Positions 1-61,485 of a stretch of DNA of 61,485 bases are shown piece after piece. The stretch spans positions 1-61,485 of the forward strand of contig CAZCDM010000001.1 in the NCBI GenBank assembly GCA_964497475.1. The letters are read 5' to 3'. The notes under the pieces were generated by a model. The model saw only the letters and a list, made by a program, of their open reading frames with translations. It ran no database searches and had not been told where the DNA came from. Both the position numbers and the translations under genes were made by a program. Origin of the DNA: an uncultured Planctomycetaceae bacterium (lineage in GTDB: Bacteria > Planctomycetota > Phycisphaerae > SM23-33). The stretch's first letter is position 1; every line of letters starts with the position of its first letter.

Positions 1-224
1 ATTTCGAGTCGTGTTTTGTGAATCCTTAACCAAAGGCGAACAATTGCGTTTTTATGGAGTTCTAATCCAATGCTTGTTCAATGTGAATATGAGTTGCGCA
101 TAGTGTCTCTCGCTGAGCATGGTCAACTGAGATATCCTGCCATGCGTTCAATCAGAACTGTGGCCGCAGCGCGTGTTGTGGCAACCCAATTCGAACCCGT
201 TGGAAAGCCTTGAAAGGAAACACC

Positions 225-596
225 ATGAGTGACACGATGGAAGAAAATGCAGTGAACCAGGACGTAGTAGAAAACCAGGCCCGCGAGCAGACCGGCCAGC
301 AGCAGGTCCGTCTTCGCATGGATGAGCGGGATATGACCACCAGCTACGCCAACGCGTTCCGCACGAACGGCACGGCTGAAGAAGTCATGCTGGACTTCGG
401 GCTGAACCTGGTGTCCCCGGCCGCCGGTCAGCAGGACCGCCCGGAGATTCTTTTCCAGGTCAAGAATCGCATCGTCATGAACTACTACTCGGCAAAGCGC
501 CTGGCCATTACGCTCGGCCAGCTGATCCGTCGTCACGAAGAGCAGTTCGGCGAGCTGGAACTGGACATGCGGAAGCGTCAACAGGCCGGCGAATAA
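225..596 (+). CDS. Small DUF3467-like protein (123 aa from ATG 225; the ORF track starts it at TTG 210)
   Basis: ORF track 210..596 (+). ATG 225 lies just downstream of AAGGAAA (214-220), so I prefer it to TTG 210. The C-terminal half (YANAFRTNGTAEEVMLDFG ... RIVMNYYSAKRLAITLGQLIRRHEEQFGEL) matches my memory of the DUF3467 (PF11950) signature. Not verified by a search. Confidence 0.75.
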   Translation: MSDTMEENAVNQDVVENQAREQTGQQQVRLRMDERDMTTSYANAFRTNGTAEEVMLDFGLNLVSPAAGQQDRPEILFQVKNRIVMNYYSAKRLAITLGQLIRRHEEQFGELELDMRKRQQAGE

Positions 597-640
597 GCAT
601 CTCATTCCATGATGCAGATTGACTTCGGGTCAGGTCCTCG

Positions 641-659
641 CGGGCTTGGCCCGTTTTTT
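641..659 (+). terminator. Possible weak rho-independent terminator after the DUF3467-like gene
   Basis: Hairpin CGGGC (641-645) - TTG - GCCCG (649-653) followed directly by TTTTTT (654-659), about 45 nt after the stop at 594-596. The stem is only 5 bp with a 3-nt loop, so support is weak. Confidence 0.35.
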
Positions 660-838
660 CTCCCTTCGTGCGATACGTCACACGACTCATCTTAGCATGA
701 TCTTAACCTCGCATTAGCACCTAAATTGCAAAAGCGATTTATGATGGTTGTCCGCGACTGGCCGAGCTGAGCAAAGAGAATTTTCGCTTGATCGTCCGGA
801 AGCACCCCCCACCCCCCACGCCGCAGGCTGAGAGAACG

Positions 839-2734
839 ATGCAAGAAACAAGCTACATCTCGTCGTCCCCTGGTTTGAAGTCTGCCCCGTCGGCCTCGAA
901 GCCGGGCGCATTGATCCGCCGGCTGATTCAGTTCGAGGGCTCGGCCGAGTCATATGTGCCTGTCTGGCTGGAAGCGCAGTGCTCCTTTGCCGGCGCGTCT
1001 GCCGGTGCGCTGCTCAGCAGCGATGGCAGTGGTCAACTCGTGCCCCTTGCAATGCACCCGGCGCCGCAGGGGGAGAATCCTTCGCTGCCGGAGTGGCTGG
1101 CCCGCGGGGCGGCCGTGGCTTTGCAGGCGGCCCATACCGGCCAGGCTCGGCGGATTCCGCTGCCCGGGCGTGACGAGGATTTCTATGCCCAGGCCGGCCA
1201 GCGCTGTGCTATCATCGTGCCGATCTATTCCGAGCTGGGCGCATCTGGCGCGGGCGTTTACGACGTTACCGCCGCCGGGCCCGAGGAACTCAATCTCGCA
1301 CAAGAACGACTCGAACTGACCAGCACGTTTCCCTCGCGGCATGCGATGCGGTTGAAGCTTGACCGCCGCCAGCAGGACCTCGAAGCCCTCCAGGCCGCGA
1401 TGGAAACTCTCACCGCCCTGAACTCCTGCAAGCGGTTCCAGGCTGCCGCGATGGCCCTTTGCAATGAGCTGACTGCCCGGTTCCACAGCGAGCATGTCGG
1501 CCTGGGGATGCTTCGCGGGCGGTACGTGCATCTCAAAACGCTTAGCCATACTGAAGAATTCAGCCGCAAGATGAAAATCGTCCAGCACATGGAAGCGGCG
1601 ATGGAGGAGTGCTTCGACCAGGACCTTGAAATCGTTTATCCCCCGGACGACGAGGCGACCTACACCAGCCGGGCCACGCGAGACCTCTCGAAGAAAGAAG
1701 GTCCGTCCTCGATTCTTTCATTGCCTATCCGCTACGAGAAGGAGGTGGTCGGCGTATTGACGCTTACGCGTTCGGCCGAGGATCCCTGGCAGCATAACGA
1801 GATGGAAACCCTCCGGCTAACCTGCGACCTGATGGCCGCCCGGTTGGTCGAAATATATCAGCGTGACCGCTGGTTTGGCGCCCGCCTGGCCAACTGGATA
1901 AAAAAGGGCCTTGCGATGGTGCTCAGCCCTCGCCATACCTGGGCGAAGCTTGCCGCCATTGGGATTGTGGGGTTTGTACTGTTTGCATTGTTGGTGAAAG
2001 GGGAGGATTATGTCCAGTCATCATTCTCGCTGGATGCGACGCAGCGGCAAGTGGTAGCGGCCGGGCTGAACACCCGGCTGGACAGTATCCGCGCGGAGGT
2101 CGGCCAAGAGGTCAAGGCAGGGCAGACCCTGGCCACGCTGGACGTGATCGATCTTGAACTCGAGCGGGGCCGACTCCAAGCCGAGCGGCTTGGCTACCTC
2201 ACCGAGGCCGCCATTGCCCGCAAGGAGGGCGAGCACGCCAAGGCAGACATCGCCAACGCCAAGGCTGCCCAAGCCCAGGCTGAGCTGAAGCAGATCGCAT
2301 ACAAAATTTCCCTTGGCAAGTTACAAGCTCCGCTTGACGGAACGATCGTCACGGGCGACCTGCATCGCAGGCTTAACTCCGATGTGCAACGGGGGGATGT
2401 TCTTTACGAGATCGCGCCACTGCAGTCGCTTCGGGCGGATTTGCTCGTGCCAGAGGATCGCATTGTGGATGTCCGCCTTGGGATGAAGGGCGAGCTGGCA
2501 ACGGCCTCGTATCCGGATCGCAAGGTCGGCTTCACCGTCGAGCGGATCAATCCCGAAGCCGAGGCCATCAATCAGGACAACGTCTTCCGCGTGCGTGTTC
2601 GCCTGGATTTGATCCAGCCCTGGATGCGGCCTGGCATGGAGGGCGTGGCGCGGATTCATGTCGGTCGCAGCCCCTATGCCTGGCTGTGGACACGCCGGCT
2701 GGTCAACTGGGTTCGCATGAAGCTCTGGATTTGA
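839..2734 (+). CDS. GAF-domain / HlyD-family membrane-fusion (periplasmic adaptor) protein, 631 aa from ATG 839
   Basis: ORF track 788..2734 (TTG start); the first in-frame ATG is 839. The central region is GAF-like (ILSLPIRYEKEVVGVLTLTRS ... ETLRLTCDLMAARL). There is one TM helix (WAKLAAIGIVGFVLFALLV, about 1941-2000). A HlyD module follows: lipoyl-like half motifs (VKAGQTLATLD ... LQAPLDGTIVTGD), an Ala/Gln/Lys-rich coiled-coil hairpin and a beta-barrel tail (VFRVRVRLD). Confidence 0.8.
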   Translation: MQETSYISSSPGLKSAPSASKPGALIRRLIQFEGSAESYVPVWLEAQCSFAGASAGALLSSDGSGQLVPLAMHPAPQGENPSLPEWLARGAAVALQAAHTGQARRIPLPGRDEDFYAQAGQRCAIIVPIYSELGASGAGVYDVTAAGPEELNLAQERLELTSTFPSRHAMRLKLDRRQQDLEALQAAMETLTALNSCKRFQAAAMALCNELTARFHSEHVGLGMLRGRYVHLKTLSHTEEFSRKMKIVQHMEAAMEECFDQDLEIVYPPDDEATYTSRATRDLSKKEGPSSILSLPIRYEKEVVGVLTLTRSAEDPWQHNEMETLRLTCDLMAARLVEIYQRDRWFGARLANWIKKGLAMVLSPRHTWAKLAAIGIVGFVLFALLVKGEDYVQSSFSLDATQRQVVAAGLNTRLDSIRAEVGQEVKAGQTLATLDVIDLELERGRLQAERLGYLTEAAIARKEGEHAKADIANAKAAQAQAELKQIAYKISLGKLQAPLDGTIVTGDLHRRLNSDVQRGDVLYEIAPLQSLRADLLVPEDRIVDVRLGMKGELATASYPDRKVGFTVERINPEAEAINQDNVFRVRVRLDLIQPWMRPGMEGVARIHVGRSPYAWLWTRRLVNWVRMKLWI

Positions 2735-2740
2735 TCGATC

Positions 2741-4924
2741 ATGGTTGATCGCCCGACATTCAGCGAGTCGTGGTATCGCGTGGCGCATCTACGCCCTCGG
2801 CTTCGACCGACGGTGCATTTTTATCGGCAGCATTATCGCGGGCGAATGTGGCATGTGCTGGAGGATCGCTCCTCCCATCGCTATCTTCGACTGGACTGGC
2901 CGGCCTATCGATTCGTCTCGCTGTTGGACGGGCAGCGAACCCTCGAACAGGCCTGGCAGCTCTGCATCGAAGAACTCGGCGACGAGGCCAACACGCAGGG
3001 CGAAGTCATCCAGCAGCTCGGCCAGCTCTACGCATACAACCTCCTGCAGAGCGATACCGTGCCCGATATCGACGGCATGTTCAAACGCCGCCAGAAACGT
3101 GTCCATCGCGAGGTACGCAGCCAGCTTGCCAGCCTGATGTTCTTCCGCCTGCCCCTGTGGGATCCCGATGCCTTTCTCGACGCGATTCTTCCGCTGTTCG
3201 GCTGGCTGTGGTCGTGGCTTGGGCTTGTGCTCTGGCTGGGGCTTGTCTCGACCGGGCTGTACTACGTCATCGACCAGTGGGGCCACCTGTCAGACAAAAC
3301 ACAGTCCATTCTCGATCCGGAGAACATTCCTCTGCTGTATCTGTCTTTCGCGATCGTCAAGGTGTTGCACGAGTTCGGCCATGCCTTGTCCTGCAAAAAA
3401 TTCGGTCAGCAGGAAGGCTCCGGCGGCGAGGTACACACCATGGGCGTGATGCTTCTGGTTCTCACTCCCATGCCCTATGTCGATACATCCAGTGCCTGGG
3501 CGCTGCGAAACAAGTGGCATCGCCTGACGATCGGTGCTAGCGGCATGCTCGTTGAGTTGGGCGTAGCGGCCGTTGCGGCCATCATCTGGGCGCACACCTC
3601 TCAGTTCACCGTGGTGCGGGGCATTTGCTATAACGTCATGTTCATCGCCAGTGTCTCGACTCTGCTGTTCAACGCCAACCCGCTGCTTCGCTATGACGGG
3701 TACTACGTCATCTCTGATCTGCTGGAGATTCCCAACTTTGCCCAGCGCAGTCGGGAGTACGTCATTTACCGCGTCAAGCGATATGCATGGGGTCTCAAAC
3801 GCCTGGCCTGCCCGGCTCACTCCTTCGGCGAGCGGGTCTGGATGAGTTTCTACGGCCCGGCGTCGGTGGTCTATCGCGTGGTGATCCTCGTTACGATTCT
3901 GCTGTTTCTCACCGACCGGCTGCCCAAGCCGCTGCTGGTCATCGGTATCCTGATGATGTTTGTCAGCATGTTCATGTGGCTTTGCATGCCCCTGCTGAAA
4001 TTCCTCAAATACCTCTTCACCAGCCCCGAGCTGGCACGCGTTCGAACTCGGGCGATGCTCTCGACTGGTCTGTTTGCCAGTGGAGTGATCTACCTGATCG
4101 CCGGGGTCGAATTGCCCAACCGGACACGCCTGGCGGGCATTACTGAGCCGGTGGAGTCCACCGTGATCTATGCAGCCGAGGACGGCTTCCTCGACGACTG
4201 CCTCCCGCATGGCCAGATCGTCGACCAGCCGGGATCGGTTCTGGTGGATTGCCGCAACCAGGAACTCGCCTTGCAGGCTCAGCAGATTCAGCTGCAGCAG
4301 GAGATGGTTGACTGCCAGATTCGCCTCCACCGAGAGCAACGCAAACCGGCCCTGGTCCAGGCCTTCCTCCATCAGAAGCAGGTTCTCGACCGGCAACGAA
4401 ACAGGCTGAACGAACGAACTGAGCGCCTGGACCGCCGGGCGGACCATGAAGGCATTTGGCTGGCACGCAAGCTTGATGCATCACGCGGCGCACTGCTGCC
4501 TCGCGGCGCGGAACTCGGTCAGTTGATCCGCCTCGAGAATATCCGAGTGCGCGTAGCGGCCTCCCAGGACGTCGCTGCGCAGCTCGTCGCCCAGGCCCGG
4601 CCCGACGTGGCAATCCGTCTCAAGGGGCGACCCGACGTTGAATTCGCCGGGCGGATTGAGAAGATTCTTCCCGCCGGGCACAAGCAGCTGCCCGCCCAGG
4701 CCTTGTCCTATGGAGCCGGCGGATCGATTCGAACCAACCCCCAGAAGCCCGAAGAGGCAGCCGAGAACCTCTTCGAGGTCTGGATTACCGTGACCGCCCC
4801 ACCGGCCGAACACCTGCTCAGCAAGCAGCGGGTCATCGTCCGGTTCGATCTTGGTGATCAGTCGCTTACGAGGCAGATGTGGCTGAAGGCGAGACGGATT
4901 TTCCAGCGACGGTTCGGGGTGTAA
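2741..4924 (+). CDS. M50 (site-2-protease-like) zinc metalloprotease fused to a C-terminal HlyD-like periplasmic module; N-terminus PqqD/RRE-like
   Basis: ATG 2741 is 6 nt after the previous stop. The HEFGH zinc motif (3368-3382) sits in a polytopic membrane region. The first ~100 aa have a three-strand plus three-helix pattern (HFYRQHYRGRMWHVLEDRSSHRYLRLD / YRFVSLLDGQRTLEQAWQLCIEELG ... VIQQLGQLYAYNLL) reminiscent of PqqD. The last ~250 aa are HlyD-like (coiled coil QELALQAQQIQLQQEMVDCQIRLHREQ, then a beta-barrel). Confidence 0.85.
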   Translation: MVDRPTFSESWYRVAHLRPRLRPTVHFYRQHYRGRMWHVLEDRSSHRYLRLDWPAYRFVSLLDGQRTLEQAWQLCIEELGDEANTQGEVIQQLGQLYAYNLLQSDTVPDIDGMFKRRQKRVHREVRSQLASLMFFRLPLWDPDAFLDAILPLFGWLWSWLGLVLWLGLVSTGLYYVIDQWGHLSDKTQSILDPENIPLLYLSFAIVKVLHEFGHALSCKKFGQQEGSGGEVHTMGVMLLVLTPMPYVDTSSAWALRNKWHRLTIGASGMLVELGVAAVAAIIWAHTSQFTVVRGICYNVMFIASVSTLLFNANPLLRYDGYYVISDLLEIPNFAQRSREYVIYRVKRYAWGLKRLACPAHSFGERVWMSFYGPASVVYRVVILVTILLFLTDRLPKPLLVIGILMMFVSMFMWLCMPLLKFLKYLFTSPELARVRTRAMLSTGLFASGVIYLIAGVELPNRTRLAGITEPVESTVIYAAEDGFLDDCLPHGQIVDQPGSVLVDCRNQELALQAQQIQLQQEMVDCQIRLHREQRKPALVQAFLHQKQVLDRQRNRLNERTERLDRRADHEGIWLARKLDASRGALLPRGAELGQLIRLENIRVRVAASQDVAAQLVAQARPDVAIRLKGRPDVEFAGRIEKILPAGHKQLPAQALSYGAGGSIRTNPQKPEEAAENLFEVWITVTAPPAEHLLSKQRVIVRFDLGDQSLTRQMWLKARRIFQRRFGV

Positions 4925-4925
4925 G

Positions 4926-6911
4926 ATGGCATCCTCCGCCAGCGCCATTTGGAGAACCCTCAGCTACGACACTCGGCAGGAACCGCTGCCCAAGGGCATT
5001 GATGCGATCTGGGATCGACTGGATGGCTTGGCACGGAGGTTGATCCGCAGGCGGCAGAGCTGTCTGGTCCGGGCCGATAAGGTCCTCCGGCTGGAAAAGG
5101 AGTTCACCGAACTCACCGATGCACGTCTACACGAGGTCTGCGAGGATCTGCGTGATCGGTTCCTCCGGGGCCGGGAGACCGCCGGCGATATGATCCGCGC
5201 CTTCGCGATGATTCGTGAGGTGGCCTTCCGGCAGTTGGGGATGCGACATTACCGGGTGCAGCTGGCAGGGGGGTTCTCCCTGGTCGATGGCTGCATTACG
5301 GAGATGGCCACCGGGGAGGGCAAGACCCTCACGGCTACGCTGGCTGCGGTTGTGGCTGGCTGGCGAGGTCGGGGCTGTCACGTCATGACCGTCAACGATT
5401 ACCTGGCCGAACGCGACGCGGAGGACATGTCGCCAGTCTACAAGGCCTGCGGGTTGAGTGTGGCTTTCATCGGCGGCGAAACGCCTCAGCCCCAACGTCG
5501 CGAAGGATATCTCGCCGATGTGACCTACCTGACGAACAAGGAGGTTGCCGCCGACTTTCTTCGCGATCGACTGGCGCTGGGCTCGATGCGTTCGCTCTCC
5601 TCGGCCTTGCTGGCCAAGCGGGTCCACGGCAGGGGCTCGGGCACGGACAAACTTGTCCAGCGCGGGCTGCACTATGCGATTGTCGACGAGGCCGACTCCG
5701 TCCTTATCGACGAGGCCGTCACCCCCTTGATCATCTCAGGGCAGGCATCCAACCCCGTCCAAGTCGAAGCATTTGAGCAGGCCGCCCATTGGGCGACCCG
5801 GCTGGATCCCGGGCGACACTATCGGGTCAACCGAAAATATCACGAGGTGACGCTCACCTCGGCTGGACAGGAAGTCCTCCGCCGCTGGGGCCAGGCCGCC
5901 GGGGGCATCTGGACCGGGTCTCGCCGGCGCGAAGAACTGATGATCCAGGCCATCACCGCCCGCGAGCTGTACGTCCGAGGCCAGCAGTACATCGTTCAGG
6001 ACGACGCGGTGGTGATCGTGGATGAATTTACCGGCCGACTCATGCCCGACCGTGAATGGCGCGACGGTCTCCACCAGGCCGTCAGCGCCAAGGAAGGCCT
6101 GGAAATCGAACCACCCAAGGCGACTTATGCCCGCATCAGCTTCCAGCGGTTTTTCCGCATGTACCGCCAACTCAGCGGAATGACGGGAACCGGTCGGGAA
6201 GCCATAAGCGAATTTTGGCAGATTTACCATCTGCCCATCGTGGAAATTCCCACCAACCGCCCATGCCTCCGGAAACATCTGCCAGACAGAGTCTTCCCGA
6301 CCCAGCGGGCAAAGTACCAGGCCATTGCCGAGGAAATTCAGACGGTTCACCAGACGCAGCGGCCGATTCTGGTCGGTACCCGAAACGTCAAGGATAGTGA
6401 ATATCTCAGCAACCTGTTGCATGAAAAAGGTCTCGAACATGAAGTGCTCAATGCGGTTTACCACAAAGAAGAGGCACAGATCGTCTCCCGGGCGGGGCAA
6501 CCTGGGGCGGTCACCGTGGCGACCAACATGGCCGGGCGGGGGACTGACATCAAGCTTGGGCGGGGCATCAAAGATATAGGCGGCCTGCACGTAGTTGCGT
6601 GCGAACGGCACGAGTCACCTCGCGTCGACCGGCAGCTCTACGGCCGGGCCGGGCGGCAGGGTGATCCTGGGAGCTGTCAGGCCTGGGTCAGCCTCGAGGA
6701 CGATCTCGTTCAGCGACATGCCGCGAAGCAGGTTCGCATGATGCAGCAATTCCATCGTGGCGGAGAAAAGTCCATCGCATCAGCCGTTACGAGGCAGTTG
6801 TGGGATCAGGCGCAGTCCAGAGCGACCCGGATGGCATTGCGACAACGAAAGTCTGTTCTGGAAACCGATAACTGGCTTGACGAATATCTCGGTTTTGCCG
6901 GTATGGAATAA
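4926..6911 (+). CDS. SecA-like DEAD-motor ATPase, C-terminally truncated paralogue (661 aa)
   Basis: ATG 4926 is 1 nt after the previous stop. SecA motor motifs occur in canonical order: Walker A MATGEGKT (5304-5327), VNDYLAERD, IVDEADSVLIDEAVTPLIISG (DEAD 5685-5696), FQRFFRMYRQLSGMTGT, VATNMAGRGTDIKLG, ERHESPRVDRQLYGRAGRQGDPG. The protein ends about 70 aa after the GRQGDPG motif. Confidence 0.9.
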   Translation: MASSASAIWRTLSYDTRQEPLPKGIDAIWDRLDGLARRLIRRRQSCLVRADKVLRLEKEFTELTDARLHEVCEDLRDRFLRGRETAGDMIRAFAMIREVAFRQLGMRHYRVQLAGGFSLVDGCITEMATGEGKTLTATLAAVVAGWRGRGCHVMTVNDYLAERDAEDMSPVYKACGLSVAFIGGETPQPQRREGYLADVTYLTNKEVAADFLRDRLALGSMRSLSSALLAKRVHGRGSGTDKLVQRGLHYAIVDEADSVLIDEAVTPLIISGQASNPVQVEAFEQAAHWATRLDPGRHYRVNRKYHEVTLTSAGQEVLRRWGQAAGGIWTGSRRREELMIQAITARELYVRGQQYIVQDDAVVIVDEFTGRLMPDREWRDGLHQAVSAKEGLEIEPPKATYARISFQRFFRMYRQLSGMTGTGREAISEFWQIYHLPIVEIPTNRPCLRKHLPDRVFPTQRAKYQAIAEEIQTVHQTQRPILVGTRNVKDSEYLSNLLHEKGLEHEVLNAVYHKEEAQIVSRAGQPGAVTVATNMAGRGTDIKLGRGIKDIGGLHVVACERHESPRVDRQLYGRAGRQGDPGSCQAWVSLEDDLVQRHAAKQVRMMQQFHRGGEKSIASAVTRQLWDQAQSRATRMALRQRKSVLETDNWLDEYLGFAGME

Positions 6912-6937
6912 TCAGCATTGGAAAGGACGTTATCAAA

Positions 6938-7945
6938 ATGAAATATCTGGTATGGGCGATACTGGTACTTTTTTTTATGCAGTATGCATCTGTTCGAGCG
7001 GATTCGAGAGAGGCTGCGTATACCGGCCTGACCCAGCCATCGAAGGAGGTCATGATTGGGTTTCTTCAGCCTGGCCGAGTAAAACAGGTTCTTGTCAAGG
7101 AAGGGCAGAGGGTCAAGGAAAAACAGGAACTGATTCATCTCGATGATTCGGTAGATCGTGTGATGCTTAAGCAATTGGAGATGCGAGCAGCCAATAATAC
7201 GCGCATTGAAGCCGCCCAAGCGGAGCTCAATCAGAAAATGGTGGATCTCAATCGTGTCGAGATGCTTCGTAAGCGGGGGGTAGCGACCGTCACGGAATTG
7301 GAGCATGCCAAGCTCAATAGAACGGTCGCTTCCTTGTCAGTCGATCTGGCAAAGTTCGAACAGAAACAGGCAGAACTGAAGCACGAGGAACTTAAGACAC
7401 AATTGGAGCAGATGGTTTTGGTCAGCCCGATTAACGGGGTTGTCGAAGCCATAGCCGTAGACAAAGGCGAACCAGTTGACCGGCTGGAAAAAGTTGTCCA
7501 TATCGTGGAGATTGATCCGTTGTGGATCAGTGTTCGGATCCCGCTTGCTGAGGCGCAGAAAATCCCTCTCGGCCGAAAGGTCGATGTTCGGTTTCCAGGC
7601 TTGGGACATAAGCAGATTCAAGGCAAGGTAGTTCATAAGCCCGCTGTCGGTGACTCAGCTAGTGGTACTCTTGAACTCCGCATCGAGGTCGCGAATCCTG
7701 ATGACAGGCCAGCCGGTCAGGAGGTCTGGGTGAGCATTCCCGATCTCAAGCCGTCGGCCCCTGCTCGCAATGTGCCAGTCAAAGCCCAAGAAGATACGCA
7801 GATGGAGAATGAGAAGGAGCAGGGGAGTCTTACTGAGGATCGGGATGAGTCCGACACGCCTGGCTTGTCCGAAATGCGCCAAGCACAGCCATGCGTTCAA
7901 GGGAAAGTGCGGGCTATTGACGAGAGTTCAAGTGCCAGCAGTTGA
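6938..7945 (+). CDS. Secreted HlyD-like (barrel-sandwich / coiled-coil / beta-barrel) adaptor protein, 335 aa
   Basis: ATG 6938 with AAGGA at 6923-6927. Signal peptide MKYLVWAILVLFFMQYASVRA. Lipoyl-like motifs (GRVKQVLVKEGQRVKEKQELIHLDD ... SPINGVVEAIAVDKGEPV) flank a coiled coil, followed by a beta-barrel (KVDVRFPG ... LELRIEVANPD) and an acidic tail. GC is clearly lower than in the three genes upstream. Confidence 0.75.
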   Translation: MKYLVWAILVLFFMQYASVRADSREAAYTGLTQPSKEVMIGFLQPGRVKQVLVKEGQRVKEKQELIHLDDSVDRVMLKQLEMRAANNTRIEAAQAELNQKMVDLNRVEMLRKRGVATVTELEHAKLNRTVASLSVDLAKFEQKQAELKHEELKTQLEQMVLVSPINGVVEAIAVDKGEPVDRLEKVVHIVEIDPLWISVRIPLAEAQKIPLGRKVDVRFPGLGHKQIQGKVVHKPAVGDSASGTLELRIEVANPDDRPAGQEVWVSIPDLKPSAPARNVPVKAQEDTQMENEKEQGSLTEDRDESDTPGLSEMRQAQPCVQGKVRAIDESSSASS

Positions 7946-8491
7946 TGTTCTATGTGAATCGCACATGGGGTTCTCAGAGTGGTGAACAGGGGGAGGTAGT
8001 TCATCATATCCGAGGATCAGATCAGAATCAGCTTCTGGAATCTTGCGAATTTTTTCTGCGTTAGCGCATTCTTTATCTGGCTGTCCGATTAATGCAGCAG
8101 CGGGAAAAAACGGGGAATCGCCCTTCTGGGAAGGGACAAAATGAAATGTCCCTGTGCATTAAATTTGAGTTTTGTAAGAGATGCGTTCAGGTCGCGCAAA
8201 GGCGAAATGCTAACGGGTCTTAACTTGAAAGCGGCTGGTATTCACTCCAGAATGTGCGCGTAGAGTACGTCTCTGGGCTTGTCATTCGGAGCCGAGCCAC
8301 CGTCAGTGACGCATTCGTAATGAAATGGAATTCGGAATAGAGCGCAGTATGCCGCTGAACTCTCCAATAAATCTTGGTCTCGTGTTTATCGCCTTTTTCG
8401 GGGCACCTTTCAGGTATGCCCTTTCCTTATTGCGCAGATCGAACGGACTGGACAGGTCTTCATCTGCGTTCATTCCACGAGGAGTGAAATC
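7946..8491 (+). promoter_or_regulatory. AT-richer 546-bp spacer; probable promoter/5' UTR of the giant gene, with Shine-Dalgarno GGAG at 8481-8484
   Basis: This is the only long non-coding gap between + strand genes. GGAG at 8481-8484 lies 7 nt before ATG 8492. There is an inverted repeat AGGGACA (8132-8138) / TGTCCCT (8147-8153). No promoter consensus can be assigned confidently for this lineage. Confidence 0.4.
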
Positions 8492-8728
8492 ATGTCTTTG
8501 ACCTCGAAAGCGTACCAACGTCTTTGCCACATGTATCGCGTTGTTCTGATGAAGATGCGTGTGAAGAACTTCATGCAGTTTGCGTATCACTCGCCATTGG
8601 CGGGCAAACGCAAGGGCAGGGGCGGTCTGCGCCGACGGCGAGGTGGCGAGGACGGGGCCACTGCGCGCGGAGGGGGTGTTGCGCCATCCAAGCGTATCGA
8701 GATGCTCGAGCCGCGCGTCATGCTTTCC
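8492..8728 (+). other. N-terminal leader: Arg/Gly-rich stretch followed by the LEPRVMLS motif (8705-8728)
   Basis: Translation: MSLTSKAYQRLCHMYRVVLMKMRVKNFMQFAYHSPLAGKRKGRGGLRRRRGGEDGATARGGGVAPSKRIEMLEPRVMLSGTPL. There is no classical hydrophobic signal peptide. LE(P/D)RxLLS after a basic stretch is a motif I recognise from the N-termini of large Planctomycetota (and some Verrucomicrobiota) extracellular proteins. Confidence 0.6.
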
Positions 8729-11700
8729 GGTACCCCGCTGGGTGATCCGGACGATGAGGAAGGTTTTTCCCAGCAGGCCCATCAGCAGATTGACGAGGGG
8801 CTTGGCAAGCTGGCTGCTCTGGGCGAGATGATTGACACTTCGACGGACTTCGCCCAGGACATCATGGTGTTTCAGGGGGCAGAGGGCCTTGGCGAGCTGT
8901 TCGATCTTGGCGATGTGGTGGCCGAGCAGTTGCGTGCTCCGCTGGCGAGTTTCAATTCGATTTCCGATATTGACGGCGATGGGCTGGACGTGGGCGATTA
9001 CATCTCGGCCCTGGAGGCCTTGGCAACGCCGGCCGACTACAGCGATGATACCGGGCCGCTTGGCTTTGCGGTGGATGTTCTGGCTGGCGGATACTACGCC
9101 GACAGCGACCAGCTCGATTTTGAAATATCGATCAATGCCGAACGGCTTAGTGAGATTACTCTGGCCATGGGCGATGAACTATCGGCCTTTGGCATTACGG
9201 CCGGCGCGGGCGAGGCGTTCGAGTTGGCCACTCAGTTGGAGTTCAATTTCGCCTTCGGCCTGATGAATGTCAATTCCACCCCGAGCTTCTACATCCGTCA
9301 GATGGGGTTGGCCTTTTCGATGGATGCCACCTCGCCGGAGATTTCCCAGCAGGTTCAGATCGCGCACCCCTCCGGTGGCGTGGCCCTGGCGACGACAGCC
9401 ACGGGACAGGTCAGCCTGCTCGATGCGGGGGCGACGGTCGCCTTTGCCGATTCGCTCCTGGCCGATGGCATGGTGGACTCGGCGGAGCTGGACTCCATGG
9501 GGGCCAGCGACCTGCTGATTGAGATGACCGGTTCCCTGGAGGCTTCGCTGGACGTATCGGCCACCGTGCCGGGCTTCAGCGACCTGGGTGGCGGGACGCT
9601 TCGTCTCCGTAGCGATTCGCTCTTTGGCGGCGAGGCATCGGAGGTGAATTTCGACGTGGCCGTCAGTGACGAACTGGCCGGCCATCTTGTCGACGTGTTC
9701 TCGCAGATTCACGGCCTGGGCACGACGCTGGCCGGTGATGCAGACCTGACGGCTGCGATTCCAGGCGTGGGGATCAGCCTCAATGAGTTGCTTGGCGAAG
9801 GTGGTATTGATGGGCTGCTGGGGCGGGTCTCTGACGCGGCAGGACAGTACCTGGCAGGGGCTGAGGACATCAGCATCTCCGAGTTGGTGGAGTATATCGA
9901 GGATCAGTTCAATGCCGCCGAGTTTGACGTTGACCTTGGCGGGCTGGACGTTCAGGGCGGCTACGATAACAGTCAGCAGACGTTGTTCATTGACCTGTCG
10001 ATGGCGCCGCAGTACACCGAGGCGTTCCAGTTGGACTTCGCCTCGATTGCCGACTCGATCGCCGCTTCGCTGCGGACCGATGCCACCGTCGATGTGACCG
10101 TCACCGGCGCGATGGACCTGCGGATCAATGTGGACCTCAGTGATCCCTACGTCACGGCCGAGGATGTGTGGTTCGCTGCAGGCCAGGGCAATGATATTCT
10201 GGACCTCTCGGCGGTGATCGAGAGTTACGATCTGCTGTTTGACGCGAGTTTTGCGGGCCTGGGAGTGACGGCTGGCACGGCGGCCAATCCGGCTTCGATG
10301 GTGGCGACGATGTCCTTGGCGGCGGGGCTGATCGACAATGATGAAGATGATCGCGTGAGCCTGGCCGAGCTGCTTTCGGGCGGTTCGGGCATTGCAGCCA
10401 GTCCGTCCGGAAGTGTCGATGTGACCCTGCCGTTTGGCGTTACGCTTGGCGGGTATGATTTCACCGACGGCGGAACGGTCCTGCCGGTGATTGAAATTTC
10501 CGACTCGGCTCTGTTTGACGGCACGGCTGCGACGATTACGACCAGCAACCTCGATGCGATGGTACTGGCGATCGTCGACGACCTGGCCAGCCCGGCCACG
10601 ACGGCCCTGCAGCAGTTGGATACGCTGGCCGGTCGGCTGGAGTCGATGCTTTCTCAGGCAGGTCTGAGCGACGCGCTGACGGCGGTGATTCCGGGCGTGG
10701 GGCTCTCGCTCAACGACCTCTTCGGCCAGGGCGAAACCGGCCTGAGCGACTTCCTGGATATCGGCCAGCATATTCGCGATTACCTGGCTGGATTCGACGC
10801 GGGAAGTTGGCAGATCGGCGATGCGCTGCCGACTCTGCCGGAACTGGTCGAGTACCTCAACCTCAACTGGATGACCACGCTGCCGGGCGAGGGCCATAGC
10901 CTGTCCTGGGAGCTTACGGCAACGGGGTTGGCGGTGAATTTCGTGTCGCAGTCGAATTTCAGCCGACAGGTGGCGTTTGATCTTGGCGCCGAGGCCGAGG
11001 CGCTGGGCCTGACGGCCGAGGGAGAACTGGGTTTCGATTTCCAGACCGATATTGACTTGGGCTTGGCGATTGACTGGTCGACCGGTGCGGTGACGGTCGA
11101 CGTCAATACCTTCGACTTTGACGCATCGGCCGACATGGCGAACTTCCTGGCTGGCGGCCGGGTTGGCCCGCTGGCGATTTCTCTGGGGCGCGACGGCCAG
11201 TACGGCTCGGCGCGGATTGACATTGCAGGGGCGGTTACCTGGGATGACACCAACGAGACCCTCGCGGTGGTGATGGACACGGCCAGCGAGGCCAATCGGG
11301 TTGACGTAACGCTGCCGGTTTTCGCTACGCTGAGCGGCACGTCGCTGGCCGATGAGGCCAATCCGCCGGCGATCACGCTGGCCGGCGAGCTGTTTCCGGC
11401 CGTGCCCGAAGACGGCGTGAGCCTAGACGTGAGCGGGCTTGGCGACTTGCTGGACTTCGGCGAGTTGAGCTTCAGCGATGTGGCTCGGGCCCTGAATGAG
11501 GGCGTGGATTTTCTTCAGAACGCCATCGAGCGGATGCCGTTCTACCGCGAGGTTCTTCCGCTGATCAACCAGAGCCCGGCCGAGATTTTCACATTCATTG
11601 ATTCGCTGCAGGACGCGGTAGACGATGCCCTGGCCGATCCGCAGGCCACGTTGCAGTCGATCGAGTCGGCCATTGAGTCGGCCCTGGGGATCGTGGATGA

Positions 11701-14700
11701 CAACACCGCCGCGGCCGGGGAGCAGTTCTTCAAGCTTTCGCTGGATAGCGATATTTTGCAGATACACTTCGGCCTCGACGAGACGATTCAGCAGAGTGTG
11801 CCTCTGCTGCTGGACGTGTCAGCCTTTAAGGAGATGGTCGGCGGGGTCAGCGAACTGCTGGGCATTGACCAGTTGGCTGCATCGGCCGGTGGGCAGATCG
11901 CCATCGACGCCTTCCTGGACGGCGATATCGAGTTGGGCGTGGACCTCGGTGATGTTGCATCGGGCGCGCCGGCGGTTTTCCTGTACGACCAGAACAACAC
12001 CGCCAGCCTTGGCGGGGCGGGGACCCATCTCACGGCCGGGTTCAAGGTTCTCGGCAGCGGTTCGGGCCAGGCCGAAGCCCTTACCTTTACCGCCGGCGGA
12101 TTGACCGTCGAGGCCGTTGACTGGGCGGTGACCCTGGACGCCGACAGCGATGCGGGCACGAATCCCGAGTTGCTCACTGCCGGCGATCGCAGCGATTACG
12201 TGACACTCTCACTGGGCCTGGCCGAGCCGGCCGGCGGCAGTGCTGACGGACGATTCTACGTCGGGGAGACGCTCAGCGACGCGGTGGACTTCACGGTTAC
12301 CGGCGGCATGGAGGTGGTTCTGCCGCTGCGTGTCACTGCTGGCGGGCTGGAGCTGGACTTCACGCAGACGCCGCTTAGGATTTCGGGCAATACCACGGAC
12401 TATCCCGACGGCGGAGTACTGACGGAAATCGTCAACCGCCTGACGGGGCAGTCTAGCGGCGGGGCTCTGCCGATCACCTTCGATCATCCTGACATGGCGG
12501 CGGTGATGGGGCAGGTTTCGGGGCAGCTTATGGCCGATGCCCTCGATGCCCTGGCCGTCCGGCTGGAAGGACTCAAGCAGCAGCTGATGGACAACGTCCG
12601 CGACACGCTCTCGGCGACGATTCCCGGCACACATTACAGTATTAACGACCTGCTGGACCTCGAGCGCGACGAGGCGTCGATTCCTGAAGAGATCACGGCC
12701 GACACGTCGCGGGGCATGGAGCTCTACCTCACAGCGGGCGATCATCTGGCGACGTATCTGCAGACCCTCAGCCTCGACGGGCCCGTCAACGCGATGACCA
12801 TCGCGGCCGGCGCGATGGACTACCTCAACACCCACTGGATTCCGACACTGCCGGGCTACGATGCCGAAAGCGGCACGAGCCCGCTGAGCCTGACGATGCA
12901 GAGCGATCTGACCAGCGGTGAGATCGTCGGGTTTACGGTGGCCTTCGACGGAACGACGAGTTTCACCCGCAGCGTGGACATGAACCTCGGGGACGAGGCC
13001 GACGATCTGCATATGAAGTTCTCCGCCGATGCCCAACTCGATCTGACGATCGATGCCAACGCGGCCTTCAGTTTCGGCGTGGACCTCACCGGCGGGGTGC
13101 CGGATTTCAATTTTGACGTCTCGAACCTCAGCGTGGCCGTCAGTGGCGGTGCCAGCGATATCGTCGCCGGTGTGGAGGTCGGGCCGGTTTCGGCGACGAT
13201 CGGTACGGACGCTGTCGGCGGAAGCAAGGGCCAGGCCACCCTCACCAATGTCGGCGTGGCCCTGACGATTCCCGCCGGAAGCGATTTGACCTTCGACGCG
13301 ACCGGGCAGGTGGATATCGTCCTGCCGTTCTACGCCCAGCTGGGGGATTACGACTTCAACGCCAATGACATCGTCCCGACCTTGAGCTACCAGGGGTATC
13401 TCTTCCCCGAGGCCGGCCAGGATGCCGCCGCCTTCAGCCACAGTAACTTCGAGGAGTTCTTCAATCTCAGCCGCTTCAGTGTTGACGACATTCTGGCGAT
13501 GCTCGAAGAGGTTCGCGACTGGTCGGCGACGCTGGGCGAGAACGACTGGTTCGCCGCGAACATTCCCTTCGTCGATATCACCCTGGGCGATACGCTGGAC
13601 TTCGCCGAGGGGTTCAATGAGGAAATCCTCAGCCGGATCGATTTTACCGCCATTGAGTCGCTGCAGGATTTTATTGTTGAATTTGCCAATGCCGGCCTGC
13701 TGCCCCAGGGCGTGAGCCTGGAATACGACCCGGCCGAAAACGCATTCATCGTGCCGGTGGCGTTCGACGTGAACCTGCTGGACCTGGAAGGTTTGGCCCT
13801 GGATTTCGGGATGGACCTTGGCGATGAACTGCTGGCCCTGGAGACCAGCTCGACGGCCGACGTGGGAGCGTCGGTGAATACCTCCTTCGATCTGATTATC
13901 GACCTGGACGATGACACGTCGGGCAGTGTCCTGCCGACGTGGTATCTGGATGATTTTACCCTGGGCGGCACGGCCGGGTTCAATGTCGACAACCTGGAAG
14001 TCGCGGCCCGGCTGGGATTCCTGGGCGTGACGCTTGGTGGCGATGCCGCCTCGGGTATCGATTTCGATGCAACGGCGACGGTGACTCTCGGCGATGAGAC
14101 CAACTCGCGATTCGCCCTGGCGGAGTTGCTCAACGGCACGCTGCTGGACAACCTGCACTTTGACGTTACAGGCAGTGGCATTGCTTCGCTGCATGGCCTG
14201 GCCGTCGGGGGCGATTACGGCTCGGTGCTCGCGGCGCCGGATGCAACCCTGGGCATTCATGTTCAGGACATTACCGATATCGGTTCGACGGTGACGCTGA
14301 ATCCGGCGTCCGGCGAGACGGTGGACCTTGCCGCGATGGTCGCCTCCGGCGAACTCAATGCCAATGATCTGGTGGTCATCGTTCCCGAGCTTGGCGATGT
14401 CTTCAACGTGCGGAACCTGGATTTTGGCGCAATCATCGGTGCGCTCAACGAGGGGCTGGAGGTACTCGAACAGTCCCTGGCCGATACGGCCTTTTACAAC
14501 GAGACGATTCCAGTCATCAATCGTTCCCTGAGCGACGTGTTTGATTTTGCGACAACGTTCGCCGATCGCGTGGCCGATGCGGCGGCCAACCCCGTCGCCA
14601 CGCTGCAGCAAGTCGAATCAGCTCTCGAATCGGCATTGGGAATCGAGGATGACAACACCCTCGCAGCCGAGAATCAGGCCCTGGCCCTGACGTTGGCCGA

Positions 14701-17700
14701 TACCGTCCTCACGTTGCATGTGCAGTGGGATGCCGTCTTCAGCGACATGCTCGCGTTCAATCTCAACCTCGCCGAGCTCAAAGCCTTGGCCGGCAGCGAT
14801 GCGGGCGTCGGGCTGGAGGGCATTGATACCCTGGCCGACACCCTCAACCTCACCGCTGGCGGGAACCTGCTGATGGAAGCCTTCGCCGAGGCGGTCATGG
14901 ATGTCGGCATCGACTTTGCCCCGGTGGTCGACTCGGCCTCGCTGCCGGAGATCATCGTCTACGGCTATGACGAAGCCAGTGACACCGGCACGCACGTCGA
15001 GGTTGGCACGCGTGTCACCGGGCAGGACCTCGAGCTGGGATTCTCCGTCGGCCCGATGGATCTGGGCGTCATCGGCGGATCGGTTCTGCTGGATGGCGAT
15101 GGGCAGTTCTCCACGACCGACGATTTTGCGACCTTCCAGGCCTCGCTGAACCAGGACTACACGGTCGGCGACGCGTTCAGCCTGAGCCTCATCGACTGGG
15201 ATCTCACCGGCGCCTTCGCCGTGGACCTGCCGATCGAACTGGGCATTGCTGACGTACCCCTGGAACTCGGCTCCCTGACGATCACCACCAACGAAGCCTA
15301 CGGCGACGGGGGGCTCGAAGAACTCTTCAAGAGTCTCGCTGGTGATGCGACCGCCCAGGGCCAGCCTATTTCCATTACCGCACCGAATATCGTGGGCATG
15401 TTCCAGCAGTTCGGTGGCGAATTCAGCCTGCTTGCGATTCTCAACGACCCGTCCTATATCCTTGACGGAGTGGATATGGGCCTTGGCGTCGTGCAGGATA
15501 TCCTTGGCGATAATGCGGCGATATCCCTGCCGCTGATCGGCGATAAGCTCGATAACGTCGCGACCTTCATACGCGACATGCGGCAGGGGTTCCTGGGCGA
15601 TCTTCGCCAGCGCCTCAACGATCAGCAGCCCGTCGAGATGCTCCAGGAGTCGATGTGGACCATTTTCGGGCCTTCGGCGCTGAATATCCTCCAGGACACC
15701 GATGGCGACGGCACGATTACGATCGACGATATTCAGGTCGGCTGGTATGACATCGACGGTAACCTTCTGGAACTCTGGCAGCCGGGTACAACCGTGCCCG
15801 TCGAGGCCGACGCTCTGGAACTCAACGTTTCGCTGGGCGGTACGGCCCTGAGCACGGGGATCGATATCCCGCTGGATTTCGATATTCCGGGCCTGAGCAT
15901 GGAAATCAATGGCGGGGTCGGCCTGGAACTGAACTGGAGTTATGACTTCGGGCTGGGGCTCAGCGCGACGGACGGGTTCTACCTTGTGACCAACGCCGAT
16001 GAAGAAGACGAAGAAATTGAAGTGACCATCGAGGCGTTCCTCGATGGTACGCCGCTGAACCCTGCCAGCCGGACCTACTTTACGGCCAGCGGACAGTTGC
16101 TGTTTTTCGATGCACTGGTGTCCGACAACACTACCGGCTCGGAGTTGACGGGCACGTTGAGCATCGACCTGGATGGTGGAGTCGACGGGCGACTGACGTT
16201 GGATGAGCTTCTGGCTGGTGATCCGGATGATATCTTCGATGCGGACCTGGCGGTCGATGCCAATGTCAATCTCGGCGTGACCCTGCAGATGGCTGGTTTC
16301 CAGGGCCTGCCAACCCTCGGCGGCGATTTCGTGCTGGACTGGCATTGGGATCTCGAGAACGGTTCGAGCACGCCGAACATTTCGCTGATGAATCTCAGCA
16401 TCGACGTCGGCACGCTGGTAGCCGACTTCCTCCATCCGATTGTCGAGCGAGTCAACAGCGCTCTCGAACCGGTCGCACCGATCATCGAAGCGCTGACAGC
16501 CCCGCTGCCCGGGCTGGATCGATTCTTTGACGAGCCGAATATGCTCGGCATGATCAATATCATCCAGGAGCTGCGAGGCAAAGATCCGATCGACTGGAGC
16601 TTTGTCTACGCTGCTCGTGACATCCTCGGTACGGACACGCAGCCGGGCCTGCTCGACCAGGTCGAAGACATGCTCGACATGGGGGGGGAGATCGTTCTGG
16701 GGCACATCTATGGCTTGGGAACCGACGACGTCAGCTGGTCGTCAACACTGAGCACGGGCGATAGTGACTACGCGGCCTTGGAAATCAAGGAAAGCGGCTT
16801 CAAGCAACTCGGTGCCGGTGGCAGCGCTACGGCCACCCAACGGGCCGGGTTTGAATTCCTGCCCTACATCACGGATATCGGCAACTGGGCTCAGTTGCTG
16901 ACTGGCGGGGATGCGACGCTCTTCACCTACCAGATGCCGCTGCTGACGGCCGACTTTGATTTCCGCGTATTGCTGGGCAAGATTCCCCTGCTGCCCACGC
17001 CGGTGAGCATTAACATCTACGCCAAGGGTGGGGTCGACTTCACTGCCGACCTGACGTTCGGATACGACACGTACGGCATTCGCAAGGCCATCGAGCAGAA
17101 GAATCCGTGGATGGCTTTCGATGGGTTCTATATCAGCGACAATATCGTCGGCAATATCGATAATCCCGAATTCGAGTTCGACGCAAACATCGGGCTGGAG
17201 GTCTCTCTCGATGCCCTCATCGCCGAGGTCGGCTTCAGTGGCGAGGTGGTTCTGGAGACCGATATCGACCTCAACGACGTGGTGCATGACAACAAGATTC
17301 GCGGCAGCGAAATGGTCACGATGTGGACCTACGAGCCGCCCGACGCCGACGAAACGGGTACGGGGACAGGCGATGGCGAGGAGACGCCGGCCTTTGATCT
17401 CTCGACCATCGGCGGGCCCTTGAACCTCGTCAATATCGACGCCCGGCTGGGTGCGGTCATCGGTTTCTTTGTCGAGGCGGGCATCGGACCGTTCTCCAAG
17501 CGGTGGGATATCGAGATTGCCGACTTTACGCTGATGGAATTCCAGGCCCGAGGTCCGCAGGTCGAGCCTCACCTGGCTCATCGCAGCGGCAGCACGCTCT
17601 ACCTGCACACCGGCAGCCGGACCGCTGAGCGGAAATACTTCCTGGCAGAGGATGAAAACGGCGTGGTCGACCTGGCCGATAACTATCGGCTTAGTGGCGC

Positions 17701-20700
17701 CGGCGGGGCGGTCACTGTCGAGTACGACGAGTGGACTCAGACGTATTACGGCATTACGAAAATCGTCGCCGATGGTGGCGAAGGCGATGACGTCTTTGAC
17801 GCCTCGGGCCTGCGGGATGTTCGCCTGGAGATCGATGGCGGGGCGGGCAACGACCGGATCATCGCCGGTGCGGCGGCCTCGGCCGTTCTGACCGGCGGCG
17901 CCGGAGATGACGTCCTGGACGCCTCACGGTCCTGGTATGCCTATCTCCACGGTGGCTCGGGCAGAGATACCCTTATCGGTGGCTATGGGAATGACGACCT
18001 GATCGGAGGGACGGGTGACGATTCGATCACCGGCAATGCCGGCGACGATCGCATCACCGGTGGCGCCGGGGCCGATACCATCGCCGGCGGCCAGGGCGAT
18101 GACACCTACCTCTTCGGCGATGCCTGGGGTAGTGATCGCTACCGCGACACCGAAGGCACGAGCACGCTGGACTACTCGGGCGTCACGGGCGACCTGACGA
18201 TCACGCTCAACCAGCGTGGGGCGGAAATCATCCATGGCGAGTCGCGTGAGGTGGTTACCCCGGCCGGTGATGTGCAGGACATGATCACCGATGCTTTGCT
18301 GACACCCAACCCGTACAGCCGCCCGCAGATTCCCATGCAGGAAGTCCAGGGCCTGGTGATTCACTATGTGGGGAATCCCGGCTCCAGCGCGATGGACAAC
18401 CGCAACTACTTCGAGTCGCTGAAAAACGGCGCCGGGTATGCCTCCAGTCAGTACATCGTCGGGCTTGAGGGCGAAATCATCCGCTGTGTACCGGAAGACG
18501 AAGTGGCCTATCACGCCGGAGGGGCAAACTATACCGACCTGGCACGCGATCGGTTCTGGGATGCCAATCGCGGGCGGATTTATCCGCACGACAAGGTCAT
18601 CGGCATCGAGACCTGCCACCCCGATTCGACGGGACAGTTCACGCAGGTTACGGAAGATGCTCTCGTGGCGCTGTCGGCCGATATCGTCCGCCGCTACGGG
18701 CTGAGCCGCGATGAGGTCCTGCGGCATCATGATGTGACCGGCAAGGACTGCCCCAAGTATCACGTCGATCATCCCGAAGCCTGGGAAGCGCTGGTCGACC
18801 GGATCATGGCTGCTGCGGCCCAGACGCCGGTCGAATCGGGCAGCGAGACCGTTGTGACCACGCAGCTCGGTGCGGTGCAGACCGGCCGCGGCGACGTTGG
18901 AAATATTATCACCCGCTTCGGCGATTTTGATCTGAACATCGGTCGTCCGGTCAGTGCCTTCGGTGCCGATGAAACGACCCAGCGGCTGGCCGAGGGGCTC
19001 GAAGAACTCAGCCAGTATGCACGCGACATGAAGGACTCGCTGCTGGAAGACATCGCCGGTCAGATCGGCCAGCAGATTCCCGGCACGGGCCTGAGCGTCG
19101 ATGAACTGCTCGACATGCGGGCGTATCTCGGCCTGGGCGATTACATCCAGGCCTACCTGTGGGGCTATACCCACCCCAGCGAGCCGCTGCCCGACAGCGA
19201 ACTGGACATCCCCATCGGTACCGATGCCGAGCCGACGGTTGGCGGGTTGGTCGACTACCTCGAGAGTTACTGGTTCCCGGCCCTGCTGGGAGGCCAGGCC
19301 CAGGGAAGCCCGATGACCCTTTCGTTCTCCAAGACCGACGGCGTGGTGACCGGGCTGGCGATGGATTTTGACGGCGAGGCCACCTACACACGCGACATTC
19401 TGGTTTCGCTTGGCTCCGACGCCGAAGCGCTGGGGCTGCAGTTGGCTGCCGACCAGACCGCCACCGTCGAAATCACCGCCGGGCTGGACTTCTCGATGAG
19501 CCTGGACTGGTCCAGCGAGACACCCGCCTGGAGCTATCAGGTCGACGAGTTGACCTTCGACGCACAGGCCGACCTAGACGGTGTGATCCTGGACGGAAGG
19601 GTCCACGATCTGGCGGTCACGACCGGCCGCGCCGGGGCCTCGGCCGGTACGTTCGACCTGACGCTTGATGCGGATATCACCCATGCCGCCGATTCGCTGA
19701 GCCTGACTCACAGCGGCACGGTGGCCCTGATCATGCCGATCTACGCCGAAATCGCCGGCACGCATGTCAACACCGCCCCGGCGAGCCTCTCGATTACAGG
19801 CGATATCGACGCCGGGACGAGCAGCTTCAACGCCATGAACTTTGAAACCTTCGACGCTTTTGCCGACGTCGAGGTCGAGACGATCATCCAGCGTCTCGAA
19901 ACGCTGGGCCGATGGGTCGAGGGCCTGGCTGGGCCCGACATGGGCGCGGTGGAAATCCCCTCGCTGGGCCTGACCGTGGGTGAACTCTTCCAGCTTGAAG
20001 ACAGCTGGGCCGCAGCCTATTCGCAACTGGACCTCAGTGGCGCGACAACCATTCAGGATGTCCTGGCTGCGATCGAATCGGCCGGGCTCGTTGCCAATGG
20101 CCAGGCCATCAGCTATGACGCCATCGAGCGAACCATTACCGTTCCGATGAGCTTCGACCTGAGCCTCGCAGACGTCCAGGAATTGCTGGTTAATACCGGC
20201 GGTCACTACGACGCAGAGTTCGAGGCGATGCTGCTCGATGCAATCGCCGCTCTGGCCGGCTCGGCCCGTGCGGAGGTCACCTTCGTTATCGATGCTGACG
20301 GCCCCGGCGCGACCGAAGGCTTTACCACCTCGGCTCAGATGCACATTACCGCTTCGGCCTCGGACATCCACTTCCCAGCCCGACTGGGCGACCTGGAAGT
20401 CAGCGTCGGCACCGAAGCATCCGGCACGGCTGAGATCGATCTGACGATGACCGCTTCGATGATCGAAGCGAGTGAAACCTTCGACCTGACCACCGGCGGA
20501 ACGATGAATGTCTACCTGCCTGTCTATGCGACCCTGGCCGGGACGAACATCAATCCGACACACACGGCAGGGCTGAGGCTGACGGGAACGGCCTTCGGCG
20601 CCGGTGGCATGGCCGTGACGACCGAGAATTTCGACAACCTCGTGGCCTTCGAGACGCTGACAGCCCAGCAGTGGCTCGACCGCATCGAACAGGCGGCCCG

Positions 20701-23700
20701 CTGGCGGAGCAACGACCTGGCTGCGACGGTGATTCCCTCGCTGGGGATGACTCTCGGCGATCTTGTCGATTTCGAGGCGATCTACACCGCTCTGATCGGT
20801 GGCGTCGACACCGCTGGCGTCGAGACGTTGCAGGATCTCGTCGCGGCCCTTTCCGCCGCCGGCGTGGTCGCCCCCGGGCAGAGCATAACATACGACGCGG
20901 CCGGGCGACGGATTTCCCTGCCGATGCACTTCGCTCTGGACGTCACTCCCATTTTCGAGCTGACGGCCGAGCTGGGGAGCAGCTATACCGCCGAACTCGA
21001 AGCCCTGCTGATCGAGACCATCGAGGCCATGGGCGATTCGATTACGGCCGATCTGGTTGTGTCGGTTGACCTGGACGGCGCGGACGGTTTGACGGATCTG
21101 ACCTGGCTGAGCGACCTGTCGGTGACGGCTTCGACCACTCGCCCGCAGCAGGATACGCTGTTGGGCGATCTGGAAGTGACCCTCGGCGACGGAACCACCA
21201 ACCCGACGGCTTCGATGAACATTACCGCCTCGTCGAGTCTCCGCGAGGCCACGGGCGATTTCACCATTTCCACCGCCGGTGACGTCGATGTCTACCTACC
21301 GTTCTTTGCCACCCTCGCCGGCGCTGACGTAACCCCCAGCGGCATTGCCGGCGTGCACTACCAAGGCGATATCCTGCCTGGCGATTCGACCAACGCCGTT
21401 GCACTGACCGCAGAAAATTGGGAAAACCTCGCCGAGTTCGAAGCCCTGACCGTCGAGGATATGATGACCCGGCTCGATGGCATTGCCTCCTGGCTGGATA
21501 CGCTGGGAGCCAGTGATCTCTTCGGTCAGCAACTGCCGTTCCTGGCCGAACGGCTTGGCGATGTGCTGGACTTCGGCACGGCCTTCCGGCAGGAAATTCT
21601 CGGGCAGGTCGACTGGGCTTCGGTCACCACGCTGCAGCAGTTCGTGGAGGCCTTCGAGTTGGCGGGCGTTCTGCCCGTTGGCGAGTCGATCATCTACGAT
21701 CCGTCCAGCCAGACCATCCGCCTTCCGAATGTGTTTGACCTGTCGCTGAGTACGTTCGACATGGAAGATCTCGACGCGCTGGGTCTGGTCGATACGGATT
21801 ATCTCATCGGCCTGGGGCTGCTGGACGTGGACGATCTTGACGGGCTGGATACGACGGGCTGGGGTCTCGACGATGTACTCGGTGCGGGGCTGCTCAGTCG
21901 GGCCGATCTGTTCGGCACGCTGGAGACCATCGCCGCGGCCGATCTGGTCAGCCACTCGCTGGTCTCGGCCCAGGAGATCACCGATGCGGGCTTCGACCCG
22001 GCCGGGATGATCGGCCTGGCCGAGCTGCTGGAAAGCGGCCTGACGAGCCTGGATCAGCTGGTGGCGGAAAACCTCGTCGCCCGGCAGCATCTCGACGACC
22101 TGGGGCTAATCGATATCGATCGGCTGAACCTCGAACCTGGTTCGCTGAATGAAATCTACGACCGCAATGTCCTGGTAGATTCCGTCTACGGTGAAAGCGT
22201 CGATCTGGACTGGATTCTCGACGAGGACTACATGGGCCTGGCCGAGCTGGTCTCGCTGGGGCTCATTGATAGCGGCGATCTGGACGGGTACGACTTTGAC
22301 TATTTCGGCCTGGATGACCTGACCCTGGAGCTGGGCGAGAACTATGGCTTGGACCTGGTGGGCCTCGAGGCCGAGCTGGCTGTCGACCTGCAGGCCAGTG
22401 TTGCCGCCGCGTTTGATATCGTTATCGACCTCGATGCCGCCGACGATGCCGGCGAGCTGACCTGGTACGTCGACGAGCCTACCTTCACTGGTTCGGCGAG
22501 CTTCGATATCAACAACACCGCCTCGCGTGGTCGGCTGGGCTTTATCGGCGTGACGATGGGTGATGTCGGCGGGCTCGACAGCCGCGTCGTGATGAACGTT
22601 GCCGGCACGGCGAGTCTGGATACATCCTCGACCCTGGCCGATCTCGATGAACTCCTGGCGGGTAACCTGTATGAGGATTTCACGGTCGACTACGGAGCGG
22701 GATCAATCGACCAGGCCGACCCCGAAGCGACGGGTGAGGCCTACGCGGTCTTCCGCGGGATCAAGATCCGCACCGGCATTGGCGGTATCCCGGCGGCCCA
22801 TGATGCGGAAATCTGGCTTAACGTCGCCGATGTCACCGACGGAACGATCAGTCTGGACATGCAGGACGTGCCGTGGGATTTCTATAAGCATCTGCGCATC
22901 GAGGATGTCCTTGAACTTCTGCACCGGGCCAGTGAGTATGTCCACGACGGGCTTGAGCAGTTGCCGTTCTTCCAGGCCGATGCGACTCTGCCGGATGGTA
23001 CGCCCAATCCGTTTTATGACATGAAGTTGCCCGGCCTGGACATCAGCCCGCGGGAGATCCTTGGGCTGGTGGACGATTTTGACGCGGCGGTCGAGCAGTT
23101 TGAGCAGGAAATCTACAAGCCCGAGAACGATCTTCAGGCGGCCCTGGCGTACCTCAAGGAGCGGCTGGGGATCAACCTGGAAAGCCCCGACTGCCTGACA
23201 GTCTACATGCAGGGCAACTTCATGCGGTTCGATTTCGATCTGCAGTTCCTCACGCGGCAGGCCTTCGGGTTCGATCTGAATATCGGGCAGTTCAAGGAGT
23301 TTGCCACCGGCGGGGCCGACAGCGGCTGGGATGATCTTGACCAGATGACTGCCGGAGCTGGGGCAAGTGGCGCGGCGTATCTGGCGGCCTTTGCGCATGT
23401 GGTCATCGAGGCTGGCATCGACCTCGGCCCGGACAACACCGGCGACGTGTTCCTCTACGAGTACAACGAGACGGTCGATTCGCAGACCAACGAAACCATC
23501 ATCAGCGGCACACGGCTCGAAGCGGGGCTCAAGGCGTTGGGCGAAAATCTCACGATGGCCTTCTCGACCGGTCCGCTGACCATCGGCGTCGATGGCGGGG
23601 CGATCACGATCGACGGCGACGGCGATGCGACGACCAACGTTGAAAATCTCCAGGACGAAGCAACGTTCGACCCGGCCAATCACAGCGACTACGCGACGGT

Positions 23701-26700
23701 GAGCTTCCGCCTCGACGATGGCGACGACGCCGACGATGGCGTATGGACCTTCGGTGATACCTTCGACCTCAGCGGCAATGTGGATGTCGTCGTCACCGGC
23801 GACTTCCAGGTCGACTTGCCGATTACGCTGGAGGCCTTCGGCATTGACGTGCCGCTGGGCAATCTGACGATCGAGACCGTGGACGACGATGGCACGGGCT
23901 TGGCCGACCTGTTTGATTATCTCCGCGGCGAGACGACGACCCATCCGGTTATCGTCAACCTGCCGAATATATCTGAGAACGTCGGCGATCCGCTGAGCAA
24001 CCCGCAACTGTGGATTGGCCAGCCGCTCGAACTGCTCTTGCCGACCGTGGGGCAGCTCAAACAGCAGTTGCTCGATACCCTTGCCGTCGATCCCGACGAC
24101 ACCATCGCAGGGACAAGCATCACCTACAGCGACCTGTTCGGGCCGCAGGGCCTGGAAGGGCTGCTTGACGTAGACACCCAGGTCCAGGCCTACCTCGATC
24201 ATATTGAGGCGAACAACCTCTGGACCGGGCTGAGCACGAAGATGTTCGCGGCCGGGCTGATTCACTGGCTCAACGAGAACTGGCTCAGCCAACTGCCGGG
24301 CTTCGATCCCGAAGACGGGCCCTTTACCCTGCAGATCAATGAAGCGGCCACGCAGTTTACGATTCTTTTTGACGGGGCGATGGCCTTTGGTCATCTCCAG
24401 AGTGTCGACTTGGGCGGGGCTCTGGCCGATGCGGGCGTCGATGTTGTCGAAGGTACCTTCGACCTGGCCATTGAAGCTTCGGCGAGCCTGAGCTTCGAGT
24501 TCTCCGTGGATTTCACTGACACGGCCAATATCGATTCCGACTTCACCTTCCATTCCCTGGGCTTTGACATCGCGGCCTCGGCCGATGATATCGCCATGGA
24601 GGCTGACTGGGGCGTGATGGAAGCGGCCATTGGCAACGTCGAGGACCAGCTCGGCAGCATCGCCCTGCACTTTGGCGGGACGGTTACCTGGGACGAGACG
24701 ACGGGTTTCGGCTTTGACGCTACGGGCCATACCAACAGCCTGGCTATCGACCTGCCCCTCTACGCCCGCCTGGGCGAGGCGGTCTTTGGTGGCACGGCCG
24801 GCCCGCTGGCAGGTATTTCTCTGATCGACAGCGACCTGCTTGACAACAATGCGCCGGGCTTCACGCTGACCAACACGGAAAACCTGGGGCGGAACCTTAT
24901 CGGTGCCCTTGGCGGATATGTCGAGCAGTTGGCTGGGCAGGTCGCTGCACTGAGCGACCAGGTGGCCGGGTGGGGCGTGATGACCTCGACCCTTGGCGGC
25001 ACGGACGTGTCTCTCGGCGACCTGCTGAATCTCGAAGCACTCTTCGCCGTCGGCGAGTATATCCAGCATTACCTCCACCCGATGCTGCATCCGGGACAGA
25101 CCCTGCCGGCCGGCGATACGATCCCGGTGGGCGACTACTCAGCCACCGGCGACCTGCCGACCATCGAAGGGTTGCTGGACTACCTCAACACCCACTGGGC
25201 GCCCACCCTGGGCGGCGGGGCTGACGGGCTCAGTTGGAGTCTCGACGAAACCGGGCTGCACATCGCCTTCGCCGATCAGCTTGCTGCATCGCACACCATG
25301 ACCATCAACCTCGGCGACGATGCCACAGAGTATGGCCTGGGTGTAGACGGAGAGATGAACGTCGACGCGGCAGTGACTACAGATGTGGCCCTGGGGCTGG
25401 ATATCAACCTGCAGACTGGCGAGATGAACTTCCACCTCGACCAGCTCGATATCGCCATCGCCGGCAGTGTCAGTGACCTGATTCTCGCCGGACACCTCGG
25501 CCCGGTCGATCTGGCCATCGGCAAGGCCGACGGGGACAAGGGACAGATATCCCTCGACCTGGCCGCCGGGATCAGCTATGTCGACGGCGCCTTCGCGTTC
25601 CAGGCGACCAACGATCAATTCAACGTCACGCTGCCGATCTACGCGGCCGTGGGCGGGGAGAGCCTCACCGACGAGTCGGCCACCCCGCAGGTGACCCTTG
25701 CCGGTGGGATGTTTGGCGGCTCGCCGCTGATCTTCAACGCCAGCGACCTCGATGACCTGGTGAGTTTCCAGAACTTTGATCTCGACTCGGCCATCGCGAT
25801 GGTTCCGGCACTGCTGGACTGGCTGACGGATTACGCCGAGGACAGCCCGGCCCTGCGGACTGAACTGCCGCTGCTGGGGGGCAAGACTCTCGGCGAGGTC
25901 ATCGATGTCGTGACCGTCTTCACCGAGCAGGTCTCCGACAAGCTGGACTTCTCTGAGACGGTGACGATCGGCGATTTTGTCGGCGTGATTGTCGACAGCG
26001 GCATCGTGCCTGACGGCATGGACGTGACTTACGATGCGGCGACGGCATCACTGACCATTCCGGTGAGCTTCGACGTGATCTTCGATGTCCTGGAAGACCA
26101 GGCGATTGACCTGGGGCTGGACTTCGGCGACTCGCCTTTGGCGCAGATCAGCACCGAAGCCCTGGCCGATCTGGCCGCCGAACTGCATGGCCGGATCGAC
26201 CTGGTGATGGATTTTGACGGTCCCAATGGCACGGAGGGCATGAGTTTCTTCATGGACAATGTCGAGATCACCGGGCAGGTCGGTTTTGACGTGTCTGACA
26301 TGGAAGCCGCGGCCCGGCTGGGGATTCTTGGCTTCACGGCCGGCGGGCCCGACAGCCGCATTCTTCTTGACGCCACTGCTTCGATAACGGTCGAAGACCC
26401 CGACGACGAGCGAACGCGCTTCAGCTTCCAGGAACTCATCGGCGGCATCGTGACTAAGGCGGTCCAGTTCGATCTGACGGGGGATGCATCCGTCCGGCTG
26501 ACCGACCTGGCGGTGGAAGGGTTTGATTCCCTGAGCTTCGGCGAGAACGATGAATTCTTCGTGCGGGTCAATGACCTGGCCGACCTGACGACGACCGAGA
26601 TCGTCGCCATGCCGGACCTCAGCGGCTTTGATATCAGCAACCTCTCGAAGGACGACCTGCTGGCGGCCCTGGACCAGGCGGTTATGGTTCTGCGCGATTC

Positions 26701-29700
26701 GCTACGCTCCATGCCGATGTACCGCCAGACCATTCCGGTCATCAACCAGACGCCTGAGGAGTTGTTCACCATTGTCGAGGAATTTGGCGATGCCGTGGAC
26801 GCACTCCGCAACGACCCGGCCGGGGCGGTCCAGCAGCTCGAAGCTCGGCTGGAACAGGCCCTGGGCATTGTCGATCCGGACGATACGATTCTCAACTTCA
26901 CCCTCGACGGCCAGGTCCTCCGCATGATGCTGAACCTGGAGTATGTCCTGGCCAAGTCCCTGGGCTTCGATATGGACCTCGCGGCGGTCAAATCCCTGGC
27001 CGGTGTCGATGCCGGAGCTCTGGAAGGAGCCGATTCGCTTACCAGCGCCGACGCCACGGGCGAGCTGCTTCTCAAAGCCTTCGCCGATGCCCGCATCGAG
27101 CTGGGGATGGACTTCTCGGCCATGACCGATGACGATGGCAACCGCACCGGTGAGCCGGCGGACATCTTCCTGTACGACTGGGACGAAGCGACCCAGACCG
27201 GCACGAAGATTGAGGCTGGGTTCAAGGTTCTCGGCCGGGAACTGTTCCTCGGCGCCGAGATGGGCCCGCTCGAGCTGGAGGTGATCAACGGCGCGGTCAC
27301 GGTCGATACCGATGGGGACCCGACGACCAACCCCGAACTGCTCGACCCGGCCGACCGCAGCGACTTTGTGACCTTCACGGTCACGCTGGATCAGTTGCCC
27401 GAGGCCCAGGTCAGCGACGACGGGCGGTTCCGATGGTTCGGCGAGAGCCTCCTGAACAGCCTGGACTTCGATTTCGGTGGAGCCTTCTACGTCAATCTCC
27501 CGGCCCGACTCAACGCGTTCGGCGAGGTCTTCTACCTCACCGATACGCCGCTGCGGATCAGTGGCAATATGAGCCTTGATGGCTTCAGCGATGTGGAGTT
27601 CCAGTATCCGGATCTCAACGCACTGCTGGGGCAGATGACTTTCGATACCGGCCTGCGCATTGCCCTGGAAGAAGTTGGTCAGCTCATCGGCCAGCTCAAG
27701 GGCGACCTGCTGTCCAGCGTGAACCTCGACCGTGAGATTCCGGGTCTGGGTGTGACGTTTAACGAACTCTTCGGCAGCGGCGGGCTGGAAGCCTGGCTCG
27801 ATGTCGATACCCACATTCTCCAGTACGTGACCGATTACGACTGGTCCGGCGGATGGAACCGCATCGCCTTTACTTCCGGACTGCTGAGCTACCTGCAGGA
27901 CAACTGGATTTCCACCCTTGGCGGGTACGAGGATGGCACGGAAAGCCCGCTGAGCCTGAACCTCGGCGACAACGGCTTCGAGGTGGTCTTTAATGGCAAT
28001 GCCGGCTTCGTTCTGGACGACCTGCCGGTCGACCTGGCCGGCGAACTGGCCGACAGCGGCCTGGTCGTCACCGGCGATGCCGCCCTCGACGTTGAAGTCG
28101 ACACCGAAATGAAGTTCGCCTTCGAGGTCGGCTTCGATGGCAGTTTCGATTTCGACTTCGATTACTTCCGCTTCGACACCTCAGCTGACGCAGAAAATCT
28201 AATTTTCGGTGTCGAGTACGGCCCGCTGGAAGCCAGTGTCGGCCATGCCGACTACGACAAGGGCCAGCTCCATCTTGACTTGGGCGGCGAGATTCTCCAG
28301 CGCGACGGAAGCTGGCAGATGACACCCTCCGGCGGGGTGGATGTTTACCTGCCGCTGTACGGCGCGATCAACGGTGTGGCTGTTGGCGGGGCCGACGGGC
28401 CGCTGGCCGGCTTTGTGCTGACCGACAGCGCCTTGTTCGACGAGCAGTTGCCAAGCTATATCGCCCCAGACCAGTACGATGGGCAGGATCCGGCCTTTAC
28501 CGTGACCGGCCTGGAAAATCTGGGCAGGAACCTCAGCGGCCTGGCCGCGGGGTATCTCCAGGAACTCGGCGAGTACATCGAAGATCTTCGCGTCGACCTG
28601 ACTGGGAGCAACGGCAGTCTTGCCCAGTCGATCGTCGGAACCGATACCACCATTGCTGAGATGCTCGGCATGGACTCGCTTCTGAGCCTCGGGCAGTACA
28701 TCCAGCACTATCTCCATCCGTTTGTCAGCGGCGATGCCGAACCGCCCTTTGGTGAGGACATCGCCCTGGGCACCTACGCGGAGGGATATCCGACCGTCAG
28801 TGGCCTGGTGGAGTACCTCAACACCAACTGGGTGCCGACCTTGGCTGATGATGACATGGGCTTGCGCTTCGCCATGGACGCCAACGGGCTGACCGTCAGC
28901 TTTGATGGAGCGTGGAATGCGGGGACCACGGTCGGCTTTGACCTGGGCGACTGGGCGGAGACGGCCGGCGTGGAACTCACCGGCAGCGGCGATGTGAACC
29001 TGACGGTCGCGGCCGATCTGGATATGGCCTTTGCCCTGGACTGGACGACGGGCAGCTTCGACTTTGACCTCAATGAACTGATTTTCCAGGCCTCGGCCGA
29101 TACCCGCAATCTTGTGCTGGGCGCAGCGGTCGGTCCGCTGGATGTCAGCATCGGCCGACTCGGCGGGCAACTTGGCGAGATGGCCCTGAGCCTTGGCGGA
29201 ACGGTTTTCACCGACGAGACGACCGGCGCGTTGCGCTTCACGGGTGGCGGGAACAACACCATCGACATCGACCTTCCGCTCTATGCCACCCTCGCCGGTG
29301 AGGACATGACCGACCCGGCCGCTTTGCCCCGGCTGCAGCTCAGTGGCGATCTGTTCGCGCCTGTTCTGGCCACGCCCAACTTCGACCAGCTCATGGATCA
29401 GGTCGCCTCGATGGACTTCCAGACCGTCCTGGCGATGATTCCCGATCTGCTGACCTGGCTGGGCGACCTGGCGGGCGAATCGGCCTTCATGCAGACGACC
29501 CTGCCGTTTACCGATGGCGTGACTCTCGGCGAGTCGCTGGACTTCGTGACCAGCTTCGCCGACGAAATCCAGCAGAAGATCGACTTCAGCCAGGTCGATA
29601 CCCTGGGCGAATTCGTCTCGGCGTTCAACGACGCTGGCGTGCTGCCCGAGGGCGAACTGATTACCTATGATGCCGTCGCCCAGGCTCTGCGCGTACCGCT

Positions 29701-32700
29701 GGCCTTTGCCAGTGACCTGGCCGTCATGGAAGACCTCGCTCTGGATCTGGGTATGGATCTGGGCGATTCGTCCCTGGCCGAACTCTACACCGAAGCCCTG
29801 GCCAACATGAACGCCTCCGTGGCCGGGCAGGTCGATCTGGTGATCGACTTCAGCGGGTCGGAGGTGAGCCTGGCCGTGGAAGATCTCGAACTGTCCGGCT
29901 CGGCCGAGCTGGACGTCACTGACTTCGAGGCCGGGCTGGTCGTTGGCCCGCTGGCGATGACTGCCGGTGGCGCGTCGACGGGCAGCGGTCTGCACTTCGC
30001 CGTCCAGGCCGACTTGGCCTTGGATCGCGATCCGGCCGCGGTCGTTGCGGGCGATACTCGCTTTACCCTCGGCGAATTACTCGATGGCTCGGCCCTGAGT
30101 CACCTTGTCGCCAGCATCGACGGCGATGCCTGGGCCAAGCTCCAGGGGCTGGCCCTGGAAAGTGGAACGGGCGCGTTCGATGTGCCCATCGCCTCCGATG
30201 CACAGGTCTCCATCTGGCTGCCTGATCTGGGCGGCGATAATGCTCCGGCCCAGCTGGCCGATTTCCTGGCCAGCAAGACCCTCCAAGGGCATGTCGTCAC
30301 AGAGGTCGGCTCGCCCGGCGATCCGGGCTACATGATCGTCGTCTATCCCGACCTCGGCGATGCGCTGTCGCTGGGCAACCTCACCCGCGGCGACCTGATC
30401 AACGCGCTGTTCGAAGGCCTCGATCTGCTCGACGGACTTCTCAGCGACATGAGCTTCTACAACCAGGACCTGCCGCTGGTCAACCAGTCCCCGGCCGACC
30501 TGTTCGACTTCCTCTCGCGGATGCGCGTGGCCATCCAGTCGATCGATATCAACTGGGATGGCTTTGACTGGGGCACGCTGGACTTCGGCCACTTCGACTG
30601 GAGCGGCCTGAACTGGGGCGGGATCGACTTTGGCGCGTTGAACTTCGGAACCTTCGGCTGGGCATCGGGTGGCGGAGCCACCGACGGGTTGAACCTCGGC
30701 TCGTTGGATATCAGCGGCCTGGACTTCGGGGCCTTCGACTGGCGGCGGTTCGACTGGACGGCCCTGACCGGCGGGGCTCTGTCGACCAGCGGTGCGAACT
30801 GGGCAGCGATGGACTGGAGCCCGTTGAACCTTGGTTCCCTGAATCTCGGTCAGCTGGACCTCAGTGGACTGGACTTTGGCCAACTCGACTGGAGCGGATT
30901 CGACTGGGCGGGTCTGTTCGGGCAACTCGATCTCGGCCAGCTCGACTGGAGCCGTCTCGATGTAAGCGGAATGGACTTCGGGGGCATTGATCTCAGCAGC
31001 TTCGACCGCAATGCCGATCCGTCCACGTGGAATTGGGCCAGCGTCGATTTCAGCGGGTTCGACTGGGCGGGCCTGAACTGGGGCGAGCTGAACTGGGGCG
31101 AGCTGAACTGGGATGCCGTGGACTTCAGCCAGCTTGACTGGTCGAACATGAACTGGCCCAGCGGCCTGTTCGAGGGCCTCAACTGGGGCGATCTGAACTG
31201 GGGCGATCTGGACTGGGCTGCCGTGGACTACAGTCCGATTGATTCCTCCTTCGATCCGGCGGGCATTGACTGGGCCTCGATTGATTTCAGCGGCTTGGAT
31301 TTCGGCTCGATCGACTTCAGCAAACTCAACTGGGCCAGCCTCGACTGGGCGAATTTCGACTGGGGCGGCCTGGACTTCGCCGGGCTGGACTTCAGCGGCT
31401 TTGATTTCGGCTCGCTCGACTGGAATGCCCCGAATCTGGGCGCCCTGGACTGGTCGGGCCTGAACTGGGGCGAGCTGAACTTCGCCGGCATCGATATCGG
31501 CGGCGGGATCCAGTCGTTGGAGACCAGCATTGAAAAGGCCCTCGGCATCGCGGAAGACAATTCCCTCGATCCGATGGATCAGATATTCTCGCTGTGGATG
31601 GACGGCCAGAGCTTGCGGGTTCATCTGGACACGGACATGTTCTACCACGAGCAGATCACCTTCAACCTCGAACTGGCAGAGTTGCTGGCCGACGCCGGTG
31701 TCGATCCGGAGGTGATGGACATCCTCAGCCAGCTCGTCGCCGCCGATGGCAGCGGCACGCTGGACCTGGCCGCCTTTGCCGAGATCGGGATGGACCTGGA
31801 GATCGACCTCTCCGATGGCACGCCGGTTGTCCAGTTGATGGACTATGACGTTGCCAGCGGTTCCGGAACCCATTTCGATGCCGGCCTGAAGGTGATCGGG
31901 AGCAATCTGGACCTGACGGTTACCGCCGGCGAGGGGCTGTTGAGCCTGGCCATCGATGATGGTACGGTCACCGTCGATGCCGATGGCGACTCGGCCACCA
32001 ATCCCGAGCAGGGCGATCCGAACCTGTTTGTCGATTTCGATTCGTTCCAGGCCCAGTGGGACGCTTTCCTGGCGGCGAACCCGGGCTTCGAGCTGACCGG
32101 CTATGACTTCTCCGACCCGACCGACCTGCAGCAACTCTACGGCCAGAGCGTCCACTTCCTCGATTGGGTTCGATTCATTGGCGGCATGCCGGTGTTCGAC
32201 CTGTCGGCCTATGATCTCAGCGACTTCCTGACCTTCTCCGTCCACAAGACCGCCTCCGGCGTGGATGCGGCCCTGGGTGGCAGCTTCGATGTCAACCTGC
32301 CGGTCACACTCGACCTCAACGGCTACATCGACGATCTGGACAATGTCCCGATCCATCTCGGCGGCTCGTTCAGCCTGGCCGATGGCCTGAGCCTCGCGAC
32401 CCCGACGCTGCCTGATATCGCCGGGGCCCTGGGCGAGAATCTCGCCGATATCGGCATTGACTTGATGCTCCAGAGCCTCGCCGATCAGATCACCAACGCC
32501 AAGGATGCTCTCGTTGGCAGCATCGACCTTGACCAGCCCATCGCCGGAACCGACGCGACGATCAACTCGCTGCTGGGTGACGGCGGGGCCGAGGCCTTCC
32601 TCAGCATCGATCAGCACATCCACGAGTATATCGACTCCGTCACCGACTGGACCGCCCTGAGCCCGACCGAAGTGGCCGCCGGACTGATGGACTACCTCAA

Positions 32701-35700
32701 CGATCACTGGGTGCCGACCCTGCCGGGCAGCCTGGGCGGAACCAGCCCGTTCTCTATCGAGATGCTCCGCAGCGATGGTGCGATCAGTGGCTTTACGCTC
32801 GGTTTCGACGGAGAGGTCGCCTTCGCCGAGCAACTCATGCTTGACCTGGCCGATCAACTGGGCTCGGCCGGCATTGAGGTCGAGGCGGACATGAACTTCG
32901 GCGTCGATGTCGAAGCGGCCCTGGATTTCGACCTGACGATCGACTGGGCTCACGATGTGACCGACTTCACTCTCAACTCCCTCCGATTCGATGCCAACGC
33001 AGACGCGGCCGACATCCTTGCGGCGATTACCATCGGCCCGCTGGAAGCCTCGATCGGCCATGACGAATACGAAAAGGGCAGGGTCAACTTCGGCCTGGGT
33101 CTGCTGGCCCAGACCACCGGCGGGAGCCTGCAGTTCGAGCCGACCGCGTCCCTGCTGGTCGAGCTGCCGCTGTATGCTTCGATCGGTGGCATCAGCTTCA
33201 GTGCCGACGGCACGCCCGTGGCGAACGTCAAGTACACGAACCTCGACCTGTTCGGCGGCGGCAGCCAGGCCGACTTCGACACACTCCTGCAGGTCGATCT
33301 GGTCGACCTCAATCAGCTGATCGATGAAAATCTCATCAGCCAAGCCGACCTCAAGGACGGCTTGCGGCTGGGCGTTGATGCCCTCGTCACCGCCGGTCTG
33401 ATCAACGCTGGCGATCTCGATTCCATCGCCCGCGTGAATCTCGCGGCGCTACTGGAGACGGGGCTGGTTGATCTCCAGGCCCTGGCCGATGCGGGCCTGG
33501 TCGATCTCAGCGACCTGCGGAACCTGGGCGATTACGACCTCGATACGCTGATCGATGCCGACCTGGCCGATCTCGGGGAACTGGTCACCGCCGGAAAGAT
33601 CACCCAGGCCGACCTCGCCGACGGGCTGGCCGTCTCGGCCGGTGAGCTCATCGCCAACAATCTGATGACACTGGCCGATCTGATTGACAATCAGTACGTC
33701 GTGCTGGGCGACTTCAACGATCTCGGCCAGGCCGATCTGGACGATCTTCTGGCCGACGAGATTGTCGATTTCCTCGAACTGGCTGCCACCGGGTTCATCA
33801 CGGAAATCGACGTCGACGACTTGGGTTCCATGGCCCCGGCCGATGTCATCACCGCCTTGCCGAACGTGACGATGACCGACCTGGCCGAGCATATCACCGG
33901 CGGGCAGGTTGATCTCGATGCCGTCCTGGGCCTGGCCAACGTGACCCTCACGCAGATGGTTGAGGTCGGGCTGGTCGACGCAGCGAATCTGGACGATTTG
34001 GGACTGGCCCTGCAGGCCGACGTGGAAACCGCTTTGGGCATGACGGCCGGCGATCTCGATTCCCTGGCTGACGAAAATGGAAATGTCGACCTTGATGACG
34101 TTTTAGCCATGGCGGGGGTTTCCCTGCTGGACATGGTCAACGCCCAGCTGGTCGTCGCCGCCGATCTGCTTGACCTCGGCCTGGTCGATACGTCAACTGT
34201 CCTGGCCGGGTTGACGCATCTTTCGGCCGCTGATTTTGCCGACGATATCGTCGGCGGGCAGATTGACCTCAACGACGTGCTCGGGCTGGACAATGTGACC
34301 CTCACGCAGATGATCCAGGCTTCGATGACCACGCAGGCCGACCTGCTTGATTTGGGCCAGGCCGATCTGAGTGCATTGGTTGCCGGCGACCTGGCGAGTC
34401 TGGCCGACTTGGAATCTGACTCCTATATCGATGAGACGTTCCTCAAAGAGACGGCCTCGGCTTTGGTCGATTCGCTGCTCAATGACAGCCTGACCACCCT
34501 TGGTGAGTTGGTGGCAAGCCATCTCGTGACCCGCAGCGATCTGATCGATCAGCCCCTGGCCGATCTGGCTGAGCTGATAGCTGAGGATCTCGTCGATGTC
34601 GGCGGTCTCTTCGCGTCCGACATGCTGGACATCAACAATCTGGCTGGTCTGGGCGAGACAGCTCTCAGCGACCTGCTGGCGGCGACCAGCCTTTCCACCG
34701 GACAACTCAATGACCTGCTCGAAGTCGATGTGCAGGACCTGCTGAGCAATTCCTCGGTGACCCTGGCCGGGCTGATCTCCGGCGGGTTCATCTCGCACGG
34801 CGACTTCGCTGATCTGGGCAAGGCTCTCATCGGCGATCTCACCGCTGCCGGCGGGCTGCTGGAAGGTCTCCAGCTCGGCCTTGTGCCTGAGGGCATGGAC
34901 AACTTCCAGGTCATGCTCACCAACTTCGTGGCGGGGTATCTCAACGACCTGGCCGGCGAGCTGGTCAGCCTGCGGGAAGATCTCGCCGTCGAGTACGATG
35001 AGCAGGGCAATCGCATCAGCGACCACGTGCTGAGCAATCAGATCGCCGGGACCGATGCGAGCATCGACTCGCTGCTGGGGCTCAGCGATCTGCTCGGCCT
35101 GGGCGACTACATCCAGCATTACCTCCATCCGTATCTCAACCCGGGCGTCGATCTGCCGGCTGGCGATCCGATCCCTGTCGGGACTTATGCGGGCTATCCG
35201 ACCCTCAGCGGCCTGATGGAGTATCTCGACGTGAACTGGCTGCCGACTCTGAGTGCTCGCGACGGGGCGGGCATGAGCTACGAGCTGACGGAGAACGGCT
35301 TTGCCATCGACTTCGACGCCGATGTGACCTACAGCGACGAGATCGGTTTGCGACTTGGCGCCGAGGCCGACGAGTTGGGCTTCAAATTTGACGGAAATGC
35401 CGACATTGACGTCGACGTGACCAGCAATATCGACTTCGAGCTTGAACTGGACTGGCTGACGGGCGATTTCGGCTTTAACCTCAACGAGCTGGGCTTCCAG
35501 GCTGACGTATCCACAGACAACCTGGTACTCGAGGGCATACTCGGCCCGATTGAACTGGGTCTGGGCAGCAGTGAAAGTGGCGAGGAAATGGCCTCGGCCG
35601 CCCTGAGCCTCGGCGGGGCGATCAGCCTGGTTGACGGCGTCTTCGGCTTCACGCCGGCGACAAACACCATCGACGTCGATCTGCCCGTCTATGCCGAACT

Positions 35701-38700
35701 GGCTGGGGTGGATCTGGGCAATGGCGAGCGGCCTCGATTGATGCTCAGCGGAAGCCTCTTCGATGCGGGCGGCCCGACCTTCAGCCACGAGCATCTCGAC
35801 TCGCTGTTGAGCTTCTCGGACTTCGGCCCGATGGACCTGATCGTGATGTTCCAGGATACCCTCACCTGGCTGGAAGACTTCCGGGACAGCGACCTGTTCC
35901 AGACGGAAATTCCCTTCGTGAATCTCTCGCTGAGCGACGTGCTGGACTTTGCCAGTGCCTTTGATGAGAACATCCTCAGCAGGATCGATTTCCAGAAACC
36001 CTACGTCGAGCTGGCCAGTGGCACCGATGGCGTGCTGACGCTCGACAGCGACTTGTTTACCTCGACGGCAGTGACGTTCGATAGCGATTGGGTGGGCGAA
36101 CAGATTACCCTGGATGGCATTGACACGTTCACCATTGAAGAGGTCATCGATGACAACACCGTTCGCCTGGACGGTGTGGCCAACGGCGATCTGGCCGACG
36201 TGGTCTTCGCTGTCCACGAGCCGCAGGGCGACATTGAGACGATGCAGGAATTCGTTACCGCGGTGAATAACTCGGGCATCCTCGGTGGCCTGTCGCTTGG
36301 ATACGACCCGGCTGAACAGGTCTTCACGATTCCACTGTCGTTTGACATGAGCCTCCCGGCCGATCAGTTCAATGACCTGCCCATCGATCTGGGCTTCGAT
36401 CTGGGCGGTGATCTGGCCGGTGTGGATATCAACGCCGATGCCGACCTGACCGCCGATGTCCACGGTGCGTTTGACCTGGTGGTCGATTTCGATCCCAACT
36501 CGCTTCCGGCGATGATGATCGACAATGCCACAATCACCGCCAACGCGGCGTTTGACGTCTCAGGCCTGACGGCCGAGGCCATGCTGGGCTTCCTGCGGCT
36601 GACAGCCGGCGGACCTGACAGCGGCGTGCACTTCGCCGCTACCGCCACGGCCATGCTGGACCGCGACGGCGATGCCACCACCACCGACGACCGGCTGTTC
36701 GGATTTGACGACCTGATCAACGGGGAATTGGTCGATTCGTTCGACTTCGAGTTCACCGGCGATGCCTGGGCCCGCTTGCGGAGTCTCTCGGCTGGTACCG
36801 GCACGTGGGACGTGCCCATCGCCGAAGACGCGGAAATATCTGTCACCCTGCCGGACCTGACCGACTGGTCGACCGTCGAGGTTGTCACGCCGGACCTCTC
36901 GGGGTTGCTTGATTTCAGCGGCATTGACTTCCAGACCATCATCGACGCTCTGCAGATGGGGGTGGACATCGTCCAGCAGTCGCTGGCCGACCAACCCTTC
37001 TACAATGCGACCATTCCCGTCATCAACACGTCGCTGGCCGACACATTTGCTTTCATTGACGGCTTCATTGATCAGATCGACGAGGCGGCCTCGAACCCCG
37101 CCGGTGCGATCCAGGATGTCGAGGAAGCCATTGAGCGGGCTCTGGGCATTGACGACGCCGAAATCGACGGGTCCGGCCAGGCGATCGCAGCGCATGAGCA
37201 GGCATTCGCCCTGACGCTCGATACCGTCAATGAGGTTCTCAACGTTCACATCAACTGGGGCGCGGTCTACGCCGATGCGTTCGGCTTTAACCTCGATATG
37301 ATGGGCCTGTCGGGCGGCTTCGAACAGATTGCCAATTTTATGGACGTCAGTGCCGAGTTGGCGCTGGAAGCCTTTGCCGATCTGGTCATCGATGCGGGGA
37401 TCGACTACAGCACGCTCGGCCAGGGCGGGGGCCTGCCGGAAATCTTCCTCTATGATTACAACGACACCTTCGACCCGGCCGATGCGAGCTCGATCGAGGG
37501 AACCCACGTCGAAATCGGCGCACGGGTTTACGGCGACGACCTCAATCTCGCCTTGGACTTTGGCCCGCTGCAGGTCGGCGTGCTCAACGGCTGGGTCACG
37601 CTTGACGGCGATGGCGATGCCACCACGGACGACTTTGCTACGGTGCTGGTCTACCTCGATCAGGAGGACGAATCCGAGATCGCCGACGATGGCCGATACC
37701 ACTTTGGCCAGGAGTCGCTGCTCGATAAGAACCTCCAGTATGATATTACCGGCGGGTTCGATGTGACGCTTCCGCTGGATATGACCGTGCTTGGCCTGGA
37801 CCTGCCGGTCGGTGAGGATCTCTACATCCGCGCCCTGGCCGAAGACGGTCAGCCCAGCCCGCTGAAGCAGATGTTCACGTCGCTGATCGATCCGGATACC
37901 AGCTTGGGCGACATTCTCGAACCGGGCACGGGCATTCTCGATACCAATGCCCAGACCGTCCTGACTGAAATTCTGAACAAGTTTGATCTTAACGGCGGGA
38001 TGTTCTCGCTGCTGGGCCTGCTGAACGATCCGTCCTTCCTGCTGGATGGGGTGGACCTGGCCCTGGGCAGCCTGGAAGACGTGCTGAGCTCGAACCTGGC
38101 TGTCGACCTGCCACTGATCGGCGATAAATTGGCCAACGCGGCCGACTTCCTCCAAGAGATGCGGACGGGCATGCTTGCCGACCTGCGCGAGAAGCTCAGC
38201 GGCAACGGAAAGGCTATCGAGTACATCCAGGAAACCCTCTGGGACGTATTCGGCCCGACCGGTATGGATATCGTGCTGGACACCAACGCCGATGGCAGCA
38301 TCACGCTGGCCGATGTGATGGTCGGCTGGTACGACGCGAACGGAGTGTGGCTGGAAAGCTGGGAAGTTGGCGATGCGATTCCCGAAAACGCCGACGCCGT
38401 TCAGTTCGACGTGGCCCTGGGCGGGACCGCCTTTGCCACCGGTATCGACATCCCGCTGGATATCGACCTGCCGGGCTTTAGCCTGAACGTCGATGGTGGC
38501 TTTGCCCTGGAGATGGGCTGGAGCTTCGACTTTGGCATGGGCATCAGTCTGCTGGACGGGTTCTACCTGGCGACCAATGAAAGCGGCGAGAACCCCGAGC
38601 TGGAAGTCGGCATTAACGCCTTCCTTGATGGCGAGCCGATGGATCCTGACGTCACCACACGCTTCGACGCGGAAGGCAAGCTGCTGTTCTTCAAGGCCAC

Positions 38701-41700
38701 CGTGGAAGATACCGATCGCGATCCGGATACGCCGGGCTTCCAGCCGGGCGGGCTCTTCGGCGGTCTGACGGTCGATATTATCGGCAATGAACGTGACCGT
38801 CTGACACTTGACCGGATGCTGACGAACTTCAAGGATTCCTTCGACGTTTCGATGGGGGTCGAGGCCGACCTGTTGCTGGATATGACGTTGGCGATCGACG
38901 GCGCCGGCGGCCTGCCGACGCTCAAGGCCGACTTCGTCTTTGACTGGGCCTGGAATCTCGGCGAGGAAATGGAACTGCCCGATATCGGCCTGCAGAATGT
39001 TCGCATCGATGTGGGCGGCTTCGTACGCGACTTCCTCAAGCCGATTGTCGAGAAGATCAGTGACGTCCTCGAGCCCTTCATCCCGCTGGTCGACGTGCTG
39101 ACCCAGGATCTGCCCGGCCTGGATCAGATTCTCGACGATCCGAACCTCATGGGCCTGATCAACCTGATCCTCGAGCTCAAGGGGCGCAAGGCCATCGACT
39201 GGTCGTTCGTCTACGCCGTCGACGGGTTCATTGACTTCGTCCAGACCGTTAACAACATGACCACGGCCAGCGGTGAAATCCTGCTGGGCGACCTGATGGG
39301 CCTGGCCTCGGGGAACATCCAAGCCCGTGAGAAAGCCACCCTCGATGACTTCCCGACCGAGGTCACGATGGAAGGCACGAACAGCAGCTTCAATGCCGCC
39401 AGCATGCCGTTTGTCTACTCCGGCAAGAACGCCGATGGCAAGCCGAAGATCCTCTTCGGCCCCGACGAGGGCGACACCCCGGCCATGCTGCGGTTTGATT
39501 ACATCTTCGACCTGCAGAACTGGATGCAACTGCTTTCGGGCGGCGATGCGACGTTGTTCACCTTCGACGTTCCGAAACTGGAAGTCTCCTTCGACTTCTA
39601 TCAGACGCTGGTGACCTTCCCGCTCGGACCGGTTCTGCTCGATATCAGTGCATTCGGCAAGTTCAAGGCCATGGCCGACCTGGCCTTTGGATACGATACC
39701 TACGGCATTCGCCAGGCTATCCGGAGCCGCAACCCGTGGGACGCATTCGACGGGTTCTTCGTGGCGGATTACTCCCTGGCCACCTGGACGGAAAAGCCCG
39801 AGCTGACCTTCAGTGCTGAAATCGGGCTGGCCGCAGCAATCAACGTGATTCTCGTCGAGGCCGGCCTGGAAGGCAGCCTGATCTTCGAGACCGATATCGA
39901 CCTGCAGGACATTGCGGTTCCCACCCTGTACACCCTCATTGATGCCACGGGTGAGAAATCATCCAATTACGACGAACTGATCGACAAGGTGGATGATACC
40001 TTTGAGATCGGCGGGGTAACCTACGGGCAGGACTGGGAATCGGATGGCAAGATCCGTGCCAGCGAAATTGTCACGATGTGGAATTACGAAAACGGTGGGT
40101 TCAAGAACCTCGTGAACCTGACAGCTGAGCTGCGGTTGAAGATTGCTGCGTTTGTCGATGTGGGAATCAAGATTCCGTTTGTCGGTAAGGTCATGAAGCG
40201 GATCATCGACATTACGCTGGTCGATTCGACTCTGCTGGAGCTGGAATATAACGCGCCCAACGTCCAGCCTGTTCTGGGCGAACTCAGCGGTGGAACCCTG
40301 ACGCTGAACACCGGTGAACGTGCCAGCCAACGGTTGTATCTGGATACCGAAGATGGTGGCGAAAATGTCCGCCTGATCGGCGACAGCAACGACCTGTATG
40401 TGGTCTTTGGCGACTGGGTGCAGAAGTTTGAAGGTGTGACCGAGGTCATTGCCGATGGCGGCGAGGGCGACGATGTCTTTGACGCTTCCGAGGCCACCGG
40501 CATTACGGTGACCTTCGACGGCGGGGCAGGCAAAGACCGCCTGATCACCGGTGAGGCTGGCGGAACCTTGTATGGCGGCCTCGGCAAGGACACGCTCGAT
40601 GGCAGCCTGGCCACGGCGGCAGTGATCCTCGTTGGCGGCGAGGGGGACGATTACCTCATCGGTGGTGTCGGCGATGACAAACTGACCGGCGGGCTGGGTG
40701 ATGATAAACTCATCGCCGGAGCCGGCAATGACGAACTCGACGGCGGCGAAGGAGTTGACACGCTGCAGGGCGGTGCCGGCGACGATACCTATCTCTTCGA
40801 GGAACTTTATGGCATTGACCGCTTCCGCGATACCGAGGGGATCGTCACGCTGGACTTCTCGGCCGTTCACGCACCACTGACCGTTACGGTCAATCGCAGC
40901 GGGATTACGGCCCGGCTGGATGACGGCAGCGAACTCTCGGCCCGTCGTGCCGATATCGATCATGTCAAACTCGGCCTGGGGGATGACCTCGTCGTCATCA
41001 ACGACTTCCCCGAAGGCGAGCTGACCCTGACCGATGCCGGCGGCAGCGACGTATACGAAGTGCACCTCGGCCGGGCCACCTCGCCCAAGGCCGAGGGTAT
41101 CATTGACATCATTGATGAGACCGGCACCGATGACGAAGTCGTCATCGAACAGAAATACGACCGGATGCCCGTCGAGCTGCGCACCTATGAGGTCAAGAAC
41201 GGTCGTGAGGTGCTGACCTTCTCGCAGGAGGTCGAGTACGAAACCCTCATCGGCCAGGCAGCCCAGTTTGACGGCGAGATGATTGAGGGCTATGGCGAGG
41301 GCGTATCCTGGACGAACACGGAAGAAGGCTCGGAAGGCATTTCCGACTTGGGCGATGTGCATTTCCGTGCGATCGGCAAGACTCTCAAGGCCGACAGTGA
41401 ACTGCGGGCGACGGATATCACCATCGAGGTCGCTGAGTTGGTCGATGTCAATGCCAGCCTCGTCGCGACTGATTTCCTGGACATCACCGCCCAGGACCTC
41501 GACGTCGACGCCACCATGCTCGATGCCCCCACGCAAAGCTGGACCCTCACCAACGGAATCGAAATCGATGCGCTGGTTCAGTCCTCTGCCCGCGTCTCCG
41601 CAAGCGGTGCCTACCTGACGTTCAGCGGTACGATGGACTCAGTTGACGTCGACTGGGACATCGTCGGTGCGATCAATCTGACCGGCTCGTTTACTTCGAC

Positions 41701-44700
41701 CGGCCAGTGGGACATCGACTCGGACAGTCTGCTGGTAACCAATACCGTCAGCGGAAATAACATGACCTGGACCGTCACCAACGGCGTGACGATGACGGGC
41801 GATTTTACCTCGACCGGCCAGTGGGATATCAACTCCACTACCGCCACCCTCACCGGCACGTTGACTGGACATGACCTCACCTGGGACGTCAGCGAGAGCA
41901 TTGATCTGGATGCACCGGTGCATGTGGACGGACGGTTCAACGCCTACACGGGCACGATGCACACCCACCAGCGGCTGGATATCCACCATGCCGAGTTCGT
42001 CGTCGATGCCGGCGACCTGACCGTGGATGCGGAGTTCAACGCCATCAGCGATGGGATCATCGACGTGCTGGTTACCGGTACCGAGGCCGACCTGAACCTC
42101 GCCGCCGACGTACGTGTCTCCAGCGGAGACAACGCCGACGCATTGGGCAGCGGCTCGGCCCACCTGGTCGTCGCCGATGGCGATATCCTCTTCGATGCCG
42201 ATGCGACGCAGTTCCTTGGCAGTGGCAGCCACTTCGCGCTCAGCGCGGTCGGTTTTGGAGATGTCATCACCTCGACCGTCAAGGAGATGACGCTCTCGAC
42301 GACCGGCACGTCGCACAACAACGGCGACATCTACGTTATCGAGACGGACGATCTGACGATTATCGGCGAGGACCTCACCTCCGGCGATGCCACCGGCGTG
42401 ACCGGCATCTGGAGTGCCTATGGCATGATCGACATCGATCTGTTGGCTGAGGACGCCCTCTTCACACTGGCCTCGGGCAGCATCGTGGCCGCCTACGAGG
42501 ACAAGGACATCGACCTGATGGCGGATGACATCGACTTCAAGGCCGGTGTCGATACCGTCCGGGCCAGCGGCGATCTGATCGTCCATACCACCCACGAGCC
42601 GCGGCAGTGGACCTTCGGTACCGCAGCGGAGGACAACCTGGGCAATAACGAGGATGAGGGTGATTACAACCAGGGCCTCATCGACCACACCCACTCGATG
42701 GACCTCTCGTCGCGCGATCTGGCGGCCCTGGCCGACGGATTCGCCCACATTTACTTCGGCCGGGATGGCGTCGATAACGACATGACCATCGGACATGCGA
42801 CCTTCCATGATCCGGTCACGATCTGGGCCGGTGATATGACTGTCCGCGGGTTGTTGGCGCTGACATTCGACATTGAGGACGAAGAAAATACCAAGCTGAA
42901 CCTGGCCCTGTCGAACCTCTTCGTTACGCACGATCATATTCACCCGACCAGCACGATTCAGGGCAGCGGCATCGCCGCCGAGGAGATCGTGATCCTCGCC
43001 GATCAGGATGTCAGTATCGAGGGCGTCGTTCGGGCGGAGACGACACTGGACATTGACGCCGGCAGGGAGATCACGACCGACCAGGCCGAAGTCCGCGCCG
43101 GCGAGAGCCTCGATCTCTATGCCACCGGCAGCCTGTCGTTCACCGACAGCGTCCTGCGAGGCCTGACCGACAGCAAGGGCGTCACTGCGGGGTCGTTCAC
43201 CGCCGCGGGTCTGGCCGGTGAGGGGTCCGGATCGATCTTCATCGATACCGTGACCATCAACGCCAAGGATCTCTTCCAGCTGTCCGCCGCGACGACCTTC
43301 ACCGCCAATGCCGGCCAGTTCTATGCCACCGGCACCCACGGCGTGGTTGATATCGACGCGGTGGATTCCATCACCACCACCGCCACGATCATGCAGGCAC
43401 CGGATCGTGTTGATATCCAGTCCAGCCAGGGCGATATCACCTTGAATACGACCGGCCTGACCGGCTTGGGCAGTGAGAGCACCGAGGAGATCATCCTCAA
43501 GACGCTCGGCGAGGCTGGCGGCACGGCCGGTGGCGACATCACCATTGTTCAGGGAACGCAGTTTGCCCGCCAGCTCTATCAGGTCGATGCAGCCGATGAA
43601 TTCATCACCGACAGCCTCTACATCACGCTCGACGGGGACATGGGCACGATCGACATCAAGACCGGGGCCGACCTGTCGATTACGGGCAACGCCTACCTCG
43701 AAGCCAATGAGCTGATCTGGCTGCGGTCGATGAACGGTGACGTGACGGTGGAGGGCGTCCTGCGGGGCCCGTTTGACTCCACCGTCAACCGGGTCGTGAT
43801 CAACGCCAGCCAGGACGTTCACATGAATGCCGAGATTTACTCCTGGGATCTGGTGCAGATCATCGCCGGGCAGGGCTTCTACTCGACGAATATGCATCTC
43901 CAGGCCCTCAGCGAGATCGGCACGGTTGAAGTCCGCACCGGGCTGGATCTGGATTACGACGGCATCCTCGAGGCGACCCAAAACGTCAGCCTCATCACGC
44001 AGGGCTCGCTGACACTCGGCGACCGAACGATCATCAAGGGCCTTGAGCCCAGCAAGACTCAGAGCGTCCTGCTGCAAGCCAATGACGATATCTCCATCGA
44101 GGGTATGGTCGCCGCGACCGACTGGATCAAGGTCTACGCCGGTCAGGACGGCACGGGTAGTGTCTCGGCCTCGACGTTGGGCGGACTGGAAGTCACCAGC
44201 CTCGATGATGGGCATATCGATGTCGATGCCGGCCTGCAGGAGGGCGACATCACGCTGAATACCGATCAGTGGCTCAAGGGGCTGGCGATCGATCTCCACG
44301 CCCTGGCCGGGCAGGTCGAGGTGATGGGCAACTCCCGTATCGAGACTGACCTGCTTACCGCCCGCGGACGCGATGGCGTGGCTCTGAAAACCGACGCCGA
44401 TGAAATCGACGCGAAGGTTCTCGCAGCCGGCAACGTATATATCGACGAACTACACGGCACGCTGGTCAGCACAGGCACGACGGCTGACGGCTTGATTACC
44501 ATCACTGCCGTGGGCGACCTCCGCATTGCCAATGTCCACTCTCTCAGCGACGACGAGGATAATGACATCCGCCTGACCTCCACGGAAGGCCAGATCTACG
44601 TCGGCCAGCTCAACGCCGGTTCTCTCGGCGACGTGTTCCTCACAGCCAATATCGGTTCGGTCTGGGATGACCAGGGCCTGATTACGGCCGAAGAACTCAC

Positions 44701-47700
44701 GGTCAACGTTCAGGAAAACATCAAAGTCAACACCACGGTCGACACGCTCTACGCGACCAGCACCGGTATCGGTGACCTGACTATTGTTGAAACCGACAGC
44801 CTGCTGGTCGATACGGCTGATATCAACAGCGGGGCCATCAGCATCACGACCAACGGCGATCTGCTGGGCGGTACGCTGACGTCGATCGACAATCTCGTCG
44901 AGCTGCGGCAGCTGGGCACGGGCCGAATCGAGGTCTCCCAAGTCGATGCCGGTGAAATGGGCATCGTCAAGTTCTACACCGAAGATTCCGCCACGGCCGA
45001 CGTCAAGGCCAACGACCTCATCATCGACGCCAGCGGCGCAGTGACCCTGACGACTGACGTGACCAATTTGCAGGTCCTCGGCAGCGGTGCCATCTCGATT
45101 GACGAAGTCGACGATATCAATCTCATCGACGTAGACATGGCCGGCGGCAGCATTGATGTCACCGCCGGCGATATCATCCGCGCCTACGATACCGTGGCCA
45201 TCGGCTCGACGATCAATCTGACCACGACGGGCGGTGGCGATATCCGCACCGGCCAGGTCAACACCGGCGAGACCGGTGTGGTGACGCTGAGTTCTACAGG
45301 CGGCATTAATCCGTTGATCGGTGACGACGGGTACATAACGGCCGATCATGTCTATGCCACCTCTGTCGATGACATGATTCTCAATCTGGACGCGACGAAG
45401 CTGACCGCTTCGACCACCGAACAGGGCCACATCACCGTCTACGCTGTCGATGCCATCGAGCTCTTCGACGTCTCTGCCGCCGATGGCGAGATTCGTGCCG
45501 AAGCACACGGCGATCTGGTGGCTACGAATGTCCGCTCCCTGACCGACAGTGACGAGAACCGTATCGTCCTGGTGACCCACGACAATGCGGACGTGCTGGT
45601 CGATTATATCGATGCCGGCATGACCGCAGGTGGGCTGACGATCACTTCGGCCGGCGATATTCGCGAGGTCAACGCCACCGACGCTGCCGCCGATATCCTC
45701 GCGCATACCGCGTTGCTCTCGGCCGATGGAACCATCGGCTCGACGAGTGATTCGACCCAGGATATCGATGCCGACGTCGATGTGTTGACGGCGGAGACCA
45801 CCGGCAGCGGCGCCCTGCGCCTCCACGCCGTTGACGACATCAACCTGATGAGCGTCACCAGTGCGGCCGGGCCCATCGATATCACCGTTGATGGGGATCT
45901 GCGGGCCACGGCCGTTACCAGCCTGAGTGACACTCCCGAGGCGGAGATTGCCCTCAGCACGACGGGCGATGGCGTCATTGAGGCGGGCCTGATTACCGCG
46001 GGCGCCACCAGCGGCGTGATCCGACTCGACTCGGCCACCACGATTAATGACTTCGACGGAAAGATCATCGGCCACGCCCTGCACGCCACTGCAGTCGATG
46101 GCATGCTGCTGGATACCACGGTCGACGATCTGTACGCCTCGACGAGTTCGGCCGGCCGCATCGACGTCGTCGAAACCGACGCGATCAACCTGCGGAATGT
46201 CACCACCGCCGACGGTCTCATCGACATCCAGGCCTCTGGAGAGATCACCGCAACCTATCTCGCCAGCCTGACCGACGCCGACGACAATGACATTAACCTG
46301 ACCGTTACCAGCGATGGAGATGGCCTGGTGGTGGGCGAAATCTACGCCGGCCAGCTCGGCGATGTCAGCCTGCTTTCCACCGCCGACATCACGCAGTTGA
46401 CCGCCGGCGTGCTGCAGGCCGACTACCTGCTGGCCGATGCGGCCGGGCTGCTCGACCTGCGTACCCAGGTCCACACGATCCGTGCCATGAGTCTCGGGCT
46501 GCTGCGGATTGACGAACTCGATGACCTGATCGTCGAACTCGCCCAGAGCGACAACGCGGCCATCCACATCACCGCTGGCGGAGACATCACCGCCACGGCC
46601 ATCCGCTCCCTCACCGATGCCGAGGACAACGACATAACCATCACGGCCACGGACGGTGGCTCGATCCTGATCGATCTGATCTCCGCCAAGTCCACCGGCG
46701 ATGTCACCCTCACCGCCGACGGTACGATTGAAACCGCATTGGGCGGCAAGGTCGTTGCCGAAGAGCTCATCGCCACCGCAGGGGCTGCGATCGACCTGGC
46801 CACGCAGATCGACATCCTCACCGCACAGGCGACGGCTGGTGACATCACCATCCATGACACGGCTTCATTGGAGTTGCTCGATGTGGTCACCACCGACGGT
46901 GCGATCACCATCCTTGCCAGCGGCTCGATCACGGCTACGCAGGTGGCCTCGCTGTCCGGCGATGAGCAGGATGACATTACCATCGAGACGACCAATCTCG
47001 ACGCACTCCAGCCGGACGATGCGGCGATTTCGATCAATTCGATTTTCGCTGAAGGGCAGGCCGATGTCATCCTCACCAGCGCCGGGCTGATCCTGGCTCT
47101 GGGGGGGACGCTGACGGCCGACAAGCTCAGCGCTACGGCCCAGGGTGCGATGACCCTCAACACCAGCGTCAGTACCCTCCATGCCGTCACGAGTGAGCCC
47201 GGTGCGATCCAAGTGACCGAAGCCGACGCGATTACCATCGAGGCCATCAGCTCCTGGCAGGGGCCGATTGCCCTTACCGCAGGCGGAACGATTACCGCCA
47301 CGCAAATCGTTTCGCAGGTCGACTCGGAAACCAATGACATCACGCTGACGACGACCGATGGCGGGGCGATCAACGCGGCCCTGATCGACGCGGGTGCTGG
47401 GGGCGATGTGGTCCTGCACTCGGCGGGTGGTATCGTGGCCACGGTACGCAGCGAGGAACTTGATATCATCGCCGCTGGGGATGTCGACCTGACGACCACC
47501 ATCAACACGCTGACGACGGCGACGACGGCTCCGGCGGACATCACCGTCCATGAGACCAACGAAATCACCCTGGACGGGGTGACCGCCCAGGCAGGTGTGA
47601 TTGACATCACGGCCAGCGACACCATCATTGCCGAAAGCGTCCGTGTCGGGACCGACTCGATCGAGAATATCATTCGACTGACGGCCCAGGGCTCGGGTGC

Positions 47701-50700
47701 GATCCGGGCCGGTGCGATCGACGCCGGTGGTGTCAACGGCACGGTCGAATTGACGGCGGCTACGGAAATCACCGACCGCGATGGCAAGATCATCGCTGGT
47801 ACTCTCAAGGCCCGTTCCCAAGGCGCGATGCTGCTTGATACGACCGTCGGCCACCTTGACGCGGCGGCGTTGGGCAGCGGTGGGCTGACGGTTACGGAGA
47901 CCGATGGCGTTGTGCTGGACAGTGTGCAGACCTTCGCTGGTCCGATCACCGTGATCACAGGCAGGGGTACGCTTGAAGCCGGGCTGGTAACCAGCCTCAG
48001 CGACTCGGACGATAATGACATTACACTATCGGCCCATGGCGCCGCTGCCGAGATTCGCGTTGGTCAGGTCGATGCGGGCGTTACCGGCGATGTCTACCTG
48101 ACCTCGGCCGGTACGATTGGCAAGACCGCGGACGGCCTTTTGACTGCCGATGACCTTGTGGCTGTCGCCCCGGGCGATATCGACATCGATACCGCCGTGC
48201 AGTCGCTGACGGTGGAATCGACCGCCAGCGGGCAGGTGACCATCGTCGAAACCGACGCCGTTGAGCTTACGGACATCCGCACCGCCGATGGTTCGATCAA
48301 CGTGACGGTGCATGGCTCGGCCGATGTCGAGGCGGTCCACGCGGCCGGGGCGGGCGGCTCGGTCACCGTCGACGCCGACGGGCGGATGAACGTCACCGGT
48401 CAGGTCGTTGCCACAGGTGACGATGCCGTCGTGACCCTTCTGAGCGATCAGGCGTTCTATCTCGGCCTGAACACCCGGGTCGAGACCCTCGGCACGGACA
48501 GCTCCATCGTCATTACCGCCGCCGATATGGCTGGGCCCAACGCGGGTCTGTATGGTGACGTCATCGCCGGCGTCGAAATTGAAGAAGTTACCGACCCAGA
48601 CACGGGCGAAACAATCACCGAGCGAACAATTATCGGTTCGGCGGCCAGTGCGACCATCACCTCGGCTGGTGGGTTGGATATTGGCGGCACGGTCACCACA
48701 GCCGGTGCGATGAACCTCCATGCCAACGGCGAGTACCTCGGTGACAGCATTACCCTCGGCGGCGAGGTGCGCAGCCTCGAAGCCGACAGCCAACTGAAGC
48801 TCAAGGCAGCCGGTGATATCAGCCTGACTGGCGGCGTCTACGCCGACGGGGCCCGCAGCGACCTGTGGATCGAATCGACTGGCGGACAGGTGGTCTTGAA
48901 CTATGAAGCGATTGCCCAGGATGATATCACCATCAAGGGCGGAGCCCACGGTTCGGGCGAAAGCGTCCTCATCAGCAACACGGGCGTGGTACGCAGCCTC
49001 TCGTCCAACACCTTGATCGATATCGACGCCGAGAACCGTGTCACCATTCGCGGCGTACTGGAAGCCCTGCAGAGCGGCAGCTCGATCGACATCAATGCGG
49101 GCGATCGCATCTTCATCGACAAAGCCATCGAGACCGCCGAGGCCATTACCCTCCGCGGCGGCGACGATGCGTCGGGCAAGAGTATTCTGGTCGAAACGGC
49201 TGGCGGGCTGACGGTCACGAGCACGACCGGCCTGATTGATCTCCACGGCACGCAGGATGTGGTGATGATCGGCTCGATGTACGCCGAAGGAGCCCAGGCG
49301 GACGTCCAGATCACTTCCGATGAGAGAGTCAGCATCGGCGGAGTCACCCACAATGTCGGTCAGGGCGAAGCACCCACGGAGACGGGCGGATCGATTATCG
49401 CCGGCGACGGGGTTACGCTTTCCGGCGGTGCCGACAGCAGCGACATCAGCGTCTACGTTCAGGGTGTCAGCACGATCACGACGACCGGCTCGGCGGGCGT
49501 GATTGACATCGACGCTGTCGAAGATGCCGAAATCATGGGGCACTTGAATGCGGCCCTGGGCGAGAGCAGCTCACAGATCGTGATCACTGCCGGCGATCAG
49601 GTCCGCGTCGGACAGAACCTCCACGCCGGCAGCCGGATCGAACTGGCCGGTGGGGACGACGCCGTCGTTGCCGGTCAGGCGCACTCTGGCAAGAGCGTGG
49701 TGTTGCTTGGGTCGGTTGATCTGAAGACGACAGCGACCAACAGCGAAATCGTACTGACCGGCCCGGATCGGATTGACCTGCTGGCCGGCAGCGAACTGCG
49801 GGCCGAGGCGGAAGGTTCGAAGGTTCGTATTGGCACGCAGGACGGGACGAATGGCAAGATTTACATTGGCGGTGCGATTGTTGCCGACAGTGCGGTGGAG
49901 TTCTACAGCGGGCAGGATGACTCCGGCAGCGATATTGAAGTGGACTACTCCGGCTCGATCGAGACACAGAACGGCTCGATTGAATTCCATGCCGGTCTGC
50001 AGGGCGTGATCCTTGGTGATGTGCTGGCACGCGGAAGCGATGCTGACGGCACGGGTGCGGATGTACTGCTGACGGCCGGTGAGACGATGACCATCGGCGG
50101 CACCATCGAAGCGACGGAGAATATCACCGTCACCGTCAATGCCACCCCGGACAGTGGCTCGACGAGCCTGCTGACTGAAAACACCAGCCGCATGCGATCG
50201 ACCGGTTCGGGAGGCACGCTTACTCTGACCGGTACCAACGACGTATTGATCCACGGCTCGATCGGCGTGACGCCGGAGGGCTTCAGCACGGGCTTGGACA
50301 AGATTGACATAACCTCGACGGAGGGCAAGATCAACGTCGGGGCCGAGAATGGATGGATTCAGACCGACGGGCAGATTCGTCTTGATGCGGGTCTGCTGGA
50401 AATTGAGGGCGTGGTGCGGAACACGGCGGCATCGCTTGCCGATGGCCTGTACGAAATTGATATCCATAACAGCGATACGGTAAACATTACCGGTACGCTC
50501 TCGGCGGTCGGTTCGATCCTGGTCGATGCCTATGAAACGGTCAGCGTCCAGGGCAGTGTGATTGAGTCGACCGGTACCGGTGAGACGATCCGCATTGAAT
50601 CGGATGACCGCATCGATTTCGGCGGCCAGGCGGCCGAGGTCAGCGGCCAGACCGTCCAGCTGACCGGATCGGTCTTAGGTACGGGTGCGGTGGAAGTCAT

Positions 50701-53700
50701 TGCCGCCGGCGTGGTGGACCTGAGCAACGGCTCGACGCTGGCCACCAGCGAAGCCGGCAGCTCGGTCAGCGTTACGGGTCGGACGGTAGAACTGGCCGGT
50801 GCGATCTACGCCGGTGGCGATTCCGACGGGTTGACTGCGGCCGATGCGGACCTGGCCATCAACGCCACCGAGCGTGTCTCGGTTGGCACGAGCACCATGG
50901 GCAGCATTCTGGCCGCCTCGGGCGATCTGACGATCGATGTTGCCGATGGCGTCTCGCCGGTGGACTTCGAGCTGTCGGCTGACAGCATCATTCGCTCGAC
51001 GGGCCTGGTGGGCAATGCCGACCCGAGCAGTGTCACGATTACCACGGACCATGACATGTACATCGACGGCCTGATCGAAAGCGTCGACGAGGGCTCGGAT
51101 GTGACGTTGAATTCCGGTGGACTGATCATGATGGACGGCTTTGTCGAGGGTGAGGAGTCGGTCACGATGACCGGCGGGGATCATGTCTCGGGTGTGAGTG
51201 TCATGCTCAAGGCGTTGGTCTTCGAGACGGATGCAGAGGGGAATATCCTCAACGAGGACGGCCTGCCGGTCGATAGCTTCGGCGGCGACCCGGCCCGCGT
51301 CAGTGGCGGCGTGATCAATACGGCTCCGGGTGGATCGATCAACCTTGGTGGAACCGGCCGGATCGTCATCGACGGCATGGTCGGGCGTGTCTACACCGAC
51401 GAGAATGATCTGCCTGACGTTGATGTCTCGACGATCGATATCTCGACCGACGAGGATATCTATGTGATGTACCTGGTCAACGCCCAGGACCGCATTACGA
51501 TGGAAGCCCGCGACGTGATGATCCTCAACGAGGCGATGGTGATTACCCGCGCTGACGATTCGAGCATCTACGTCCAGGCCGACCGCAACATGACCCTGGC
51601 CCAGGGTCAGGAGTTCGAGCGGGCCCGTCTGGAATCCGGCAATATGGTCCAGGTGTACGGCGGCGATATCCGTGTGGACGGAACGCTGCGTGCCCGCAAT
51701 GCCGGCGGTGTGGTTCGACTGGATGCGATGAATGACATCACGGTCACGGGGCATGTCGATTCCTACGGGACGGTTGGCCTCAATGCCGGCGTGGCGAGCA
51801 ACCAGGATCCGGCGCTGCTCCTGGCGACGCAGTTCACTTCGGAATCGCTCTCGACGGAAGGCGATATCCTGATTTCCGGTGAAGGCCAGCTCGAAGCCGA
51901 CGGCGACGTCGCCCTGACGGCTGGCGGGAATGTGGACATCGAAGCCTACGCCGTCATGCAGGACGATCAGATCGCCGTGCCCGAGCCGTATATCTCGGTC
52001 GAGACTCGCTATGTCCAGGTGTTGACGGGCACGAAGCAGGTGGCTGTCGGGTTCATCGACGTGCCGGTGGTCAAGTGGGTCGACAGCACGGAAATCGTGC
52101 AGACCGGATGGGATCCGATCAAGATCGGCGAGTGGTACACGACAATCGACGTCGATGTCGACCAGATCGGTTGGTTCGATTCGGCGACGGAGACCGAGTG
52201 GGAAGCCGGCGTGGACGGCCCGACCCTGGTGGACAACGGGACGGACAACAGTCAGTTCACGCTCGATTACACCGACGAGACGGCCGAGTTCGTTAAGCTC
52301 TATCAGGCGAATTACGATACCGGCAGCGGGCGATATCACATTGTTCGCAACGGCATCCAGGTCGTGGCTGTTGAGAACAACCAGTGGGTGGCCGACCATG
52401 TCGCGCCCGAGGCGCTGCAGCCTGCACCGGAGTTTGACGGATATGTCTACCTCGACAAGAGCGTCTACGATCAGCTCCTGGCCGACGGGGTCAACGACAC
52501 CACCGAGGTGCTCAAGCGGCATGGGTATGATCCGATCTGGTCTGGCTCGACGCAGTGGAAGTACGTCCATGCCGAGGAGTTCCTGGGCGAGAACTACAAT
52601 GCGGACAATGACGAGCACAACTTCTATGTCAAGGTCCAGGTAGACCCGCTCACGGGCACGAGTGCCGAAGAGGATATTCAGATGGCGGTGGCCGGCGTGG
52701 CCGATGCGGTGAGCTACGAGGATATCGGCGATACACGGCTGGACGTGCAGCTCAAGCTGCATCAGATCGGCTGGTGGAATACCGATACGCAGACTGGGCT
52801 GCGAGACAGTCGCGCCCAGAGCGACTCGCCGGACGACCGTGTCGAAGACGACTTCCAGCTGGGCGTGCCCCGGCCGGACGGCAGCCAGTGGGTCGAGTGG
52901 TACGAGCTGGAGCTGATCGGTTCCACGCGTGAGGTGACTATCACTGACGGCCGAAGTGACTACGTCTACGCGGACAACCCGGTCTGGGCGGCCAGTGGCA
53001 TTACCCAGACGCACGGCATTGAGGCGGACTTCGATGGCACGACGCAGATGGTCTATGTCCAGGTTCCGGTGGCGATCACGCAGGTCAACGGCGGAGCGCA
53101 CATGGATCTGGCGAGCTTCGACTGGACGGCTGACCTGACCGGATCGACGGTCTACAGCGAAGCCATCGACCCGGCTGCCCAAGCGGATGTCTTGGCTGCG
53201 TTGGACTTCCTGGCGGTCGAAGACCTGGCCGACTACACCGATGGCGCGGGGCAGGTCGACCTGGCTGCGATGGTTGATGATGGCGTGGTGAGCATGACGC
53301 AACTGGTGAACCATGGCCTGGTCTCGAAATACGACATCAGCCAGGGGCTGCCGGTGACGATCACCGTCGATGCGACCCAGATCGAAAACTTCGATCACTA
53401 CTCCGTCGGTCATCACGCCGAATACCTTGGCCAGTGGCGGGACGACTGGGGTATGTACCAGGGCAATGCGGCCGAGGGGATCGACCACAACAGCGGCCTG
53501 ATGGGCAGCGACGAGACGGTCGATATCACGGGCACGCACACCTACAAGGGCACGACCTACGATGTGCCTGGTTATACCGATGTCATCCGTCGGGAAGGGT
53601 CGCAGGATGGCCGCCACGAGGTGCTTCGTAATTACAGCGATGCCTATACCTGGGAGCGGCAGGACTGGAACGATGAATTCGGGCGATATGGTGCGAGAGT

Positions 53701-56700
53701 ATCCGCCGATCATGGCCTGCGTCCGGTCGGTTCGGTGATCCATATCACCAACGCCGAGAGCGAAACGCAGGTGATGGCGGACAGCAACAGTGGCGACTAC
53801 GACACGCGAGACAGTGGCCATAATGAAGCGGTTAAGATCCTTGTTCGCCGCGATGGCACGAATGCGGGCAAGCATGAGGTGTGGTACAGCTACAGTGCCG
53901 AATATGACATCGTGCGGGATAACCTGGGCCACTATTACGGCTCGTCCTATCACGCCGAAGACAGCCTCTTGCCCATCAATACGAGCAATACGACCTCCCG
54001 CGCAGATGGCAGCACGTCCGTGCCGGATGGCTTTATCCGCAAGCTCGTCGGCTATGCAGGCACGGGCAACAATCGCCATGAGGTCTGGCAGGAGATGCGG
54101 CAGTACAACTGGGAGGGCAGTGAGTACACCGTCAAGGTGACCGATGAAAACCACGGCCTGCGGAGCGTGGGTTACACCTGGTGGTCTGGGACGCCGTGGC
54201 AGACCAATGGCTGGCAGTATACGATCATGGAACACCTTGACGAGCGGGGCAACCATTACGAGCGTATCCGTCAGCAGAAATATCTGGGCAATTATCGCGA
54301 CGTCTGGGACGAATGGACATCTGATGCCGGCAGCCACGACACCGGCCTGCGTTCGATCGGCACGCACTGGTGGGATTCCAGCCGCACCGACTGGACCGGC
54401 AGTGGTGGCAGTAAGACAGCTAGGCAGTATAAGTATTGGGTCGACGACTATGCTGGCAGCGATTCCAACCGTCATGAGGTAGTCAAGCGACAGTACTATT
54501 ATGGCAACTACCGGGACTACGAGTCTACGTCTGGTTGGATTAAAGCTAACGTCAGCATATTTGGCGGAGGCGCACCAGAGATCGGGCATGAGGAAATTCT
54601 TAGTGATGGTCGGATGCGCAGGATTGATGACACCAAATGGGCATGGTTCAGCTGGCATGTTAAATATAAATACTATTCTGTCAGCTATGATCACTGGGGC
54701 AGCGAATACTCTGGAACAGGGAAGTATACGACCGCCGATGATAATCACCCGAATGTAGGGGATGTTCTGGAGACTTATTCGGGTGGAAGCCGGGAAGTCC
54801 TGACGGGTAAGGGGTGGCAGAATAATCACTACATTCTCGAATATGAACGGCAAGGCAAATCGTATGCTCACTGGTCGAACACCGCCACGGTTAACGGCAA
54901 TACGACTACGGCGGAAAGCCAGACCAACGGTCTCTCTGCCGGGTATGTCATCAGCAACGGGGACGGTACGCGCGAATACTTCACGGGTAATTACCGCTGG
55001 AGCGGCTCGGACTGGGTCGCTGTCTGGGAACACCAGGACAAGAACTTCGTGGTCGGCGGCTCGGAGACGATCGTGCTTAACTCCGCCGCGACCGGAGCCT
55101 ACACCACCGCAAAGAGCGATCTGGAGTCGCTCAATGACATAGGTGATACCGAGACGCTCAGCGGCGGGATGATGCGCGAGCTGGTGGGCTACGAGTGGGT
55201 TGGAAACCGCTACTACGAGGTATGGGATCATTTCAGTGCCGAGTACAAGGACTTCCAGGATCTCGAAGGCGGAACGCTGTACGGCGACGTCTACCAGACC
55301 TGGCAGACCACGACGGGCAACACATCCAATTCCGGCAGTGCCTACTGGATCCTCAACCCCACCGGTTTGGTCGATTCGAACTGGGAGTCGTTGCCGGGCA
55401 ATGCGGACTATCATCAGGACTACGCCGGTTATGTGCTCTATCATCCGAACGTGAATCTTGTCGGTACGGTGGAATTCCGAGCGGGCAATCCTTCCCTGAT
55501 TCGTGAATGCATCGATCAGCGATGGGAAGACTACGACGTCGATGGCGTGAAGCACTGGCGACTGGAAACCCGTTGGCAGAACAAGAATGTCAATAAGGTT
55601 ACGGCCAATCCGCCTTCGCTCAGCGAAGCGCTAATCGGCAAGGGTACGCTCATCAGCAGCAACCTGAACCTGTATCAGCGTGTCGTGGCTGGGCCTTCCT
55701 TCGAGATGATGCGCGAGTATGGTGGCGAGTGGCAGGCTGTCACCCGAGATGCCTTGGACAAGGCCGGAGCGATCTACGCCTGGCGGTACTCGGATGCGAA
55801 GTATCAGAACTACCGCAACATGGTTGCCAACAATTATGATGGCGGAGCCTACCGAGATTATCTGGGCAGCTCGACCGGGCGAACTACCGACGCCCTGAGC
55901 CATCTCAAATCACTGAGTGCAGATGGCAATGGCTATGATGGCGGAGACGTCGAAAACGTCACCTATACCAAGACCAATGACGGGACACGGGTCTTTGATG
56001 AATATGTCTGGGTCAACGATAACGTTTACGAAACCTGGGATTACTACAGCGACTGGTACAAGGACTTCACCGTAGGCGGGCACAGTGGTGTGCATGTGTA
56101 CTATGACTTCAACGGTGCCGATGCGCCCTCCACAGCCGACCAGGCTGCCTCCTCGCTGAAGGATACCTGGACTGGGGAGTACGACGGCGCATACACCAAC
56201 GCCGAAACTCTGGTTCACAGCAACTACCCGCTCGAAATATTTGAGCCGATTACCGGTGGTATACGGACGGTTGTCGGGCACGACTGGGATGGAGATACAT
56301 ATTATCCCTATTGGAAGCATGAATCGGACGTCTATGATCACTACCAGCCCTACGCTGGCAGTTCCGATTATCACTTCGATGCCGATAATCCCGAACTCTA
56401 CCCCGAGCGGTTCAGCTATTACGACAAGGCCGACTGGCGTCGTGAGACGCAAAGCCGTCAGTGGGATCAGGTCCTCGTTGGCTTCCATGATCAGGATCAG
56501 GGCTACTATGACGACTTTGGCCAGTGGGTCGAGGTGGCTGATGGCTACCAGAACCATCCCGAAGCCGGCAACAATAACGACTATTGGGATGCGGATGTCC
56601 AGTGGGTCTCCGACATGGTGCGCGTGGACGACTTTGCCGATCGGTATCATTACGGATTCCACGGTATGTATAACTGGCATGACGTGGAGGACGAGCGTCA

Positions 56701-59700
56701 GCACCTCAACTACACGGTCACGAGCAACACCCACGAGGTTTGGACCCTCAAGCCGCACCTTGAAGAGCGTGATATCAAGGTCAAGGTCATCGAGTACGTT
56801 CAGGAAACGCAGTGGGAGACCGTGCCCGTCTACGAAGAGCGCCCCGTCTACTCGACCAAGCGCGTCTACGAAGACGATCCGGATTTGGTCAACTATGCCG
56901 CCTTCGAGAACGAGTCCATCCTGGCTTCGGGCATTCTGGATGTCGACGCAGGCGGGGATGTCAGCCTCAGCGGCAAGATGGACGCGGCCTCGGCTGACAT
57001 CTACGGCGGTGGTGTCGTCACCATCAACGGCATCCTTCCTGACGATGCACCGGCCGGTACGCTGGCTGCAACGTCCATCCTGCTCGGCCAGGGCGGTCGG
57101 GTCGATGTCACCAGCGGCGGCAACCTGATCATCGGCGATGCGGCCTTGATCGGCATCGATCAGGGCGAACTGGCTCCGGTCTCCACCAGCATGAGCTTCT
57201 CGGCCGGTGGGGATATGATCCTGGAAGGCAACCTGGCCGGCACGGATGAAATCACCATCACCGCCGACGGTGATGTCCAGCTGACCGGCGAGGTCCAGGC
57301 CGGCTCGGCCATCAGCGTCACCGCCGGTGCCGACGGAACCACCGGCGATATCACCGGGAATATCTACACGCTGCTGGCGCTGACTGGCCAAGGCGGTACG
57401 GTCGACCTGCTGGCCGGCCTGACGGGCGGCGACATCATATTGACCGATTCCGAGATCGCTACCGCGGGTGGTACGATCAGCCTGACTGCGTCGGCCGGCA
57501 CGATCGTCCAGACCGGTGGCCACATGGCAGGGCAGAGCCTCTCGGCCTCGGCCCTGAACGGGCTCAGGGCCAACACCGCCGTGGCGGTCATCACCGAAGC
57601 CCTGTTGGCCGGCGCCGGCGCGATCGATCTGACCACCCTCGGCGATGTTCGTGCCAAGAAGATCATTGCCCATGACGGCAGTGTCCGCATCAAGAGCATC
57701 GGTGAACTCATCGCCGAAGAAATCGCCATCACAGTCGATCGTGAGATTAACGATCTGGAAATCCAAACCATCCGACCTGAGACGGGCCAGGGCGATCTGA
57801 CCCTCGGCACGGTCAGTCTCGGCCAGCTTGGCGATGTGACCTTGGACGTCCAAGGTGCGATTGATCGCTGTGAAGATGAGGCTGTCACGGCGGCCAATGG
57901 ACTGTTCATCACCGCCGCCGGAGGAGTGAACCTCGCCACCGCGGTCGATACCCTCACGGTCGAAACAACCGCTTCGGGTGACGTCGCTATCGACGAAGCC
58001 GATGAACTGTTGCTGCCCACGGCGGTAACGGTCGATGGTGCAATTTCCATCACGACCGGCGGCGCACTGACGGCGCACGACGTGCGCTCACTGACCGATG
58101 CCGAAGCAAACGACATCCGTCTCATCACCGAATCGGGTGACCTGCTGTTCGACAGCGTCGTGGCCGGCACCTATGCCGCCTCGGCTGAGCAGGCCCAACA
58201 GATTCAGCTCGACCGCCTCAATACGCGGCTGATCCAGTTCGGCCTGGGCACGGTCCTGACCGACGCCCCGACCGAGCTGACCCTCGACCAGGTCCGAGCC
58301 ATCGTCACGCTGGTCGATGGTGGCGATCAATCGGCCAGCCTCTCTGTAGATGGTGTGCAGATCACCTGGGCCGATGCCGACGCAATCTGGACCGGCCTGA
58401 TCAACTCCATGCAACTCGATGCCGTAGCCAACGCCATGGCCAACCTTGCCGATGACGCCACCCAGGACGAAATCGACCAGGCCGTCGCCAAAGCGCAGGC
58501 CGAAGCGCAAGTCGAAGCCGTCGAACAACTCCGTCTCGAGAAGAAGTTTACCTCGCTCGGGGACGTGACACTCACCTCGGCTGGACTCCTCCAGGAGCTC
58601 TCGCCGGATGACGCCGTCGACCTCATTGCCGACCACGCCGTGCTGACCACGCCCTCGGCCATCCGTGGTATCGAACTGGCCCTGAATTCCGTCGAGGTCT
58701 ATTCGACGGCCCAGGGAGATATCGAACTGTACGACCTGGATGGCTTTGAAGAGAAGTCCACCGGCCTGCGCGTTGACGCAGCCCAAGCCGCCGACGGGTC
58801 CATCACCATCCAGGCCAATGACGGTCTGGAAATCGGCTCGGCCCGGGCTCTGGCTGACGGGGCCGACATGAACTTCACCGCCGTGGGCGGAAATCTCACC
58901 GTAAACGACTCGGCCGATACCATTGCTCTTCAGGCCAACGATGAAATCCGTCTCCATGCCGATGGCGGGATGAAGATCGAAAAGGCCCTCCAGGCCGGCA
59001 CTCTGATTGATATCTACGCGCAGACCACACTCAGCGGACCCGATACCGAAGTGATCTATGGCGTAGGAAGCAATGCCGATCAGGTCATGGAGACCATTGA
59101 ATATCCGCTCGACCTCGTGGTCACCGGCCCGGCCGGTGTGATCAATATCTACACCGGCGATTCTTTCTCTGCTACCGGTGCGCTTCAGGCCGATCAACTC
59201 GTGGCCATTACTTCCGGGGGCGATATCAATCTCTCCGGCACGATCACCGGCTACAACAACGAGTCGGTCAGTGATGTCATCCTCAACGCCGAGGGGCTGG
59301 TGACGTACGATTCCGGCGCAGGAACCGGGTACGTCGACATCGCCGATGGGGAGGTGTCCGCGGCCAACCTCTTCAAGGTCACCGCCTCCCGCACCCTCAA
59401 AGTCACCAGTTGGAACCTCTCCATGACCGGGCCGGAGGGCAATATCGAGATCATCACCGGCGACGATATCATTGTCGACGAGGATATCCTCCTCGAAGCC
59501 ACCGAACGGATCTATCTCGAGTCCACCGCAGGCGACATTGTCGTCGATGGTACACTCCAGGGGCGCGATGGCGGGCTGCTTAGCGATATTACCCTGCGGG
59601 CAGCCGGCGATATCGATCTCGGCAGCAGCATGACCGCTGCGCATCTCATCGATATCAGCGCCGGTGGACAACTCTATTCCGAGTCAATGGACCTGACTGC

Positions 59701-61485: not shown

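Follow-up and report, generated by a model that had tools for sequence, protein, structure and literature searches.

A wingless SecA, M50-HlyD and GAF-HlyD gene cluster as a candidate export and processing machine for LEPR-XLL leader proteins

How could a bacterium export a protein of more than 17,664 residues, and what part might be played by the four genes directly upstream of the gene for it? This question is raised by a stretch of 61,485 nucleotides from an uncultured Planctomycetaceae bacterium (contig CAZCDM010000001.1; hereafter the window), in which positions 839 to 7945 code for, in this order, a GAF-HlyD protein, a PqqD(RRE)-M50-HlyD fusion, a truncated SecA, and a short HlyD protein. 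An ORF listing of the window places the four genes (ORF1 to ORF4) on the + strand at 839(788) to 2734, 2741 to 4924, 4926 to 6911, and 6938 to 7945, separated by 6, 1, and 26 nt, and domain profile searches identify three HlyD-type modules among them. These ORF and domain searches bear out the initial annotation, which had described four adjacent + strand genes with the same gaps and with HlyD, M50, and SecA-like parts. The cassette is flanked upstream by a DUF3467 gene and downstream by the giant ORF, which has an N-terminal LEPR-XLL motif. We consider it somewhat probable that the cassette and the DUF3467 protein form a machine dedicated to exporting and processing proteins with an N-terminal LEPR-XLL leader, in this case the giant neighbor. 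The features of the window are as follows.

225 to 596, + strand: DUF3467 gene, 123 aa (PF11950 on the JGI gene call)
626 to 653, + strand: terminator-like hairpin of 12 pairs followed by a T-run, 3' of the DUF3467 gene (consensus scan only)
839 to 2734, + strand: GAF-HlyD adaptor, 631 aa (domain profiles, TM prediction)
2741 to 4924, + strand: RRE(PqqD)-M50-HlyD fusion, 727 aa (domain profiles, homologue alignment)
2768 to 3040, + strand: RRE/PqqD-like winged-helix domain, aa 10 to 100 of the fusion (PqqD matches, AF2, Foldseek)
3176 to 4108, + strand: M50/S2P-like intramembrane metalloprotease core of the fusion (motifs, TM segments, NCBIfam matches)
4112 to 4924, + strand: periplasmic HlyD/membrane-fusion domain of the fusion, aa 458 to 727 (RND_mfp, EmrA, and HlyD_D23 matches)
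4926 to 6911, + strand: wingless SecA paralogue, 661 aa (domain profiles, B. subtilis SecA alignment)
6938 to 7945, + strand: short HlyD-type adaptor, 335 aa, with the N-terminal signal/anchor sequence MKYLVWAILVLFFMQYASVRA (domain profiles)
8492 to 61483, + strand: giant cargo gene, incomplete, running off the window and the contig (stop-free frame, JGI call)
8492 to 8743, + strand: N-terminal leader of the giant protein, start codon putative (NF012209, motif scan)
18002 to 18757, + strand: RTX nonapeptide repeats and Amidase_2 peptidoglycan amidase domain inside the giant (domain matches)

The giant gene lies in a stop-free + frame (8324 to 61483) that is open to the end of the window. The JGI call starts it at window position 8492, giving a protein of more than 17,664 to 17,688 aa that is cut by the end of the contig. 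The LEPR-XLL family NF012209 matches at 8693 to 8743 (21.6 bits against a cut-off of 17), corresponding to aa 124 to 140 of the frame from 8324, and a six-frame scan of the window matches the motif itself at one place only, IEMLEPRVML at 8696 to 8725. The motif is preceded by an Arg/Lys-rich N-region, and no transmembrane segment is predicted in the first 400 aa. RTX repeats (aa 3171 to 3205) and an Amidase_2 domain (aa 3283 to 3422) are present in the giant; no cassette-like domain, SecA-like domains included, was found within the visible 17,664 aa. Giant proteins of Omnitrophota and Actinobacteria contain embedded SecA_DEAD and PPXD domains, proposed to serve their own export (West-Roberts et al., bioRxiv 10.1101/2023.11.21.568195). 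There, too, giant proteins come with a wingless SecA module, but it is fused inside the giant, whereas it is a separate 661-aa protein in the window.

This protein (ORF3) matches SecA_DEAD, SecA_PP_bind (PF01043, 5e-26), and P-loop_SecA and aligns to residues 29 to 606 only of B. subtilis SecA, the C-terminal third being missing. It consists of NBD1, the PPXD, NBD2, and the beginning of the scaffold helix; the HWD, the two-helix finger, and the C-terminal tail were not found by domain searches or in the B. subtilis SecA alignment. The motor motifs are present (Walker A GEGKT at aa 130, DEAD at aa 254, and motif VI GRAGRQG at aa 573). The best SecA score is 650.7 bits, compared to a cut-off of 814 (PRK12904), and every SecA and SecA2 equivalog cut-off is missed. 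Compared with canonical SecA and accessory SecA2, the protein does not have the full-length architecture and does have an intact DEAD-box motor and preprotein cross-linking domain. It has kept its motor and preprotein clamp and lost the parts that dock to SecY. The accessory Sec system of Gram-positive bacteria (SecA2-SecY2-Asp, serine-rich repeat adhesins) is similar in having a dedicated SecA paralogue beside a very large adhesin with an unusual N-terminal signal. However, the cassette lacks SecY2 and Asp, occurs in diderm hosts, would use adaptors and TolC, and has a SecA that is without the SecY-engaging two-helix finger and under all SecA2 cut-offs.

The start of the fusion protein (ORF2) at 2741 agrees with its homologues, while the JGI start at 2846 is too short. 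An AF2 model of aa 10 to 100 (pLDDT ~90) has a b-b-b-a-a-a topology, the three-strand and three-helix winged-helix fold of RRE/PqqD domains, and its best small-protein matches in Foldseek are RREs of lasso-peptide B1 proteins in complex with leader peptides, namely 6jx3_B (TM 0.71) and TbiB1 5v1u/5v1v (TM 0.67 to 0.70). The PqqD family of Pfam is matched by 17 of 20 homologues of the fusion, and the domain is predicted to be cytoplasmic. The Peptidase_M50 match of ORF2 is weak (17.6 bits, below the Pfam gathering threshold of 27.2); 18 of the 20 homologues match this family at E<=0.01. Two zinc-binding motifs, HEFGH at aa 210 (nt 3368 to 3382) and NANPLLRYDG at aa 311 (nt 3671 to 3700), sit in a predicted transmembrane region (aa ~146 to 456), and H210, E211, H214, and N311...D319 (HExxH and NxxPxxxxDG) are invariant across the 20 homologues. 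These comparisons indicate that the domain is a divergent relative of Peptidase M50. For the periplasmic part, RND_mfp matches aa 458 to 645, a profile search matches EmrA (4tko), and HlyD_D23 is matched in 11 of 20 homologues. The M50-HlyD family is large, with 5,412 representatives (50%-identity clusters) at E<=1e-30.

Among curated families, the protease is most closely related to RiPP leader peptidases. NCBIfam daptide_HExxH (NF041824) matches aa 19 to 417 at 1e-45 and YydH/LiaK (NF058609) matches ORF2 at 7e-8, both below cut-off. This homology, together with the fold that the N-terminus has in common with lasso B1 and PqqD domains, would imply leader recognition and cleavage, with the cytoplasmic RRE/PqqD domain binding the leader and the M50 active site cutting it off. 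Differences from the RiPP peptidases include scores below the equivalog cut-offs, the fusion to a periplasmic adaptor domain, and giant substrates rather than short peptides. In PCATs (double-glycine-leader bacteriocins) an N-terminal leader is likewise read and removed by an exporter-borne protease, as proposed for the cassette. They use a C39 cysteine protease and an ABC motor, in contrast to an M50 metalloprotease with an RRE and a SecA-like motor, and the cassette cargo reaches tens of thousands of residues. These relationships also leave room for a different cargo, in that the cassette might export or mature a small RiPP, a bacteriocin, or a small molecule, with the giant adjoining it through co-transfer on mobile DNA; RRE domains are a hallmark of RiPP pathways, and HlyD adaptors are also used in drug and metal efflux. 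However, the cassette loci have no conserved gene for a RiPP precursor or a modifying enzyme.

The remaining proteins provide further adaptors and a possible regulator. ORF1 matches GAF and HlyD_D23/HlyD_3 in profile searches, with a predicted cytoplasmic N-terminal region, a GAF domain at aa 256 to 336, one transmembrane segment at aa 368 to 386, and a periplasmic membrane-fusion domain at aa 397 to 610. ORF4 is a HlyD-type adaptor by profile search. The GAF domain may gate or regulate the proposed machine. M50/S2P proteases classically work in regulated intramembrane proteolysis and GAF is a sensor domain, a pairing that could instead control the expression or activity of the neighboring surface protein, with HlyD being structural only. 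A regulatory role for the GAF protein has been suggested before (Kamneva et al., PMC4452313). We regard such a signaling function as very unlikely, since the cassette loci share no conserved gene for a sigma or anti-sigma factor, the LEPR leaders lack a transmembrane segment for S2P cleavage, and the RRE domain indicates a peptide or leader substrate. Signaling of this kind would also leave TolC, the SecA-type translocation motor, and the three membrane-fusion proteins without a function. Homologues of the DUF3467 gene adjoin the cassette in 27 of 82 loci and are present in annotated operons too, and the gene is a conserved accessory member of the cluster. No transmembrane segment is predicted in its product, and no similarity to PDB entries or to SecB was found. 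The RRE domain, the DUF3467 gene, and the meaning of the LEPR leader were not part of the initial annotation and are added here.

A 'secondary SecA_DEAD / M50 / GAF / HlyD' locus has been described in silico, with no cargo named, and the SecA_DEAD protein was proposed to be the ATPase and the M50 protein a membrane pore (Kamneva, Poudel & Ward 2015, PLoS One, PMC4452313). The same four families occur there in the same order (GAF-HlyD, Peptidase_M50(-HlyD), SecA_DEAD without wing/scaffold, and HlyD/biotin-lipoyl), an OEP gene is sometimes adjacent, and the phyla agree. The window contains a wingless SecA_DEAD, a membrane neighbor with weak M50 and HlyD matches, GAF plus HlyD, a further HlyD, and no ABC transporter in the string, so by sequence its cassette is a member of this widespread locus. 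The 2015 description did not include a cargo, a signal, the RRE/PqqD domain, or DUF3467; both descriptions are computational. The suggestion of an undescribed envelope-spanning apparatus was therefore right about the conserved, ABC-less, envelope-spanning parts but not about their novelty. The accompanying statement that no characterized system combines a SecA-like protein, HlyD, and M50 is literally correct, as the cluster is known from computation alone. What appears to be new is the link of the cassette to LEPR-XLL cargo, which is often giant.

This link was seen from both directions. Among 82 loci collected with the M50-HlyD profile (at least 599 species), the SecA-like gene is directly 3' of M50-HlyD in 59 and GAF-HlyD directly 5' in 60 of the 64 loci with enough sequence, and the order GAF-HlyD, M50-HlyD, SecA-like is kept in 92 to 94% of cassette-seeded loci. 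An ORF with the LEPR motif is present in 11 of 82 to 83 of these loci, usually as the immediate neighbor. A strict form of the motif, searched for in 1.38 M six-frame residues of cassette loci, is present in 10 ORFs, in each case <=75 aa from the upstream end of the ORF; these ORFs belong to Planctomycetota, Nitrospira, Verrucomicrobia, and Kiritimatiellae, and most adjoin the cassette directly. With a crude gene model, the motif is found in 6 of 121 cassette-adjacent genes compared to 2 of 371 non-adjacent genes (OR 9.6, p=0.004). Most Planctomycetota cassettes have no adjoining LEPR gene, which is consistent with a different cargo.

Starting from the leader, 113 metagenome contigs (89 non-redundant clusters) were retrieved with a degenerate DNA pattern for ExLEPRxLLSADLP only. 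Cassette genes lie upstream of the motif in 51 of the 113 stretches, and after dereplication a cassette gene is present in 34 of 56 (61%) with at least 2 kb upstream. Where the upstream sequence reaches 5 kb or more, core cassette genes are present in 13 of 21. A short HlyD gene on the same strand is the first gene upstream in 40 of the 51, its median distance to the motif being 408 nt. Two individually examined LEPR N-termini have no cassette in the available sequence. In annotated alphaproteobacterial plasmid and chromid loci the giant ORF is directly upstream of the cassette and co-oriented with it (8/8), and LEPR-XLL is present at all six giant N-termini checked. Three of these giants (4,033, 10,603, and 12,918 aa) are annotated as 'LEPR-XLL domain-containing protein' in PGAP, and three others (8,148, 8,847, and 10,518 aa) have the motif at the true N-terminus. 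In Pontibrevibacter, giant/DUF3467, DUF3467/GAF-MFP, and M50-MFP/SecA-like overlap by 4 nt each, the other junctions being short gaps or a 1-nt overlap. Co-transfer with some other cargo is the explanation to which we give the least credence, since it would have to account for a cassette just upstream of most independently seeded LEPR genes, for giants in the same transcriptional string, and for a pattern across at least five phyla that is unexpected from hitch-hiking. The co-occurrence anticipated for the M50-HlyD, GAF-HlyD, and SecA-like genes and their linkage to giants are confirmed by this survey. The adjacency that was once the sole basis for that linkage is real and extends far beyond one window, with cassette-seeded loci, LEPR-seeded loci, and annotated genomes in agreement.

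The 89 LEPR leaders are similar in composition. Their N-region, 28 aa long at the median, carries a net charge of +7, compared to -5 in the next 30 aa, and a hydrophobic stretch of Sec-signal strength occurs in only one. A basic N-region is thus followed by the consensus [FLIV]-E-x-L-E-P-R-x-L-L-S and by an acidic linker, with no Sec-type signal peptide. Two giants of Chl. chlorochromatii (36,806 and 20,647 aa) also have LEPRxLL N-termini, are reported to 'lack known signals', and show co-expression with a secA gained by horizontal transfer (bioRxiv 10.64898/2026.03.19.712371). The leader may mark cargo for the cassette.

Neither an ABC ATPase nor a TolC-like gene is present in window 1-8300, upstream of the giant, as had been noted at the outset; the contig ends inside the giant gene, and an ABC/TolC pair may lie downstream of it. 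ABC-ATPase-like ORFs are nearly absent from the 195 loci (2/82 cassette-seeded and 0/113 LEPR-seeded). The idea of a system without TolC does not hold among relatives, since TolC-like genes adjoin the cassette in 19 of 82 cassette-seeded loci, and in 9 of 113 LEPR-seeded loci, as well as in annotated operons, including the operon end in Methylosinus and Thalassospira. The cassette resembles type I secretion (T1SS; HlyB-HlyD-TolC) in its membrane-fusion adaptors and, among relatives with a TolC-like neighbor, in a probable TolC-type channel, in cargo that is large, repeat-rich, often RTX-bearing, and without a Sec signal peptide, and probably in export across both membranes in one step. It differs in having three different adaptors instead of one, a SecA paralogue as the ATPase instead of an ABC transporter, and a conserved signal that is N-terminal in LEPR cargo and C-terminal in T1SS.

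A classical T1SS encoded elsewhere (ABC, adaptor, and TolC) might nevertheless export the giant C-terminus-first. The cassette would then only recognize and cleave the late-emerging N-terminal leader and so decide whether the protein stays in the outer-membrane channel or is released, with the GAF domain as the sensor and the SecA-like protein holding or unfolding an N-terminal plug. RTX blocks at the C-terminus of 4 of 10 cargo proteins resemble classical type I substrates and fit such a route, as do the RTX repeats inside the giant of the window and a Vibrio LEPR-XLL giant with C-terminal RTX and serralysin-like domains (PMC10868602). The genome of Chl. chlorochromatii contains many ABC type I systems (bioRxiv 10.64898/2026.03.19.712371). 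Furthermore, the SecA-like gene is missing between M50-HlyD and the short HlyD in six LEPR-linked operons (L089, L092, L107, L136, L164, and Thalassospira L206), and therefore the motor may be encoded elsewhere or be dispensable. A precedent is LapA-LapG-LapD, in which the N-terminus of a giant RTX adhesin is handled by a dedicated protease under sensor-domain control, and PAS-GGDEF-EAL and OEP genes adjoin the LEPR gene in locus L086. However, LapG is a periplasmic cysteine protease, LapD is a receptor for c-di-GMP, and LapA is exported through the ABC system LapEBC, and none of these families is in the cassette. The scarcity of ABC ATPase genes also counts against this route, and three adaptors with frequent TolC make a complete conduit, beyond the needs of a processing accessory. 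The retention of motor and preprotein clamp, and the combination of a predicted cytoplasmic RRE with an extreme N-terminal leader, a usual arrangement for targeting signals that are recognized ahead of export, point the same way. We therefore consider C-terminus-first export rather unlikely, though it deserves to be kept in view.

For the dedicated machine that we favor, we infer binding partners, cleavage, the motor role of SecA, and the route and direction of export from domains and gene neighborhood. The wingless SecA would use ATP to thread the unfolded chain into an inner-membrane conduit around the M50 transmembrane domain. We know of no case in which an M50 domain serves as a protein-conducting channel, which counts against this conduit. 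The three membrane-fusion proteins (GAF-HlyD, M50-HlyD, and short HlyD) would span the periplasm to a TolC-like channel, and cargo would therefore pass both membranes in one step. With the signal at the N-terminus, export could start before a chain of 17,000 to 36,000 residues is complete.

Directly upstream of the giant gene lie four plus-strand genes separated by gaps of 6, 1, and 26 nt, and the ORFs, their order, and these gaps are as described in the initial annotation. Domain content was assigned with Pfam and NCBIfam.

Genes of the cassette (window coordinates, strand, product)
839(788)-2734, plus strand, ORF1, GAF-HlyD
2741-4924, plus strand, ORF2, M50-HlyD fusion
4926-6911, plus strand, ORF3, SecA-like protein
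6938-7945, plus strand, ORF4, short HlyD adaptor

ORF1 contains a GAF domain (aa 256-336) and a HlyD-type membrane-fusion domain (aa 397-610) with a single transmembrane segment (aa 368-386) between them, and ORF4 has an N-terminal signal/anchor sequence. A C-rich tract (CCCCCCACCCCCC, window 805-817) is present just 5' of the GAF-HlyD start codon, within the alternative TTG-788 frame. ORF3 consists of SecA_DEAD, a preprotein cross-linking domain, and a second P-loop domain, with Walker A, DEAD, and motif VI intact, and falls below every cut-off of the SecA and SecA2 models. Only residues 29-606 of B. subtilis SecA can be aligned to it; since the alignment ends at residue 606, there is no helical wing domain, two-helix finger, or C-terminal tail in ORF3. 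In the established SecA structure, the two-helix finger inserts into SecY. A DUF3467 gene (window 225-596), absent from the initial annotation, is followed by a strong hairpin and T-run resembling a terminator (window 626-653), and thus may be transcribed apart from the four-gene string; no comparable terminator-like site was found in the intergenic stretch between the short HlyD and giant genes. DUF3467 had no match in a profile search of PDB sequences, and AF2, run on the single sequence, gave a poor, all-helical model (pLDDT 63) that was left unused. A role as a SecB-like chaperone was unsupported (hhalign probability against E. coli SecB, 0.5%).

The M50-HlyD fusion (ORF2) has a weak Pfam match to Peptidase_M50 and a far stronger, albeit sub-threshold, match (1e-45, aa 19-417) to the NCBIfam daptide intramembrane metalloprotease, with an adaptor domain at aa 458-645. 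Its HExxH motif (H210/E211/H214) and second S2P motif (N311-x2-P-x4-D319-G) are invariant in 20 homologues, and the sole match of the family profile among PDB sequences is EmrA, over the adaptor part. The initial annotation did not include its N-terminal PqqD-like domain. The first ~100 residues match Pfam PqqD in 17 of the 20 homologues and are predicted to form three strands and three helices (pLDDT ~90). The best small-protein Foldseek matches of this domain are lasso-peptide B1 RREs solved with leader peptides (TM scores of 0.71 for 6jx3_B and 0.67-0.70 for TbiB1), followed by other RRE-bearing RiPP enzymes; the RRE was detected by fold comparison only, and not by profile search of PDB sequences. 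The public JGI call of this gene starts at 2846 (692 aa), 35 codons later than 2741, which is too late because, with the 727-aa form, the alignment to homologues already begins at residue 2; the portion missing from that call is part of the RRE domain.

The giant gene is a stop-free plus-strand frame spanning window 8324-61483. It is omitted from the ORF listing because the frame runs off the window, and the minus-strand ORFs of 250-1,600 aa at window 9179-61312 are its antisense shadows. In the JGI gene call (3300012009, Ga0153773_1000277) the giant starts at window 8492 and exceeds 17,688 aa, being cut by the contig end. Its N-terminus matches the LEPR-XLL model NF012209 above cut-off, and IEMLEPRVML (window 8696-8725) is the sole motif match in the six frames of the window. 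No transmembrane segments were found in the first 400 residues, no DUF4347 in the first 5,000 aa, and no Pfam match in the last 5,000 visible residues. RTX repeats (aa 3171-3205) are followed by a peptidoglycan amidase (Amidase_2, aa 3283-3422; window 18002-18757 for both). This N-acetylmuramoyl-L-alanine amidase domain suggests a cell-wall-degrading activity, comparable to that proposed for the giants of predatory Omnitrophota. Cassette-like domains within the giant itself, as in an Omnitrophota-style fusion, were looked for and none were found.

To the initial annotation this apparatus looked undescribed. Exactly this locus is, in fact, already in the literature (Kamneva, Poudel & Ward, PLoS One 2015; PMC4452313), making the cassette a member of a published, uncharacterised module. 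[quoted passage not shown] The authors suggested that the SecA_DEAD protein is the ATPase and that the M50 protein forms the pore, and they list one Chlorobi species among the carriers of the secondary SecA (PMC4452313). We found no follow-up on this locus in the searchable literature, and models specific to the families of the cassette proteins are absent from NCBIfam release 20. RefSeq wrongly labels the wingless SecA paralogue as either a "prepilin peptidase" or a "DEAD/DEAH box helicase"; its labels for the M50 fusion are "PqqD family protein" and "biotin/lipoyl-binding protein". SecA_DEAD, PPXD, and P-loop_SecA are all identified by Pfam in three genes of related loci (L204:14204-16120, L203:23059-25083, and L202:22139-24124).

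The M50-HlyD profile matches 5,412 cluster representatives at E<=1e-30 and at least 599 species-level genomes. The 82 cassette-seeded loci (80 fetched and two from look-ups) come from Planctomycetota, Verrucomicrobiota, Kiritimatiellae, Desulfobacterota, Nitrospira, Methylomirabilia, Rokubacteria, Myxococcales, and Beta- and Gammaproteobacteria, and culturable carriers include Methylobacterium (M. extorquens AM1, META1p2399-2402), Ruegeria (R. pomeroyi, SPO2714-2718), Mesorhizobium (M. ciceri R30), Bordetella avium, and Thalassospira (T. marina). The core gene order is largely kept: among the 64 loci with enough sequence, the SecA-like gene is directly 3' of M50-HlyD in 59 and GAF-HlyD is directly 5' in 60. 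A short HlyD is present in 50 of the 82 loci and DUF3467 in 27. Six variant operons (L136, L089, L092, L107, L164, and the Thalassospira locus L206) have the order GAF-HlyD, M50-HlyD, HlyD, LEPR gene, without the SecA-like gene; in L136 the upstream genes are unrelated (Fic, methyltransferase), and L092:7767-9278 encodes a longer form of the short adaptor (503 aa) with C-terminal SPOR peptidoglycan-binding repeats.

To look for cargo, the 82 loci were searched with a strict motif, [LFIMV][EQ]x[LMI]E[PDEA]Rx[LMVI][LMF]. Just 10 ORFs matched in 1.38 million six-frame residues, all at most 75 residues from the upstream end of the ORF, and a small HMM parts the LEPR ORFs cleanly from the rest (at least 26 versus at most 13 bits). 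These ORFs are large, derive from Planctomycetota, Nitrospira, Verrucomicrobia, and Kiritimatiellae, and mostly adjoin the cassette. Under a crude gene model, 6/121 adjacent genes contain the motif, compared with 2/371 non-adjacent ones (odds ratio 9.6, p=0.004). Genes of at least 1000 aa are not enriched beside the cassette (8/121 versus 19/371, p=0.5); the signal of the association is the motif, not size. The majority of planctomycetotal cassettes are not adjacent to a LEPR gene, probably because there are many putative unlinked LEPR genes per genome.

For the converse search, metagenome contigs were queried with a degenerate DNA pattern for ExLEPRx[LMI][LMI][ST]ADLP only, which is free of cassette information. 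Cassette genes are present 5' of the LEPR ORF in 51 of 113 stretches; after dereplication to 89 clusters, 56 extend 2 kb or more upstream, and 34 of these (61%) contain a cassette gene. Of the 21 that extend 5 kb or more, 13 contain core genes and 11 the SecA-like gene. The nearest upstream gene is a same-strand short HlyD in 40 of the 51, at a median distance of 408 nt from the motif, which is the window's own arrangement. The cassette proteins on these contigs are closest to gamma-/betaproteobacterial, Nitrospira, and Methylomirabilia types, so the link reaches beyond the PVC phyla. A profile search with the LEPR leader returned only four short N-terminal fragments, with no cassette in their short flanking sequence. 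At one LEPR locus (L086:5877-10574), a LEPR/DUF4347/cadherin gene has as neighbors a TolC-like gene and one for a PAS-GGDEF-EAL protein, which hints at c-di-GMP control; no cassette is present in its 10 kb. A search with a Neptuniibacter giant protein gave fragments only, and related look-ups showed frameshift-fragmented giants, one of which, in Vibrio ishigakensis, has a GAF gene downstream.

Tblastn of PLSDB led to plasmids and chromids of Alphaproteobacteria that encode full-length homologues, and in all eight alphaproteobacterial loci inspected a co-oriented giant ORF is directly upstream of the cassette.

Alphaproteobacterial giants (length; name or N-terminus) and the genes that follow
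Pontibrevibacter: 10,603 aa; PGAP "LEPR-XLL domain-containing protein"; DUF3467, GAF-MFP, "PqqD family", SecA-like ("DEAD/DEAH box helicase"), MFP
Pseudosulfitobacter: 12,918 aa; PGAP LEPR-XLL; HlyD, S2P, SapC, SecA-like ("prepilin peptidase"), MFP
Thalassospira: 4,033 aa; PGAP LEPR-XLL; DUF3467, HlyD, M50-MFP, MFP, TolC, without SecA-like
Methylosinus: 8,847 aa; FDTLEPRVLLNADV; DUF3467, MFP, "PqqD family", SecA-like, MFP, TolC
M. ciceri: 10,518 aa; HFEALEPRLLLSADF; DUF3467, MFP, HlyD, M50-HlyD, SecA-like
Alisedimentitalea: 8,148 aa; VEQLEPRLLLAADF; HlyD, peptidase M50, SecA
Two further loci: unannotated open frames of >2,246 and >2,317 aa; N-termini beyond view; cassette

In Pontibrevibacter, the giant/DUF3467, DUF3467/GAF-MFP, and "PqqD family"/SecA-like junctions are 4-nt overlaps. 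The start of the Alisedimentitalea 8,148-aa "calcium-binding protein" (L208:525-600, NZ_CP123586.1) is annotated too far downstream, and the LEPR leader VEQLEPRLLLAADF is in frame just 5' of it. SapC-family genes (PF07277, 1e-72) recur, inside the Pseudosulfitobacter operon (L203:22245-23066) and divergent from the Alisedimentitalea giant gene (L208:858-1501). Similarly, in Chl. chlorochromatii, symbiosis proteins of 20,000-36,000 residues that "lack known signals" are flanked by SapC and TolC genes, with sapC upstream, and share a co-expression cluster with a horizontally acquired secA, observations that the authors left unconnected (bioRxiv 10.64898/2026.03.19.712371). Giant Omnitrophota and actinobacterial proteins contain fused SecA_DEAD and PPXD without wing/scaffold (bioRxiv 10.1101/2023.11.21.568195), which, by way of fusion, hints in the same direction as the cassette-giant link. 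The initial annotation proposed an apparatus dedicated to the giant on adjacency only; this has grown into a conserved two-way association in at least five phyla, and the cassette is very probably dedicated functionally to LEPR-XLL proteins. That it serves purely in signaling is highly improbable, and that it exports an unrelated peptide slightly more so; both fit the data poorly. We found no paper in the searchable literature linking the LEPR-XLL leader to the cassette, and to our knowledge the link is new.

In the 89 non-redundant LEPR leaders, the N-region has a median length of 28 aa and carries a net charge of +7, and the 30 residues after the motif have a net charge of -5. Only one of the 89 reaches a Kyte-Doolittle mean of at least 2.0 over a 12-residue window, so the leaders have no Sec or Tat hydrophobic core, and a reading as Sec or Tat signals was rejected. 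In the first 1,000 aa of 47 LEPR proteins, DUF4347 follows the leader in 30 (for example, L095:10476-13475), with conserved SHG...YGC...TGADVAAS...GGDW motifs. Further domains are cadherin-like, Big_9, beta-helix, RTX, subtilase, and sialidase, identifying the cargo by domain content as putative extracellular adhesins and enzymes. A subset of the planctomycete LEPR proteins (L012, L020, and L034) share a further conserved stretch directly after the motif, LLLTT..GGExFxFTD..G..V.V.V.G, which may be a small beta-rich domain. RTX blocks at the C-terminus of 4/10 cargo proteins, as in classical type I substrates, are consistent with C-terminus-first export by an unlinked ABC system, the cassette processing or retaining the N-terminus. 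This alternative is viable if rather unlikely; ABC-ATPase-like ORFs are nearly absent from the cassette-seeded (2/82) and LEPR-seeded (0/113) loci, where TolC-like genes are adjacent in 19/82 and 9/113, respectively.

We lean modestly toward a specific model of leader capture, SecA-driven pushing, and exit through TolC, every step of which is deduced from domains and gene neighborhood. The RRE domain, in the cytoplasm, would capture the leader, and the wingless SecA would clamp the chain and push it with ATP. The chain would cross the inner membrane through the M50 transmembrane domain and the transmembrane anchors of the adaptors, and the three adaptors and TolC would take it outside; the leader would be removed at the M50 site, and GAF would regulate the process. 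Since the signal is N-terminal, export could start before a chain of 17,000-36,000 residues is fully synthesized. Leader-cleaving bacteriocin exporters follow the same logic, but the parts of the cassette differ. The missing SecA-like gene in six LEPR-linked operons counts against this model.

More tentatively, LEPR-XLL could be the targeting signal of a distinct, widespread diderm pathway, in which the wingless SecA replaces the type I ABC transporter, the RRE-M50-adaptor fusion reads and removes the leader, and three adaptors and TolC form the conduit. If so, proteins of 4,000 to >36,000 residues would be exported N-terminus-first, possibly during translation, the pathway would take in the Chlorochromatium symbiosis giants, and it would count as a further numbered type of secretion system, one whose signal is defined. 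Bearing on how the largest bacterial proteins are exported, a short, easily recognized N-terminal motif is here tied to one specific machine whose genes are conserved and compactly arranged. This adds a recognizable signal and an RRE reader domain to the picture of the system, assigns more than 5,000 protein clusters, so far uncharacterised, to a class of substrate, and brings to notice the systematic mis-annotation of the SecA-like protein and the M50 fusion. A ten-year-old in silico curiosity thereby becomes a hypothesis, open to direct tests in hosts that can be cultured, of what may be a new route of secretion.

Follow-up and report, generated by a model that had tools for sequence, protein, structure and literature searches.

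The open reading frame at positions 2741-4924 of an uncultured Planctomycetaceae bacterium (GenBank GCA_964497475.1, contig CAZCDM010000001.1; the window is the whole stretch analysed, 61,485 nucleotides) encodes a 727 aa protein in which a predicted PqqD/RRE-like peptide-recognition domain, a polytopic M50-type metalloprotease core and a predicted periplasmic adaptor domain are joined in one polypeptide. It belongs to a conserved module containing a SecA-like ATPase, which in many bacteria from different phyla lies beside genes for giant, presumably surface, proteins carrying an N-terminal ‘LEPR’ tag. We therefore consider it probable, at roughly 0.55, that this protein is the reader and cutter of that tag in a barely studied secretion route, although binding, proteolysis and export are all inferred. 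Neither the architecture nor the module is new: the gene order GAF/HlyD, M50/HlyD, truncated SecA, HlyD was described computationally in 2015 with no known substrate (PMC4452313), and fusion of an RRE to a site-2 protease is known from daptide biosynthesis. What is added here is the link to a cargo. The features of the locus are as follows.

225-596 (+): DUF3467 protein (123 aa), a fifth conserved member of the module whose possible role as chaperone or adaptor is inferred.
788-2734 (+): GAF and membrane-fusion (HlyD-type) protein with a cytoplasmic N-region containing the GAF domain, one TM helix and a periplasmic adaptor domain; the likely true start is the ATG at 839.
2741-4924 (+): the tripartite protein under study (727 aa).
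2741-3040 (+): PqqD/RRE-like domain of that protein (residues 1-100), predicted to be cytoplasmic.
3167-4108 (+): its polytopic M50-type core (residues 143-456), with seven TM helices and a beta-hairpin at residues 234-247; HEFGH lies at nt 3368-3382 and the N311-x-N-P-x4-D319-G motif at nt 3671-3700.
4109-4921 (+): its predicted periplasmic membrane-fusion (HlyD/MacA-like) domain (residues 457-727), with coiled-coil hairpin, lipoyl-like domain and beta-barrel.
4926-6911 (+): truncated SecA-like ATPase (661 aa) with NBD1, the preprotein cross-linking domain and NBD2.
6938-7945 (+): small HlyD-type periplasmic adaptor (335 aa) with an N-terminal signal or anchor.
8492-61485 (+): giant LEPR-XLL protein (>17,660 aa, running off the window end), the proposed cargo.
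8693-8743 (+): LEPR-XLL tag of the giant (residues 68-84, ...KRIEMLEPRVMLSGTPLG), following a basic leader of about 67 aa with no hydrophobic core; the proposed RRE ligand and cleavage region.

The initial annotation of this gene, made from sequence alone, described an N-terminal region of about 100 aa resembling PqqD/RiPP-recognition elements, a polytopic M50-type core and an HlyD-like C-terminus, and this observation was confirmed. The frame is open at the coordinates given, HEFGH occupies residues 210-214, the helix sequence LLDGQRTLEQ that had been singled out lies at residues 61-70, and the motif LEPRVMLS, proposed to end the nearest leader-like sequence, is found at residues 72-79 of the downstream giant. 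The remark that no small precursor-peptide ORF is evident nearby requires one amendment, since the DUF3467 gene lies at 225-596, but this encodes a conserved folded protein and not a precursor peptide. The adjacent truncated SecA-like ATPase, the DUF3467 gene and the earlier computational descriptions of the M50/HlyD-SecA module (PMC4452313) and of RRE-site-2-protease fusions (daptide MpaP) had been missed.

Each domain of the protein scores below its Pfam gathering threshold in this particular sequence. For the N-domain, Pfam PqqD (PF05402) gave 16.4 bits against a cut-off of 23.4 (E 0.012), whereas 44 of 50 homologues hit the same model with a best E of 5.9e-7. A profile of the N-domain searched against the PDB found PqqD 3g2b at E 0.0054 over nearly its full length (PqqD residues 13-94). 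The AlphaFold model (pLDDT 84, about 90 in the core) has three strands (25-32, 35-42 and 47-51) followed by three helices (53-60, 68-82 and 86-98), and Foldseek matched it to the lasso-peptide B1 RRE-leader complexes 6jx3_B and 5v1u with TM 0.67-0.72, and to CteB, ThcOx and LynD. The most conserved stretches of the N-domain are beta3, in which R50 is invariant, and the APTQGE-alpha3 segment, which would fit a conserved ligand.

The core is a divergent relative of peptidase family M50 rather than a core member. PF02163 gave 17.6 bits against a cut-off of 27.2 (E 0.0026), and 37 of 50 homologues hit at E<=0.01 with a best value of 7e-6. The NCBIfam model for the daptide intramembrane metalloprotease (NF041824) scored E 1.1e-45 over residues 19-417, and the YydH/LiaK model E 6.9e-8. 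HEFGH lies inside predicted helix 196-225, and N311-A-N-P-L-L-R-Y-D319-G, corresponding to the NxxPxxxxDG motif that supplies the third zinc ligand, lies at the end of helix 291-311. H210, E211, H214, N311, N313, P314 and D319 are invariant in 50 homologues at about 50% identity, and the motifs are also kept in the more distant relatives used for locus retrieval (FN[GA]NPLLR[YF]). Such conservation is hard to explain without catalysis. It counts against the unlikely alternative that the core is a catalytically silent scaffold or channel and that the tag is recognised but never cleaved, although the weak Pfam similarity and the earlier proposal that the M50 protein could form the inner-membrane pore (PMC4452313) are in keeping with that view.

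The C-terminal domain was matched by Foldseek to MacA, MexA, AcrA, EmrA and ZneB at E 6e-12 to 1e-8, with alignments to the first four at about 1e-11 over roughly 255-365 columns, mostly about 270-290. In the model, helices 507-532 and 536-561 are flanked by beta domains, following a TM anchor. The curated sequence models fell short of their thresholds (HlyD_3 15.1 against 22.2; HlyD_D23 12.9 against 30; NCBIfam RND_mfp 26.8 against 94.9, E 2.3e-6 over residues 458-645), but 33 of 50 homologues hit HlyD_D23, the best at 1.7e-12. A topology of seven TM helices with the N-terminus inside and the C-terminus outside places the RRE and the active site, at the cytoplasmic ends of TM2 and TM4, on the same cytoplasmic side and the adaptor in the periplasm. 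This topology is our reading from hydropathy, the positive-inside rule and the secondary structure of the AlphaFold model rather than the output of a dedicated predictor. Each computational check proposed with the annotation was passed. The fold of the N-domain and the compatibility of its position with that of the active site had both been set beforehand as points on which the annotation could fail, and both were upheld.

The four genes at 788-7945 are tightly packed, with gaps of 1-26 nt. The GAF protein was identified by HlyD_D23 (1.3e-13), HlyD_3 (2e-13) and GAF (7.9e-11), and the small adaptor by HlyD_D23 (3.6e-17) and by RND_mfp at 119.6 bits, above the cut-off of 94.9. The ATPase matches SecA_DEAD (2.6e-99), SecA_PP_bind (5.3e-26) and P-loop_SecA (1.6e-61) but aligns only to residues 26-606 of B. 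subtilis SecA, and all SecA and SecA2 NCBIfam models score below their cut-offs. It lacks most of the helical scaffold, the wing domain, the two-helix finger and the C-terminal tail. The DUF3467 protein (Pfam E 2.4e-17) is followed by a terminator-like hairpin at 626-653. It gave no sequence match to any solved structure with either the single sequence or a profile, and only one unrelated paper was found to mention it; that it might be SecB-like is conjecture. An Rfam scan of positions 1-9000 found nothing, and a promoter scan performed no better than on shuffled sequence.

The family of the tripartite protein is large and its architecture fixed, with about 3,623 representatives at 50% identity (E<=1e-30), nearly all around 720 aa. 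In nearly all of 82 related genome loci, spanning Planctomycetota, Verrucomicrobiota, Kiritimatiellae, Nitrospira, Desulfobacterota, Proteobacteria and others, the order GAF/HlyD, M50/HlyD, SecA-like is kept, with GAF/HlyD directly upstream of the tripartite gene. DUF3467 homologues are present in 29 of 82 loci, usually directly upstream of GAF/HlyD, a position also seen in plasmid operons. A TolC/OEP gene is adjacent in 19 of 82, and an ABC-ATPase-like ORF is present in only 2 of 82.

This context bears on a rival reading in which the RRE-M50 part removes the leader from a small modified peptide encoded elsewhere, the adaptors export it, and the giant gene is only a neighbour. The closest curated families are indeed RiPP leader peptidases, NCBI names family members ‘PqqD family peptide modification chaperone’, and RREs are typical of RiPP pathways. 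However, no modification enzymes and no conserved short precursor ORF appear in the 82 loci, in which the only small conserved gene is DUF3467, a folded family of about 120 aa. The operon of the window contains no aminotransferase, decarboxylase, methyltransferase or precursor genes, and the 156.4 bits obtained with the daptide model are well below its cut-off of 300, so that the protein is a homologue of that family and not a member. As the conserved partners are a SecA-like protein-translocation ATPase and giant LEPR-tagged genes, this reading appears unlikely. Still less likely is regulated intramembrane proteolysis of a membrane regulator such as an anti-sigma factor, as by RseP or SpoIVFB, with the adaptor and GAF parts being sensory. 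The M50 homology and the neighbouring GAF domain would allow this, but no sigma or anti-sigma genes are conserved in the loci, there are no PDZ or CBS domains, and the fusion to a membrane-fusion-protein fold and the linkage to SecA-like, TolC and giant cargo genes point to transport.

The link to the giant protein, which the initial annotation had called speculative, is the part of its interpretation that gained most. The giant ORF is part of a 17,720-codon open frame, its ATG at 8492 is preceded by an RBS-like AGGAG, and RTX repeats and an Amidase_2 domain lie inside it. Its N-terminus passes the curated LEPR-XLL model (NF012209, LEPR-8K) with 20.7 bits against a cut-off of 17 at residues 68-84. 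No homologues of its first 500 aa were found at E<=0.001, so the cargo could not be traced by homology. In the 82 module loci, 9 strong and 2 weak LEPR-tagged ORFs, mostly huge, were found across four phyla. The nine strong ones adjoin the module directly or nearly so (in locus L020 an OEP-like ORF lies between), in upstream, downstream, divergent and convergent arrangements, and five of them pass the NCBIfam cut-off. A large ORF upstream of the module in locus L053 has a classical signal peptide and was not counted. Large upstream ORFs in L006, L069, L074 and L081 were left unclassified. For the Neptuniibacter giant of L069 a homology search for the N-terminus returned only internal fragments, and in the Aliamphritea locus L083 a fragmented giant RTX gene lies directly upstream of the module with its N-terminus outside the DNA examined. 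Only about 13% of these MAG loci show a LEPR neighbour, and the first two inspected (L001, from a 6.5-Mb chromosome, and L002, from a 320-kb contig) have none within 10 kb, so that cargo is often encoded elsewhere or differs.

In the reverse direction, among 82 genuine LEPR N-termini drawn at random from metagenomes, with 276 kb of upstream DNA in total, module-specific genes are upstream or adjacent in 6-7 loci where chance predicts about 0.06. A SecA hit in locus L139 (36% identity, 10 kb away) is doubtful and was not counted as firm, and loci L093 and L105, with hits to the small HlyD only, were not counted as module-specific. A further secA lead, Chlorochromatium Cag_1676, comes from a preprint alone. 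In 6 of 6 alphaproteobacterial plasmid modules inspected, a gene for a protein of 8,148-12,918 aa lies immediately upstream. PGAP names two of these ‘LEPR-XLL domain-containing protein’ and we read the motif at the N-terminus of the other four. The tag is not a Sec or Tat signal, as in the metagenomic examples the leader is 22% K+R and the median longest hydrophobic run is 5 residues.

Taken together these data support the interpretation given in the initial annotation, of a leader-recognising protease physically wired into an adaptor assembly, with binding and cleavage of the tag remaining inference. The sequence and structure comparisons establish the three-part polypeptide with its intact catalytic motifs, its place in a tightly packed operon between a GAF-adaptor protein and a truncated SecA-like ATPase, and the recurrence of giant LEPR-tagged genes as immediate neighbours. 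The mechanism is our inference. In this view the protein is the inner-membrane recognition and processing subunit of a type-I-like, SecY-independent export machine. The RRE would bind the acidic (F/L)-E-x-L-E-P-R-L-L-L-S segment of the tag as an added beta-strand, as RREs bind RiPP leaders. The SecA-like motor, which keeps its preprotein clamp but lacks the SecY-engaging finger, would feed the unfolded giant N-terminus first into a conduit built from the M50 helices and three adaptor proteins docked to a TolC-like channel. The M50 site, through inferred zinc-dependent activity, would clip off the basic leader at or just after the LEPR motif, and the GAF domain may gate the machine. There is precedent in the RRE-dependent intramembrane site-2 protease that removes the daptide leader, which ends in the ELExMEAP motif directly before the core peptide (bioRxiv 10.1101/2023.03.08.531785), and in EpeP, an M50 protease thought both to cleave and to export its peptide (PMC10885120). 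The module itself has been proposed to be T1SS-like with the SecA-like protein as the ATPase (PMC4452313). Several points weigh against this model. Adjacency shows a functional link but not which subunit reads the tag, and the SecA-like preprotein clamp could be the receptor. Classical site-2 proteases cut membrane-embedded segments whereas the LEPR tag has no TM segment, no obvious protein-conducting channel (ABC or SecY) is in the module, and in M. extorquens most of the operon was not expressed in exponential phase (PMC4452313).

The RTX repeats of the cargo also sit uneasily with N-first export, since in classical T1SS such repeats accompany a C-terminal signal and C-first export. This leaves a possible, though less likely, alternative in which the giant is exported C-terminus first by a separate ABC-type T1SS while the module holds its N-terminal tag at the inner membrane through the RRE and releases it by regulated M50 cleavage sensed through GAF, by analogy with LapD/LapG control of LapA. 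RTX repeats occur in the giant of the window and in related giants, the Vibrio LEPR-XLL giant has C-terminal RTX and serralysin domains (PMC10868602), and a GAF sensor is present. Against this, ABC ATPase genes are almost never near the module, the module carries its own ATPase, three adaptors and often TolC, which is more than a tether would need, and the SecA-like protein retains the preprotein-binding domain.

A broader reading, which we hold tentatively as slightly less likely than not, is that LEPR-XLL is the sorting signal of a distinct, widespread secretion pathway for giant proteins of 8,000 to more than 17,000 aa, read by an RRE domain borrowed from peptide natural-product biosynthesis, and removed by the attached M50 protease, with the cargo driven by a SecY-independent truncated SecA through a conduit of three adaptor proteins and TolC. 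This would be a secretion-system type with no ABC transporter, no SecYEG, and its own signal and signal peptidase. It bears on the open question of how bacteria export proteins of 10,000 aa and more that lack Sec, Tat or recognised T1SS signals. The LEPR-XLL tag is a curated but functionally unexplained domain, with only two incidental mentions in the literature searched. Pairing tag and module gives each a candidate function and makes both directly testable, with a defined 11-residue motif, receptor domain and active site and genetically tractable hosts in the Rhodobacterales, Rhizobiales and Methylosinus plasmids, and it would extend RRE domains from small-peptide biosynthesis to protein sorting. 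Family members are currently named inconsistently as ‘PqqD family peptide modification chaperone’, ‘site-2 protease’, ‘prepilin peptidase’ or ‘DEAD/DEAH box helicase’.

Among described systems, the secondary SecA_DEAD/T1SS-like module of Kamneva, Poudel and Ward (2015; PMC4452313), for example M. extorquens AM1 META1p2402-2399, has the same four genes in the same order, and the operon of the window is a member of it. That study did not report the PqqD/RRE domain, the DUF3467 gene or any substrate and described the biological role as ‘completely unknown’. The daptide leader peptidase MpaP, with its N-terminally fused RRE, is homologous over the RRE and the first six TM helices (model positions 1-368 of 379) and shares the logic of an RRE on a membrane M50 protease, and both presumed substrates carry an acidic h-E-x-h-E-[PA] motif close to the N-terminus. 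The protein of the window differs in having an extra TM helix and a 270-aa periplasmic adaptor domain, no daptide biosynthetic genes nearby, and a presumed substrate of more than 8,000 aa rather than a peptide of about 40 aa. The epipeptide protease EpeP/YydH (NF058609), with weak homology, is likewise thought to couple leader removal with export but has no adaptor fusion, no SecA-like partner and a small peptide substrate. In peptidase-domain ABC exporters with HlyD-type adaptors (bacteriocin/NHLP systems; classical HlyBD-TolC T1SS), signal recognition and cleavage are by analogy physically coupled to an adaptor/TolC conduit and the adaptor fold is shared, but here the motor is a truncated SecA paralogue and not an ABC transporter, the protease is of the zinc M50 type and not a C39 cysteine protease, and the proposed signal is N-terminal LEPR-XLL and not a double-glycine leader or a C-terminal RTX signal. 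Finally, in giant Omnitrophota proteins with embedded SecA_DEAD and preprotein-binding domains (bioRxiv 10.1101/2023.11.21.568195), a SecA fragment lacking the scaffold and wing domains is associated with export of giant proteins, and the giant of the window also carries a cell-wall amidase domain. There the SecA fragment is part of the giant polypeptide and the neighbours are T2SS/T4P-like, whereas here it is a separate protein in an adaptor/M50 module.

The open reading frame at 2741-4924 on the forward strand is real and encodes 727 aa, with HEFGH at residues 210-214, corresponding to nt 3368-3382, exactly where the initial annotation had placed it. The gene is the second of four tightly packed forward-strand genes, separated by gaps of 1 to 26 nt, and its surroundings are as follows.
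225-596, forward strand: DUF3467 gene (123 aa; E 2.4e-17), followed by a terminator-like hairpin
788-2734, forward strand: GAF plus HlyD-type adaptor protein
2741-4924, forward strand: the protein under study
4926-6911, forward strand: SecA-like protein
6938-7945, forward strand: small HlyD-type adaptor
8492-61485, forward strand: giant ORF starting at the ATG at 8492, part of a 17,720-codon stop-free stretch, exceeding 17,660 aa and still open at the window's end
The dozens of minus-strand ORFs of 200-1,600 aa that are listed across the giant gene (9179-61312, reverse strand) are antisense shadow frames of a high-GC coding region and not genes. The database gene call for the protein under study (P0001, 692 aa) starts at Met36 and therefore omits, within 2741-2845, the conserved RPTFSESWYRV segment and the first predicted beta-strand of the RRE. 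As homologues align from residue 2, the ATG at 2741 is the better start.

The initial annotation described this polypeptide as combining a PqqD/RRE-like N-terminus, an M50 protease core and a HlyD-like C-terminus, and that observation is confirmed. For the single sequence Pfam gives only a weak PqqD hit, although at the family level 44 of 50 homologues hit PqqD. A profile of the N-domain finds the PqqD structure 3g2b at E 0.005, aligned over PqqD residues 13-94. AlphaFold2 models of the whole protein (pLDDT 81.9) and of residues 1-125 (pLDDT 84) both give three strands followed by three helices, and Foldseek matches the modelled domain to RRE domains crystallised with their leader peptides, namely the lasso-peptide B1 proteins 6jx3_B and 5v1u at TM 0.67-0.72, as well as to the RREs of CteB, ThcOx and LynD. 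The top Foldseek hits by E-value are, however, to a sub-domain of the GdmN/NovN carbamoyltransferases. In the core, the NCBIfam model for the daptide intramembrane metalloprotease matches residues 19-417 at E 1e-45, although the score of 156 bits is below its equivalog cut-off of 300. H210, E211 and H214, together with N311, N313, P314 and D319, are invariant among 50 homologues that are about 50% identical. Finally, about 270 C-terminal residues match MacA, MexA, AcrA and EmrA at E around 1e-11.

The model and hydropathy give seven TM helices, at about 156-178, 196-216, 258-284, 291-311, 366-392, 397-423 and 436-456, with a beta-hairpin at 234-247 between TM2 and TM3. There is no signal peptide, a basic stretch precedes TM1, and the charge count is 15 K+R on the inside against 5 on the outside. 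From this an N-in, C-out orientation is inferred, although this is our own reading of these features and not the output of a dedicated predictor. In this orientation the RRE is cytoplasmic, HExxH and NxxPxxxxDG lie at the cytoplasmic ends of TM2 and TM4, and the adaptor domain is periplasmic. An N-domain and an active site on incompatible sides of the membrane, which had been set beforehand as grounds for rejecting the interpretation, are therefore not what this reading gives.

The architecture is common and stable. A word-indexed search found more than 5,300 relatives, and an exhaustive search found 3,623 representatives at 50% identity with E<=1e-30, of which nearly all of the best 150 are 715-740 aa and align end to end. 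Family members are named in the sources as 'PqqD family peptide modification chaperone', 'PqqD family protein' or 'putative peptide zinc metalloprotease protein'. Loci containing the module were examined in 82 cases, from genomes of Planctomycetota, Verrucomicrobiota, Kiritimatiellae, Nitrospira, Desulfobacterota, Alpha-, Beta- and Gammaproteobacteria, Methylomirabilia and Rokubacteria, and the order GAF/HlyD, M50 fusion, SecA-like is kept wherever the contig allows. A TolC-type gene is present in 19 of these loci, while an ABC-ATPase-like ORF is present in only 2. DUF3467 is a fifth conserved member of the module, present in 29 of the 82 loci (for example at 7671-8048 in module locus L002) and usually lying directly upstream of GAF/HlyD. 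In two of the metagenomic loci described below it lies upstream of a LEPR-tagged gene, directly in L194 and about 0.5 kb away in L196. Neither a relative of solved structure, by sequence, nor any literature was found for this protein, and a chaperone-like role is only a guess. The SecA-like protein aligns to B. subtilis SecA residues 26-606 only. It keeps both nucleotide-binding domains and the preprotein cross-linking domain but lacks most of the scaffold, the wing, the two-helix finger that enters SecY, and the C-terminal tail, so that this SecA paralogue cannot engage SecY in the canonical way. In public records its orthologues are variously named 'DEAD/DEAH box helicase', 'prepilin peptidase', 'preprotein translocase subunit SecA' or 'hypothetical protein'.

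The most speculative idea in the initial annotation was that the 'leader' recognised by the protease is the N-terminus of the giant protein, and several lines of evidence now bear on it. The N-terminus of the giant in the window passes the curated NCBIfam LEPR-XLL model (NF012209), with 20.7 bits against a cut-off of 17 at residues 68-84. When the 82 module loci were searched with a small HMM of the motif, nine strong hits (E<1e-6) and two weak hits were found, and every hit lies near the start of an ORF. Five of the nine strong ones exceed 1,500 aa, and several run off the contig. The nine strong ones adjoin the module directly or nearly so (in locus L020 an OEP-like ORF lies between), whether downstream, upstream, divergent or convergent. 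The hits come from Planctomycetota, Verrucomicrobia (locus L064), Kiritimatiellae (L054) and Nitrospira (L047), and five pass the NCBIfam cut-off. In the reverse direction, a degenerate DNA pattern for E-x-L-E-P-R-L-L-L retrieved 120 metagenomic stretches, of which 82 are genuine N-terminal tags on long ORFs, 65 of these running off the contig and reaching more than 4,100 aa. In the 276 kb of DNA upstream of these genes, module-specific genes occur in six or seven loci (L100, L124, L143, L194, L195, L196 and, doubtfully, L139), whereas one 8-kb module per 5-Mb genome would predict about 0.06 such encounters by chance. Locus L195 shows the complete order GAF/HlyD, M50 fusion, SecA-like, LEPR gene.

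Plasmid-borne modules provided a further test with independent annotation. All six alphaproteobacterial examples inspected have a gene of 8,148-12,918 aa immediately upstream on the same strand. Two of these, in Pontibrevibacter and Pseudosulfitobacter, are named 'LEPR-XLL domain-containing protein' by PGAP, and three more carry the motif at the N-terminus under other names or unannotated: FDTLEPRVLLNAD in Methylosinus, FEALEPRLLLSAD in Mesorhizobium and YEPRLLLSADL in Pseudohalocynthiibacter. The Methylosinus operon ends with a TolC gene. In Pseudohalocynthiibacter (plasmid NZ_CP049043.1, from about 34979 across the origin to about 7640) the tagged gene is a single 11,582-codon ORF that crosses the record origin, makes up more than half of this 62-kb plasmid and is absent from the distributed gene table. 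In Alisedimentitalea scapharcae (plasmid NZ_CP123586.1) the annotated start of the 8,148-aa 'calcium-binding protein' lies just after an in-frame VEQLEPRLLLAAD motif (526-640, reverse strand, of locus L212 from this plasmid). The real start is probably an upstream non-ATG codon, so the annotation hides the LEPR tag. A SapC family gene sits inside or next to the module and giant-gene cluster in two plasmids, at 14245-15066 of locus L209 (Pseudosulfitobacter) and at 858-901 of L212 (Alisedimentitalea). Those giants may use the same pathway.

The nature of the tag was examined in the 82 metagenomic examples by reading the positions not fixed by the search pattern. The tag has a leader of median 34 residues containing 22% K+R, R-R-K at positions -6 to -4, F or L at -1, then E-x-L-E-P-R-L-L-L and then S-A-D-L. 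The median longest hydrophobic run is five residues, and the tag is therefore not a Sec, Tat or lipoprotein signal. The basic leaders ahead of the motif fall into recurrent sub-families (metagenomic loci L093, L105, L106, L111, L138, L195 and L201; L120, L129, L184 and L193), for example 'TLRQIFWGxLAxGxRRxAxWRxxG...' and 'KNWWQKLQHGLR...REKLVFEHLEPRLLLSDTPIPLP', and the leader of the window's giant (KAYQRLCHMYRVVLMKMR) resembles those of L200, L086 and L103. The region upstream of the motif therefore also carries conserved information. The motif itself, carried by LEPR peptides such as KRIEMLEPRVMLSGTPLG, has two conserved glutamates. The most conserved parts of the RRE are beta3, with invariant R50, and the APTQGE-alpha3 segment, and further invariant arginines are R13, R29 and R33. 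That is where RREs hold their ligands, although charge complementarity is our inference only.

As the most likely mechanism, we commit to a model in which the protein is the signal receptor and signal peptidase of a LEPR-XLL export machine, the SecA-like ATPase is the motor, and the three adaptor-type proteins plus a TolC homologue form the periplasmic and outer-membrane conduit. What the analysis establishes is the domains, the conservation of the catalytic residues and of the module, and a strong bidirectional gene-neighbourhood association with LEPR-tagged giants. Which subunit binds the tag, whether the tag is cleaved and by proteolytic activity of the M50 site, the direction of translocation and what forms the inner-membrane channel are matters of inference from sequence and models alone, without experimental support. 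Against the model, most Planctomycetota loci have no LEPR gene within 10 kb. In addition, the window's giant contains RTX nonapeptide repeats, at 18002-18091 and again at about 40685-40789. This keeps alive a rival explanation in which the giant leaves by a classical C-first T1SS and the module only tethers or releases its N-terminus. The first block of repeats lies just before an N-acetylmuramoyl-L-alanine amidase domain (Amidase_2, E 9.5e-23) at 18338-18757 on the forward strand, about residues 3283-3422 of the giant. A cell-wall-cleaving domain on a protein of more than 17,000 aa recalls the proposal that giant bacterial proteins attack prey cell walls. Beyond these features, the first 500 aa of the giant have no detectable homologue among 5.8 billion proteins and most 1,600-aa segments have no Pfam hit. 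The interpretation offered in the initial annotation is supported, and its speculative part is considerably strengthened.

The four-gene module has been described computationally before (Kamneva, Poudel and Ward, 2015; PMC4452313). These authors proposed a type-I-like function with the SecA-like protein as the ATPase and the M50 protein as a possible pore, and stated that the biological role is 'completely unknown'. They did not mention a PqqD/RRE domain, DUF3467 or any substrate. RRE domains fused N-terminally to intramembrane site-2 proteases were reported in the daptide work, in which the peptidase MpaP is called RRE-dependent and the leader carries an ELExMEAP motif that ends at the cleavage site. 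The M50 protease EpeP is, moreover, thought to both cleave and export its peptide. The tripartite fusion itself is therefore not a discovery, and the useful new content is a concrete pairing of proposed signal with proposed machine for the export of giant proteins. Set beside these systems, the protein joins an RRE-site-2-protease to a membrane fusion protein inside a module already described but functionally orphan, and is a divergent relative of RiPP leader peptidases that acquired an adaptor domain and lives in a protein-export module.

Follow-up and report, generated by a model that had tools for sequence, protein, structure and literature searches.

The window analysed here, a 61,485-nt stretch of DNA from an uncultured Planctomycetaceae bacterium, encodes a small DUF3467 protein, a GAF-domain membrane-fusion protein (GAF-MFP), a three-part M50 membrane protein, a SecA-like protein (hereafter, short SecA), an HlyD-family MFP and a giant protein whose reading frame is still open where the window ends (Table 1). 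Counting the C-terminal domain of the M50 protein, three MFP-type proteins are thus encoded in the window. The short SecA ORF codes for a genuine and conserved SecA-like ATPase in which the half that engages SecY is naturally missing.

Table 1. Features of the locus, with their coordinates in the window and the evidence behind each assignment.
Feature	Position	Strand	Evidence or content
DUF3467 small protein, 123 aa	225..596	+	Pfam PF11950, E 2.4e-17
Terminator-like hairpin	626..663	+	12-bp stem, 8 GC pairs, T-run; consensus scan only
GAF-domain membrane-fusion protein (GAF-MFP)	788..2734	+	GAF 7.9e-11, HlyD_D23 1.3e-13 (Pfam); RND_mfp 8.9e-23 (NCBIfam)
M50 protein, 727 aa, three-part membrane protein	2741..4924	+	RRE-like / S2P-like core / MFP-like
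Short SecA, 661 aa	4926..6911	+	ATG start; NBD1, PPXD, NBD2, first half of scaffold helix, C-terminal tail
HlyD-family MFP, 335 aa	6938..7945	+	RND_mfp 119.6 bits vs 94.9 cutoff (NCBIfam); HlyD_D23 3.6e-17 (Pfam)
Giant gene, at least 17,664 codons	8492..61485	+	Uninterrupted frame, open to window end
LEPR-XLL N-terminal motif of giant, aa 68-84	8693..8743	+	...KRIEMLEPRVMLSGTP...; NCBIfam NF012209
RTX block 1, giant aa 3095-3207	17774..18112	+	8 GGxGxDxUx nonapeptides; HemolysinCabind 5.7e-9 (Pfam), regex
N-acetylmuramoyl-L-alanine amidase domain, giant aa 3283-3422	18338..18757	+	Amidase_2 4.9e-22 (Pfam)
RTX block 2, giant aa 10656-10768	40457..40795	+	HemolysinCabind 1.3e-7 (Pfam), regex

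An earlier note, made from the letters alone, had read the short SecA ORF as a SecA paralogue with an intact DEAD motor and predicted Pfam matches to SecA_DEAD and SecA_PP_bind but none to SecA_SW, which is the pattern that we observe. SecA_DEAD spans aa 44–431 (E 2.6e-99), the 107-aa SecA_PP_bind (PF01043) match lies at aa 280–386 (E 5.3e-26) and P-loop_SecA begins at aa 446 (E 1.6e-61), while the same Pfam search of the 661-aa protein returned no match to either SecA_SW (PF07516) or SEC-C (PF02810). The canonical SecAs that we compared carry PF07516, and most of them PF02810 too, whereas the short SecAs compared carry neither. The motor is indeed intact: MATGEGKT (aa 127–134), DEAD (254–257), GMTGT (418–422), TNMAGRGTDI (533–542) and RAGRQGDPG (574–582) are all in place, and the motor motifs are invariant across 25 relatives. 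Two distances given in the note need correcting: DEAD and GMTGT are 160 aa apart rather than about 135, and the protein continues for 79 aa past GRQGDPG rather than for about 70.

Short SecA aligns to residues 26–603 of the 841 residues of Bacillus subtilis SecA, with the end of the alignment at 603–606, and so it retains the long scaffold helix to about its midpoint; in the AF2 model, aa 620–647 form a confident helix. The proposal that the C-terminal half of SecA is absent thus holds for the wing domain, the two-helix finger and the C-terminal tail, all of which are missing, but not for the beginning of the scaffold. On superposition of the predicted structure, which the note had put forward as a check, Foldseek fits the model best on the substrate-engaged, SecY-bound SecA 6itc_A (TMq 0.76); structural alignment with B. 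subtilis SecA yields ~41% identity, and structural TM values are ~0.7–0.76. The family has features of its own at both ends, namely an N-terminal extension and a conserved C-terminal tail, ...TDxWLDEYLGFAG, that is predicted to be disordered. As judged by equivalog models, short SecA is neither a housekeeping SecA (650.7 vs 814 bits for NF009538 and 634.5 vs 800 bits for TIGR00963) nor a SecA2, scoring under the cutoffs of all four SecA2 models (TIGR03714, TIGR04221, TIGR04397 and NF012136); no secY2 or asp genes are found among its neighbours in the window.

The truncation of short SecA is native. The stop codon is followed after 26 nt by the start of the next gene; canonical SecA C-terminal halves found no match in any frame of the window (tblastn, best E 0.094); at least 120 close relatives are all 650–679 aa long; and, of the 150 best representatives of 50%-identity clusters, 140 measure 620–720 aa. 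The short gap, the absence of a C-terminal half from the window and the conserved length together rule out the frameshift that the earlier note had named as a possible refutation. A pseudogene is effectively refuted by the same observations, since the short length is kept, together with the family-specific C-terminal motif, over hundreds of clusters. It is scarcely credible, then, that we are looking at a frameshifted or decaying secA or at the organism’s only SecA copy: the window does lack another secA, but the protein falls under every SecA and SecA2 equivalog cutoff, and cultured genomes of what has been described as a secondary SecA_DEAD family also hold a separate canonical SecA, from which the secondary proteins are set apart in the tree (Kamneva, Poudel and Ward 2015, PLoS One; PMC4452313).

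The genes around short SecA encode membrane and periplasmic proteins. In the M50 protein, an N-terminal PqqD/RRE-like domain (aa 38–102) precedes a site-2-protease-like multi-TM core, with hydrophobic segments within 146–456, HEFGH at 210–214 (HExxH) and NPLLRYDG (NxxPxxxxDG-type), and an MFP-like domain at aa 458–645 (RND_mfp 2.3e-6, NCBIfam). The window protein itself falls short of the Pfam thresholds for both of the first two parts, scoring 17.6 bits against a gathering threshold of 27.2 for Peptidase_M50 (PF02163; E 0.0026) and 19.5 against a gathering score of 23.4 bits for PqqD (PF05402; E 0.0012, profile positions 2–67 of 67); Peptidase_M50 is matched at E of at most 1e-5 in the orthologue of locus L046, and PqqD in 19 of the 21 M50 orthologues (best E 3.3e-7). 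The GAF-MFP consists of a cytoplasmic GAF domain, a single TM segment at aa 385–403 (by hydropathy) and a periplasmic HlyD/MFP domain; gene callers place its start 17 codons downstream, giving 631 aa. The DUF3467 gene is a conserved accessory, located 5’ of the module in many loci. For a SecB-like chaperone role of its product there is no support either way: hhalign against an approximate E. coli SecB query sequence gave a probability of 0.1%, its profile retrieved noise only from the PDB, and its single-sequence AF2 model, all-helical, is poor (pLDDT 62.9, pTM 0.33). Between the DUF3467 and GAF-MFP genes sits the hairpin listed in Table 1, terminator-like sites overall being no more frequent than expected from shuffled sequence. 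No TolC/OEP gene is present in the 61-kb window, no ABC transporter was found in the module of the window or of the annotated related loci, and the module contains no obvious inner-membrane channel gene.

The association of short SecA with its neighbours is conserved. The order GAF-HlyD, M50-HlyD, short SecA is held in ~28 independent species-level loci from Planctomycetota, Victivallales and Nitrospirae, and recurs at 39–42% identity in Gammaproteobacteria and low-GC lineages, in which the M50 and SecA genes are separated by 1-nt gaps or overlap by 4 nt. In seven loci (L011, L014, L027, L046, L048, L049 and L050) an OEP/TolC-like gene adjoins a fourth MFP gene. This strict synteny supports the earlier suggestion that short SecA is partnered with the M50 and HlyD proteins.

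What such a partnership handles could, in principle, be small. The NCBIfam models closest to the M50 protein are those of RiPP leader proteases (daptide and YydH/LiaK), with scores far under the cutoffs (1.1e-45, likewise below cutoff, for the daptide intramembrane metalloprotease), and, taken with the PqqD/RRE-like domain, this would suit a machine of the RiPP or bacteriocin type, in which the RRE-M50 protease would mature a short leader-bearing precursor for export by short SecA and the MFPs, with giant genes lying next to it for other reasons. We regard this as very improbable: over ~40 loci the module contains no conserved small precursor gene or modifying enzyme, and the strong two-way linkage documented below is with large LEPR-XLL proteins.

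The giant protein encoded downstream is a candidate cargo of the module. The gene call on its parent contig, Ga0153773_1000277, gives it 17,688 aa. It is acidic (net charge -2259), contains 7 Cys and has no TM segment, as judged by composition and hydropathy. Near its N-terminus an Arg-rich stretch precedes a LEPR-XLL motif, and the hydrophobic core of a signal peptide is absent; the NF012209 LEPR-8K score is 22.5 bits (cutoff 17), although its LEPRVMLSGTP deviates from the LLSADP consensus. Both RTX blocks are internal rather than C-terminal, and the second belongs to an internal duplication (aa 2001–3293 resemble aa 9503–10857 with 40% identity, blastp). As the C-terminus of the protein lies beyond the contig end, it may carry a classical C-terminal T1SS signal. 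A scan for promoters and terminators in the gap between the HlyD-type and giant genes found nothing over shuffle expectation. We read the minus-strand ORFs of up to 1,626 aa between 9179 and 61312 as shadows of the giant's plus-strand reading frame rather than as genes.

LEPR-XLL genes and the module are genomically coupled in both directions, and in very different lineages. Starting from the module, we find beside it large proteins with LEPR-type N-termini and no signal peptide at L004, L008, L021 and L032, and at L045 (where the LEPR gene overlaps the short SecA gene by 4 nt), L046, L048 (11.5 kaa) and L049; in a further locus, P0301, the array DUF3467-MFP-M50-SecA-HlyD has a giant gene (at least 4,926 aa) upstream of it. 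At many module loci, e.g. L006 and L050, there is no LEPR gene within 10 kb. In the reverse direction we used 119 metagenome stretches chosen only by a DNA pattern for LE[EQP]RxLLSADP. Short SecA and/or its M50 partner is encoded in 17 of these, as compared to ~0.4 expected, and one or more components of the module or its accessories in 44 of the 119. The 17 positive stretches range in GC from 0.42 to 0.73 and include no near-identical pairs; in 12 of them the LEPR gene is downstream on the same strand, as it is in the window. The module was not seen in the flanks of most LEPR loci, these flanks being short, and two LEPR loci (L125 and L152) have M50 and HlyD genes with no room for short SecA between them. 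The adjacency of the module to LEPR-XLL giants points to the proteins that short SecA probably exports.

The same linkage bears on readings that involve no export of giants at all. The module could be an intramembrane-proteolysis or quality-control device in which short SecA acts as an unfoldase feeding the M50 protein, or a tripartite efflux pump for small molecules, powered by short SecA and with the GAF sensor as its gate. Site-2 proteases have a classical role in signalling, the MFP and OEP parts resemble those of efflux pumps, a GAF sensor belongs to the module, and the GAF gene alone is expressed in exponential phase in Methylobacterium extorquens (PMC4452313). Neither version accounts for the retention of a preprotein-binding domain or for the LEPR-XLL gene linkage, and we consider this a long shot.

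Rather, with a probability of roughly 0.6, we favour a role for short SecA as the ATPase that powers a TolC-linked exporter dedicated to giant proteins with the LEPR-XLL tag. With a little more reserve, we also lean towards a broader proposal: short SecA, the RRE-S2P-MFP (i.e. the M50 protein), the GAF-MFP, the HlyD-type MFP and a TolC-like factor, accompanied by DUF3467 or SapC as accessory proteins, would make up a distinct, widespread and hitherto unrecognised secretion system, with the LEPR-XLL leader as its sorting signal and giant RTX-type surface proteins or effectors as its cargo. In our model, short SecA would be the cytoplasmic ATPase of an envelope-spanning export machine rather than a motor of the Sec translocon; its partners would be the three MFP-type proteins of Table 1 and a TolC-like outer-membrane factor presumably encoded elsewhere in the genome. 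Cargo would be recognised by the LEPR-XLL leader, a basic stretch followed by F-R-(L/V)-E-(P/A)-LEPRxLLSADP or a variant thereof, with no hydrophobic Sec signal; in the window, this role would fall to the downstream RTX/amidase protein, at least 17.7 kaa long. While the chain is still unfolded, its leader may be bound jointly by the M50 protein, through its PqqD/RRE-like domain, and by short SecA, through its PPXD clamp; ATP cycles of the DEAD motor would then push the chain, N- to C-terminus, into a TolC-docked conduit that the membrane core of the M50 protein and the three MFPs may build. The site-2-protease-like active site would remove the leader, extracellular Ca2+ would fold the RTX blocks, and the GAF domain could gate export on a cytoplasmic ligand. 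The WLDEYLGFAG tail of short SecA might take over from the lost SecY- and SecB-binding parts by docking the protein to its membrane partners. Counting against the model are the module loci with no LEPR gene nearby, the LEPR loci with no module in their short flanks or no room for short SecA, the sub-threshold PqqD score of the window's M50 protein, the deviant motif of the giant and its possible C-terminal T1SS signal, and the lack of a TolC gene in the window and of an obvious inner-membrane channel.

The principal competitor of this model retains the translocon: short SecA would be a specialised factor in the manner of SecA2, recognising LEPR-XLL proteins and either delivering them to the housekeeping SecYEG channel or driving them through it, perhaps with the help of canonical SecA. 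The M50, MFP and TolC proteins would then serve only the periplasmic and outer-membrane step and the removal of the leader. We consider it unlikely. The wing domain, two-helix finger and C-terminal tail are gone, the E. coli fragment N68 (PDB 5k9t), an engineered counterpart, is reportedly inactive in translocation, the LEPR leader lacks a hydrophobic core, and the short SecA gene is coupled tightly to the M50 gene and not to secY. Speaking for this competitor are the retention of NBD1, PPXD and NBD2 along with the scaffold-helix portion packed against them, the best superposition of the model being on a SecY-bound SecA, the lack of an evident inner-membrane channel gene in the module, and the precedent of Gram-positive SecA2-only systems, which also use the housekeeping channel (PMC4452313).

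Should the exporter model be true, secretion would be driven by a SecA-type motor that does without SecY and is coupled to a TolC duct and to an intramembrane protease that recognises the leader. Several of the coupled LEPR-XLL proteins are very large by bacterial standards (at least 17.7 kaa in the window, 11.5 kaa in L048), and the coupling makes the exit of such giants from the cell open to direct experiment.

The truncated SecA family and the M50/HlyD module were already described in 2015 (PMC4452313), and short SecA is therefore a further member of a known, uncharacterised family. That study reported the secondary SecA_DEAD family, with Phycisphaera mikurensis as one carrier, and a module of GAF-HlyD, M50, SecA_DEAD and HlyD proteins, for which it proposed a T1SS-like apparatus with the SecA_DEAD protein as ATPase, the function being ‘completely unknown’ (PMC4452313). 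The likeness to our locus is close: SecA_DEAD and PP_bind are present with SecA_SW lost, the gene order in the window is that of M. extorquens META1p2402-2399 (GAF, M50, SecA_DEAD, HlyD), and the same inference, a partnership with M50/HlyD proteins in which SecA is the ATPase, was drawn. Unlike the present analysis, the 2015 paper names no substrate and no giant or LEPR-XLL proteins, and mentions neither the RRE-like domain of the M50 protein, nor DUF3467 or SapC, nor the conserved C-terminal tail. New here are the LEPR-XLL giant directly downstream and the coupling of the module to LEPR genes in distant lineages; in the literature that we searched, we found no paper linking the module to LEPR-XLL giants and no follow-up of the 2015 study.

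With housekeeping SecA and Gram-positive SecA2, short SecA shares the DEAD motor, the invariant ATPase motifs and the inserted preprotein cross-linking domain, but it ends at about B. subtilis residue 603, with no wing, two-helix finger/IRA1 or SEC-C zinc tail. The engineered E. coli truncation SecA-N68 reportedly has a deregulated ATPase and no translocation activity. Like short SecA, it combines motor and PPXD without the C-domain; unlike this laboratory fragment, short SecA is natural and widely conserved, and has ~40 more scaffold-helix residues and a tail of its own.

Type I secretion systems (HlyBD-TolC, LapBCE, SiiCDF) resemble the proposed exporter in their MFPs and TolC-like factor, the latter being encoded beside the module in related loci and not in the window, and in their cargo: acidic, Cys-poor, RTX-containing, often giant and with no Sec signal peptide. 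They differ in that here a SecA-like ATPase replaces the ABC transporter, the polytopic partner is an S2P-like protease-MFP fusion, there are three different MFPs, and the proposed signal is an N-terminal LEPR-XLL leader instead of an uncleaved C-terminal signal. RiPP leader exporters (PCAT C39-ABC, PqqD-type RRE, and the daptide and YydH/LiaK M50 systems) tie an N-terminal leader, an RRE-like domain and a membrane leader protease to export, as the proposed exporter would; the cargo here, however, apparently consists of proteins of 0.6 to >17 kaa rather than peptides, and the energiser is SecA-like.

Finally, SecA motors have been connected to giant proteins before. West-Roberts et al. found SecA_DEAD and PP_bind domains inside giants of Omnitrophota and Actinobacteria and suggested self-export (bioRxiv 10.1101/2023.11.21.568195). 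There, as here, a SecA motor lacking scaffold and wing is associated with giant proteins, but there the motor is a domain of the giant, whereas here it is a stand-alone protein of 661 aa within an M50/MFP module. The LEPRxLL giants of Chlorobium chlorochromatii, 20–37 kaa in size, ‘lack known signals’ yet are exported, and are co-expressed with a horizontally acquired secA (bioRxiv 10.64898/2026.03.19.712371); if true, our model would provide the missing export route for giants of this kind, such as the proteins of the Chlorochromatium symbiosis.

Short SecA is a real gene of the length that the earlier note gave it, and a Pfam search of its product returned the domains foreseen there, SecA_DEAD (aa 44–431, E 2.6e-99) and SecA_PP_bind (aa 280–386, E 5.3e-26), followed from aa 446 by P-loop_SecA (E 1.6e-61), with no match to SecA_SW or SEC-C in the 661 aa. 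The five motor motifs that had been read from the sequence lie at aa 127–134, 254–257, 418–422, 533–542 and 574–582, and none of them varies among 25 aligned relatives. Two distances had been underestimated: the DEAD box and GMTGT are 160 rather than about 135 aa apart, and 79 rather than about 70 residues follow GRQGDPG. Among solved structures, short SecA aligns with B. subtilis SecA residues 26–603 of 841 (E 7e-145); it falls below the cutoff of every NCBIfam SecA and SecA2 model. The earlier note had also proposed structure prediction and superposition on SecA. The AlphaFold2 model (mean pLDDT 73.9) has a confident helix at aa 620–647, corresponding to the initial portion of the long scaffold helix, and then a low-confidence tail. 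In a Foldseek search the model superposes on SecA structures, most closely on substrate- or SecY-engaged forms (TMq 0.76 for 6itc_A, 0.74 for 5eul_A and 3din_A); the search also recovers SecA-N68, an engineered truncation of the E. coli protein (PDB 5k9t).

The truncation is native. All 120 close relatives listed (60–65% identity, Phycisphaerae/Planctomycetota) are 650–679 aa long, and 140 of the best 150 50%-identity representatives measure 620–720 aa; most of these 140 align up to the last residues of the query, down to 39% identity, and the sole clearly full-length representative among those listed is a 1,079-aa protein (P0216). The next gene begins 26 nt beyond the stop codon. A frameshift is ruled out by this spacing, by the conserved length and by a search with canonical SecA C-terminal halves, which gave no match in any reading frame across the window (E 0.094 at best). 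The last residues are conserved, not decayed: in the tail TDxWLDEYLGFAG, W650, L651, L655 and G656–G659 are invariant among close relatives, and an L-(A/G)-F-(A/S)-G-like motif is found in 77 of the 140 distant representatives. Because this tail is conserved yet disordered in the model, it is a putative docking peptide.

Features of the window and LEPR-XLL genes near the module in compared loci
Locus	Feature	Position	Strand	Remarks
Window	DUF3467 protein (about 123 aa)	225-596	+	terminator-like hairpin after gene
Window	GAF-MFP protein	788-2734	+	cytoplasmic GAF domain, one TM, MFP domain
Window	M50 protein, 727 aa, three-part	2741-4924	+	PqqD-like N-terminus, multi-TM core, MFP-like C-terminus
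Window	Short SecA, 661 aa	4926-6911	+	begins 1 nt past M50 gene stop
Window	Bona fide MFP (HlyD)	6938-7945	+	NCBIfam RND_mfp above cutoff
Window	Giant gene	8492-61485	+	one frame open for at least 17,664 codons; 86% of window
L004	LEPR protein, 1,458 aa			Peptidase_C25 + dockerin
L008	LEPR protein, 2,333 aa			RHS + dockerin; directly downstream of module
L021	LEPR protein, 2,558 aa			
L032	LEPR protein, 628 aa			cyclophilin + Calx-beta
L045	LEPR protein, 2,818 aa			LEQRILLSADP; 4-nt overlap with short SecA start
L046, L049	LEPR proteins, at least 3.5 kaa			LEERILLSADP
L048	LEPR protein, 11,547 aa			LEQRVLLSADP

The observation of a truncated SecA is thus confirmed in ORF, domains and native length, and the accompanying interpretation, a repurposed ATPase with M50/HlyD partners, is supported by synteny. 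Both are correct but not new, because the family and its module were published in 2015 (Kamneva et al., PMC4452313); the window's paralogue is an added member of a known, uncharacterised family. The proteins described in that study have no wing/scaffold domain, branch apart from the canonical SecA that their genomes also encode, and share a conserved locus with GAF-HlyD, weakly matching Peptidase_M50 and HlyD proteins; the study's table includes Phycisphaera mikurensis, and the M. extorquens order that it gives (GAF, M50, SecA_DEAD, HlyD) is that of the window. The authors read the locus in the same way, proposing a T1SS-like system with the SecA_DEAD protein as its ATPase and the M50 protein as its possible membrane part. 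They called the biological role “completely unknown”. Our literature search found no follow-up of this paper.

Among 36 genome loci, the order GAF-MFP, M50, short SecA is kept in about 28 independent species-level representatives from Phycisphaerae, Sedimentisphaerales, Pirellulales, Planctomycetaceae, Victivallales and Nitrospirae. Distant members at 39–42% identity, among them Parendozoicomonas, an Oceanospirillaceae MAG and lineages at 30–47% GC, retain the same core and an OEP gene (a TolC-like outer-membrane factor), and in related loci an OEP/TolC-like lipoprotein often accompanies the fourth MFP. The window, a single contig, contains neither a TolC gene nor a second secA. This synteny, OEP genes included, points to an apparatus with cytoplasmic, inner-membrane, periplasmic and outer-membrane parts. 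The multi-TM core of the M50 protein bears HEFGH and NPLLRYDG, both site-2-protease zinc motifs, and its nearest NCBIfam models are daptide (1.1e-45) and YydH/LiaK RiPP leader proteases, both below cutoff. PqqD is a RiPP leader-recognition fold; residues 38–102 match it at E 0.0012 in the window copy, under the Pfam threshold, and a match is found in 19 of 21 M50 orthologues (best E 3.3e-7), with weak precomputed matches on two more. For the window copy, the M50 and RRE assignments are both sub-threshold.

Several other genes accompany the module. DUF3467 is a recurrent accessory, present in the window and in nine compared loci (L004, L006, L010, L015, L016, L018, L019, L040 and L044), and it also adjoins LEPR genes in three metagenome loci (L102, L132, L157); it has no detectable sequence relation to SecB, and single-sequence prediction gave no usable fold. 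In one Phycisphaerae lineage the module is bordered by PEP-CTERM-tailed paralogues, each about 220 aa long and with an ordinary signal peptide (L004, 3638–4330 and 12372–13022; L005). Several Phycisphaerales (L015, L019, L040, L043) carry beside it, downstream of short SecA and on the opposite strand, an RND-type efflux operon (a ~1,110-aa transporter and two MFPs), which is probably unrelated.

The giant gene was called at 17,688 aa on the parent contig, and the 30-odd long minus-strand ORFs at 9179–61312 are shadow ORFs of its frame. Within the window part (the C-terminus lies outside), the product is acidic (net charge −2259), has only 7 Cys and lacks any TM or hydrophobic segment. It carries two RTX blocks and an N-acetylmuramoyl-L-alanine (peptidoglycan) amidase domain. 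About 1.3 kaa of the protein is internally duplicated, the two copies being 40% identical (aa 2001–3293 and 9503–10857; window 14492–18370 and 36998–41062); the duplicated part includes an RTX block with identical nonapeptide spacing in both copies; copy 1 stops where Amidase_2 starts, and copy 2 is without amidase. The N-terminus lacks a Sec signal peptide and has an Arg-rich stretch followed by IEMLEPRVMLSGTP, matching the NCBIfam model NF012209 ‘LEPR-XLL’ above cutoff (22.5 vs 17 bits). The window's Planctomycete variant, LEPRVMLSGTP, departs from LLSADP.

Large extracellular-type proteins with LEPR-type N-termini and no signal peptide are encoded within 10 kb of the module in several loci. 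A candidate further case, judged by size and position, is a giant protein (4,926 aa or longer) whose gene lies directly upstream of DUF3467-MFP-M50-SecA-HlyD. When ORFs of 500 aa or more in the selected loci were searched over their N-terminal 130 aa, a relaxed motif turned up 11 times (0.62 expected); true LEPR N-termini account for eight of the 11, and short SecA's own N-terminus for the other three. Many module loci (e.g. L006, L050) have no LEPR gene within 10 kb. L045 (1548–11974) encodes a distant short SecA (39% identity, 40% GC) with no M50, GAF or HlyD gene within 10 kb; because it overlaps the end of the LEPR-XLL gene by 4 nt, the arrangement is suggestive of direct cargo-motor coupling.

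In the reverse direction, we scanned a metagenome collection for the DNA pattern of L-E-[E/Q/P]-R-x-L-L-S-A-D-P, which matched at least 120 stretches. In 119 of the 120 listed, the motif is in frame and N-terminal, starting at a median of 32 aa beyond the first Met, and leads into a long or open ORF. The consensus extends beyond what the pattern imposed: a K/R-rich region, F-R-(L/V)-E-(P/A), LEPRxLLSADP and an Ala/Leu-rich stretch, with F(−5) in 77/116 and E(−2) in 107/116 of the listed loci L051–L170, and P/A at −1. Most of the 119 listed stretches are only 1–6 kb long and largely occupied by the LEPR gene. Using tblastn with module proteins from four lineages, we found that 17 of them encode short SecA, the M50 protein or both, against a chance expectation of ~0.4 (our own calculation, assuming an 8-kb module about once per 4-Mb genome). 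These 17 span GC 0.42–0.73 with no near-identical pairs, and 44/119 contain one or more module or accessory components. In 12 of the 17, as in the window, the LEPR gene follows the module in the same orientation (GAF, M50, SecA, HlyD, LEPR); in four it is divergent from an OEP-HlyD-GAF-M50-SecA operon. L125 (4603–8489) and L152 read M50, HlyD, LEPR, with no room for short SecA between; in these lineages either another site encodes the motor or the motor is dispensable.

Domain content, conservation, synteny and the two-way linkage to LEPR genes are direct observations, and the best-supported reading of them is that the module is a dedicated exporter of LEPR-XLL-tagged proteins. The LEPR leader would be captured first, the unfolded chain would be fed by short SecA into an M50/MFP conduit docked on TolC, the leader would be cut off, and the GAF domain would gate export; here we infer export itself, its direction, cleavage, gating and the identity of the inner-membrane conduit. 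The reading is weakest where an obvious channel is lacking, and its main rival is that short SecA still works through SecYEG, made less likely by the loss of the two-helix finger, the wing domain and the tail and by the tight coupling of the gene to that for M50. What is added here to the published picture is the cargo link of the module to LEPR-XLL giant proteins, for which we found no earlier publication in the literature searched, and which opens giant-protein export to experiment.

A split SapC pair stands ahead of the LEPR gene in 20 of the listed metagenome loci (L051–L170); such SapC-family ORF pairs (about 92 + 119 aa) lie directly upstream of many LEPR-XLL genes (e.g. L052, L069, L074, L118), and the same holds for L048 (1683–2392 and 14632–15341). 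The pair may stand in for DUF3467 as a second accessory or chaperone. The layout agrees with the sapC-giant-tolC order known from Chlorobium chlorochromatii: a 2026 preprint reports that the ‘Chlorochromatium aggregatum’ epibiont proteins of 36.8 and 20.6 kaa bear a LEPRxLL domain at the N-terminus, with sapC and tolC genes on either side (bioRxiv 10.64898/2026.03.19.712371). According to the preprint, these giants are exported although they lack known signals, and they are co-expressed with a horizontally acquired secA (Cag_1676), possibly a short SecA; its authors draw no link to the short-SecA module. Scaffold/wing-less SecA domains have also been described inside Omnitrophota giant proteins, with self-export suggested (West-Roberts et al., bioRxiv 10.1101/2023.11.21.568195), which is an independent association of such a motor with giant proteins.

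Follow-up and report, generated by a model that had tools for sequence, protein, structure and literature searches.

A giant gene with an N-terminal LEPR-XLL motif, two RTX blocks and a predicted amidase domain runs off the end of a bacterial contig

Evidence for a single 53-kb gene

Whether a reading frame that stays open through most of a 61,485-nt stretch of DNA (the window, analysed here at its full length) is one real gene, and what kind of protein such a gene might encode, is the question raised by this locus. On recomputation the plus-strand frame with codon starts = 2 mod 3 was stop-free from 8324 to 61483, a span of 53,160 nt over which the other two plus-strand frames contained 656 and 662 stops. 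ATG 8492 is the earliest in-frame ATG, GTG or TTG, lies 7 nt downstream of a Shine-Dalgarno-like GAGGAG read from the sequence (8479..8484, plus strand), and leaves 17,664 codons (52,992 nt) to the window end, in agreement with a preliminary description of this DNA that had reported the frame open from this ATG to 61483. The stop-free frame, its first start and its continuous periodicity delimit the giant ORF (8492..61483, plus strand): its 5′ end is intact and its 3′ end lies beyond the contig. Giant genes are those longer than 5 kb in the usage of Reva & Tummler 2008, and giant proteins of Planctomycetota are those exceeding 10,000 aa (both as given in PMC12673574); the ORF from ATG 8492 is an uninterrupted coding sequence of that size with the corresponding coding statistics.

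The GC content at the three codon positions of the giant ORF (GC1/GC2/GC3 = 0.644/0.422/0.775) resembles that of three of the four upstream genes, and the order GC3>GC1>GC2 was maintained in 174 of 175 windows of 600 nt, the sole exception falling on the GGx-rich second RTX block. The codon-level periodicity described for the repeat arrays was recovered in four of five DNA tandem arrays, with periods of 27, 15, 15 and 24 that are all multiples of three, while a weak fifth array has a period of 23. This coding periodicity, together with Pfam domains found in frame and the more than 1,000 homologues of the repeat module, leads us to judge the gene real: the 53-kb open frame is a genuine single gene whose 3′ end, and with it the C-terminus of the protein, is lost at the contig end, as had been proposed. 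An exact search of JGI metagenome contigs with the last 40 nt of the ORF gave 0 matches, a related-locus search with the last 600 aa found none, and a homologue search with the last 800 aa at E ≤ 1e-5 returned nothing, the query itself included.

The giant ORF is indeed missing from the ORF track that accompanied the window. This absence reflects a rule of the lister, which omits ORFs running off the source, and is no biological oddity; the JGI gene call contains a 17,688-aa partial gene that runs off contig Ga0153773_1000277. Over the giant region the track shows 46 ORFs with a length of 150 aa or more; 43 lie on the minus strand, where the longest spans 1,626 aa, and this could be taken to mean that the region truly encodes about 40 minus-strand genes and that the long plus-strand frame is their by-product. 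We attach almost no probability to this reading. The ten longest minus-strand ORFs lie in one antisense frame whose codon position 1 mirrors the GC-rich position 3 of the giant ORF. Their GC1 (0.73–0.83) exceeds their GC3 (0.60–0.66), opposite to the pattern in three of the four upstream genes. A Pfam search with the six longest gave nothing except a sub-threshold low-complexity match to Extensin, and it is the plus-strand frame that carries Pfam domains and has more than 1,000 homologues. The minus-strand ORFs are antisense shadows, and the earlier view of them as spurious stands. The lesson for annotation is that, when a lister drops end-open ORFs, dozens of antisense genes, all spurious, take the place of a giant one; in assemblies of low coverage, giant genes come out in fragments, as at one of the related loci (L008).

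Architecture of the visible protein

The visible part of the protein has a computed mass of 1.862 MDa, matching an earlier rough figure of about 1.9 MDa, and with at least 1.86 MDa it is among the largest bacterial proteins recorded outside Omnitrophota and Chlorobium. Its strongly acidic and nearly Cys-free character, also noted previously, is evident from a pI of 4.05, 2903 Asp and Glu against 644 Lys and Arg, and 7 Cys. No classical signal peptide was found on the protein. A scan for transmembrane helices was negative: no 19-residue Kyte-Doolittle mean exceeded 1.8 and the candidate windows all contained charged residues.

The N-terminus carries a basic stretch (KRK, RRRR) followed by a LEPR-XLL motif at aa 68–84 (8693..8743, plus strand; ...RIEMLEPRVMLSG), which matched the roughly 24-aa NCBIfam model NF012209 (LEPR-8K) with 22.5 bits against a cutoff of 17 (E 5.8e-5). 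The sole Pfam match on these residues was PF07595 (Planc_extracel), which we take to be a planctomycete N-terminal extracellular motif, at residues 68–82; with 11.8 bits (E 0.2) it lies below the gathering threshold of 25.5, and membership of PF07595 was rejected as resemblance only.

The remainder of the protein, all encoded on the plus strand, is dominated by repeats. An iterative self-HMM identified a first array of six copies of a unit of about 275 aa, here called module A (aa 389–2274; 9656..15313, alignment A1). It is followed by a segment designated D (copy 1, aa 2275–3094; 15314..17773), recognised by its similarity to a second copy and to relatives, and by a first RTX block with nine GGxGxDxUx nonapeptides (aa 3095–3207; 17774..18112). 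Next comes an Amidase_2 domain (aa 3283–3422; 18338..18757) of the endolysin-type N-acetylmuramoyl-L-alanine amidases, and then a second module A array with about 20 full or partial copies organised in supermodules of about 1,200 aa (aa 3489–9780; 18956..37831). Within this second array, 15-nt tandem repeats at 31073..31531 encode pentapeptide-like repeats (LNWGE/NWGDL), with a weak match to QnrB1 at aa ~7600–7679. Segment D then recurs (copy 2, aa 9802–10655; 37895..40456, identified by paralogy to copy 1) and is again followed directly by an RTX block, this time of eight nonapeptides (aa 10656–10768; 40457..40795). The preliminary description had pointed to conserved paralogous motifs tens of kb apart, and the two D segments, separated by 22.6 kb and 35–53% identical in amino acids, bear this out. 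The A-D-RTX core is thus present twice, core 1 leading into the amidase and core 2 into a unique region and the units of a second repeat family, B.

The post-RTX region of core 2, U1 (aa 10769–11954; 40796..44353), is homologous at its start to a post-RTX region of the type found in Maridesulfovibrio frigidus and had no Pfam, NCBIfam or PDB match. An iterative HMM search placed 14 family B units of 92–107 aa, spaced by about 115 aa and with a beta-solenoid-like consensus (...ITITAGGDLT...), at aa 11955–13611 (44354..49324), and a second family B array at aa 16149–17656 (56936..61459) that reaches the window end. Between them lies a region with no assignment (aa 13612–16148; 49325..56935) in which we saw only weak repeats and a pair of degenerate B units. 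Overall we counted about 26 module A copies and about 27 family B units. Few or no homologues were detectable for aa ~10,860–17,664, about 40% of the protein, and the final ~4,000 aa of the visible part have almost no relatives.

Both RTX blocks claimed from the initial inspection were recovered in frame by regular expression and by Pfam (HemolysinCabind, E 3.4e-15 and 3e-12), with PDB matches to the RTX regions of CyaA, lipase and serralysin. Both visible blocks lie inside the protein, each followed by 6,900 aa or more of visible sequence, whereas those of classical RTX exoproteins are C-terminal. The Amidase_2 domain had likewise been recognised correctly: PF01510 matched at positions 3–130 of 131 with 82.3 bits against a cutoff of 26 (E 4.9e-23), and the best PDB matches were XlyA, AmpDh2, AmiD and PlyL/PlyG. 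Of the motifs IHY..., IGIETC and HHDVTGKDCP, those carrying the catalytic Glu (IGIETC) and the His...Lys-x-Cys zinc-site signature are shared with XlyA, so that Glu, His, Lys and Cys align with XlyA structures 3hmb/3rdr. The zinc triad reported previously is supported at its C-terminal His, with Lys and Cys, by alignment to solved enzymes and at its first His by eye only, and the active site is intact-looking as far as its residues can be read.

Beyond these domains, Pfam searches of all 18 protein tiles gave nothing above threshold, a PDB sequence search of the whole protein gave only RTX, amidase and the one weak pentapeptide match, and NCBIfam had no match on aa 10,792–17,664. Neither module A nor segment D is covered by a Pfam model or resembles a structure in the PDB. 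AF2 modelled one module A unit with moderate confidence (pLDDT 77.7; best Foldseek E 0.25) and segment D poorly (pLDDT 55.7; best structural match E 0.01, TM ≤ 0.11). A likeness of these models to beta-barrels or pore-formers was considered and rejected, the weak matches reflecting long beta-hairpins only.

The LEPR-XLL family and the length of the giant

Giant genes and the LEPR-XLL family are already known, and NCBI already tags the family with NF012209. A search of a library of 1.84 billion proteins with a module A profile yielded 1,070 representative proteins, and for 612 the match reached E ≤ 1e-10. The best 150 of these 1,070 relatives have a median length of ~2,950 aa and a maximum of 7,951 aa, and segment D was present in 107 of the 150. 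Of the 126 relatives whose sequence begins with M, 68 carry the LEPR-XLL motif (control window: 0 of 123), and the order A, D, RTX was seen in the long relatives examined. Where relatives bear RTX repeats, the last one lies no more than 250 aa from the protein end in 29 of 68. Like the giant, known LEPR-XLL domain-containing proteins combine an N-terminal basic stretch and LEPRxLLS motif with an acidic, calcium-binding character. Because NF012209 scores above its cutoff and modules A and D are common to motif-bearing relatives, we assign the giant, by homology, to the LEPR-XLL (LEPR-8K) family, which is widespread and uncharacterised.

Segment D is the most widely conserved part of the family. 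Giant ORFs that contain it come from 57 or more species in six or more phyla (57 species-representative loci), among them Planctomycetota, Verrucomicrobiota, Cyanobacteria, Magnetococcales, Burkholderiales and Omnitrophota. Comparison of these sequences shows a conserved family layout of a basic N-terminus with LE(P)RxLLS, several A modules of ~275 aa, a D segment of ~800 aa, an adjacent RTX block and a variable region. This layout recurs in giants of at least six phyla and is described in no domain database.

The giant differs from its relatives in several respects. Its length exceeds that of any of the best 150 of the 1,070 by a factor of at least 2.2, it has two A-D-RTX cores as against one and about 26 A modules as against three to five, and it carries an Amidase_2 domain that is found in 0 of those 150; this absence of the amidase from the best relatives fits a variable payload. 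One relative, WP_031484953.1 of M. frigidus (7,259 aa, annotated as 'calcium-binding protein'), has a post-RTX part homologous to that of core 2 of the giant. A Vibrio LEPR-XLL protein of ~8,000 aa with RTX repeats has also been reported (PMC10868602).

Two complete cores where most relatives have one, a length well beyond the 7,951-aa maximum of the best 150 of 1,070, and reliance on one contig for positions past 16,911 could indicate that the extreme length is partly an artefact, produced by the in-frame joining of two or more neighbouring or paralogous LEPR-8K-type genes with one A-D-RTX core each, or by the loss of a stop or frameshift to sequencing error. Independent assemblies reproduce only positions 1–16,911 of the window, at 99.96–100% identity. 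Several observations nevertheless make an artefact of either kind very improbable. The ORF has neither a LEPR-like motif nor a basic N-terminal stretch in its interior and no non-coding spacer, and its coding periodicity stays in one frame throughout all but one of the 175 windows. The whole window contains just 15 20-mers that occur more than once, located at three sites, which leaves a de Bruijn assembler without any sequence to mis-join on, and tetranucleotide composition is homogeneous along the sequence (r = 0.80–0.95). At the protein level, moreover, the two cores share just 35–53% identity. Length and duplication also have parallels elsewhere: at least one relative, P0203, has two D segments as well, and D-containing ORFs at other loci fill whole 22-kb loci, exceeding 7,500 aa while remaining open at both locus ends.

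Upstream genes, proposed function and comparison with known giants

Upstream of the giant, on the same strand, lies a cassette (225..7945) encoding a DUF3467 protein, membrane fusion-type proteins (MFPs), a protease and a truncated SecA. Its members include a GAF-MFP (788–2734), an HExxH intramembrane metalloprotease fused to an MFP (2741–4924), the truncated SecA (4926–6911) and a small MFP (6938–7945). The SecA is without the scaffold/wing C-terminus, models matching only to about position 600 of 790. A linked type I secretion (T1SS) set was not found: there are three MFP-type proteins upstream, no ABC transporter gene in the window, and the ATPase is SecA-like. The 547-nt gap between cassette and giant contained no terminator-like site, and Rfam and promoter/terminator scans of it gave nothing informative.

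This arrangement invites the idea that the cassette, with a TolC-like outer-membrane protein encoded elsewhere, is a previously undescribed SecA-powered trans-envelope exporter that takes LEPR-XLL giants as substrates via their N-terminus. The cassette sits directly upstream of a giant that has no classical signal peptide and no ABC exporter nearby, a TolC-like OEP gene adjoins the cassette in relatives, and its SecA has the same truncation as SecA domains within giant proteins (West-Roberts et al.). Such an exporter would correspond, in trans, to the SecA domains that form part of Omnitrophota giants, and would explain how megadalton proteins lacking signal peptides leave Planctomycetota cells. 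Synteny, however, speaks against it. The cassette is conserved in the contexts of six relatives (Phycisphaerae), none with a giant-gene neighbour, their visible downstream flanks holding unrelated genes, for instance for a sulfatase, GH4 or YidC, and cassette proteins occur in 0 of the 57 D-type giant loci, including six with a visible upstream flank. The giant family also extends to Cyanobacteria, Burkholderiales and Magnetococcales, whereas the named cassette homologues all belong to Planctomycetota/Phycisphaerae, and PqqD-like and daptide-type protease features suggest small peptides (RiPP-like) as what the cassette handles. With no recurrent cassette-giant linkage across the six contexts and 57 loci, a dedicated exporter is demoted to an improbable explanation, and the cassette is context that probably includes no dedicated partner. 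Where gene ends are visible, the flanks of related giants contained no conserved secretion genes and no T1SS genes, only a Na/H exchanger, a transposase, an NB-ARC protein and an Lcl_C protein. The best candidate for an export-targeting signal is the LEPR-XLL motif itself.

The reading that we favour, and consider moderately probable, is that this genuine LEPR-XLL giant gene encodes an exported, calcium-folded fibre that presents a wall-attacking payload. An extracellular, calcium-dependent character is suggested by the two RTX blocks, the pI of 4.05, the presence of just 7 Cys and the lack of a transmembrane helix. The protein would be kept unfolded in the low-calcium cytoplasm and exported, and calcium binding outside the cell would drive its folding, as in RTX proteins. 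It might then form a very long fibre, or an appendage on the cell surface, in which the repeats serve as spacer and adhesin and which presents variable payload domains; with AF2 models moderate for module A and poor for segment D, and no PDB neighbour for either, we infer this fibre picture rather than read it from structure. The one recognisable payload is a peptidoglycan-cutting amidase, which would cleave the stem peptide from the glycan, and for this reason the most likely role may be to make contact with the walls of other mat bacteria nearby and to attack them, the host probably being a Planctomycetota (Phycisphaerae-like) bacterium of a microbial mat. The amidase thus offers a concrete functional hypothesis of cell-wall attack on neighbours.

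The main alternative is remodelling of the producer's own wall: the giant could be a self-directed surface structure, such as an S-layer-like coat, a holdfast or a motility fibre, with the amidase remodelling, or anchoring it to, its own peptidoglycan. A giant protein with a motility-related role, SwmB, occurs in marine Synechococcus. Extracellular character, calcium binding and repeats would suit this reading equally well, AmpDh2 and AmiD, which remodel the wall of their own cell, are among the solved relatives of the amidase, and planctomycetal giants are generally tied to cell-surface structure (PMC12673574). The closest solved relatives of the amidase are, however, prophage endolysins (XlyA), its absence from all of the best 150 relatives marks it as an accessory payload and no family-wide anchor, and Pfam and NCBIfam searches recognised no wall-binding or S-layer domain. 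We accordingly rate self-directed action as rather unlikely, though less so than a dedicated exporter, and retain attack on neighbouring walls as the preferred role.

Among known systems, the giant type I-secreted RTX adhesins, which include MpIBP of Marinomonas primoryensis (~1.5 MDa), LapA of Pseudomonas and SiiE of Salmonella, are similar in their megadalton size, tandem-repeat extender, RTX blocks, acidic and Cys-poor composition and lack of a classical signal peptide. The giant differs in having no ABC transporter gene nearby and a LEPR-XLL N-terminus in place of a retention module, and its repeat modules, which matched nothing in Pfam or the PDB, show no relationship to the Ig-like/BIg units that those adhesins carry. 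Its amidase, related to XlyA and comparable also with the peptidoglycan amidases T7 lysozyme and AmpD, lies ~3,280 residues from the start of a protein that has more than 17,000, as opposed to enzymes of ~150–260 aa or phage endolysins with a wall-binding domain. Within the Planctomycetota, giant genes have been documented and giant proteins tied to the cell surface and to calcium binding (PMC12673574).

Omnitrophota giant genes reach 85,804 aa (10.1101/2023.11.21.568195), and those of the 'Archaeovorin' and 'Dockerin' types share with the present giant an extreme length, a proposed attack on the walls of other bacteria, large unannotated stretches and an association with a SecA that lacks the scaffold/wing. 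SecA domains of this kind lie inside the Omnitrophota giants and have been proposed to export them (West-Roberts et al., 10.1101/2023.11.21.568195), whereas the 18 tiles of the visible protein had no SecA Pfam match and the SecA here is encoded by a gene of its own upstream, with no support from synteny for a link to the giant. Omnitrophota giants also have many transmembrane regions, against none in the giant, and a different domain content.

A further parallel comes from another phylum. Chlorobium chlorochromatii has giant hemagglutinin/RTX-like symbiosis proteins of 20,646 and 36,805 aa. Calcium-driven folding and action on a partner bacterium have been demonstrated for giant RTX-like proteins (10.64898/2026.03.19.712371), and the Chlorobium giants (Kuzyk et al.), of comparable or larger size and with a proposed extracellular calcium-dependent folding, act on a neighbouring bacterium, in part by enzymatically degrading its envelope polymer, a likeness to the present giant in size and proposed behaviour. 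Their enzyme is an alginate lyase, whereas the payload of the giant described here would be a peptidoglycan amidase.

The open reading frame and its antisense shadow

A six-frame scan found the plus-strand frame whose codons begin at positions equal to 2 mod 3 to be stop-free from 8324 to 61483 (53,160 nt), with 656 and 662 stops in the remaining two plus-strand frames. Its first in-frame ATG, GTG or TTG is the ATG at 8492, preceded by GAGGAG at 8479–8484, from which 17,664 codons run uninterrupted to the end of the window, in agreement with the preliminary description. The claim that this giant ORF is real coding sequence was likewise borne out: GC content at codon positions 1, 2 and 3 is 0.644, 0.422 and 0.775, a pattern common to three of four upstream genes, and the order GC3>GC1>GC2 holds in 174 of 175 overlapping 600-nt segments, the sole exception being the GGx-rich second RTX block. 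The frame is thus coding, beyond merely open. The visible product has a computed mass of 1.862 MDa, close to the 1.9 MDa estimated earlier, and the acidity and near absence of cysteine noted then are extreme (pI 4.05; 2,903 Asp+Glu versus 644 Lys+Arg; seven Cys).

The giant ORF is indeed missing from the ORF track, because the lister leaves out ORFs that run off its source; JGI did call the gene, at 17,688 aa and open at the end of contig Ga0153773_1000277 (61,641 bp; metagenome 3300012009), to which the window corresponds. Of the 46 ORFs of 150 aa or more that the lister reported over the giant region, 43 lie on the minus strand (8303–61473, up to 1,626 aa). The ten longest of these share a single antisense frame, in which codon position 1 mirrors the GC-rich position 3 of the giant ORF; their GC1 and GC3 are inverted, and the six longest had no Pfam match beyond a sub-threshold, low-complexity match to Extensin_1 in the ORF at 30080–33343. 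The minus-strand ORFs are therefore shadow ORFs, as had been suspected.

Positions 1–16,911 of the window were reproduced at 99.96–100% identity in contigs assembled separately, in ENA and Logan, from microbial-mat runs ERR2407577/78; the sequence of the other 45 kb or so comes solely from the JGI contig. Misassembly driven by repeats is unlikely, since the whole window holds only 15 repeated 20-mers, confined to three sites, and five short tandem arrays, the internal repeats of the protein are only 33–53% identical to one another, and tetranucleotide composition is homogeneous throughout. Searches for the 3′ end of the ORF found nothing.

Anatomy and relatives of the giant protein

All features of the protein are encoded on the plus strand, with residues numbered from ATG 8492. 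Near the N-terminus, after KRK and RRRR, lies a LEPR-XLL motif, RIEMLEPRVMLSG (aa 68–84), which exceeds the cutoff of NCBIfam NF012209 ('LEPR-8K / LEPR-XLL domain'; 22.5 versus 17 bits); the Pfam 'Planctomycete extracellular' motif matches the same residues well below threshold. Approximately 26 copies of module A, a repeat of about 275 aa, occupy aa 389–9780 in three subtypes and in supermodules of roughly 1,200 aa. An insertion in this array (aa 2275–3488) carries the first copy of segment D, a conserved stretch of about 800 aa (aa 2275–3094), a calcium-binding RTX block of nine nonapeptides (aa 3095–3207) and an Amidase_2 domain (aa 3283–3422; Pfam E 4.9e-23). The second copy of D (aa 9802–10655), 35–53% identical to the first, follows the array and is joined to a second calcium-binding RTX block of eight nonapeptides (aa 10656–10768); both RTX blocks and the amidase are in frame, as first described. 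We found no internal LEPR-like motif or basic stretch, so the two cores, each made of A modules, D and RTX, are not two recently fused genes with their N-termini retained. Perfect 15-nt tandem repeats within the A array, at 31073–31217 (aa ~7528–7680), code for LNWGE/NWGDL pentapeptide-like repeats and coincide with a weak pentapeptide-repeat match (QnrB1, E 0.0016).

What follows core 2 has its homologue in the post-RTX region of Maridesulfovibrio frigidus-type proteins. A unique region (aa 10769–11954) is followed by two arrays of family B, solenoid-like units (aa 11955–13611 and 16149–17656); with two degenerate units at aa 14181–14398 these total about 27; matched lengths are 56–133 aa, mostly ~100, and their consensus is beta-solenoid-like. 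Save for those degenerate units, the ~2,500 residues of aa 13612–16148 (window 49325–56935) carry no assignment, with no match in Pfam, NCBIfam or PDB, hardly any paralogs elsewhere in the protein and, among the 150 best family members, no relatives; at 54–56 kb GC falls to 0.56 and coding periodicity is retained. Pfam searches of 18 tiles, NCBIfam searches of the last 6,900 aa and PDB sequence searches of the whole protein returned nothing beyond RTX, amidase and the weak pentapeptide match. Neither a credible transmembrane helix nor a membrane anchor occurs anywhere in the visible part.

An AlphaFold2 model of one A module, built from an alignment of 21 internal copies, was moderately confident (pLDDT 77.7, pTM 0.68); it is helical in its first half and has long antiparallel beta-hairpins in the rest. 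Foldseek found no PDB neighbour for it (best E 0.25, TM < 0.25). The model of D, from eight sequences, was poor (pLDDT 55.7) and had no structural neighbour in the PDB. Weak hits on outer-membrane barrels and pore-forming proteins reflect the long hairpins only and were set aside.

A module A profile searched against 1.84 billion representative proteins matched 1,070 at E<=1e-3, of which 612 reach E<=1e-10. The 150 relatives listed have a median length of about 2,950 aa, with 33 of at least 5,000 aa and a maximum of 7,951 aa; named members include Phycisphaeraceae MAGs and M. frigidus WP_031484953.1 (7,259 aa, 'calcium-binding protein'). An LE.R..LL-type motif lies within the first 150 residues of 68/126 Met-starting relatives, versus 0/123 in a control window. 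Segment D was found in 107 of the 150, and the long relatives examined share the order module A (3–5 copies), D, RTX and a variable region of long RTX arrays or propeller-like or solenoid-like repeats. Segment D, which carries the invariant motif [WF][SH][FYW][DN]FG[LMF]G[LIV]S, is a marker of giant ORFs in at least 57 species and six phyla: one conserved D peptide pattern retrieved 57 loci from species-representative genomes of Planctomycetota, Verrucomicrobiota, Cyanobacteria (among them the complete genomes of Calothrix sp. PCC 7716, AP025018.1, and Egbenema sp., NZ_CP182236.1), Magnetococcales, Burkholderiales/Gammaproteobacteria and Omnitrophota; a Mucisphaera sp. and an Omnitrophica MAG are further examples. 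The D-containing ORF extends past one or both ends of the retrieved locus in most of the 41 loci analysed and takes up all of the ~22 kb in about 15. By sequence, then, the giant protein is one of a large family of giants that crosses phyla and has been recognised solely by a 24-residue NCBIfam motif. It stands out in length, in its two complete cores, in its number of A modules and in its amidase; "twice as long as any relative" holds for the listed proteins only, as D ORFs elsewhere exceed the retrieved 22-kb loci and fragmentation may have left very long relatives under-represented in the protein library.

Word-indexed protein search returned no match to the last 800 aa, the query itself included, and six to segment D, against hundreds by exhaustive HMM search and genome scan; it handles this composition poorly, and its negatives should not be taken as orphan status. 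A related giant gene in ENA ERZ2470813 NODE_6699 (coverage 2.75) appears split into about eight consecutive small same-strand genes, probably by frameshift errors at low coverage, illustrating how annotation loses such genes.

The upstream cassette

Five plus-strand genes at 225–7945 encode a DUF3467 protein, a GAF-containing membrane-fusion protein (MFP), a 727-aa fusion of a daptide-type HExxH intramembrane metalloprotease with an MFP module (its relatives show a weak PqqD match), a 661-aa SecA and a 335-aa MFP. Matches of this SecA to SecA models stop near position 600 of 790, so it lacks the scaffold/wing C-terminus. Named homologs come from Phycisphaerae/Planctomycetota MAGs at about 50% identity, and the cassette is conserved in Phycisphaerae in the contexts of six relatives, often with a divergent TolC-like OEP gene. 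Its gene content looks like that of an undescribed SecA-ATPase-driven, tripartite-type exporter; a literature search limited to DUF3467 with SecA turned up no publication that mentions DUF3467.

The same kind of truncated SecA is fused into other giant proteins and was proposed to export them (West-Roberts et al., 10.1101/2023.11.21.568195), which would suit the giant protein as a dedicated substrate of the cassette. We consider this very improbable: among the six contexts, unrelated genes follow the cassette in every one whose downstream flank is visible, the 57 D-type giant loci encode no cassette protein, and the giant family reaches far outside Planctomycetota, the sole source of named cassette homologs. 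A dedicated link is not supported by synteny. The 547-nt non-coding gap between cassette and giant gene (7946–8491), visibly AT-richer than its flanks, contains one weak sigma-70-like site (8225–8253) and neither a terminator-like site nor an Rfam match was found in it; regulatory sequence of the giant gene itself probably lies there.

Predicted role and known giant proteins

By analogy with RTX proteins and giant adhesins, the protein would be exported unfolded, fold on binding extracellular calcium and then form a very long fibre or surface appendage, with the conserved LEPR/A/D/RTX core as a scaffold for delivery and spacing and the stretch behind each RTX block as an exchangeable payload. 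It has no Sec/Tat-type signal, its RTX blocks are internal, its C-terminus falls outside the contig and no ABC exporter lies near the gene. Among 68 RTX-bearing relatives, 29 end within 250 aa of the last RTX repeat, a pattern that would fit type I secretion of some family members and is no proof of it for the giant protein itself.

The closest solved relatives of the amidase domain are all N-acetylmuramoyl-L-alanine amidases, the prophage endolysin XlyA first, then AmpDh2, AmiD and PlyL/PlyG. Its active site looks intact, since the catalytic Glu (IGIETC) and the His...Lys-x-Cys zinc-site motif (HHDVTGKDCP) align with XlyA; the domain occurs in none of the 150 listed relatives. Because the sole recognisable payload is predicted to cut peptidoglycan, our best guess, at about an even chance, is contact-dependent attack on neighbouring mat bacteria. 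The main alternative, that the amidase remodels or anchors on the producer's own wall, seems rather unlikely. The ORF is of value on three counts: it exposes a family-level architecture in which two large building blocks lack both a Pfam model and a solved relative, its amidase payload is testable, and it carries a lesson for annotation.

In Omnitrophota giants, 'antiparallel beta-helices with external paired helices' have been described (West-Roberts et al., 10.1101/2023.11.21.568195), and a possible resemblance to these is a lead only. Omnitrophota proteins reach 85,804 aa; Planctomycetota are enriched in proteins above 5,000 aa (PMC11573180), with giant genes for proteins above 10,000 aa documented (PMC12673574), and experimental work exists on giant RTX-like proteins that act on partner bacteria (10.64898/2026.03.19.712371). 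Given these precedents, the giant ORF is unusually large, yet falls within already documented giant genes and defines no new class.

Follow-up and report, generated by a model that had tools for sequence, protein, structure and literature searches.

The window (the whole 61,485-nucleotide stretch of DNA analysed here) encodes a complete Amidase_2 (N-acetylmuramoyl-L-alanine amidase) domain of the PlyL/XlyA/CwlA endolysin type, located on the forward strand at 18284..18811 and corresponding to residues 3265-3440 of a giant protein. This assignment is based on Pfam, PHROG and PDB profiles together with an AlphaFold (AF2) model that was searched with Foldseek. We favour the reading, to which we give a probability of roughly one half, that this is a domesticated endolysin-type amidase that is displayed on an extracellular fibre and cleaves foreign peptidoglycan, following its capture, long ago, by a giant repeat protein that is acidic and calcium-binding.

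Translation of positions 8492..61485 (+) yields one open frame of at least 17,664 codons that is incomplete at its 3' end, where it runs past the end of the contig. The prior stop lies at 8321, the first ATG at 8492, and no stops occur from there to the end of the window. A JGI gene call has the identical start and gives a product of 17,688 amino acids that reaches the end of its 61,641-bp contig, and an independent ENA assembly contains a 3,578-amino-acid product, again with the same start, that covers the amidase domain. The giant gene has a GC content of 61% and probably derives from a planctomycete (Phycisphaerae-like) of a microbial mat, samples of which are recorded as JGI 3300012009 and ENA PRJEB25599 (runs ERR2407577 and ERR2407578).

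The original prediction had recognized the amidase by its motifs, and VIHYVGNPG, NRNYF, QYIVGLEGEIIRCVPEDEVAYHAG, IGIETC and RHHDVTGKDCP were all recovered by translating 18326-18810 (+). A profile search with PF01510 confirmed the family, yielding a match (E=5.4e-24, 85.4 bits versus a cut-off of 26) that spans profile positions 3-130 of 131 and protein residues 3283-3422. Homology with stand-alone amidases extends further, from M3264/I3265 (nt 18281/18284) to approximately residue 3440 (nt 18811), and the coordinates first proposed were correct to within about 45 nt. Endolysin family phrog_9611 is matched with E=1e-39, and the PDB profiles of XlyA and PlyL are matched with E values of 8e-13 and 1e-8, respectively.

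The His, His and Cys residues that had been proposed to occupy the zinc-ligand positions do so in an alignment to PlyL, XlyA and PlyG. His3291 (18362..18364, +), the first ligand, corresponds to PlyL H29, and the HHDVTGKDC motif (18725..18751, +) supplies His3412 and Cys3420 as the second and third ligands, which align with PlyL H129 and C137. The same motif contains Lys3418, which aligns with PlyL K135 and T7 K128, and Glu3373 (18608..18610, +) occupies the position of PlyL E90, which PDB entry 2ar3 contains in mutated form. All five of these residues are invariant across 51 homologues. More broadly, the domain retains each of the 22 columns that are invariant among these homologues, and 20 of the 22 that are nearly so. 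The lack of an Amidase_2 match and the substitution of zinc ligands had both been named as outcomes that would count against the prediction; both points were examined, and the match is nearly full-length and the ligands are in place.

The AF2 model has pLDDT values of 94-98 over the domain, and Foldseek matches it to PlyL, XlyA and PlyG with TM scores of 0.80-0.85 (0.83-0.85 for PlyL and XlyA alone) and E values of 6e-10 to 6e-9. Compared with PlyL (1yb0), XlyA (3hmb/3rdr), PlyG (2l47) and the CwlA-type amidases, the domain is alike in its mixed alpha/beta fold, its His-His-Cys zinc site, and its Glu and Lys residues. It also starts and ends as do the PlyL, XlyA and PlyG catalytic domains, and is then followed by a flexible linker, predicted from AF2 pLDDT values below 50 to comprise residues 3450-3473 (18839..18910, +) and to lead into the next repeat region. 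On these sequence grounds, the amidase domain is complete, in frame and apparently active.

The same Foldseek search also matches PGRP-LE, PGRP-SA and PGRP-S, and a fold that is common to the PGRP receptors would be expected if the domain were mainly a peptidoglycan-binding adhesion module that resembles non-catalytic PGRPs. Such a module would tether the fibre to cells or debris, with hydrolysis being irrelevant, and the remainder of the protein does resemble an adhesin-type repeat fibre. However, binding-only PGRPs typically lack the Cys zinc ligand, whereas the domain studied here has all three ligands as well as the Glu, the Lys and the conserved columns noted above. We consider a purely binding role to be quite improbable.

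The carrier is organized as a series of repeats and modules. Its N-terminus has a basic leader that ends in a LEPR-XLL motif, RIEMLEPRVMLSG (residues 68-84; 8693..8743, +), which matches NCBIfam NF012209 with 20.7 bits against a curated cut-off of 17. A literature search for this motif gave only sparse incidental mentions. A first run of repeat family A (residues ~300-2300) is followed by the single-copy region C1 (residues ~2400-3260; 15689..18271, +), which holds RTX block 1. This block consists of eight GGxGxD nonapeptide units (residues 3095-3207; 17774..18112, +), as established by motif count and a Pfam HemolysinCabind match (E=5.7e-9). Beyond the amidase, a second run of family A, with a period of ~260-300 amino acids, occupies residues ~3440-9900 (18812..38188, +) and is followed by region C2 (residues ~9900-10860; 38189..41071, +), which self-BLAST reveals to be a paralogue of C1 (37-44% identity between C1 and residues 9900-10860). 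Region C2 includes RTX block 2, also with eight GGxGxD units (40457-40795, +; HemolysinCabind E=1.3e-7). Overall, residues ~1500-3290 are paralogous to residues ~8958-10857 at 37-44% identity, with the latter stretch closing with RTX block 2.

This arrangement agrees with the original placement of the amidase approximately 3,280 residues into the protein and at the boundary of two mega-modules, with RTX block 1 ending at nt 18112. The domain is therefore internal, and because of this position it is not the C-terminal toxin module of polymorphic toxin systems. The accompanying description of a 'giant RTX protein' held in part: the protein is giant and has the GGxGxD nonapeptide repeats that mark RTX proteins, but the RTX label is overstated, since only two short blocks, both internal, are present among 17,664 residues and the N-terminus is of the LEPR-XLL type. 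A more fitting description of the carrier is that of a LEPR-XLL-type giant repeat protein in which two RTX blocks lie internally; it is probably not a classical RTX toxin. It shares its N-terminal motif and very large size with the LEPR-XLL giant proteins (NF012209, 'LEPR-8K').

Several properties make the carrier appear extracellular in character, namely its RTX blocks, its acidity (Asp and Glu constitute 16.5% of residues), its mere seven Cys residues in all 17,664, and the absence of a membrane-like segment, as hydropathy exceeds 1.8 in no 19-residue window. A classical signal peptide was not found at the N-terminus. MARTX toxins and RTX adhesins, which are secreted, are comparable in their large size, their calcium-binding RTX blocks and the placement of functional domains internally rather than at the C-terminus, as with the internal effectors of MARTX. 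Unlike MARTX toxins, the protein encoded in the window lacks a cysteine protease (CPD) domain and MARTX A/B/C repeats (Pfam E<=0.001), has only two short RTX blocks and no ABC exporter seen in the window, and would carry a cargo that acts on walls rather than inside eukaryotic cells.

Pfam and PDB scans reveal the Amidase_2 domain to be the sole recognizable enzyme in the 17,664 residues. Residues 10860-11500 and 14400-16000, as well as the repeats, have no Pfam match beyond noise at E<=1 and no PDB sequence matches, and Foldseek found no match (best E=0.06) for a repeat family A model of moderate quality (pLDDT 70). Because no second enzyme is recognizable, the carrier does not obviously qualify as a lytic weapon built from several enzymes. 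SH3, SPOR, LysM, ChW and PG_binding cell-wall-binding domains were also sought, with no matches across the entire 17,664 residues.

The nearest relatives of the amidase are small proteins of 165-290 amino acids from Clostridia and phages that are 45-57% identical to it. In a neighbour-joining tree, its sister sequence (P0001) adjoins phage terminase genes. A second relative, P0043, sits between portal and capsid genes, and a rare insertion is common to the window amidase, P0001 (20 amino acids) and P0043 (15 amino acids). Cultured or GenBank phage records provide 57 matches, all below 60% identity. Most of the phage matches listed are annotated as endolysin or amidase, and their hosts, where given, are mainly Bacillus, Listeria and other Firmicutes. 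Whereas endolysins are 150-300 amino acids in length and are encoded in a lysis cassette, the window amidase lies 3,264 residues deep in a protein that is 17,664 residues long or longer, with no lysis cassette, no recognized cell-wall-binding domain and no phage genes near it in the window.

Relatives that come from another phylum or from phages might also be expected if the sequence were an artefact, either a metagenome chimera in which a planctomycete gene was joined with an endolysin gene from a phage or a Firmicute, or a pseudogene that carries a decaying insertion. The contig does come from a metagenome assembly, and JGI metagenome contigs, GTDB species genomes and 77 distant relatives of the repeat region yielded no orthologue of this architecture. 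Searches for the junction of flank, amidase and flank returned matches to the amidase part only, from human-gut and other metagenomes in the JGI contigs and from Clostridia in the GTDB genomes. Similarly, a homologue search with the amidase and both flanks returned ordinary RTX proteins at no more than 24% query coverage, with no match to the architecture. Against an artefact, both junctions are in frame, not one of the 17,664 codons is a stop, all invariant residues are kept, and the open product of the independent ENA assembly spans the domain. Furthermore, the GC content, GC3 and synonymous codon use of the amidase are the same as those of its flanks and the rest of the giant gene (z=0.2), whereas the contigs of its relatives range from 28 to 58% GC. 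Because its codon usage matches that of the host gene, the fusion is probably old and not a chimera, and because the best database identity is only 57%, no donor read set is plausible. We judge an artefactual origin to be close to refuted by these sequence features.

The amidase is absent after RTX block 2 in the paralogous module C2, and all 77 relatives retrieved for the repeat region lack it, including several that begin with LEPRILLSA. These observations point to a lineage-specific gain of the domain by the carrier. Given its phage relatives, the amidase clearly illustrates, as far as sequence comparison can tell, how a lysis module of phages was domesticated and became part of a probable surface protein of a cell.

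Upstream of the giant gene lie MFP-domain genes, a metalloprotease gene and a SecA-like gene, the last of which lacks C-terminal domains and is separate from the giant gene. Type I secretion would also call for a linked ABC exporter and an outer-membrane factor; no ABC transporter is encoded in the 8.4 kb upstream of the giant gene, the one side that the contig covers. The candidate assignment of the SecA-like/metalloprotease/MFP cassette as a dedicated exporter of the giant protein is unsupported, since three further genomes of Phycisphaerae have the cassette but lack a giant gene in the 10 kb around it.

We hypothesize that a LEPR-XLL giant repeat protein captured a whole phage-endolysin-type amidase domain long ago and has kept it catalytically competent. 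The protein would be exported to form an extracellular or surface fibre, and its RTX block would fold in external calcium. Placed between RTX block 1 and the predicted flexible linker that leads to the next repeats, the amidase could, while tethered or after release by proteolysis, cut the stem peptide off the glycan strands of any peptidoglycan that the fibre contacts. Neighbouring cells, prey cells or the debris of walls may provide this substrate, and the remainder of the fibre may replace the cell-wall-binding domain of stand-alone endolysins. The producer's own wall is presumably shielded by its outer membrane; because of this shielding, no immunity protein would be strictly needed. These features suggest wall digestion of other cells by a fibre-like protein, with a target that we infer. 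A point against foreign walls as the substrate is that an amidase arriving from outside reaches peptidoglycan only where there is no intact outer membrane.

Alternatively, the amidase may act on the producer's own sacculus, locally opening or trimming peptidoglycan for assembly, passage or anchoring of the fibre, or aiding daughter-cell separation. Peptidoglycan is present in planctomycetes (Jeske et al. 2015, cited by a later paper). The catalytic residues are intact, and only about a fifth of the visible protein precedes the amidase, which adjoins an RTX block; this position would bring it near the wall if the N-terminal part is retained at the cell. However, wall-spanning machines normally recruit lytic transglycosylases rather than amidases, and an unfolded chain that passes through an export channel requires no hole in the wall. 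The domain has lytic endolysins as its relatives rather than the AmiC or AmpD types of housekeeping enzyme, and its 29.5 bits with the NCBIfam AmpD model fall far under the cut-off of 143. Moreover, the 77 related repeat proteins all do without such a domain. Action on the producer's own wall is therefore unlikely in our estimation, although it carries more weight than a purely binding role.

Our favoured reading, in which foreign peptidoglycan is cleaved, has partial parallels elsewhere. Phage tape-measure and tail proteins carry embedded lysins and type VI secretion has amidase effectors, and these systems resemble the proposed one in placing a wall-cutting domain on a long delivery structure so that it reaches the peptidoglycan of another cell. 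Their enzyme families are mostly lysozyme, CHAP or NlpC/P60 rather than Amidase_2, and the delivery machine differs, with none being encoded in the window. Another parallel comes from the giant proteins described for Omnitrophota, putative predators, and for other PVC bacteria. These proteins are proposed to degrade prey walls, and SLT lytic transglycosylase domains are reported in those of Omnitrophota; proteins of at least 10,000 amino acids were noted in Planctomycetota in the same work (West-Roberts et al. 2023, bioRxiv 10.1101/2023.11.21.568195). The internal position of the amidase had been called unusual, and in light of these transglycosylase domains, the internal effectors of MARTX toxins and the lysins embedded in phage tape-measure proteins it is less exceptional than was implied. 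The likeness comprises a very large PVC protein with a peptidoglycan-active domain and a SecA-like gene at the locus. The Omnitrophota giants are rich in transmembrane helices and contain SecA domains within the chain, and that report mentions no amidase, whereas the window protein has no membrane-like segment and no embedded SecA_DEAD domain (Pfam), with its SecA-like gene being separate and upstream.

Giant bacterial proteins are almost wholly unannotated, and their roles are argued from few recognizable domains. An intact lytic amidase of phage ancestry, as the sole recognizable enzyme in 17,664 residues, provides a concrete hypothesis that is testable by cloning. It would extend the idea of wall-degrading giant proteins beyond Omnitrophota to Planctomycetota, beyond transglycosylases to amidases, and beyond membrane-anchored carriers to ones that appear fully soluble. 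More tentatively, and at odds we place clearly below even, the protein may be an 'endolysin on a rope', a planctomycete fibre of more than 17,000 residues that serves as a contact weapon or harvesting line, lysing neighbours with exposed walls or stripping peptides from wall debris in the mat. If true, this way of lysing bacteria would differ from type VI/VII effectors, polymorphic toxins and the membrane-anchored giants of Omnitrophota.

An Amidase_2 domain had been predicted at 18326-18810 on the plus strand, and translation of this segment recovers all the motifs listed for it. The segment is part of one giant open frame on the same strand, in which a stop at 8321 precedes the first ATG at 8492 and no further stop occurs to the window end (17,664 codons). 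The Pfam Amidase_2 model (PF01510) matches protein residues 3283-3422 over profile positions 3-130 of 131 (E=5.4e-24, 85.4 bits versus a cut-off of 26). Alignments with small homologues (A1, n=25; A2, n=51) place the beginning of homology to stand-alone amidases at M3264/I3265 (DM-ITDALLTPNPYSRPQIP), which corresponds to the very N-terminus of those proteins (a stand-alone example, P0120, starts MKITDALLTPNKYSRPQIPLK), and the homology stops near residue 3440. All 22 columns that are invariant in 51 homologues are kept in the window amidase, as are 20 of 22 with at least 90% conservation, at an overall identity of only 38-59% to the aligned homologues.

Searches of the PDB with the family profile yield matches to XlyA (8e-13), PlyG, PlyL, AmiD, T7 lysozyme and AmpD. 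As anticipated by the original prediction, profile alignment to the PlyL endolysin places His, His and Cys residues (H3291, H3412 and C3420) at the zinc-ligand positions (PlyL H29, H129 and C137), with E3373 at PlyL E90, the residue mutated in PDB entry 2ar3, and K3418 at PlyL K135. This alignment was also inspected for substituted ligands or a substituted catalytic Lys; all are kept, and it is improbable that the domain serves for binding only. An AlphaFold2 model of residues 3215-3520 exhibits pLDDT values of 94-98 over the amidase domain, followed by ~25 residues below 50 that we read as a linker. The top Foldseek matches to the amidase model are PlyL, XlyA and PlyG (target-normalised TM 0.80-0.85), and in PHROGs the segment falls into endolysin families (phrog_9611, E=1e-39). 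The boundaries, conserved columns, zinc ligands, fold and PHROGs assignment show a complete domain, and nothing in its sequence speaks against amidase activity. It adds to PF01510 a regular member of the PlyL/XlyA/CwlA type, with every testable feature of membership present.

The possibility that the fusion of amidase and giant protein is an artefact is very remote. On the source contig, JGI Ga0153773_1000277 (61,641 bp), the giant gene is called with the same start, and its 17,688-aa product runs off the end. An independent microbial-mat metagenome assembly (ENA PRJEB25599) includes contigs with the same upstream genes and giant-gene start, one of which encodes an open product of 3,578 aa, long enough to cover the amidase. 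The amidase segment resembles the remainder of the giant gene in GC (0.606 versus 0.613) and GC3 (0.75 versus 0.77), and its synonymous codon choice is indistinguishable (z=0.2), whereas contigs holding amidase relatives range from 28 to 58% GC. Given this match in GC, GC3 and codon choice, together with the distribution of the relatives, the fusion is neither recently inserted nor a product of chimeric assembly. Between 9179 and 61473, the minus strand opposite the giant gene holds dozens of long ORFs (up to 1,626 aa), for example at 17924-19174, and one of these runs antisense to the amidase. The plus-strand gene, through its 61% GC content and strong codon bias, most likely gives rise to them as by-products.

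The best 120 of 917 database homologues of the amidase are all 165-292 aa in length and 46-57% identical, with no large proteins among them, and those with named sources belong to Clostridia or Caudoviricetes. Among species-representative genomes, relatives (31-55% identity) come almost entirely from Lachnospiraceae and other Clostridia, and none from Planctomycetota. Deposited phage genomes yield 57 matches, all below 60% identity; those listed are mostly annotated as endolysin or amidase, and those with a stated host are mainly from phages of Bacillus, Listeria and other Firmicutes. The neighbour of the window amidase in a neighbour-joining tree is P0001, a 208-aa homologue whose gene immediately precedes small and large terminase genes, and the gene for another homologue, P0043, lies between portal and capsid genes. 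A 20-aa insertion is common to the window amidase, P0001 and P0002; it measures 14-15 aa in P0005, P0043, P0086 and P0103 and is absent from the remaining aligned family. Taken together, the relatives, the tree, the insertion and the matching GC, GC3 and codon choice indicate that the catalytic domain of an endolysin entered its host gene long ago, has since adapted to it and is probably under purifying selection. A viral contig (L154, IMGVR_UViG_3300012002_000306) encodes, at 5001-5513, a member of this amidase family with 43% identity. The sample number of this contig, 3300012002, lies near the number 3300012009 of the source metagenome, a hint that phages with such endolysins may be present in the same or a related habitat.

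Self-comparison of the giant protein reveals a unique N-terminus (residues 1-300), a run of repeat family A with a period of ~260-300 aa (~300-2300; window 9392-15391, plus strand), and region C1 (2400-3260), whose RTX block 1 comprises eight GGxGxD units (3095-3207). The amidase (3265-3440) is followed by a second run of repeat family A (~3440-9900; 18812-38188, plus strand) and by region C2 (9900-10860), which is 37-44% identical to C1 and holds RTX block 2 (10656-10768). Beyond these lie a unique single-copy stretch (~10860-11500; 41069-43000, plus strand), repeat family B with a period of ~112 aa (11500-14300), a second unique single-copy stretch (~14400-16000; 51689-56500, plus strand) and further family B repeats from 16100 to the window end. 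The amidase thus lies, as proposed, at the boundary of two mega-modules. Since the paralogous sequence after RTX block 2 runs on without an amidase, either one module acquired the domain or the other lost it. The unique stretch at 10860-11500 occupies the same place after RTX block 2 as the amidase does after RTX block 1, and could hide an unrecognised functional domain.

Besides Amidase_2, the only Pfam matches in the whole giant protein are two HemolysinCabind (RTX) blocks. The protein contains 11% Asp and 5% Glu, has no 19-residue window hydrophobic enough for a membrane helix, and carries no hydrophobic signal peptide. Three of its seven Cys residues (3332, 3375 and 3420) fall within the 176-residue amidase, which sets itself apart by composition from its otherwise Cys-depleted carrier. 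The N-terminus is a very basic leader of 84 residues (8492-8743, plus strand) that starts RKGRGGLRRRRGG... and ends in RIEMLEPRVMLSG, and it scores 20.7 bits against a cut-off of 17 with the NCBIfam LEPR-XLL model NF012209. Among 1.84 billion representative proteins, searched exhaustively with HMMER, repeat family A has only 77 relatives (two below 1e-30); several start LEPRILLSA, and none of the 77 carries an amidase. Neither repeat family A nor the two unique stretches have Pfam or PDB sequence matches. The AlphaFold2 model of repeat family A (pLDDT 70), a helical bundle followed by antiparallel beta hairpins of 18-20 residues, has no Foldseek match and resembles the 'antiparallel beta helix with exterior helices' of Omnitrophota giant proteins in secondary-structure pattern only.

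Upstream of the giant gene, a co-directional cassette (225-7945, plus strand) encodes a DUF3467 protein (225-596), a GAF+MFP protein (788-2734), an intramembrane HExxH metalloprotease of 727 aa with a fused MFP-like region (2741-4924), a 661-aa SecA-like ATPase without C-terminal domains (4926-6911) and a 335-aa MFP protein (6938-7945). The metalloprotease has thousands of homologues, the named ones from Phycisphaerae or Planctomycetota and many with a weak PqqD-family Pfam match; its closest non-self match is 52% identical. These homologues point to a divergent planctomycete as the probable source of the DNA. The cassette may serve as a tripartite system for export or processing driven by SecA; it is conserved throughout Phycisphaerae, and in one retrieved locus (L005) it adjoins an OEP/TolC-like gene. 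In three other Phycisphaerae genomes the cassette occurs without a giant gene inside 10 kb, and for this reason we do not regard it as a dedicated exporter of the giant protein.

An intact endolysin-type zinc amidase is established within the giant frame, with an RTX block before it, a linker after it and a lineage-specific presence. Composition, RTX blocks, scarce Cys and the lack of membrane segments fit a giant protein that would be exported as an extracellular calcium-binding fibre. The amidase might be displayed on this fibre or released from it, and would strip stem peptides from peptidoglycan in contact with the fibre. Stand-alone endolysins have a linker between the catalytic domain and a wall-binding domain; here, the ~14,000 residues of repeats after the linker could provide targeting in its place. 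We give a probability of about 0.5 to foreign walls being the substrate, a reading that takes in both attacks on neighbours and the harvest of wall debris. If diderm, the producer would be shielded by its own outer membrane. Action of the amidase on the producer's own wall seems unlikely.

The observation behind the original prediction is confirmed, and its interpretation is supported with corrections. The internal position considered unusual is real, but it is less exceptional than supposed, given that MARTX toxins and phage tape-measure proteins also carry functional domains internally. Lacking a lysis cassette and a wall-binding domain, the amidase does not count functionally as a phage endolysin. 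The carrier has the motif of LEPR-XLL giant proteins and the repeats of RTX proteins, and lacks the defining features of MARTX toxins and Omnitrophota-type giant proteins; for type I secretion substrates and polymorphic toxins, these features lie at the C-terminus, which is off the contig here. The closest conceptual precedent is a 2023 preprint (West-Roberts et al., bioRxiv 10.1101/2023.11.21.568195) that proposes cell-wall degradation by giant proteins of putative predators and reports SLT transglycosylase domains; neither it nor a 2026 Omnitrophota preprint mentions amidases. The idea of wall-degrading giant proteins is already in the literature, and foreign peptidoglycan is the presumed target of this amidase. 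The finding itself is clean, though a single instance: a LEPR-XLL giant protein from a planctomycete in which an amidase of endolysin origin has been domesticated. It offers a way into an otherwise opaque protein that experiments can test directly.

Follow-up and report, generated by a model that had tools for sequence, protein, structure and literature searches.

In-frame repeat arrays at turns of a collinear super-repeat in a giant, presumably secreted Planctomycetota protein

The giant protein and its super-repeat copies

The 61,485-nt stretch of DNA analysed here (the window) is a whole contig from a metagenome-assembled genome (MAG) of 249 contigs. Genes at its upstream end encode HlyD-type adaptors, an HExxH membrane protease and a short SecA, the last being a SecA-like ATPase of 661 aa with a separate gene of its own (4926-6911); a type I secretion ABC transporter was sought next to the giant open reading frame (ORF) and none was present among these upstream genes. 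The giant ORF itself lies on the forward strand (8492-61483) and hosts all the features described below. It has at least 17,664 codons, contains no stop codon and runs to the contig end, with its 3' end beyond it, and a search of the MAG's other contigs returned no continuation. Its homologues are 6,204-13,796 aa long. The encoded protein is presumably a secreted one from a Phycisphaerae-like member of the Planctomycetota. It carries an N-terminal LEPR-XLL leader motif, KRIEMLEPRVMLSGT (8693-8743, forward strand, aa 68-84), which scored 22.5 bits against NCBIfam model NF012209 (curated cut-off 17) and thus places it among the LEPR-XLL proteins; the same motif opens the homologues G025 and P0001. 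An Amidase_2 (cell-wall-degrading) domain is also present, as are RTX repeats (PF00353), which are internal (aa 3171-3205 and ~10732-10766), the protein's C-terminus lying beyond the contig end. No SecA domain was detected in the 17,664 aa scanned.

Three copies of a super-repeat occupy adjoining stretches of the forward strand. Copy A (23492-27184, aa 5001-6231) is insert-free and comprises a head beta segment, module M1 (24095-24886), module M2 (24980-25789), a divergent M3 (from ~26012) and a tail, with the anchor motifs YIQHYLHP at 25058 in M2 and, in the tail, MYRQTIPVIN at 26720. Copy B (27185-31861, aa 6232-7790) has YIQHYLHP at 28697 and FYNQDLPLVN at 30455, and copy C (31862-37561, aa 7791-9690) has them at 35108 and, as FYNATIPVIN, at 36998. 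The 17,664-aa ORF contains exactly three YIQHYLHP motifs, whose His codons (25067, 28706 and 35117) show the spacings of 3,639 and 6,411 nt given in a preliminary description of this DNA, which had also located the FY(N/R)..IP.IN anchors where we find them. In self-BLAST, copy A matched copies B and C at 33% identity each (E 1e-174 and 5e-137, respectively), a similarity well above what chance would give. The search also recovered related older copies at aa ~226-2260 (10.7-14.4 kb), as had been proposed, and further older copies are present at aa ~3470-5165.

Once aligned, the three copies proved collinear, with lengths of 1231, 1237 and 1277 aa without their inserts. The insert-excised copies are 35.5-38.6% identical across ~1,160 aligned positions, with 252 columns invariant across the three, and the biggest remaining indel is 33 aa; loss of collinearity outside the inserts, the outcome at odds with the preliminary description, was not observed in the alignment. 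A, B and C are ancient collinear paralogous copies of a super-repeat of ~1,230 aa. Copy C is additionally collinear with aa 3140-5931 of G025 (37-46% identity).

The preliminary picture can be refined in that the super-repeat is itself made of ~270-aa modules, in the order beta head, M1, M2, divergent M3 and tail. M1 and M2 are full modules in which a helical bundle precedes a meander of antiparallel strands of ~20 residues, and the tail carries a conserved FYNxxIPxIN helix-turn-helix. On a phylogenetic tree, M1 and M2 form separate clades (support 97/89 and 95/96), both of which include sequences from the window, G025, P0001 and P0002, implying that the modules are of ancient origin. We defined the scaffold family by ordered M1 and M2, YI(Q/R)HYL(H/R)P in M2 and a FYNxxIPxIN...ALGI helix-turn-helix in the tail, all of which are found in copies A, B and C and in G025, P0001 and P0002. 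The family is rare, a search of 1.84 billion proteins at E <= 1e-3 giving 159 representatives, and no relatives were found in Pfam, NCBIfam or the PDB. An AlphaFold model of copy A, the insert-free copy, had a mean pLDDT of 75.6. In this model every insertion site is a short turn between secondary-structure elements: S2 joins helices 806-815 and 826-835, S3 joins strands 867-872 and 884-907, and S5 consists of the single residue between helices 1094-1107 and 1109-1123.

Arrays and other length-variable sites

The two in-frame arrays highlighted in the preliminary description do account for most of the additional length. Of the 924 residues added between the anchors of copies B and C, they supply 862: a pentapeptide array in copy B contributes ~314 aa net and Asp/Leu array 2 of copy C another 548 aa, the remaining ~62 aa being small indels. 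The pentapeptide array (30542-31507, forward strand) sits in the turn of the tail helix-turn-helix (S5), so that DALRNDPAGAVQQLEARLEQALGI of copy A (26798-26870) corresponds to RVAIQS-[array]-IQSLETSIEKALGI in copy B, as stated earlier. It spans 325 codons and has 54 units in register with the pattern [L/F/I]-[D/N]-[W/F/L]-[G/S/A]-x, and its autocorrelation at lag 5 is 0.307, compared to a mean of 0.098 over lags 1-60. Trp is the commonest residue at the centre (position i: W 27, F 15, L 9 of 54), and position i-1 is D in 37 units and N in 17. The array aligned in the canonical register with solved pentapeptide-repeat proteins (4yfo, 3pss and 2xtw; E 6e-5 to 7e-3) and, as indirect support, matched a protein bearing PF00805, PF13599 and PF13576 (E 4.4e-9); it shows the 5-residue tandem periodicity and A(D/N)LXX-type pattern of the PF00805 clan. 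A Pfam search of the array returned no family at E <= 0.01 and none at its curated threshold, while the NCBIfam Qnr models, whose cut-offs are 125-480 bits, scored 16-22.

In 79 of 80 family copies S5 runs on without interruption (-1 to +5 residues), and a (D/N)P(A/S) turn is conserved there in all copies except B, which also lacks ~10 residues of the first S5 helix. The array is bounded by a 9-nt direct repeat, ATCCAGTCG, which encodes IQS (left 30533-30541, right 31508-31516, forward strand); a 9-nt match arises by chance in ~1.3% of comparable window pairs in the giant ORF. At the DNA level the array contains perfect 15-nt tandem repeats and a pair of segments that are 87% identical and 105 nt apart, and its repeat spacings are multiples of 15 nt. 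Concerning geometry, the ends of a pentapeptide beta-helix are normally far apart and fit poorly to a one-residue helix-turn-helix turn, so that accommodation at S5 would need an opened hairpin or an array that folds back.

Asp/Leu array 2 (33260-34891, forward strand) lies in copy C at S1, the turn from M1 to the first helix of M2. It consists of ~50 units of an 11-residue repeat, approximately LVDLxxLxxxG, with periods of 11, 22 and 33 residues, and its DNA repeats are spaced by multiples of 33 nt. M1 and M2 are separated by 32 aa in A and 52 aa in B, as against 571 aa in C, and phmmer chaining assigned the 548 extra residues to this array. An AlphaFold model of the Asp/Leu array reached a pLDDT of 30-65. 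The 11-residue repeat has no Pfam or NCBIfam model, and a search of 300 other genomes from the phylum found no Asp/Leu array. Of 21 family copies, 20 have a short S1. Given these counts at S1 and S5, the array-bearing states at S1 (copy C only) and at S5 (copy B only) are judged to be derived. Since S1 is the junction of M1 and M2, the 'loop' at this site may in fact be an inter-module linker.

As regards the other sites, S3, a beta turn in M3, is the hotspot for Asp/Leu arrays across the family. Asp/Leu array 1 (21785-22288, forward strand, ~170-185 aa), which belongs to an older copy, sits at S3, a site that is a turn in copy A. Comparison of orthologues, which the preliminary description had called for, revealed that both the presence and the length of arrays at these sites differ: S3 arrays range from 184 to 1,717 aa, with 1,289 aa in P0001, 1,664 aa in P0015 and 1,717 aa in P0002. 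On the tree, the copies with arrays group into two orthologous clades; no value as low arose in 500 label shuffles. Copy C has no S3 array and all its orthologues do (G025, P0001, P0002, P0007 and P0044), so that copy C could have lost an ancestral array, unless it never gained one. The G025 copy collinear with C is its reverse, having an S3 array of ~300 aa and an S1 linker of ~55 aa. At S2, copy C has a 78-aa element (35996-36229, forward strand) that is absent from A and B. It was considered as a C-specific insert and rejected, because at least 15 homologues have elements of 75-103 aa in this place; by this distribution it is probably ancestral and was lost in A and B. Near the end of the contig, an extra segment of ~140 aa, helical-looking by sequence (58130-58552, forward strand), had been described as a 128-aa insert inside a 115-aa repeat (58169-58552). 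It falls instead between two complete units (aa 16437-16546 and 16688-16792): the HMM of the ~110-aa unit ends at 109/109 before the segment, and the usual gaps between such units are 6-13 aa. The earlier reading of growth by loop insertion thus holds for the discrete in-frame arrays that stand where paralogues have short linkers, but some length differences are not insertions.

Array growth and alternative explanations

Both arrays have the GC3 of their flanks and no donor copy was found elsewhere in the genome, and for these reasons the arrays in copies B and C are taken to be native on compositional grounds. Their units are only 60-78% identical in DNA with the motif retained; conserved Leu and Asp residues are encoded by several synonymous codons, and identity is 0.63 at the second codon position versus 0.45 at the third. 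This variation among synonymous codons, together with the stronger conservation of the second codon position, indicates purifying selection, and preservation of the motif under such selection points to the arrays being folded parts of the protein rather than junk. The perfect 15-nt repeats and the spacings in multiples of 15 and 33 nt point to tandem growth.

An ancient collinear scaffold on which in-frame tandem arrays have grown at turns and have been kept by selection is the explanation we consider probable. The scaffold would tolerate array growth at a few tight turns (S5, S1 and S3), where arrays would arise and lengthen through in-register tandem duplication of 15- and 105-nt or of 33- and 354-nt units, by slippage or unequal recombination, and the units would then diverge under purifying selection that keeps the repeat motif. 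The arrays would most likely be structured outgrowths or extensions that alter the reach and surface chemistry of a fibre, one as a rod built around an aromatic core, the other as short helices in a highly acidic array.

It is possible, though we lean against it, that the arrays are rod-like spacers at module junctions which push the modules apart and lengthen the fibre. S1 lies exactly between M1 and M2, the 58.1-58.5 kb segment lies between complete repeat units, distant termini are established for the solenoid-type repeats of pentapeptide-repeat proteins, and ten-fold length variation between orthologues is what would be expected of a length modulator. But S3 and S5 separate elements predicted to be direct neighbours (strands 867-872/884-907 and helices 1094-1107/1109-1123), where a rod would force apart a sheet or a helical hairpin. 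A history in which the super-repeat started out with the arrays and the short linkers result from deletions appears unlikely as a general account: the short states at S1 and S5 extend across both deep clades of the family, the S5 turn is conserved outside copy B, and ancestral arrays at these two sites would require dozens of precise independent deletions. We nevertheless accept it in part for S3 and S2, where copy C lacks an array that all its orthologues have and where A and B lack an element common to many homologues.

The low AlphaFold confidence for the Asp/Leu array, the ongoing slippage suggested by perfect 15-nt repeats and the lack of Asp/Leu arrays in the 300 other genomes would all suit unselected, perhaps disordered low-complexity expansions tolerated in a huge protein. 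This is improbable, however, considering that the motif is kept among diverged units with the codon usage described above, that more than 860 codons remain in frame and that Asp/Leu arrays persist in many diverged members of the scaffold family. As for metagenome misassembly, the MAG is fragmented, but both arrays are in frame inside a 53-kb open frame with the GC3 of their flanks, no second genomic copy exists to cause a chimera, the flanking direct repeat of just 9 nt is far under assembler k-mer sizes, and arrays of this kind also occur in homologues that were assembled independently, all of which makes an artefact highly implausible.

The functional part of the preliminary description, a modular 'display' architecture, is at most a possible reading. 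At S1, which is at a module junction, and for the 58-kb segment, which lies between units, a spacer or extension role would fit just as well.

Known systems and significance

LEPR-XLL giant proteins (NF012209, 'LEPR-8K') share the N-terminal motif and are likewise very long, repetitive and presumably secreted. That family is defined solely by its ~24-aa leader, and the papers searched that mention LEPR-XLL do not deal with the super-repeat, its ~270-aa modules or any nested arrays. The copy B array shares with pentapeptide-repeat proteins of the PF00805 clan (QnrB1, 2xtw; AhQnr, 3pss; Np275/276, 2j8k; the designed beta1, 4yfo) the period of 5, the canonical register and the [D/N][W/F/L] pattern at i-1 and the centre. 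It differs in having Trp as its commonest centre and a bulky residue (Leu, Phe or Ile) rather than Ala at i-2, and in being nested in the helix-turn-helix of a giant protein and not free-standing.

Giant RTX repeat adhesins, such as the Marinomonas primoryensis ice-binding adhesin, LapA and SiiE, are built of tandem Ig-like domains like beads on a string. The present protein is similarly huge, presumably secreted, repetitive and acidic with RTX nonapeptide blocks, and by analogy an extender role for its repeat region is plausible. However, its arrays are nested in turns of a larger, non-Ig super-repeat, its RTX blocks are internal, and it has no adjacent type I secretion ABC transporter as RTX/type I adhesins do. 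Domain insertion, in which a structured element enters a surface turn and the parent stays collinear, is a general mode of protein evolution. Classic nested domains are globular with adjacent termini, unlike the inserts here, which are open-ended tandem arrays lengthening in situ, with ten-fold differences in size between orthologues. Giant proteins of Omnitrophota have SecA-like (SecA_DEAD) and preprotein-binding domains fused within them (West-Roberts et al. 2023, 10.1101/2023.11.21.568195). They resemble the present protein in belonging to the PVC superphylum, in having a cell-wall-degrading domain and in their large predicted antiparallel beta structures and helices, but differ in that SecA here has its own gene upstream. 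We found no nested repeat arrays described in that preprint, where 'pentapeptide' occurs 0 times and 'insert' once (for sequencing errors). No sequence relationship to the Omnitrophota proteins was detectable.

Giant bacterial proteins are mostly unannotated, and the route by which they reach such size is poorly understood. The present case offers a concrete, testable picture, in which a 1,230-aa super-repeat gains hundreds to thousands of residues as in-frame tandem arrays lengthen at a few turns, to very different extents in different orthologues. It also brings forward a rare scaffold family, an 11-residue Asp/Leu repeat and a Trp-centred pentapeptide variant nested in another fold, all previously undescribed. 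More speculatively, and with the odds well against it, the turns could be dedicated 'expansion slots' in which Asp/Leu repeats (predicted helical, at low confidence) and a Trp-core pentapeptide array (probably a beta-helix) are grown or trimmed between lineages, thereby tuning how far a giant cell-wall-degrading fibre reaches or the surface with which it binds. If true, this would be a length-variable display system built of nested repeats and not of tandem domains, and should the arrays turn out to be displayed as binding arms, the scaffold would exemplify loop-grafted repeat proteins occurring in nature.

Collinearity and ancestry of the super-repeats

We compared the three paralogous super-repeats of about 1,230 aa in the giant ORF, copies A (aa 5001-6231), B (6232-7790) and C (7791-9690), by self-BLAST and a three-way MAFFT alignment. 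The YIQHYLHP motif, from which the preliminary description had inferred three copies, indeed occurs exactly three times in the ORF, at aa 5522, 6735 and 8872 (His codons at 25067, 28706 and 35117). Copy A is 33% identical to both B (E 1e-174) and C (E 5e-137), and self-BLAST revealed further, older copies close to the N-terminus as well as at aa ~3470-5165. Apart from discrete indels the three copies are collinear throughout, as had been proposed, and no break in collinearity was found outside the inserts. With the three large inserts cut out, A, B and C measure 1231, 1237 and 1277 aa, pairwise identity is 35.5-38.6% over ~1,160 positions, all three share the residue in 252 columns, and the biggest remaining indel is 33 aa. 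The arrays are also the main source of the extra length, as previously suggested: of the 924 additional residues that separate the B anchor from the C anchor, the pentapeptide array contributes ~314 (net), Asp/Leu array 2 contributes 548 and small indels ~62. Copy B has an extra insert of its own of ~35 aa (GGDNAPAQLADFLASKTLQGHVVTEVGSPGDPGYM) in the beta region of module M3 (30230-30334, aa ~7246-7280), and ~45 additional residues were seen in the head segment of copy C in the MAFFT alignment.

An iterated HMM showed that a module of ~270 aa recurs about 20 times in the giant protein and that the super-repeat is built from it, in the order head, full M1, full M2 (with YIQHYLHP), a divergent partial M3, and a tail with FYNxxIPxIN. 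Copy A was modelled with AlphaFold2 from an alignment of 50 paralogous and homologous rows (mean pLDDT 75.6); the model predicts for every module a helical bundle and, after it, a meander of antiparallel strands ~20 residues long. Foldseek found nothing significant for this model in the PDB (best E 4e-3, TM at most 0.1, to porins, OprC and LPD-3), and in BFVD levivirus maturation proteins matched only weakly (best E 7e-5, TM 0.06-0.15, probability at most 0.47). None of these was accepted as a sign of kinship; we read them as a generic likeness of a helical bundle plus a long antiparallel sheet. Searching PDB sequences with a profile likewise yielded 0 hits.

The scaffold family is rare, with 159 representatives, mostly fragments, at E <= 1e-3 in 1.84 billion proteins, and was not found in 24 genera of the same family. 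A genome of the same order (G025) encodes a complete homologue of 13,796 aa. A tree of the modules separates the M1 type from the M2 type in two clades (support 97/89 and 95/96, respectively), each holding modules of the window, G025, the homologous proteins P0001 and P0002 and many other proteins. This makes the super-repeat ancient and family-wide, and A, B and C old paralogues. A larger segmental duplication relates aa ~1344-3250 to aa ~8770-10800, with an RTX block at the end of each. Both stretches are collinear with one and the same G025 region (aa ~3140-5600, 37-46% identity), so copy C is part of a duplicated unit of ~2,000 aa.

Insertion sites and their arrays

The large extra segments of all homologues, mapped to copy-A numbering, fall into five sites, and all five are turns of the insert-free copy-A model. 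S1 (~450) is the turn 447-455 between strands 440-446 and 456-460, directly before helix 1 of M2; S2 (~823) lies between helices 806-815 and 826-835; S3 (~875) between strands 867-872 and 884-907; S4 (~913) is the hairpin of strands 884-907 and 918-943; and S5 (1108) is a single-residue turn between helices 1094-1107 and 1109-1123. The predicted structure thus agrees with the preliminary description's view that the arrays entered at loops, although S1 is a module junction, for which 'loop' is a generous word. Among the family copies at each site, uninterrupted ones (counted by phmmer with --nobias) versus those with an insert number 20 versus 1 at S1, 52 versus at least 15 at S2, 53 versus ~9 at S3, 55 versus 7 at S4, and 79 (all within -1 to +5 residues) versus 1 at S5. 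Since the 78-aa S2 segment that sets C apart from A and B is common to at least 15 homologues, its loss in A and B is more likely than a gain in C. The S4 insert, of ~63 aa between the two longest M3 strands, is found in P0005, P0013, P0016, P0018, P0019, P0021 and P0049, and in none of the window's copies.

The S5 element consists of FYNxxIPxIN, a stretch of 36 aa centred on (D/N)P(A/S), and ALGI, in this order, and is kept in every homologue but copy B, where ~10 residues of the first S5 helix are lost. The pentapeptide array of copy B (30542-31507, forward strand) comprises 54 in-register units of [L/F/I]-[D/N]-[W/F/L]-[G/S/A]-x, half of which (27) have Trp at the centre, and its period-5 signal is 0.307 against a mean of 0.098 over lags 1-60. 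It aligns in the canonical register with the solved pentapeptide-repeat proteins 4yfo, 3pss, 2xtw and 2j8k (E 6e-5 to 7e-3) and matches a protein with PF00805, PF13599 and PF13576 at E 4.4e-9; it reaches none of the curated Pfam or NCBIfam thresholds. Among 154 family proteins examined, only copy B carries it. On both sides the array is bounded by ATCCAGTCG (encoding IQS), a 9-nt direct repeat without mismatch, and such a match is expected by chance in ~1.3% of comparable window pairs. A similar Trp-centred array (43% identity over 42% of the query) was found in P0153, an unrelated ENA metagenome protein of 558 aa, whose N-terminus is formed by a 'LNWGD/LDWSG' pentapeptide array of ~135 aa; this type of array therefore recurs in differing protein contexts. 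In the giant protein, Trp is also abundant (9 W per 100 aa) in a second stretch outside the pentapeptide array, in the region of 54092 (aa ~15200).

Asp/Leu array 2 of copy C (33260-34891, forward strand) is a clean 11-residue repeat, approximately LVDLxxLxxxG, placed exactly in the M1-M2 gap, which measures 32 aa in A, 52 in B and 571 in C. It matches no Pfam or NCBIfam model, and a search of 300 other genomes of the phylum brought up nothing similar at E <= 1e-5. In an AlphaFold model of M1, array 2 and M2 together, the array is predicted with low confidence as consecutive short helices (pLDDT 30-65, versus 70-95 for the flanking modules). Asp/Leu arrays are common within the scaffold family and concentrated at S3, where Asp/Leu array 1 of the window's older copy (21785-22288, forward strand) has 184 aa and those of the homologues have 285 (P0007), ~300 (G025), 1,289 (P0001), 1,664 (P0015) and 1,717 aa (P0002). 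In a tree of the M3 region the S3-array copies group in two orthologous clades, and none of 500 label shuffles came out as low. One clade includes the window's older copy, so orthologous arrays differ about 10-fold in length. The other includes copy C, which has no S3 array and carries array 2 at S1, while all its orthologues have an S3 array and a short S1 linker. The inserts are thus polymorphic for presence and absence among orthologues, a point the preliminary description had proposed to check.

The remainder of the giant protein and its neighbourhood

The source MAG comprises 2.45 Mb in 249 contigs (GC 64.7%), one of which, in its entirety, is the window. The giant ORF extends from 8492 up to where the contig ends, a stretch of 17,664 codons or more with no stop, and no continuation was found on the other contigs of the MAG. 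Its N-terminus scores 22.5 bits with LEPR-XLL (NCBIfam; cut-off 17), an Amidase_2 (N-acetylmuramoyl-L-alanine amidase) domain is encoded on the forward strand at 18338-18757 (aa 3283-3422, E 5e-22), and RTX nonapeptides form two internal blocks, at aa 3171-3205 and ~10732-10766. Between 23.5 and 38.5 kb there is no match in Pfam or NCBIfam. The nearest named relative is a partial hypothetical protein of 'Phycisphaerae bacterium SM23_30', which marks the source organism as a planctomycete.

Twelve tandem units of ~110 aa with near-perfect spacing, and a second, looser set whose irregular gaps measure 73-195 aa, lie at aa 11937-13284 and 16322-17582 (~44.3-48.3 and 57.5-61.2 kb). The 128-aa segment previously described as an insert in a 115-aa repeat does not interrupt one: it lies between two complete units, of which the first (16437-16546) ends at HMM position 109/109 and the next starts at 16688, the usual gap being 6-13 aa.

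Four genes at 788-7945, upstream of the giant gene, encode a GAF-HlyD adaptor, a fusion of an HExxH (M50-like, daptide-type) membrane protease with an adaptor, a 661-aa SecA-like ATPase and a second HlyD adaptor, and the first three are conserved together in ~30 Planctomycetota MAGs. Within 10 kb of 36 fetched cassette loci we found neither a homologue of the giant protein nor, by regular expression, a LEPR-like leader followed by an open frame of >300 aa, and no short-SecA cassette lies near the G025 giant gene. A link between cassette and giant gene is therefore unsupported in these quick checks, as none of the 36 loci nor G025 pairs the two. The long antisense ORFs gave no real family matches and were dismissed as artefacts; the sole match, Extensin_1 at 50 bits (cut-off 105), mirrors, by its composition, the Trp/Gly-rich array.

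Origin and possible role of the arrays

At the DNA level, both arrays contain internal repeats that are in register. Those of the pentapeptide array, spaced by multiples of 15 nt, include perfect 15-nt triplets as well as two stretches 105 nt apart that are 87% identical; array 2 has spacings in multiples of 33 nt and a pair of 122-nt repeats at a distance of 354 nt. Most units are 60-78% identical in DNA and still keep the motif, several synonymous codons are used for the conserved Leu and Asp, and codon identity is higher at the second position (0.63) than at the third (0.45). We conclude from these patterns that tandem duplication made the arrays grow in place, and that they are mostly old and subject to purifying selection, which implies that they are folded. 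A foreign origin was rejected because GC and GC3 of the arrays equal those of their flanks and no donor was found elsewhere in this genome; the same GC3 and missing donor, together with a bounding direct repeat of only 9 nt, much shorter than assembler k-mers, make an assembly error an unlikely source. Asp and Leu also abound in the native turns at S1 and S3 (e.g., AIDLGLDFGD and LIDSDLLDNN), which could have seeded the expansions.

The arrays may be displayed arms or spacers. Solenoid repeats normally have termini that are far apart, and S1 and the 115-aa-repeat example are junctions, all of which suits a spacer. But the elements on either side of S3 and of S5 are neighbours in the copy-A model, which favours outgrowths that would leave and return at one point. 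Overall, we consider it fairly probable that old collinear super-repeats have had arrays grow in place at their turns; that these arrays serve as 'display' arms is a tentative and rather doubtful part of this reading. Given its LEPR-XLL leader, RTX blocks and peptidoglycan amidase domain, the giant protein is plausibly a secreted fibre.
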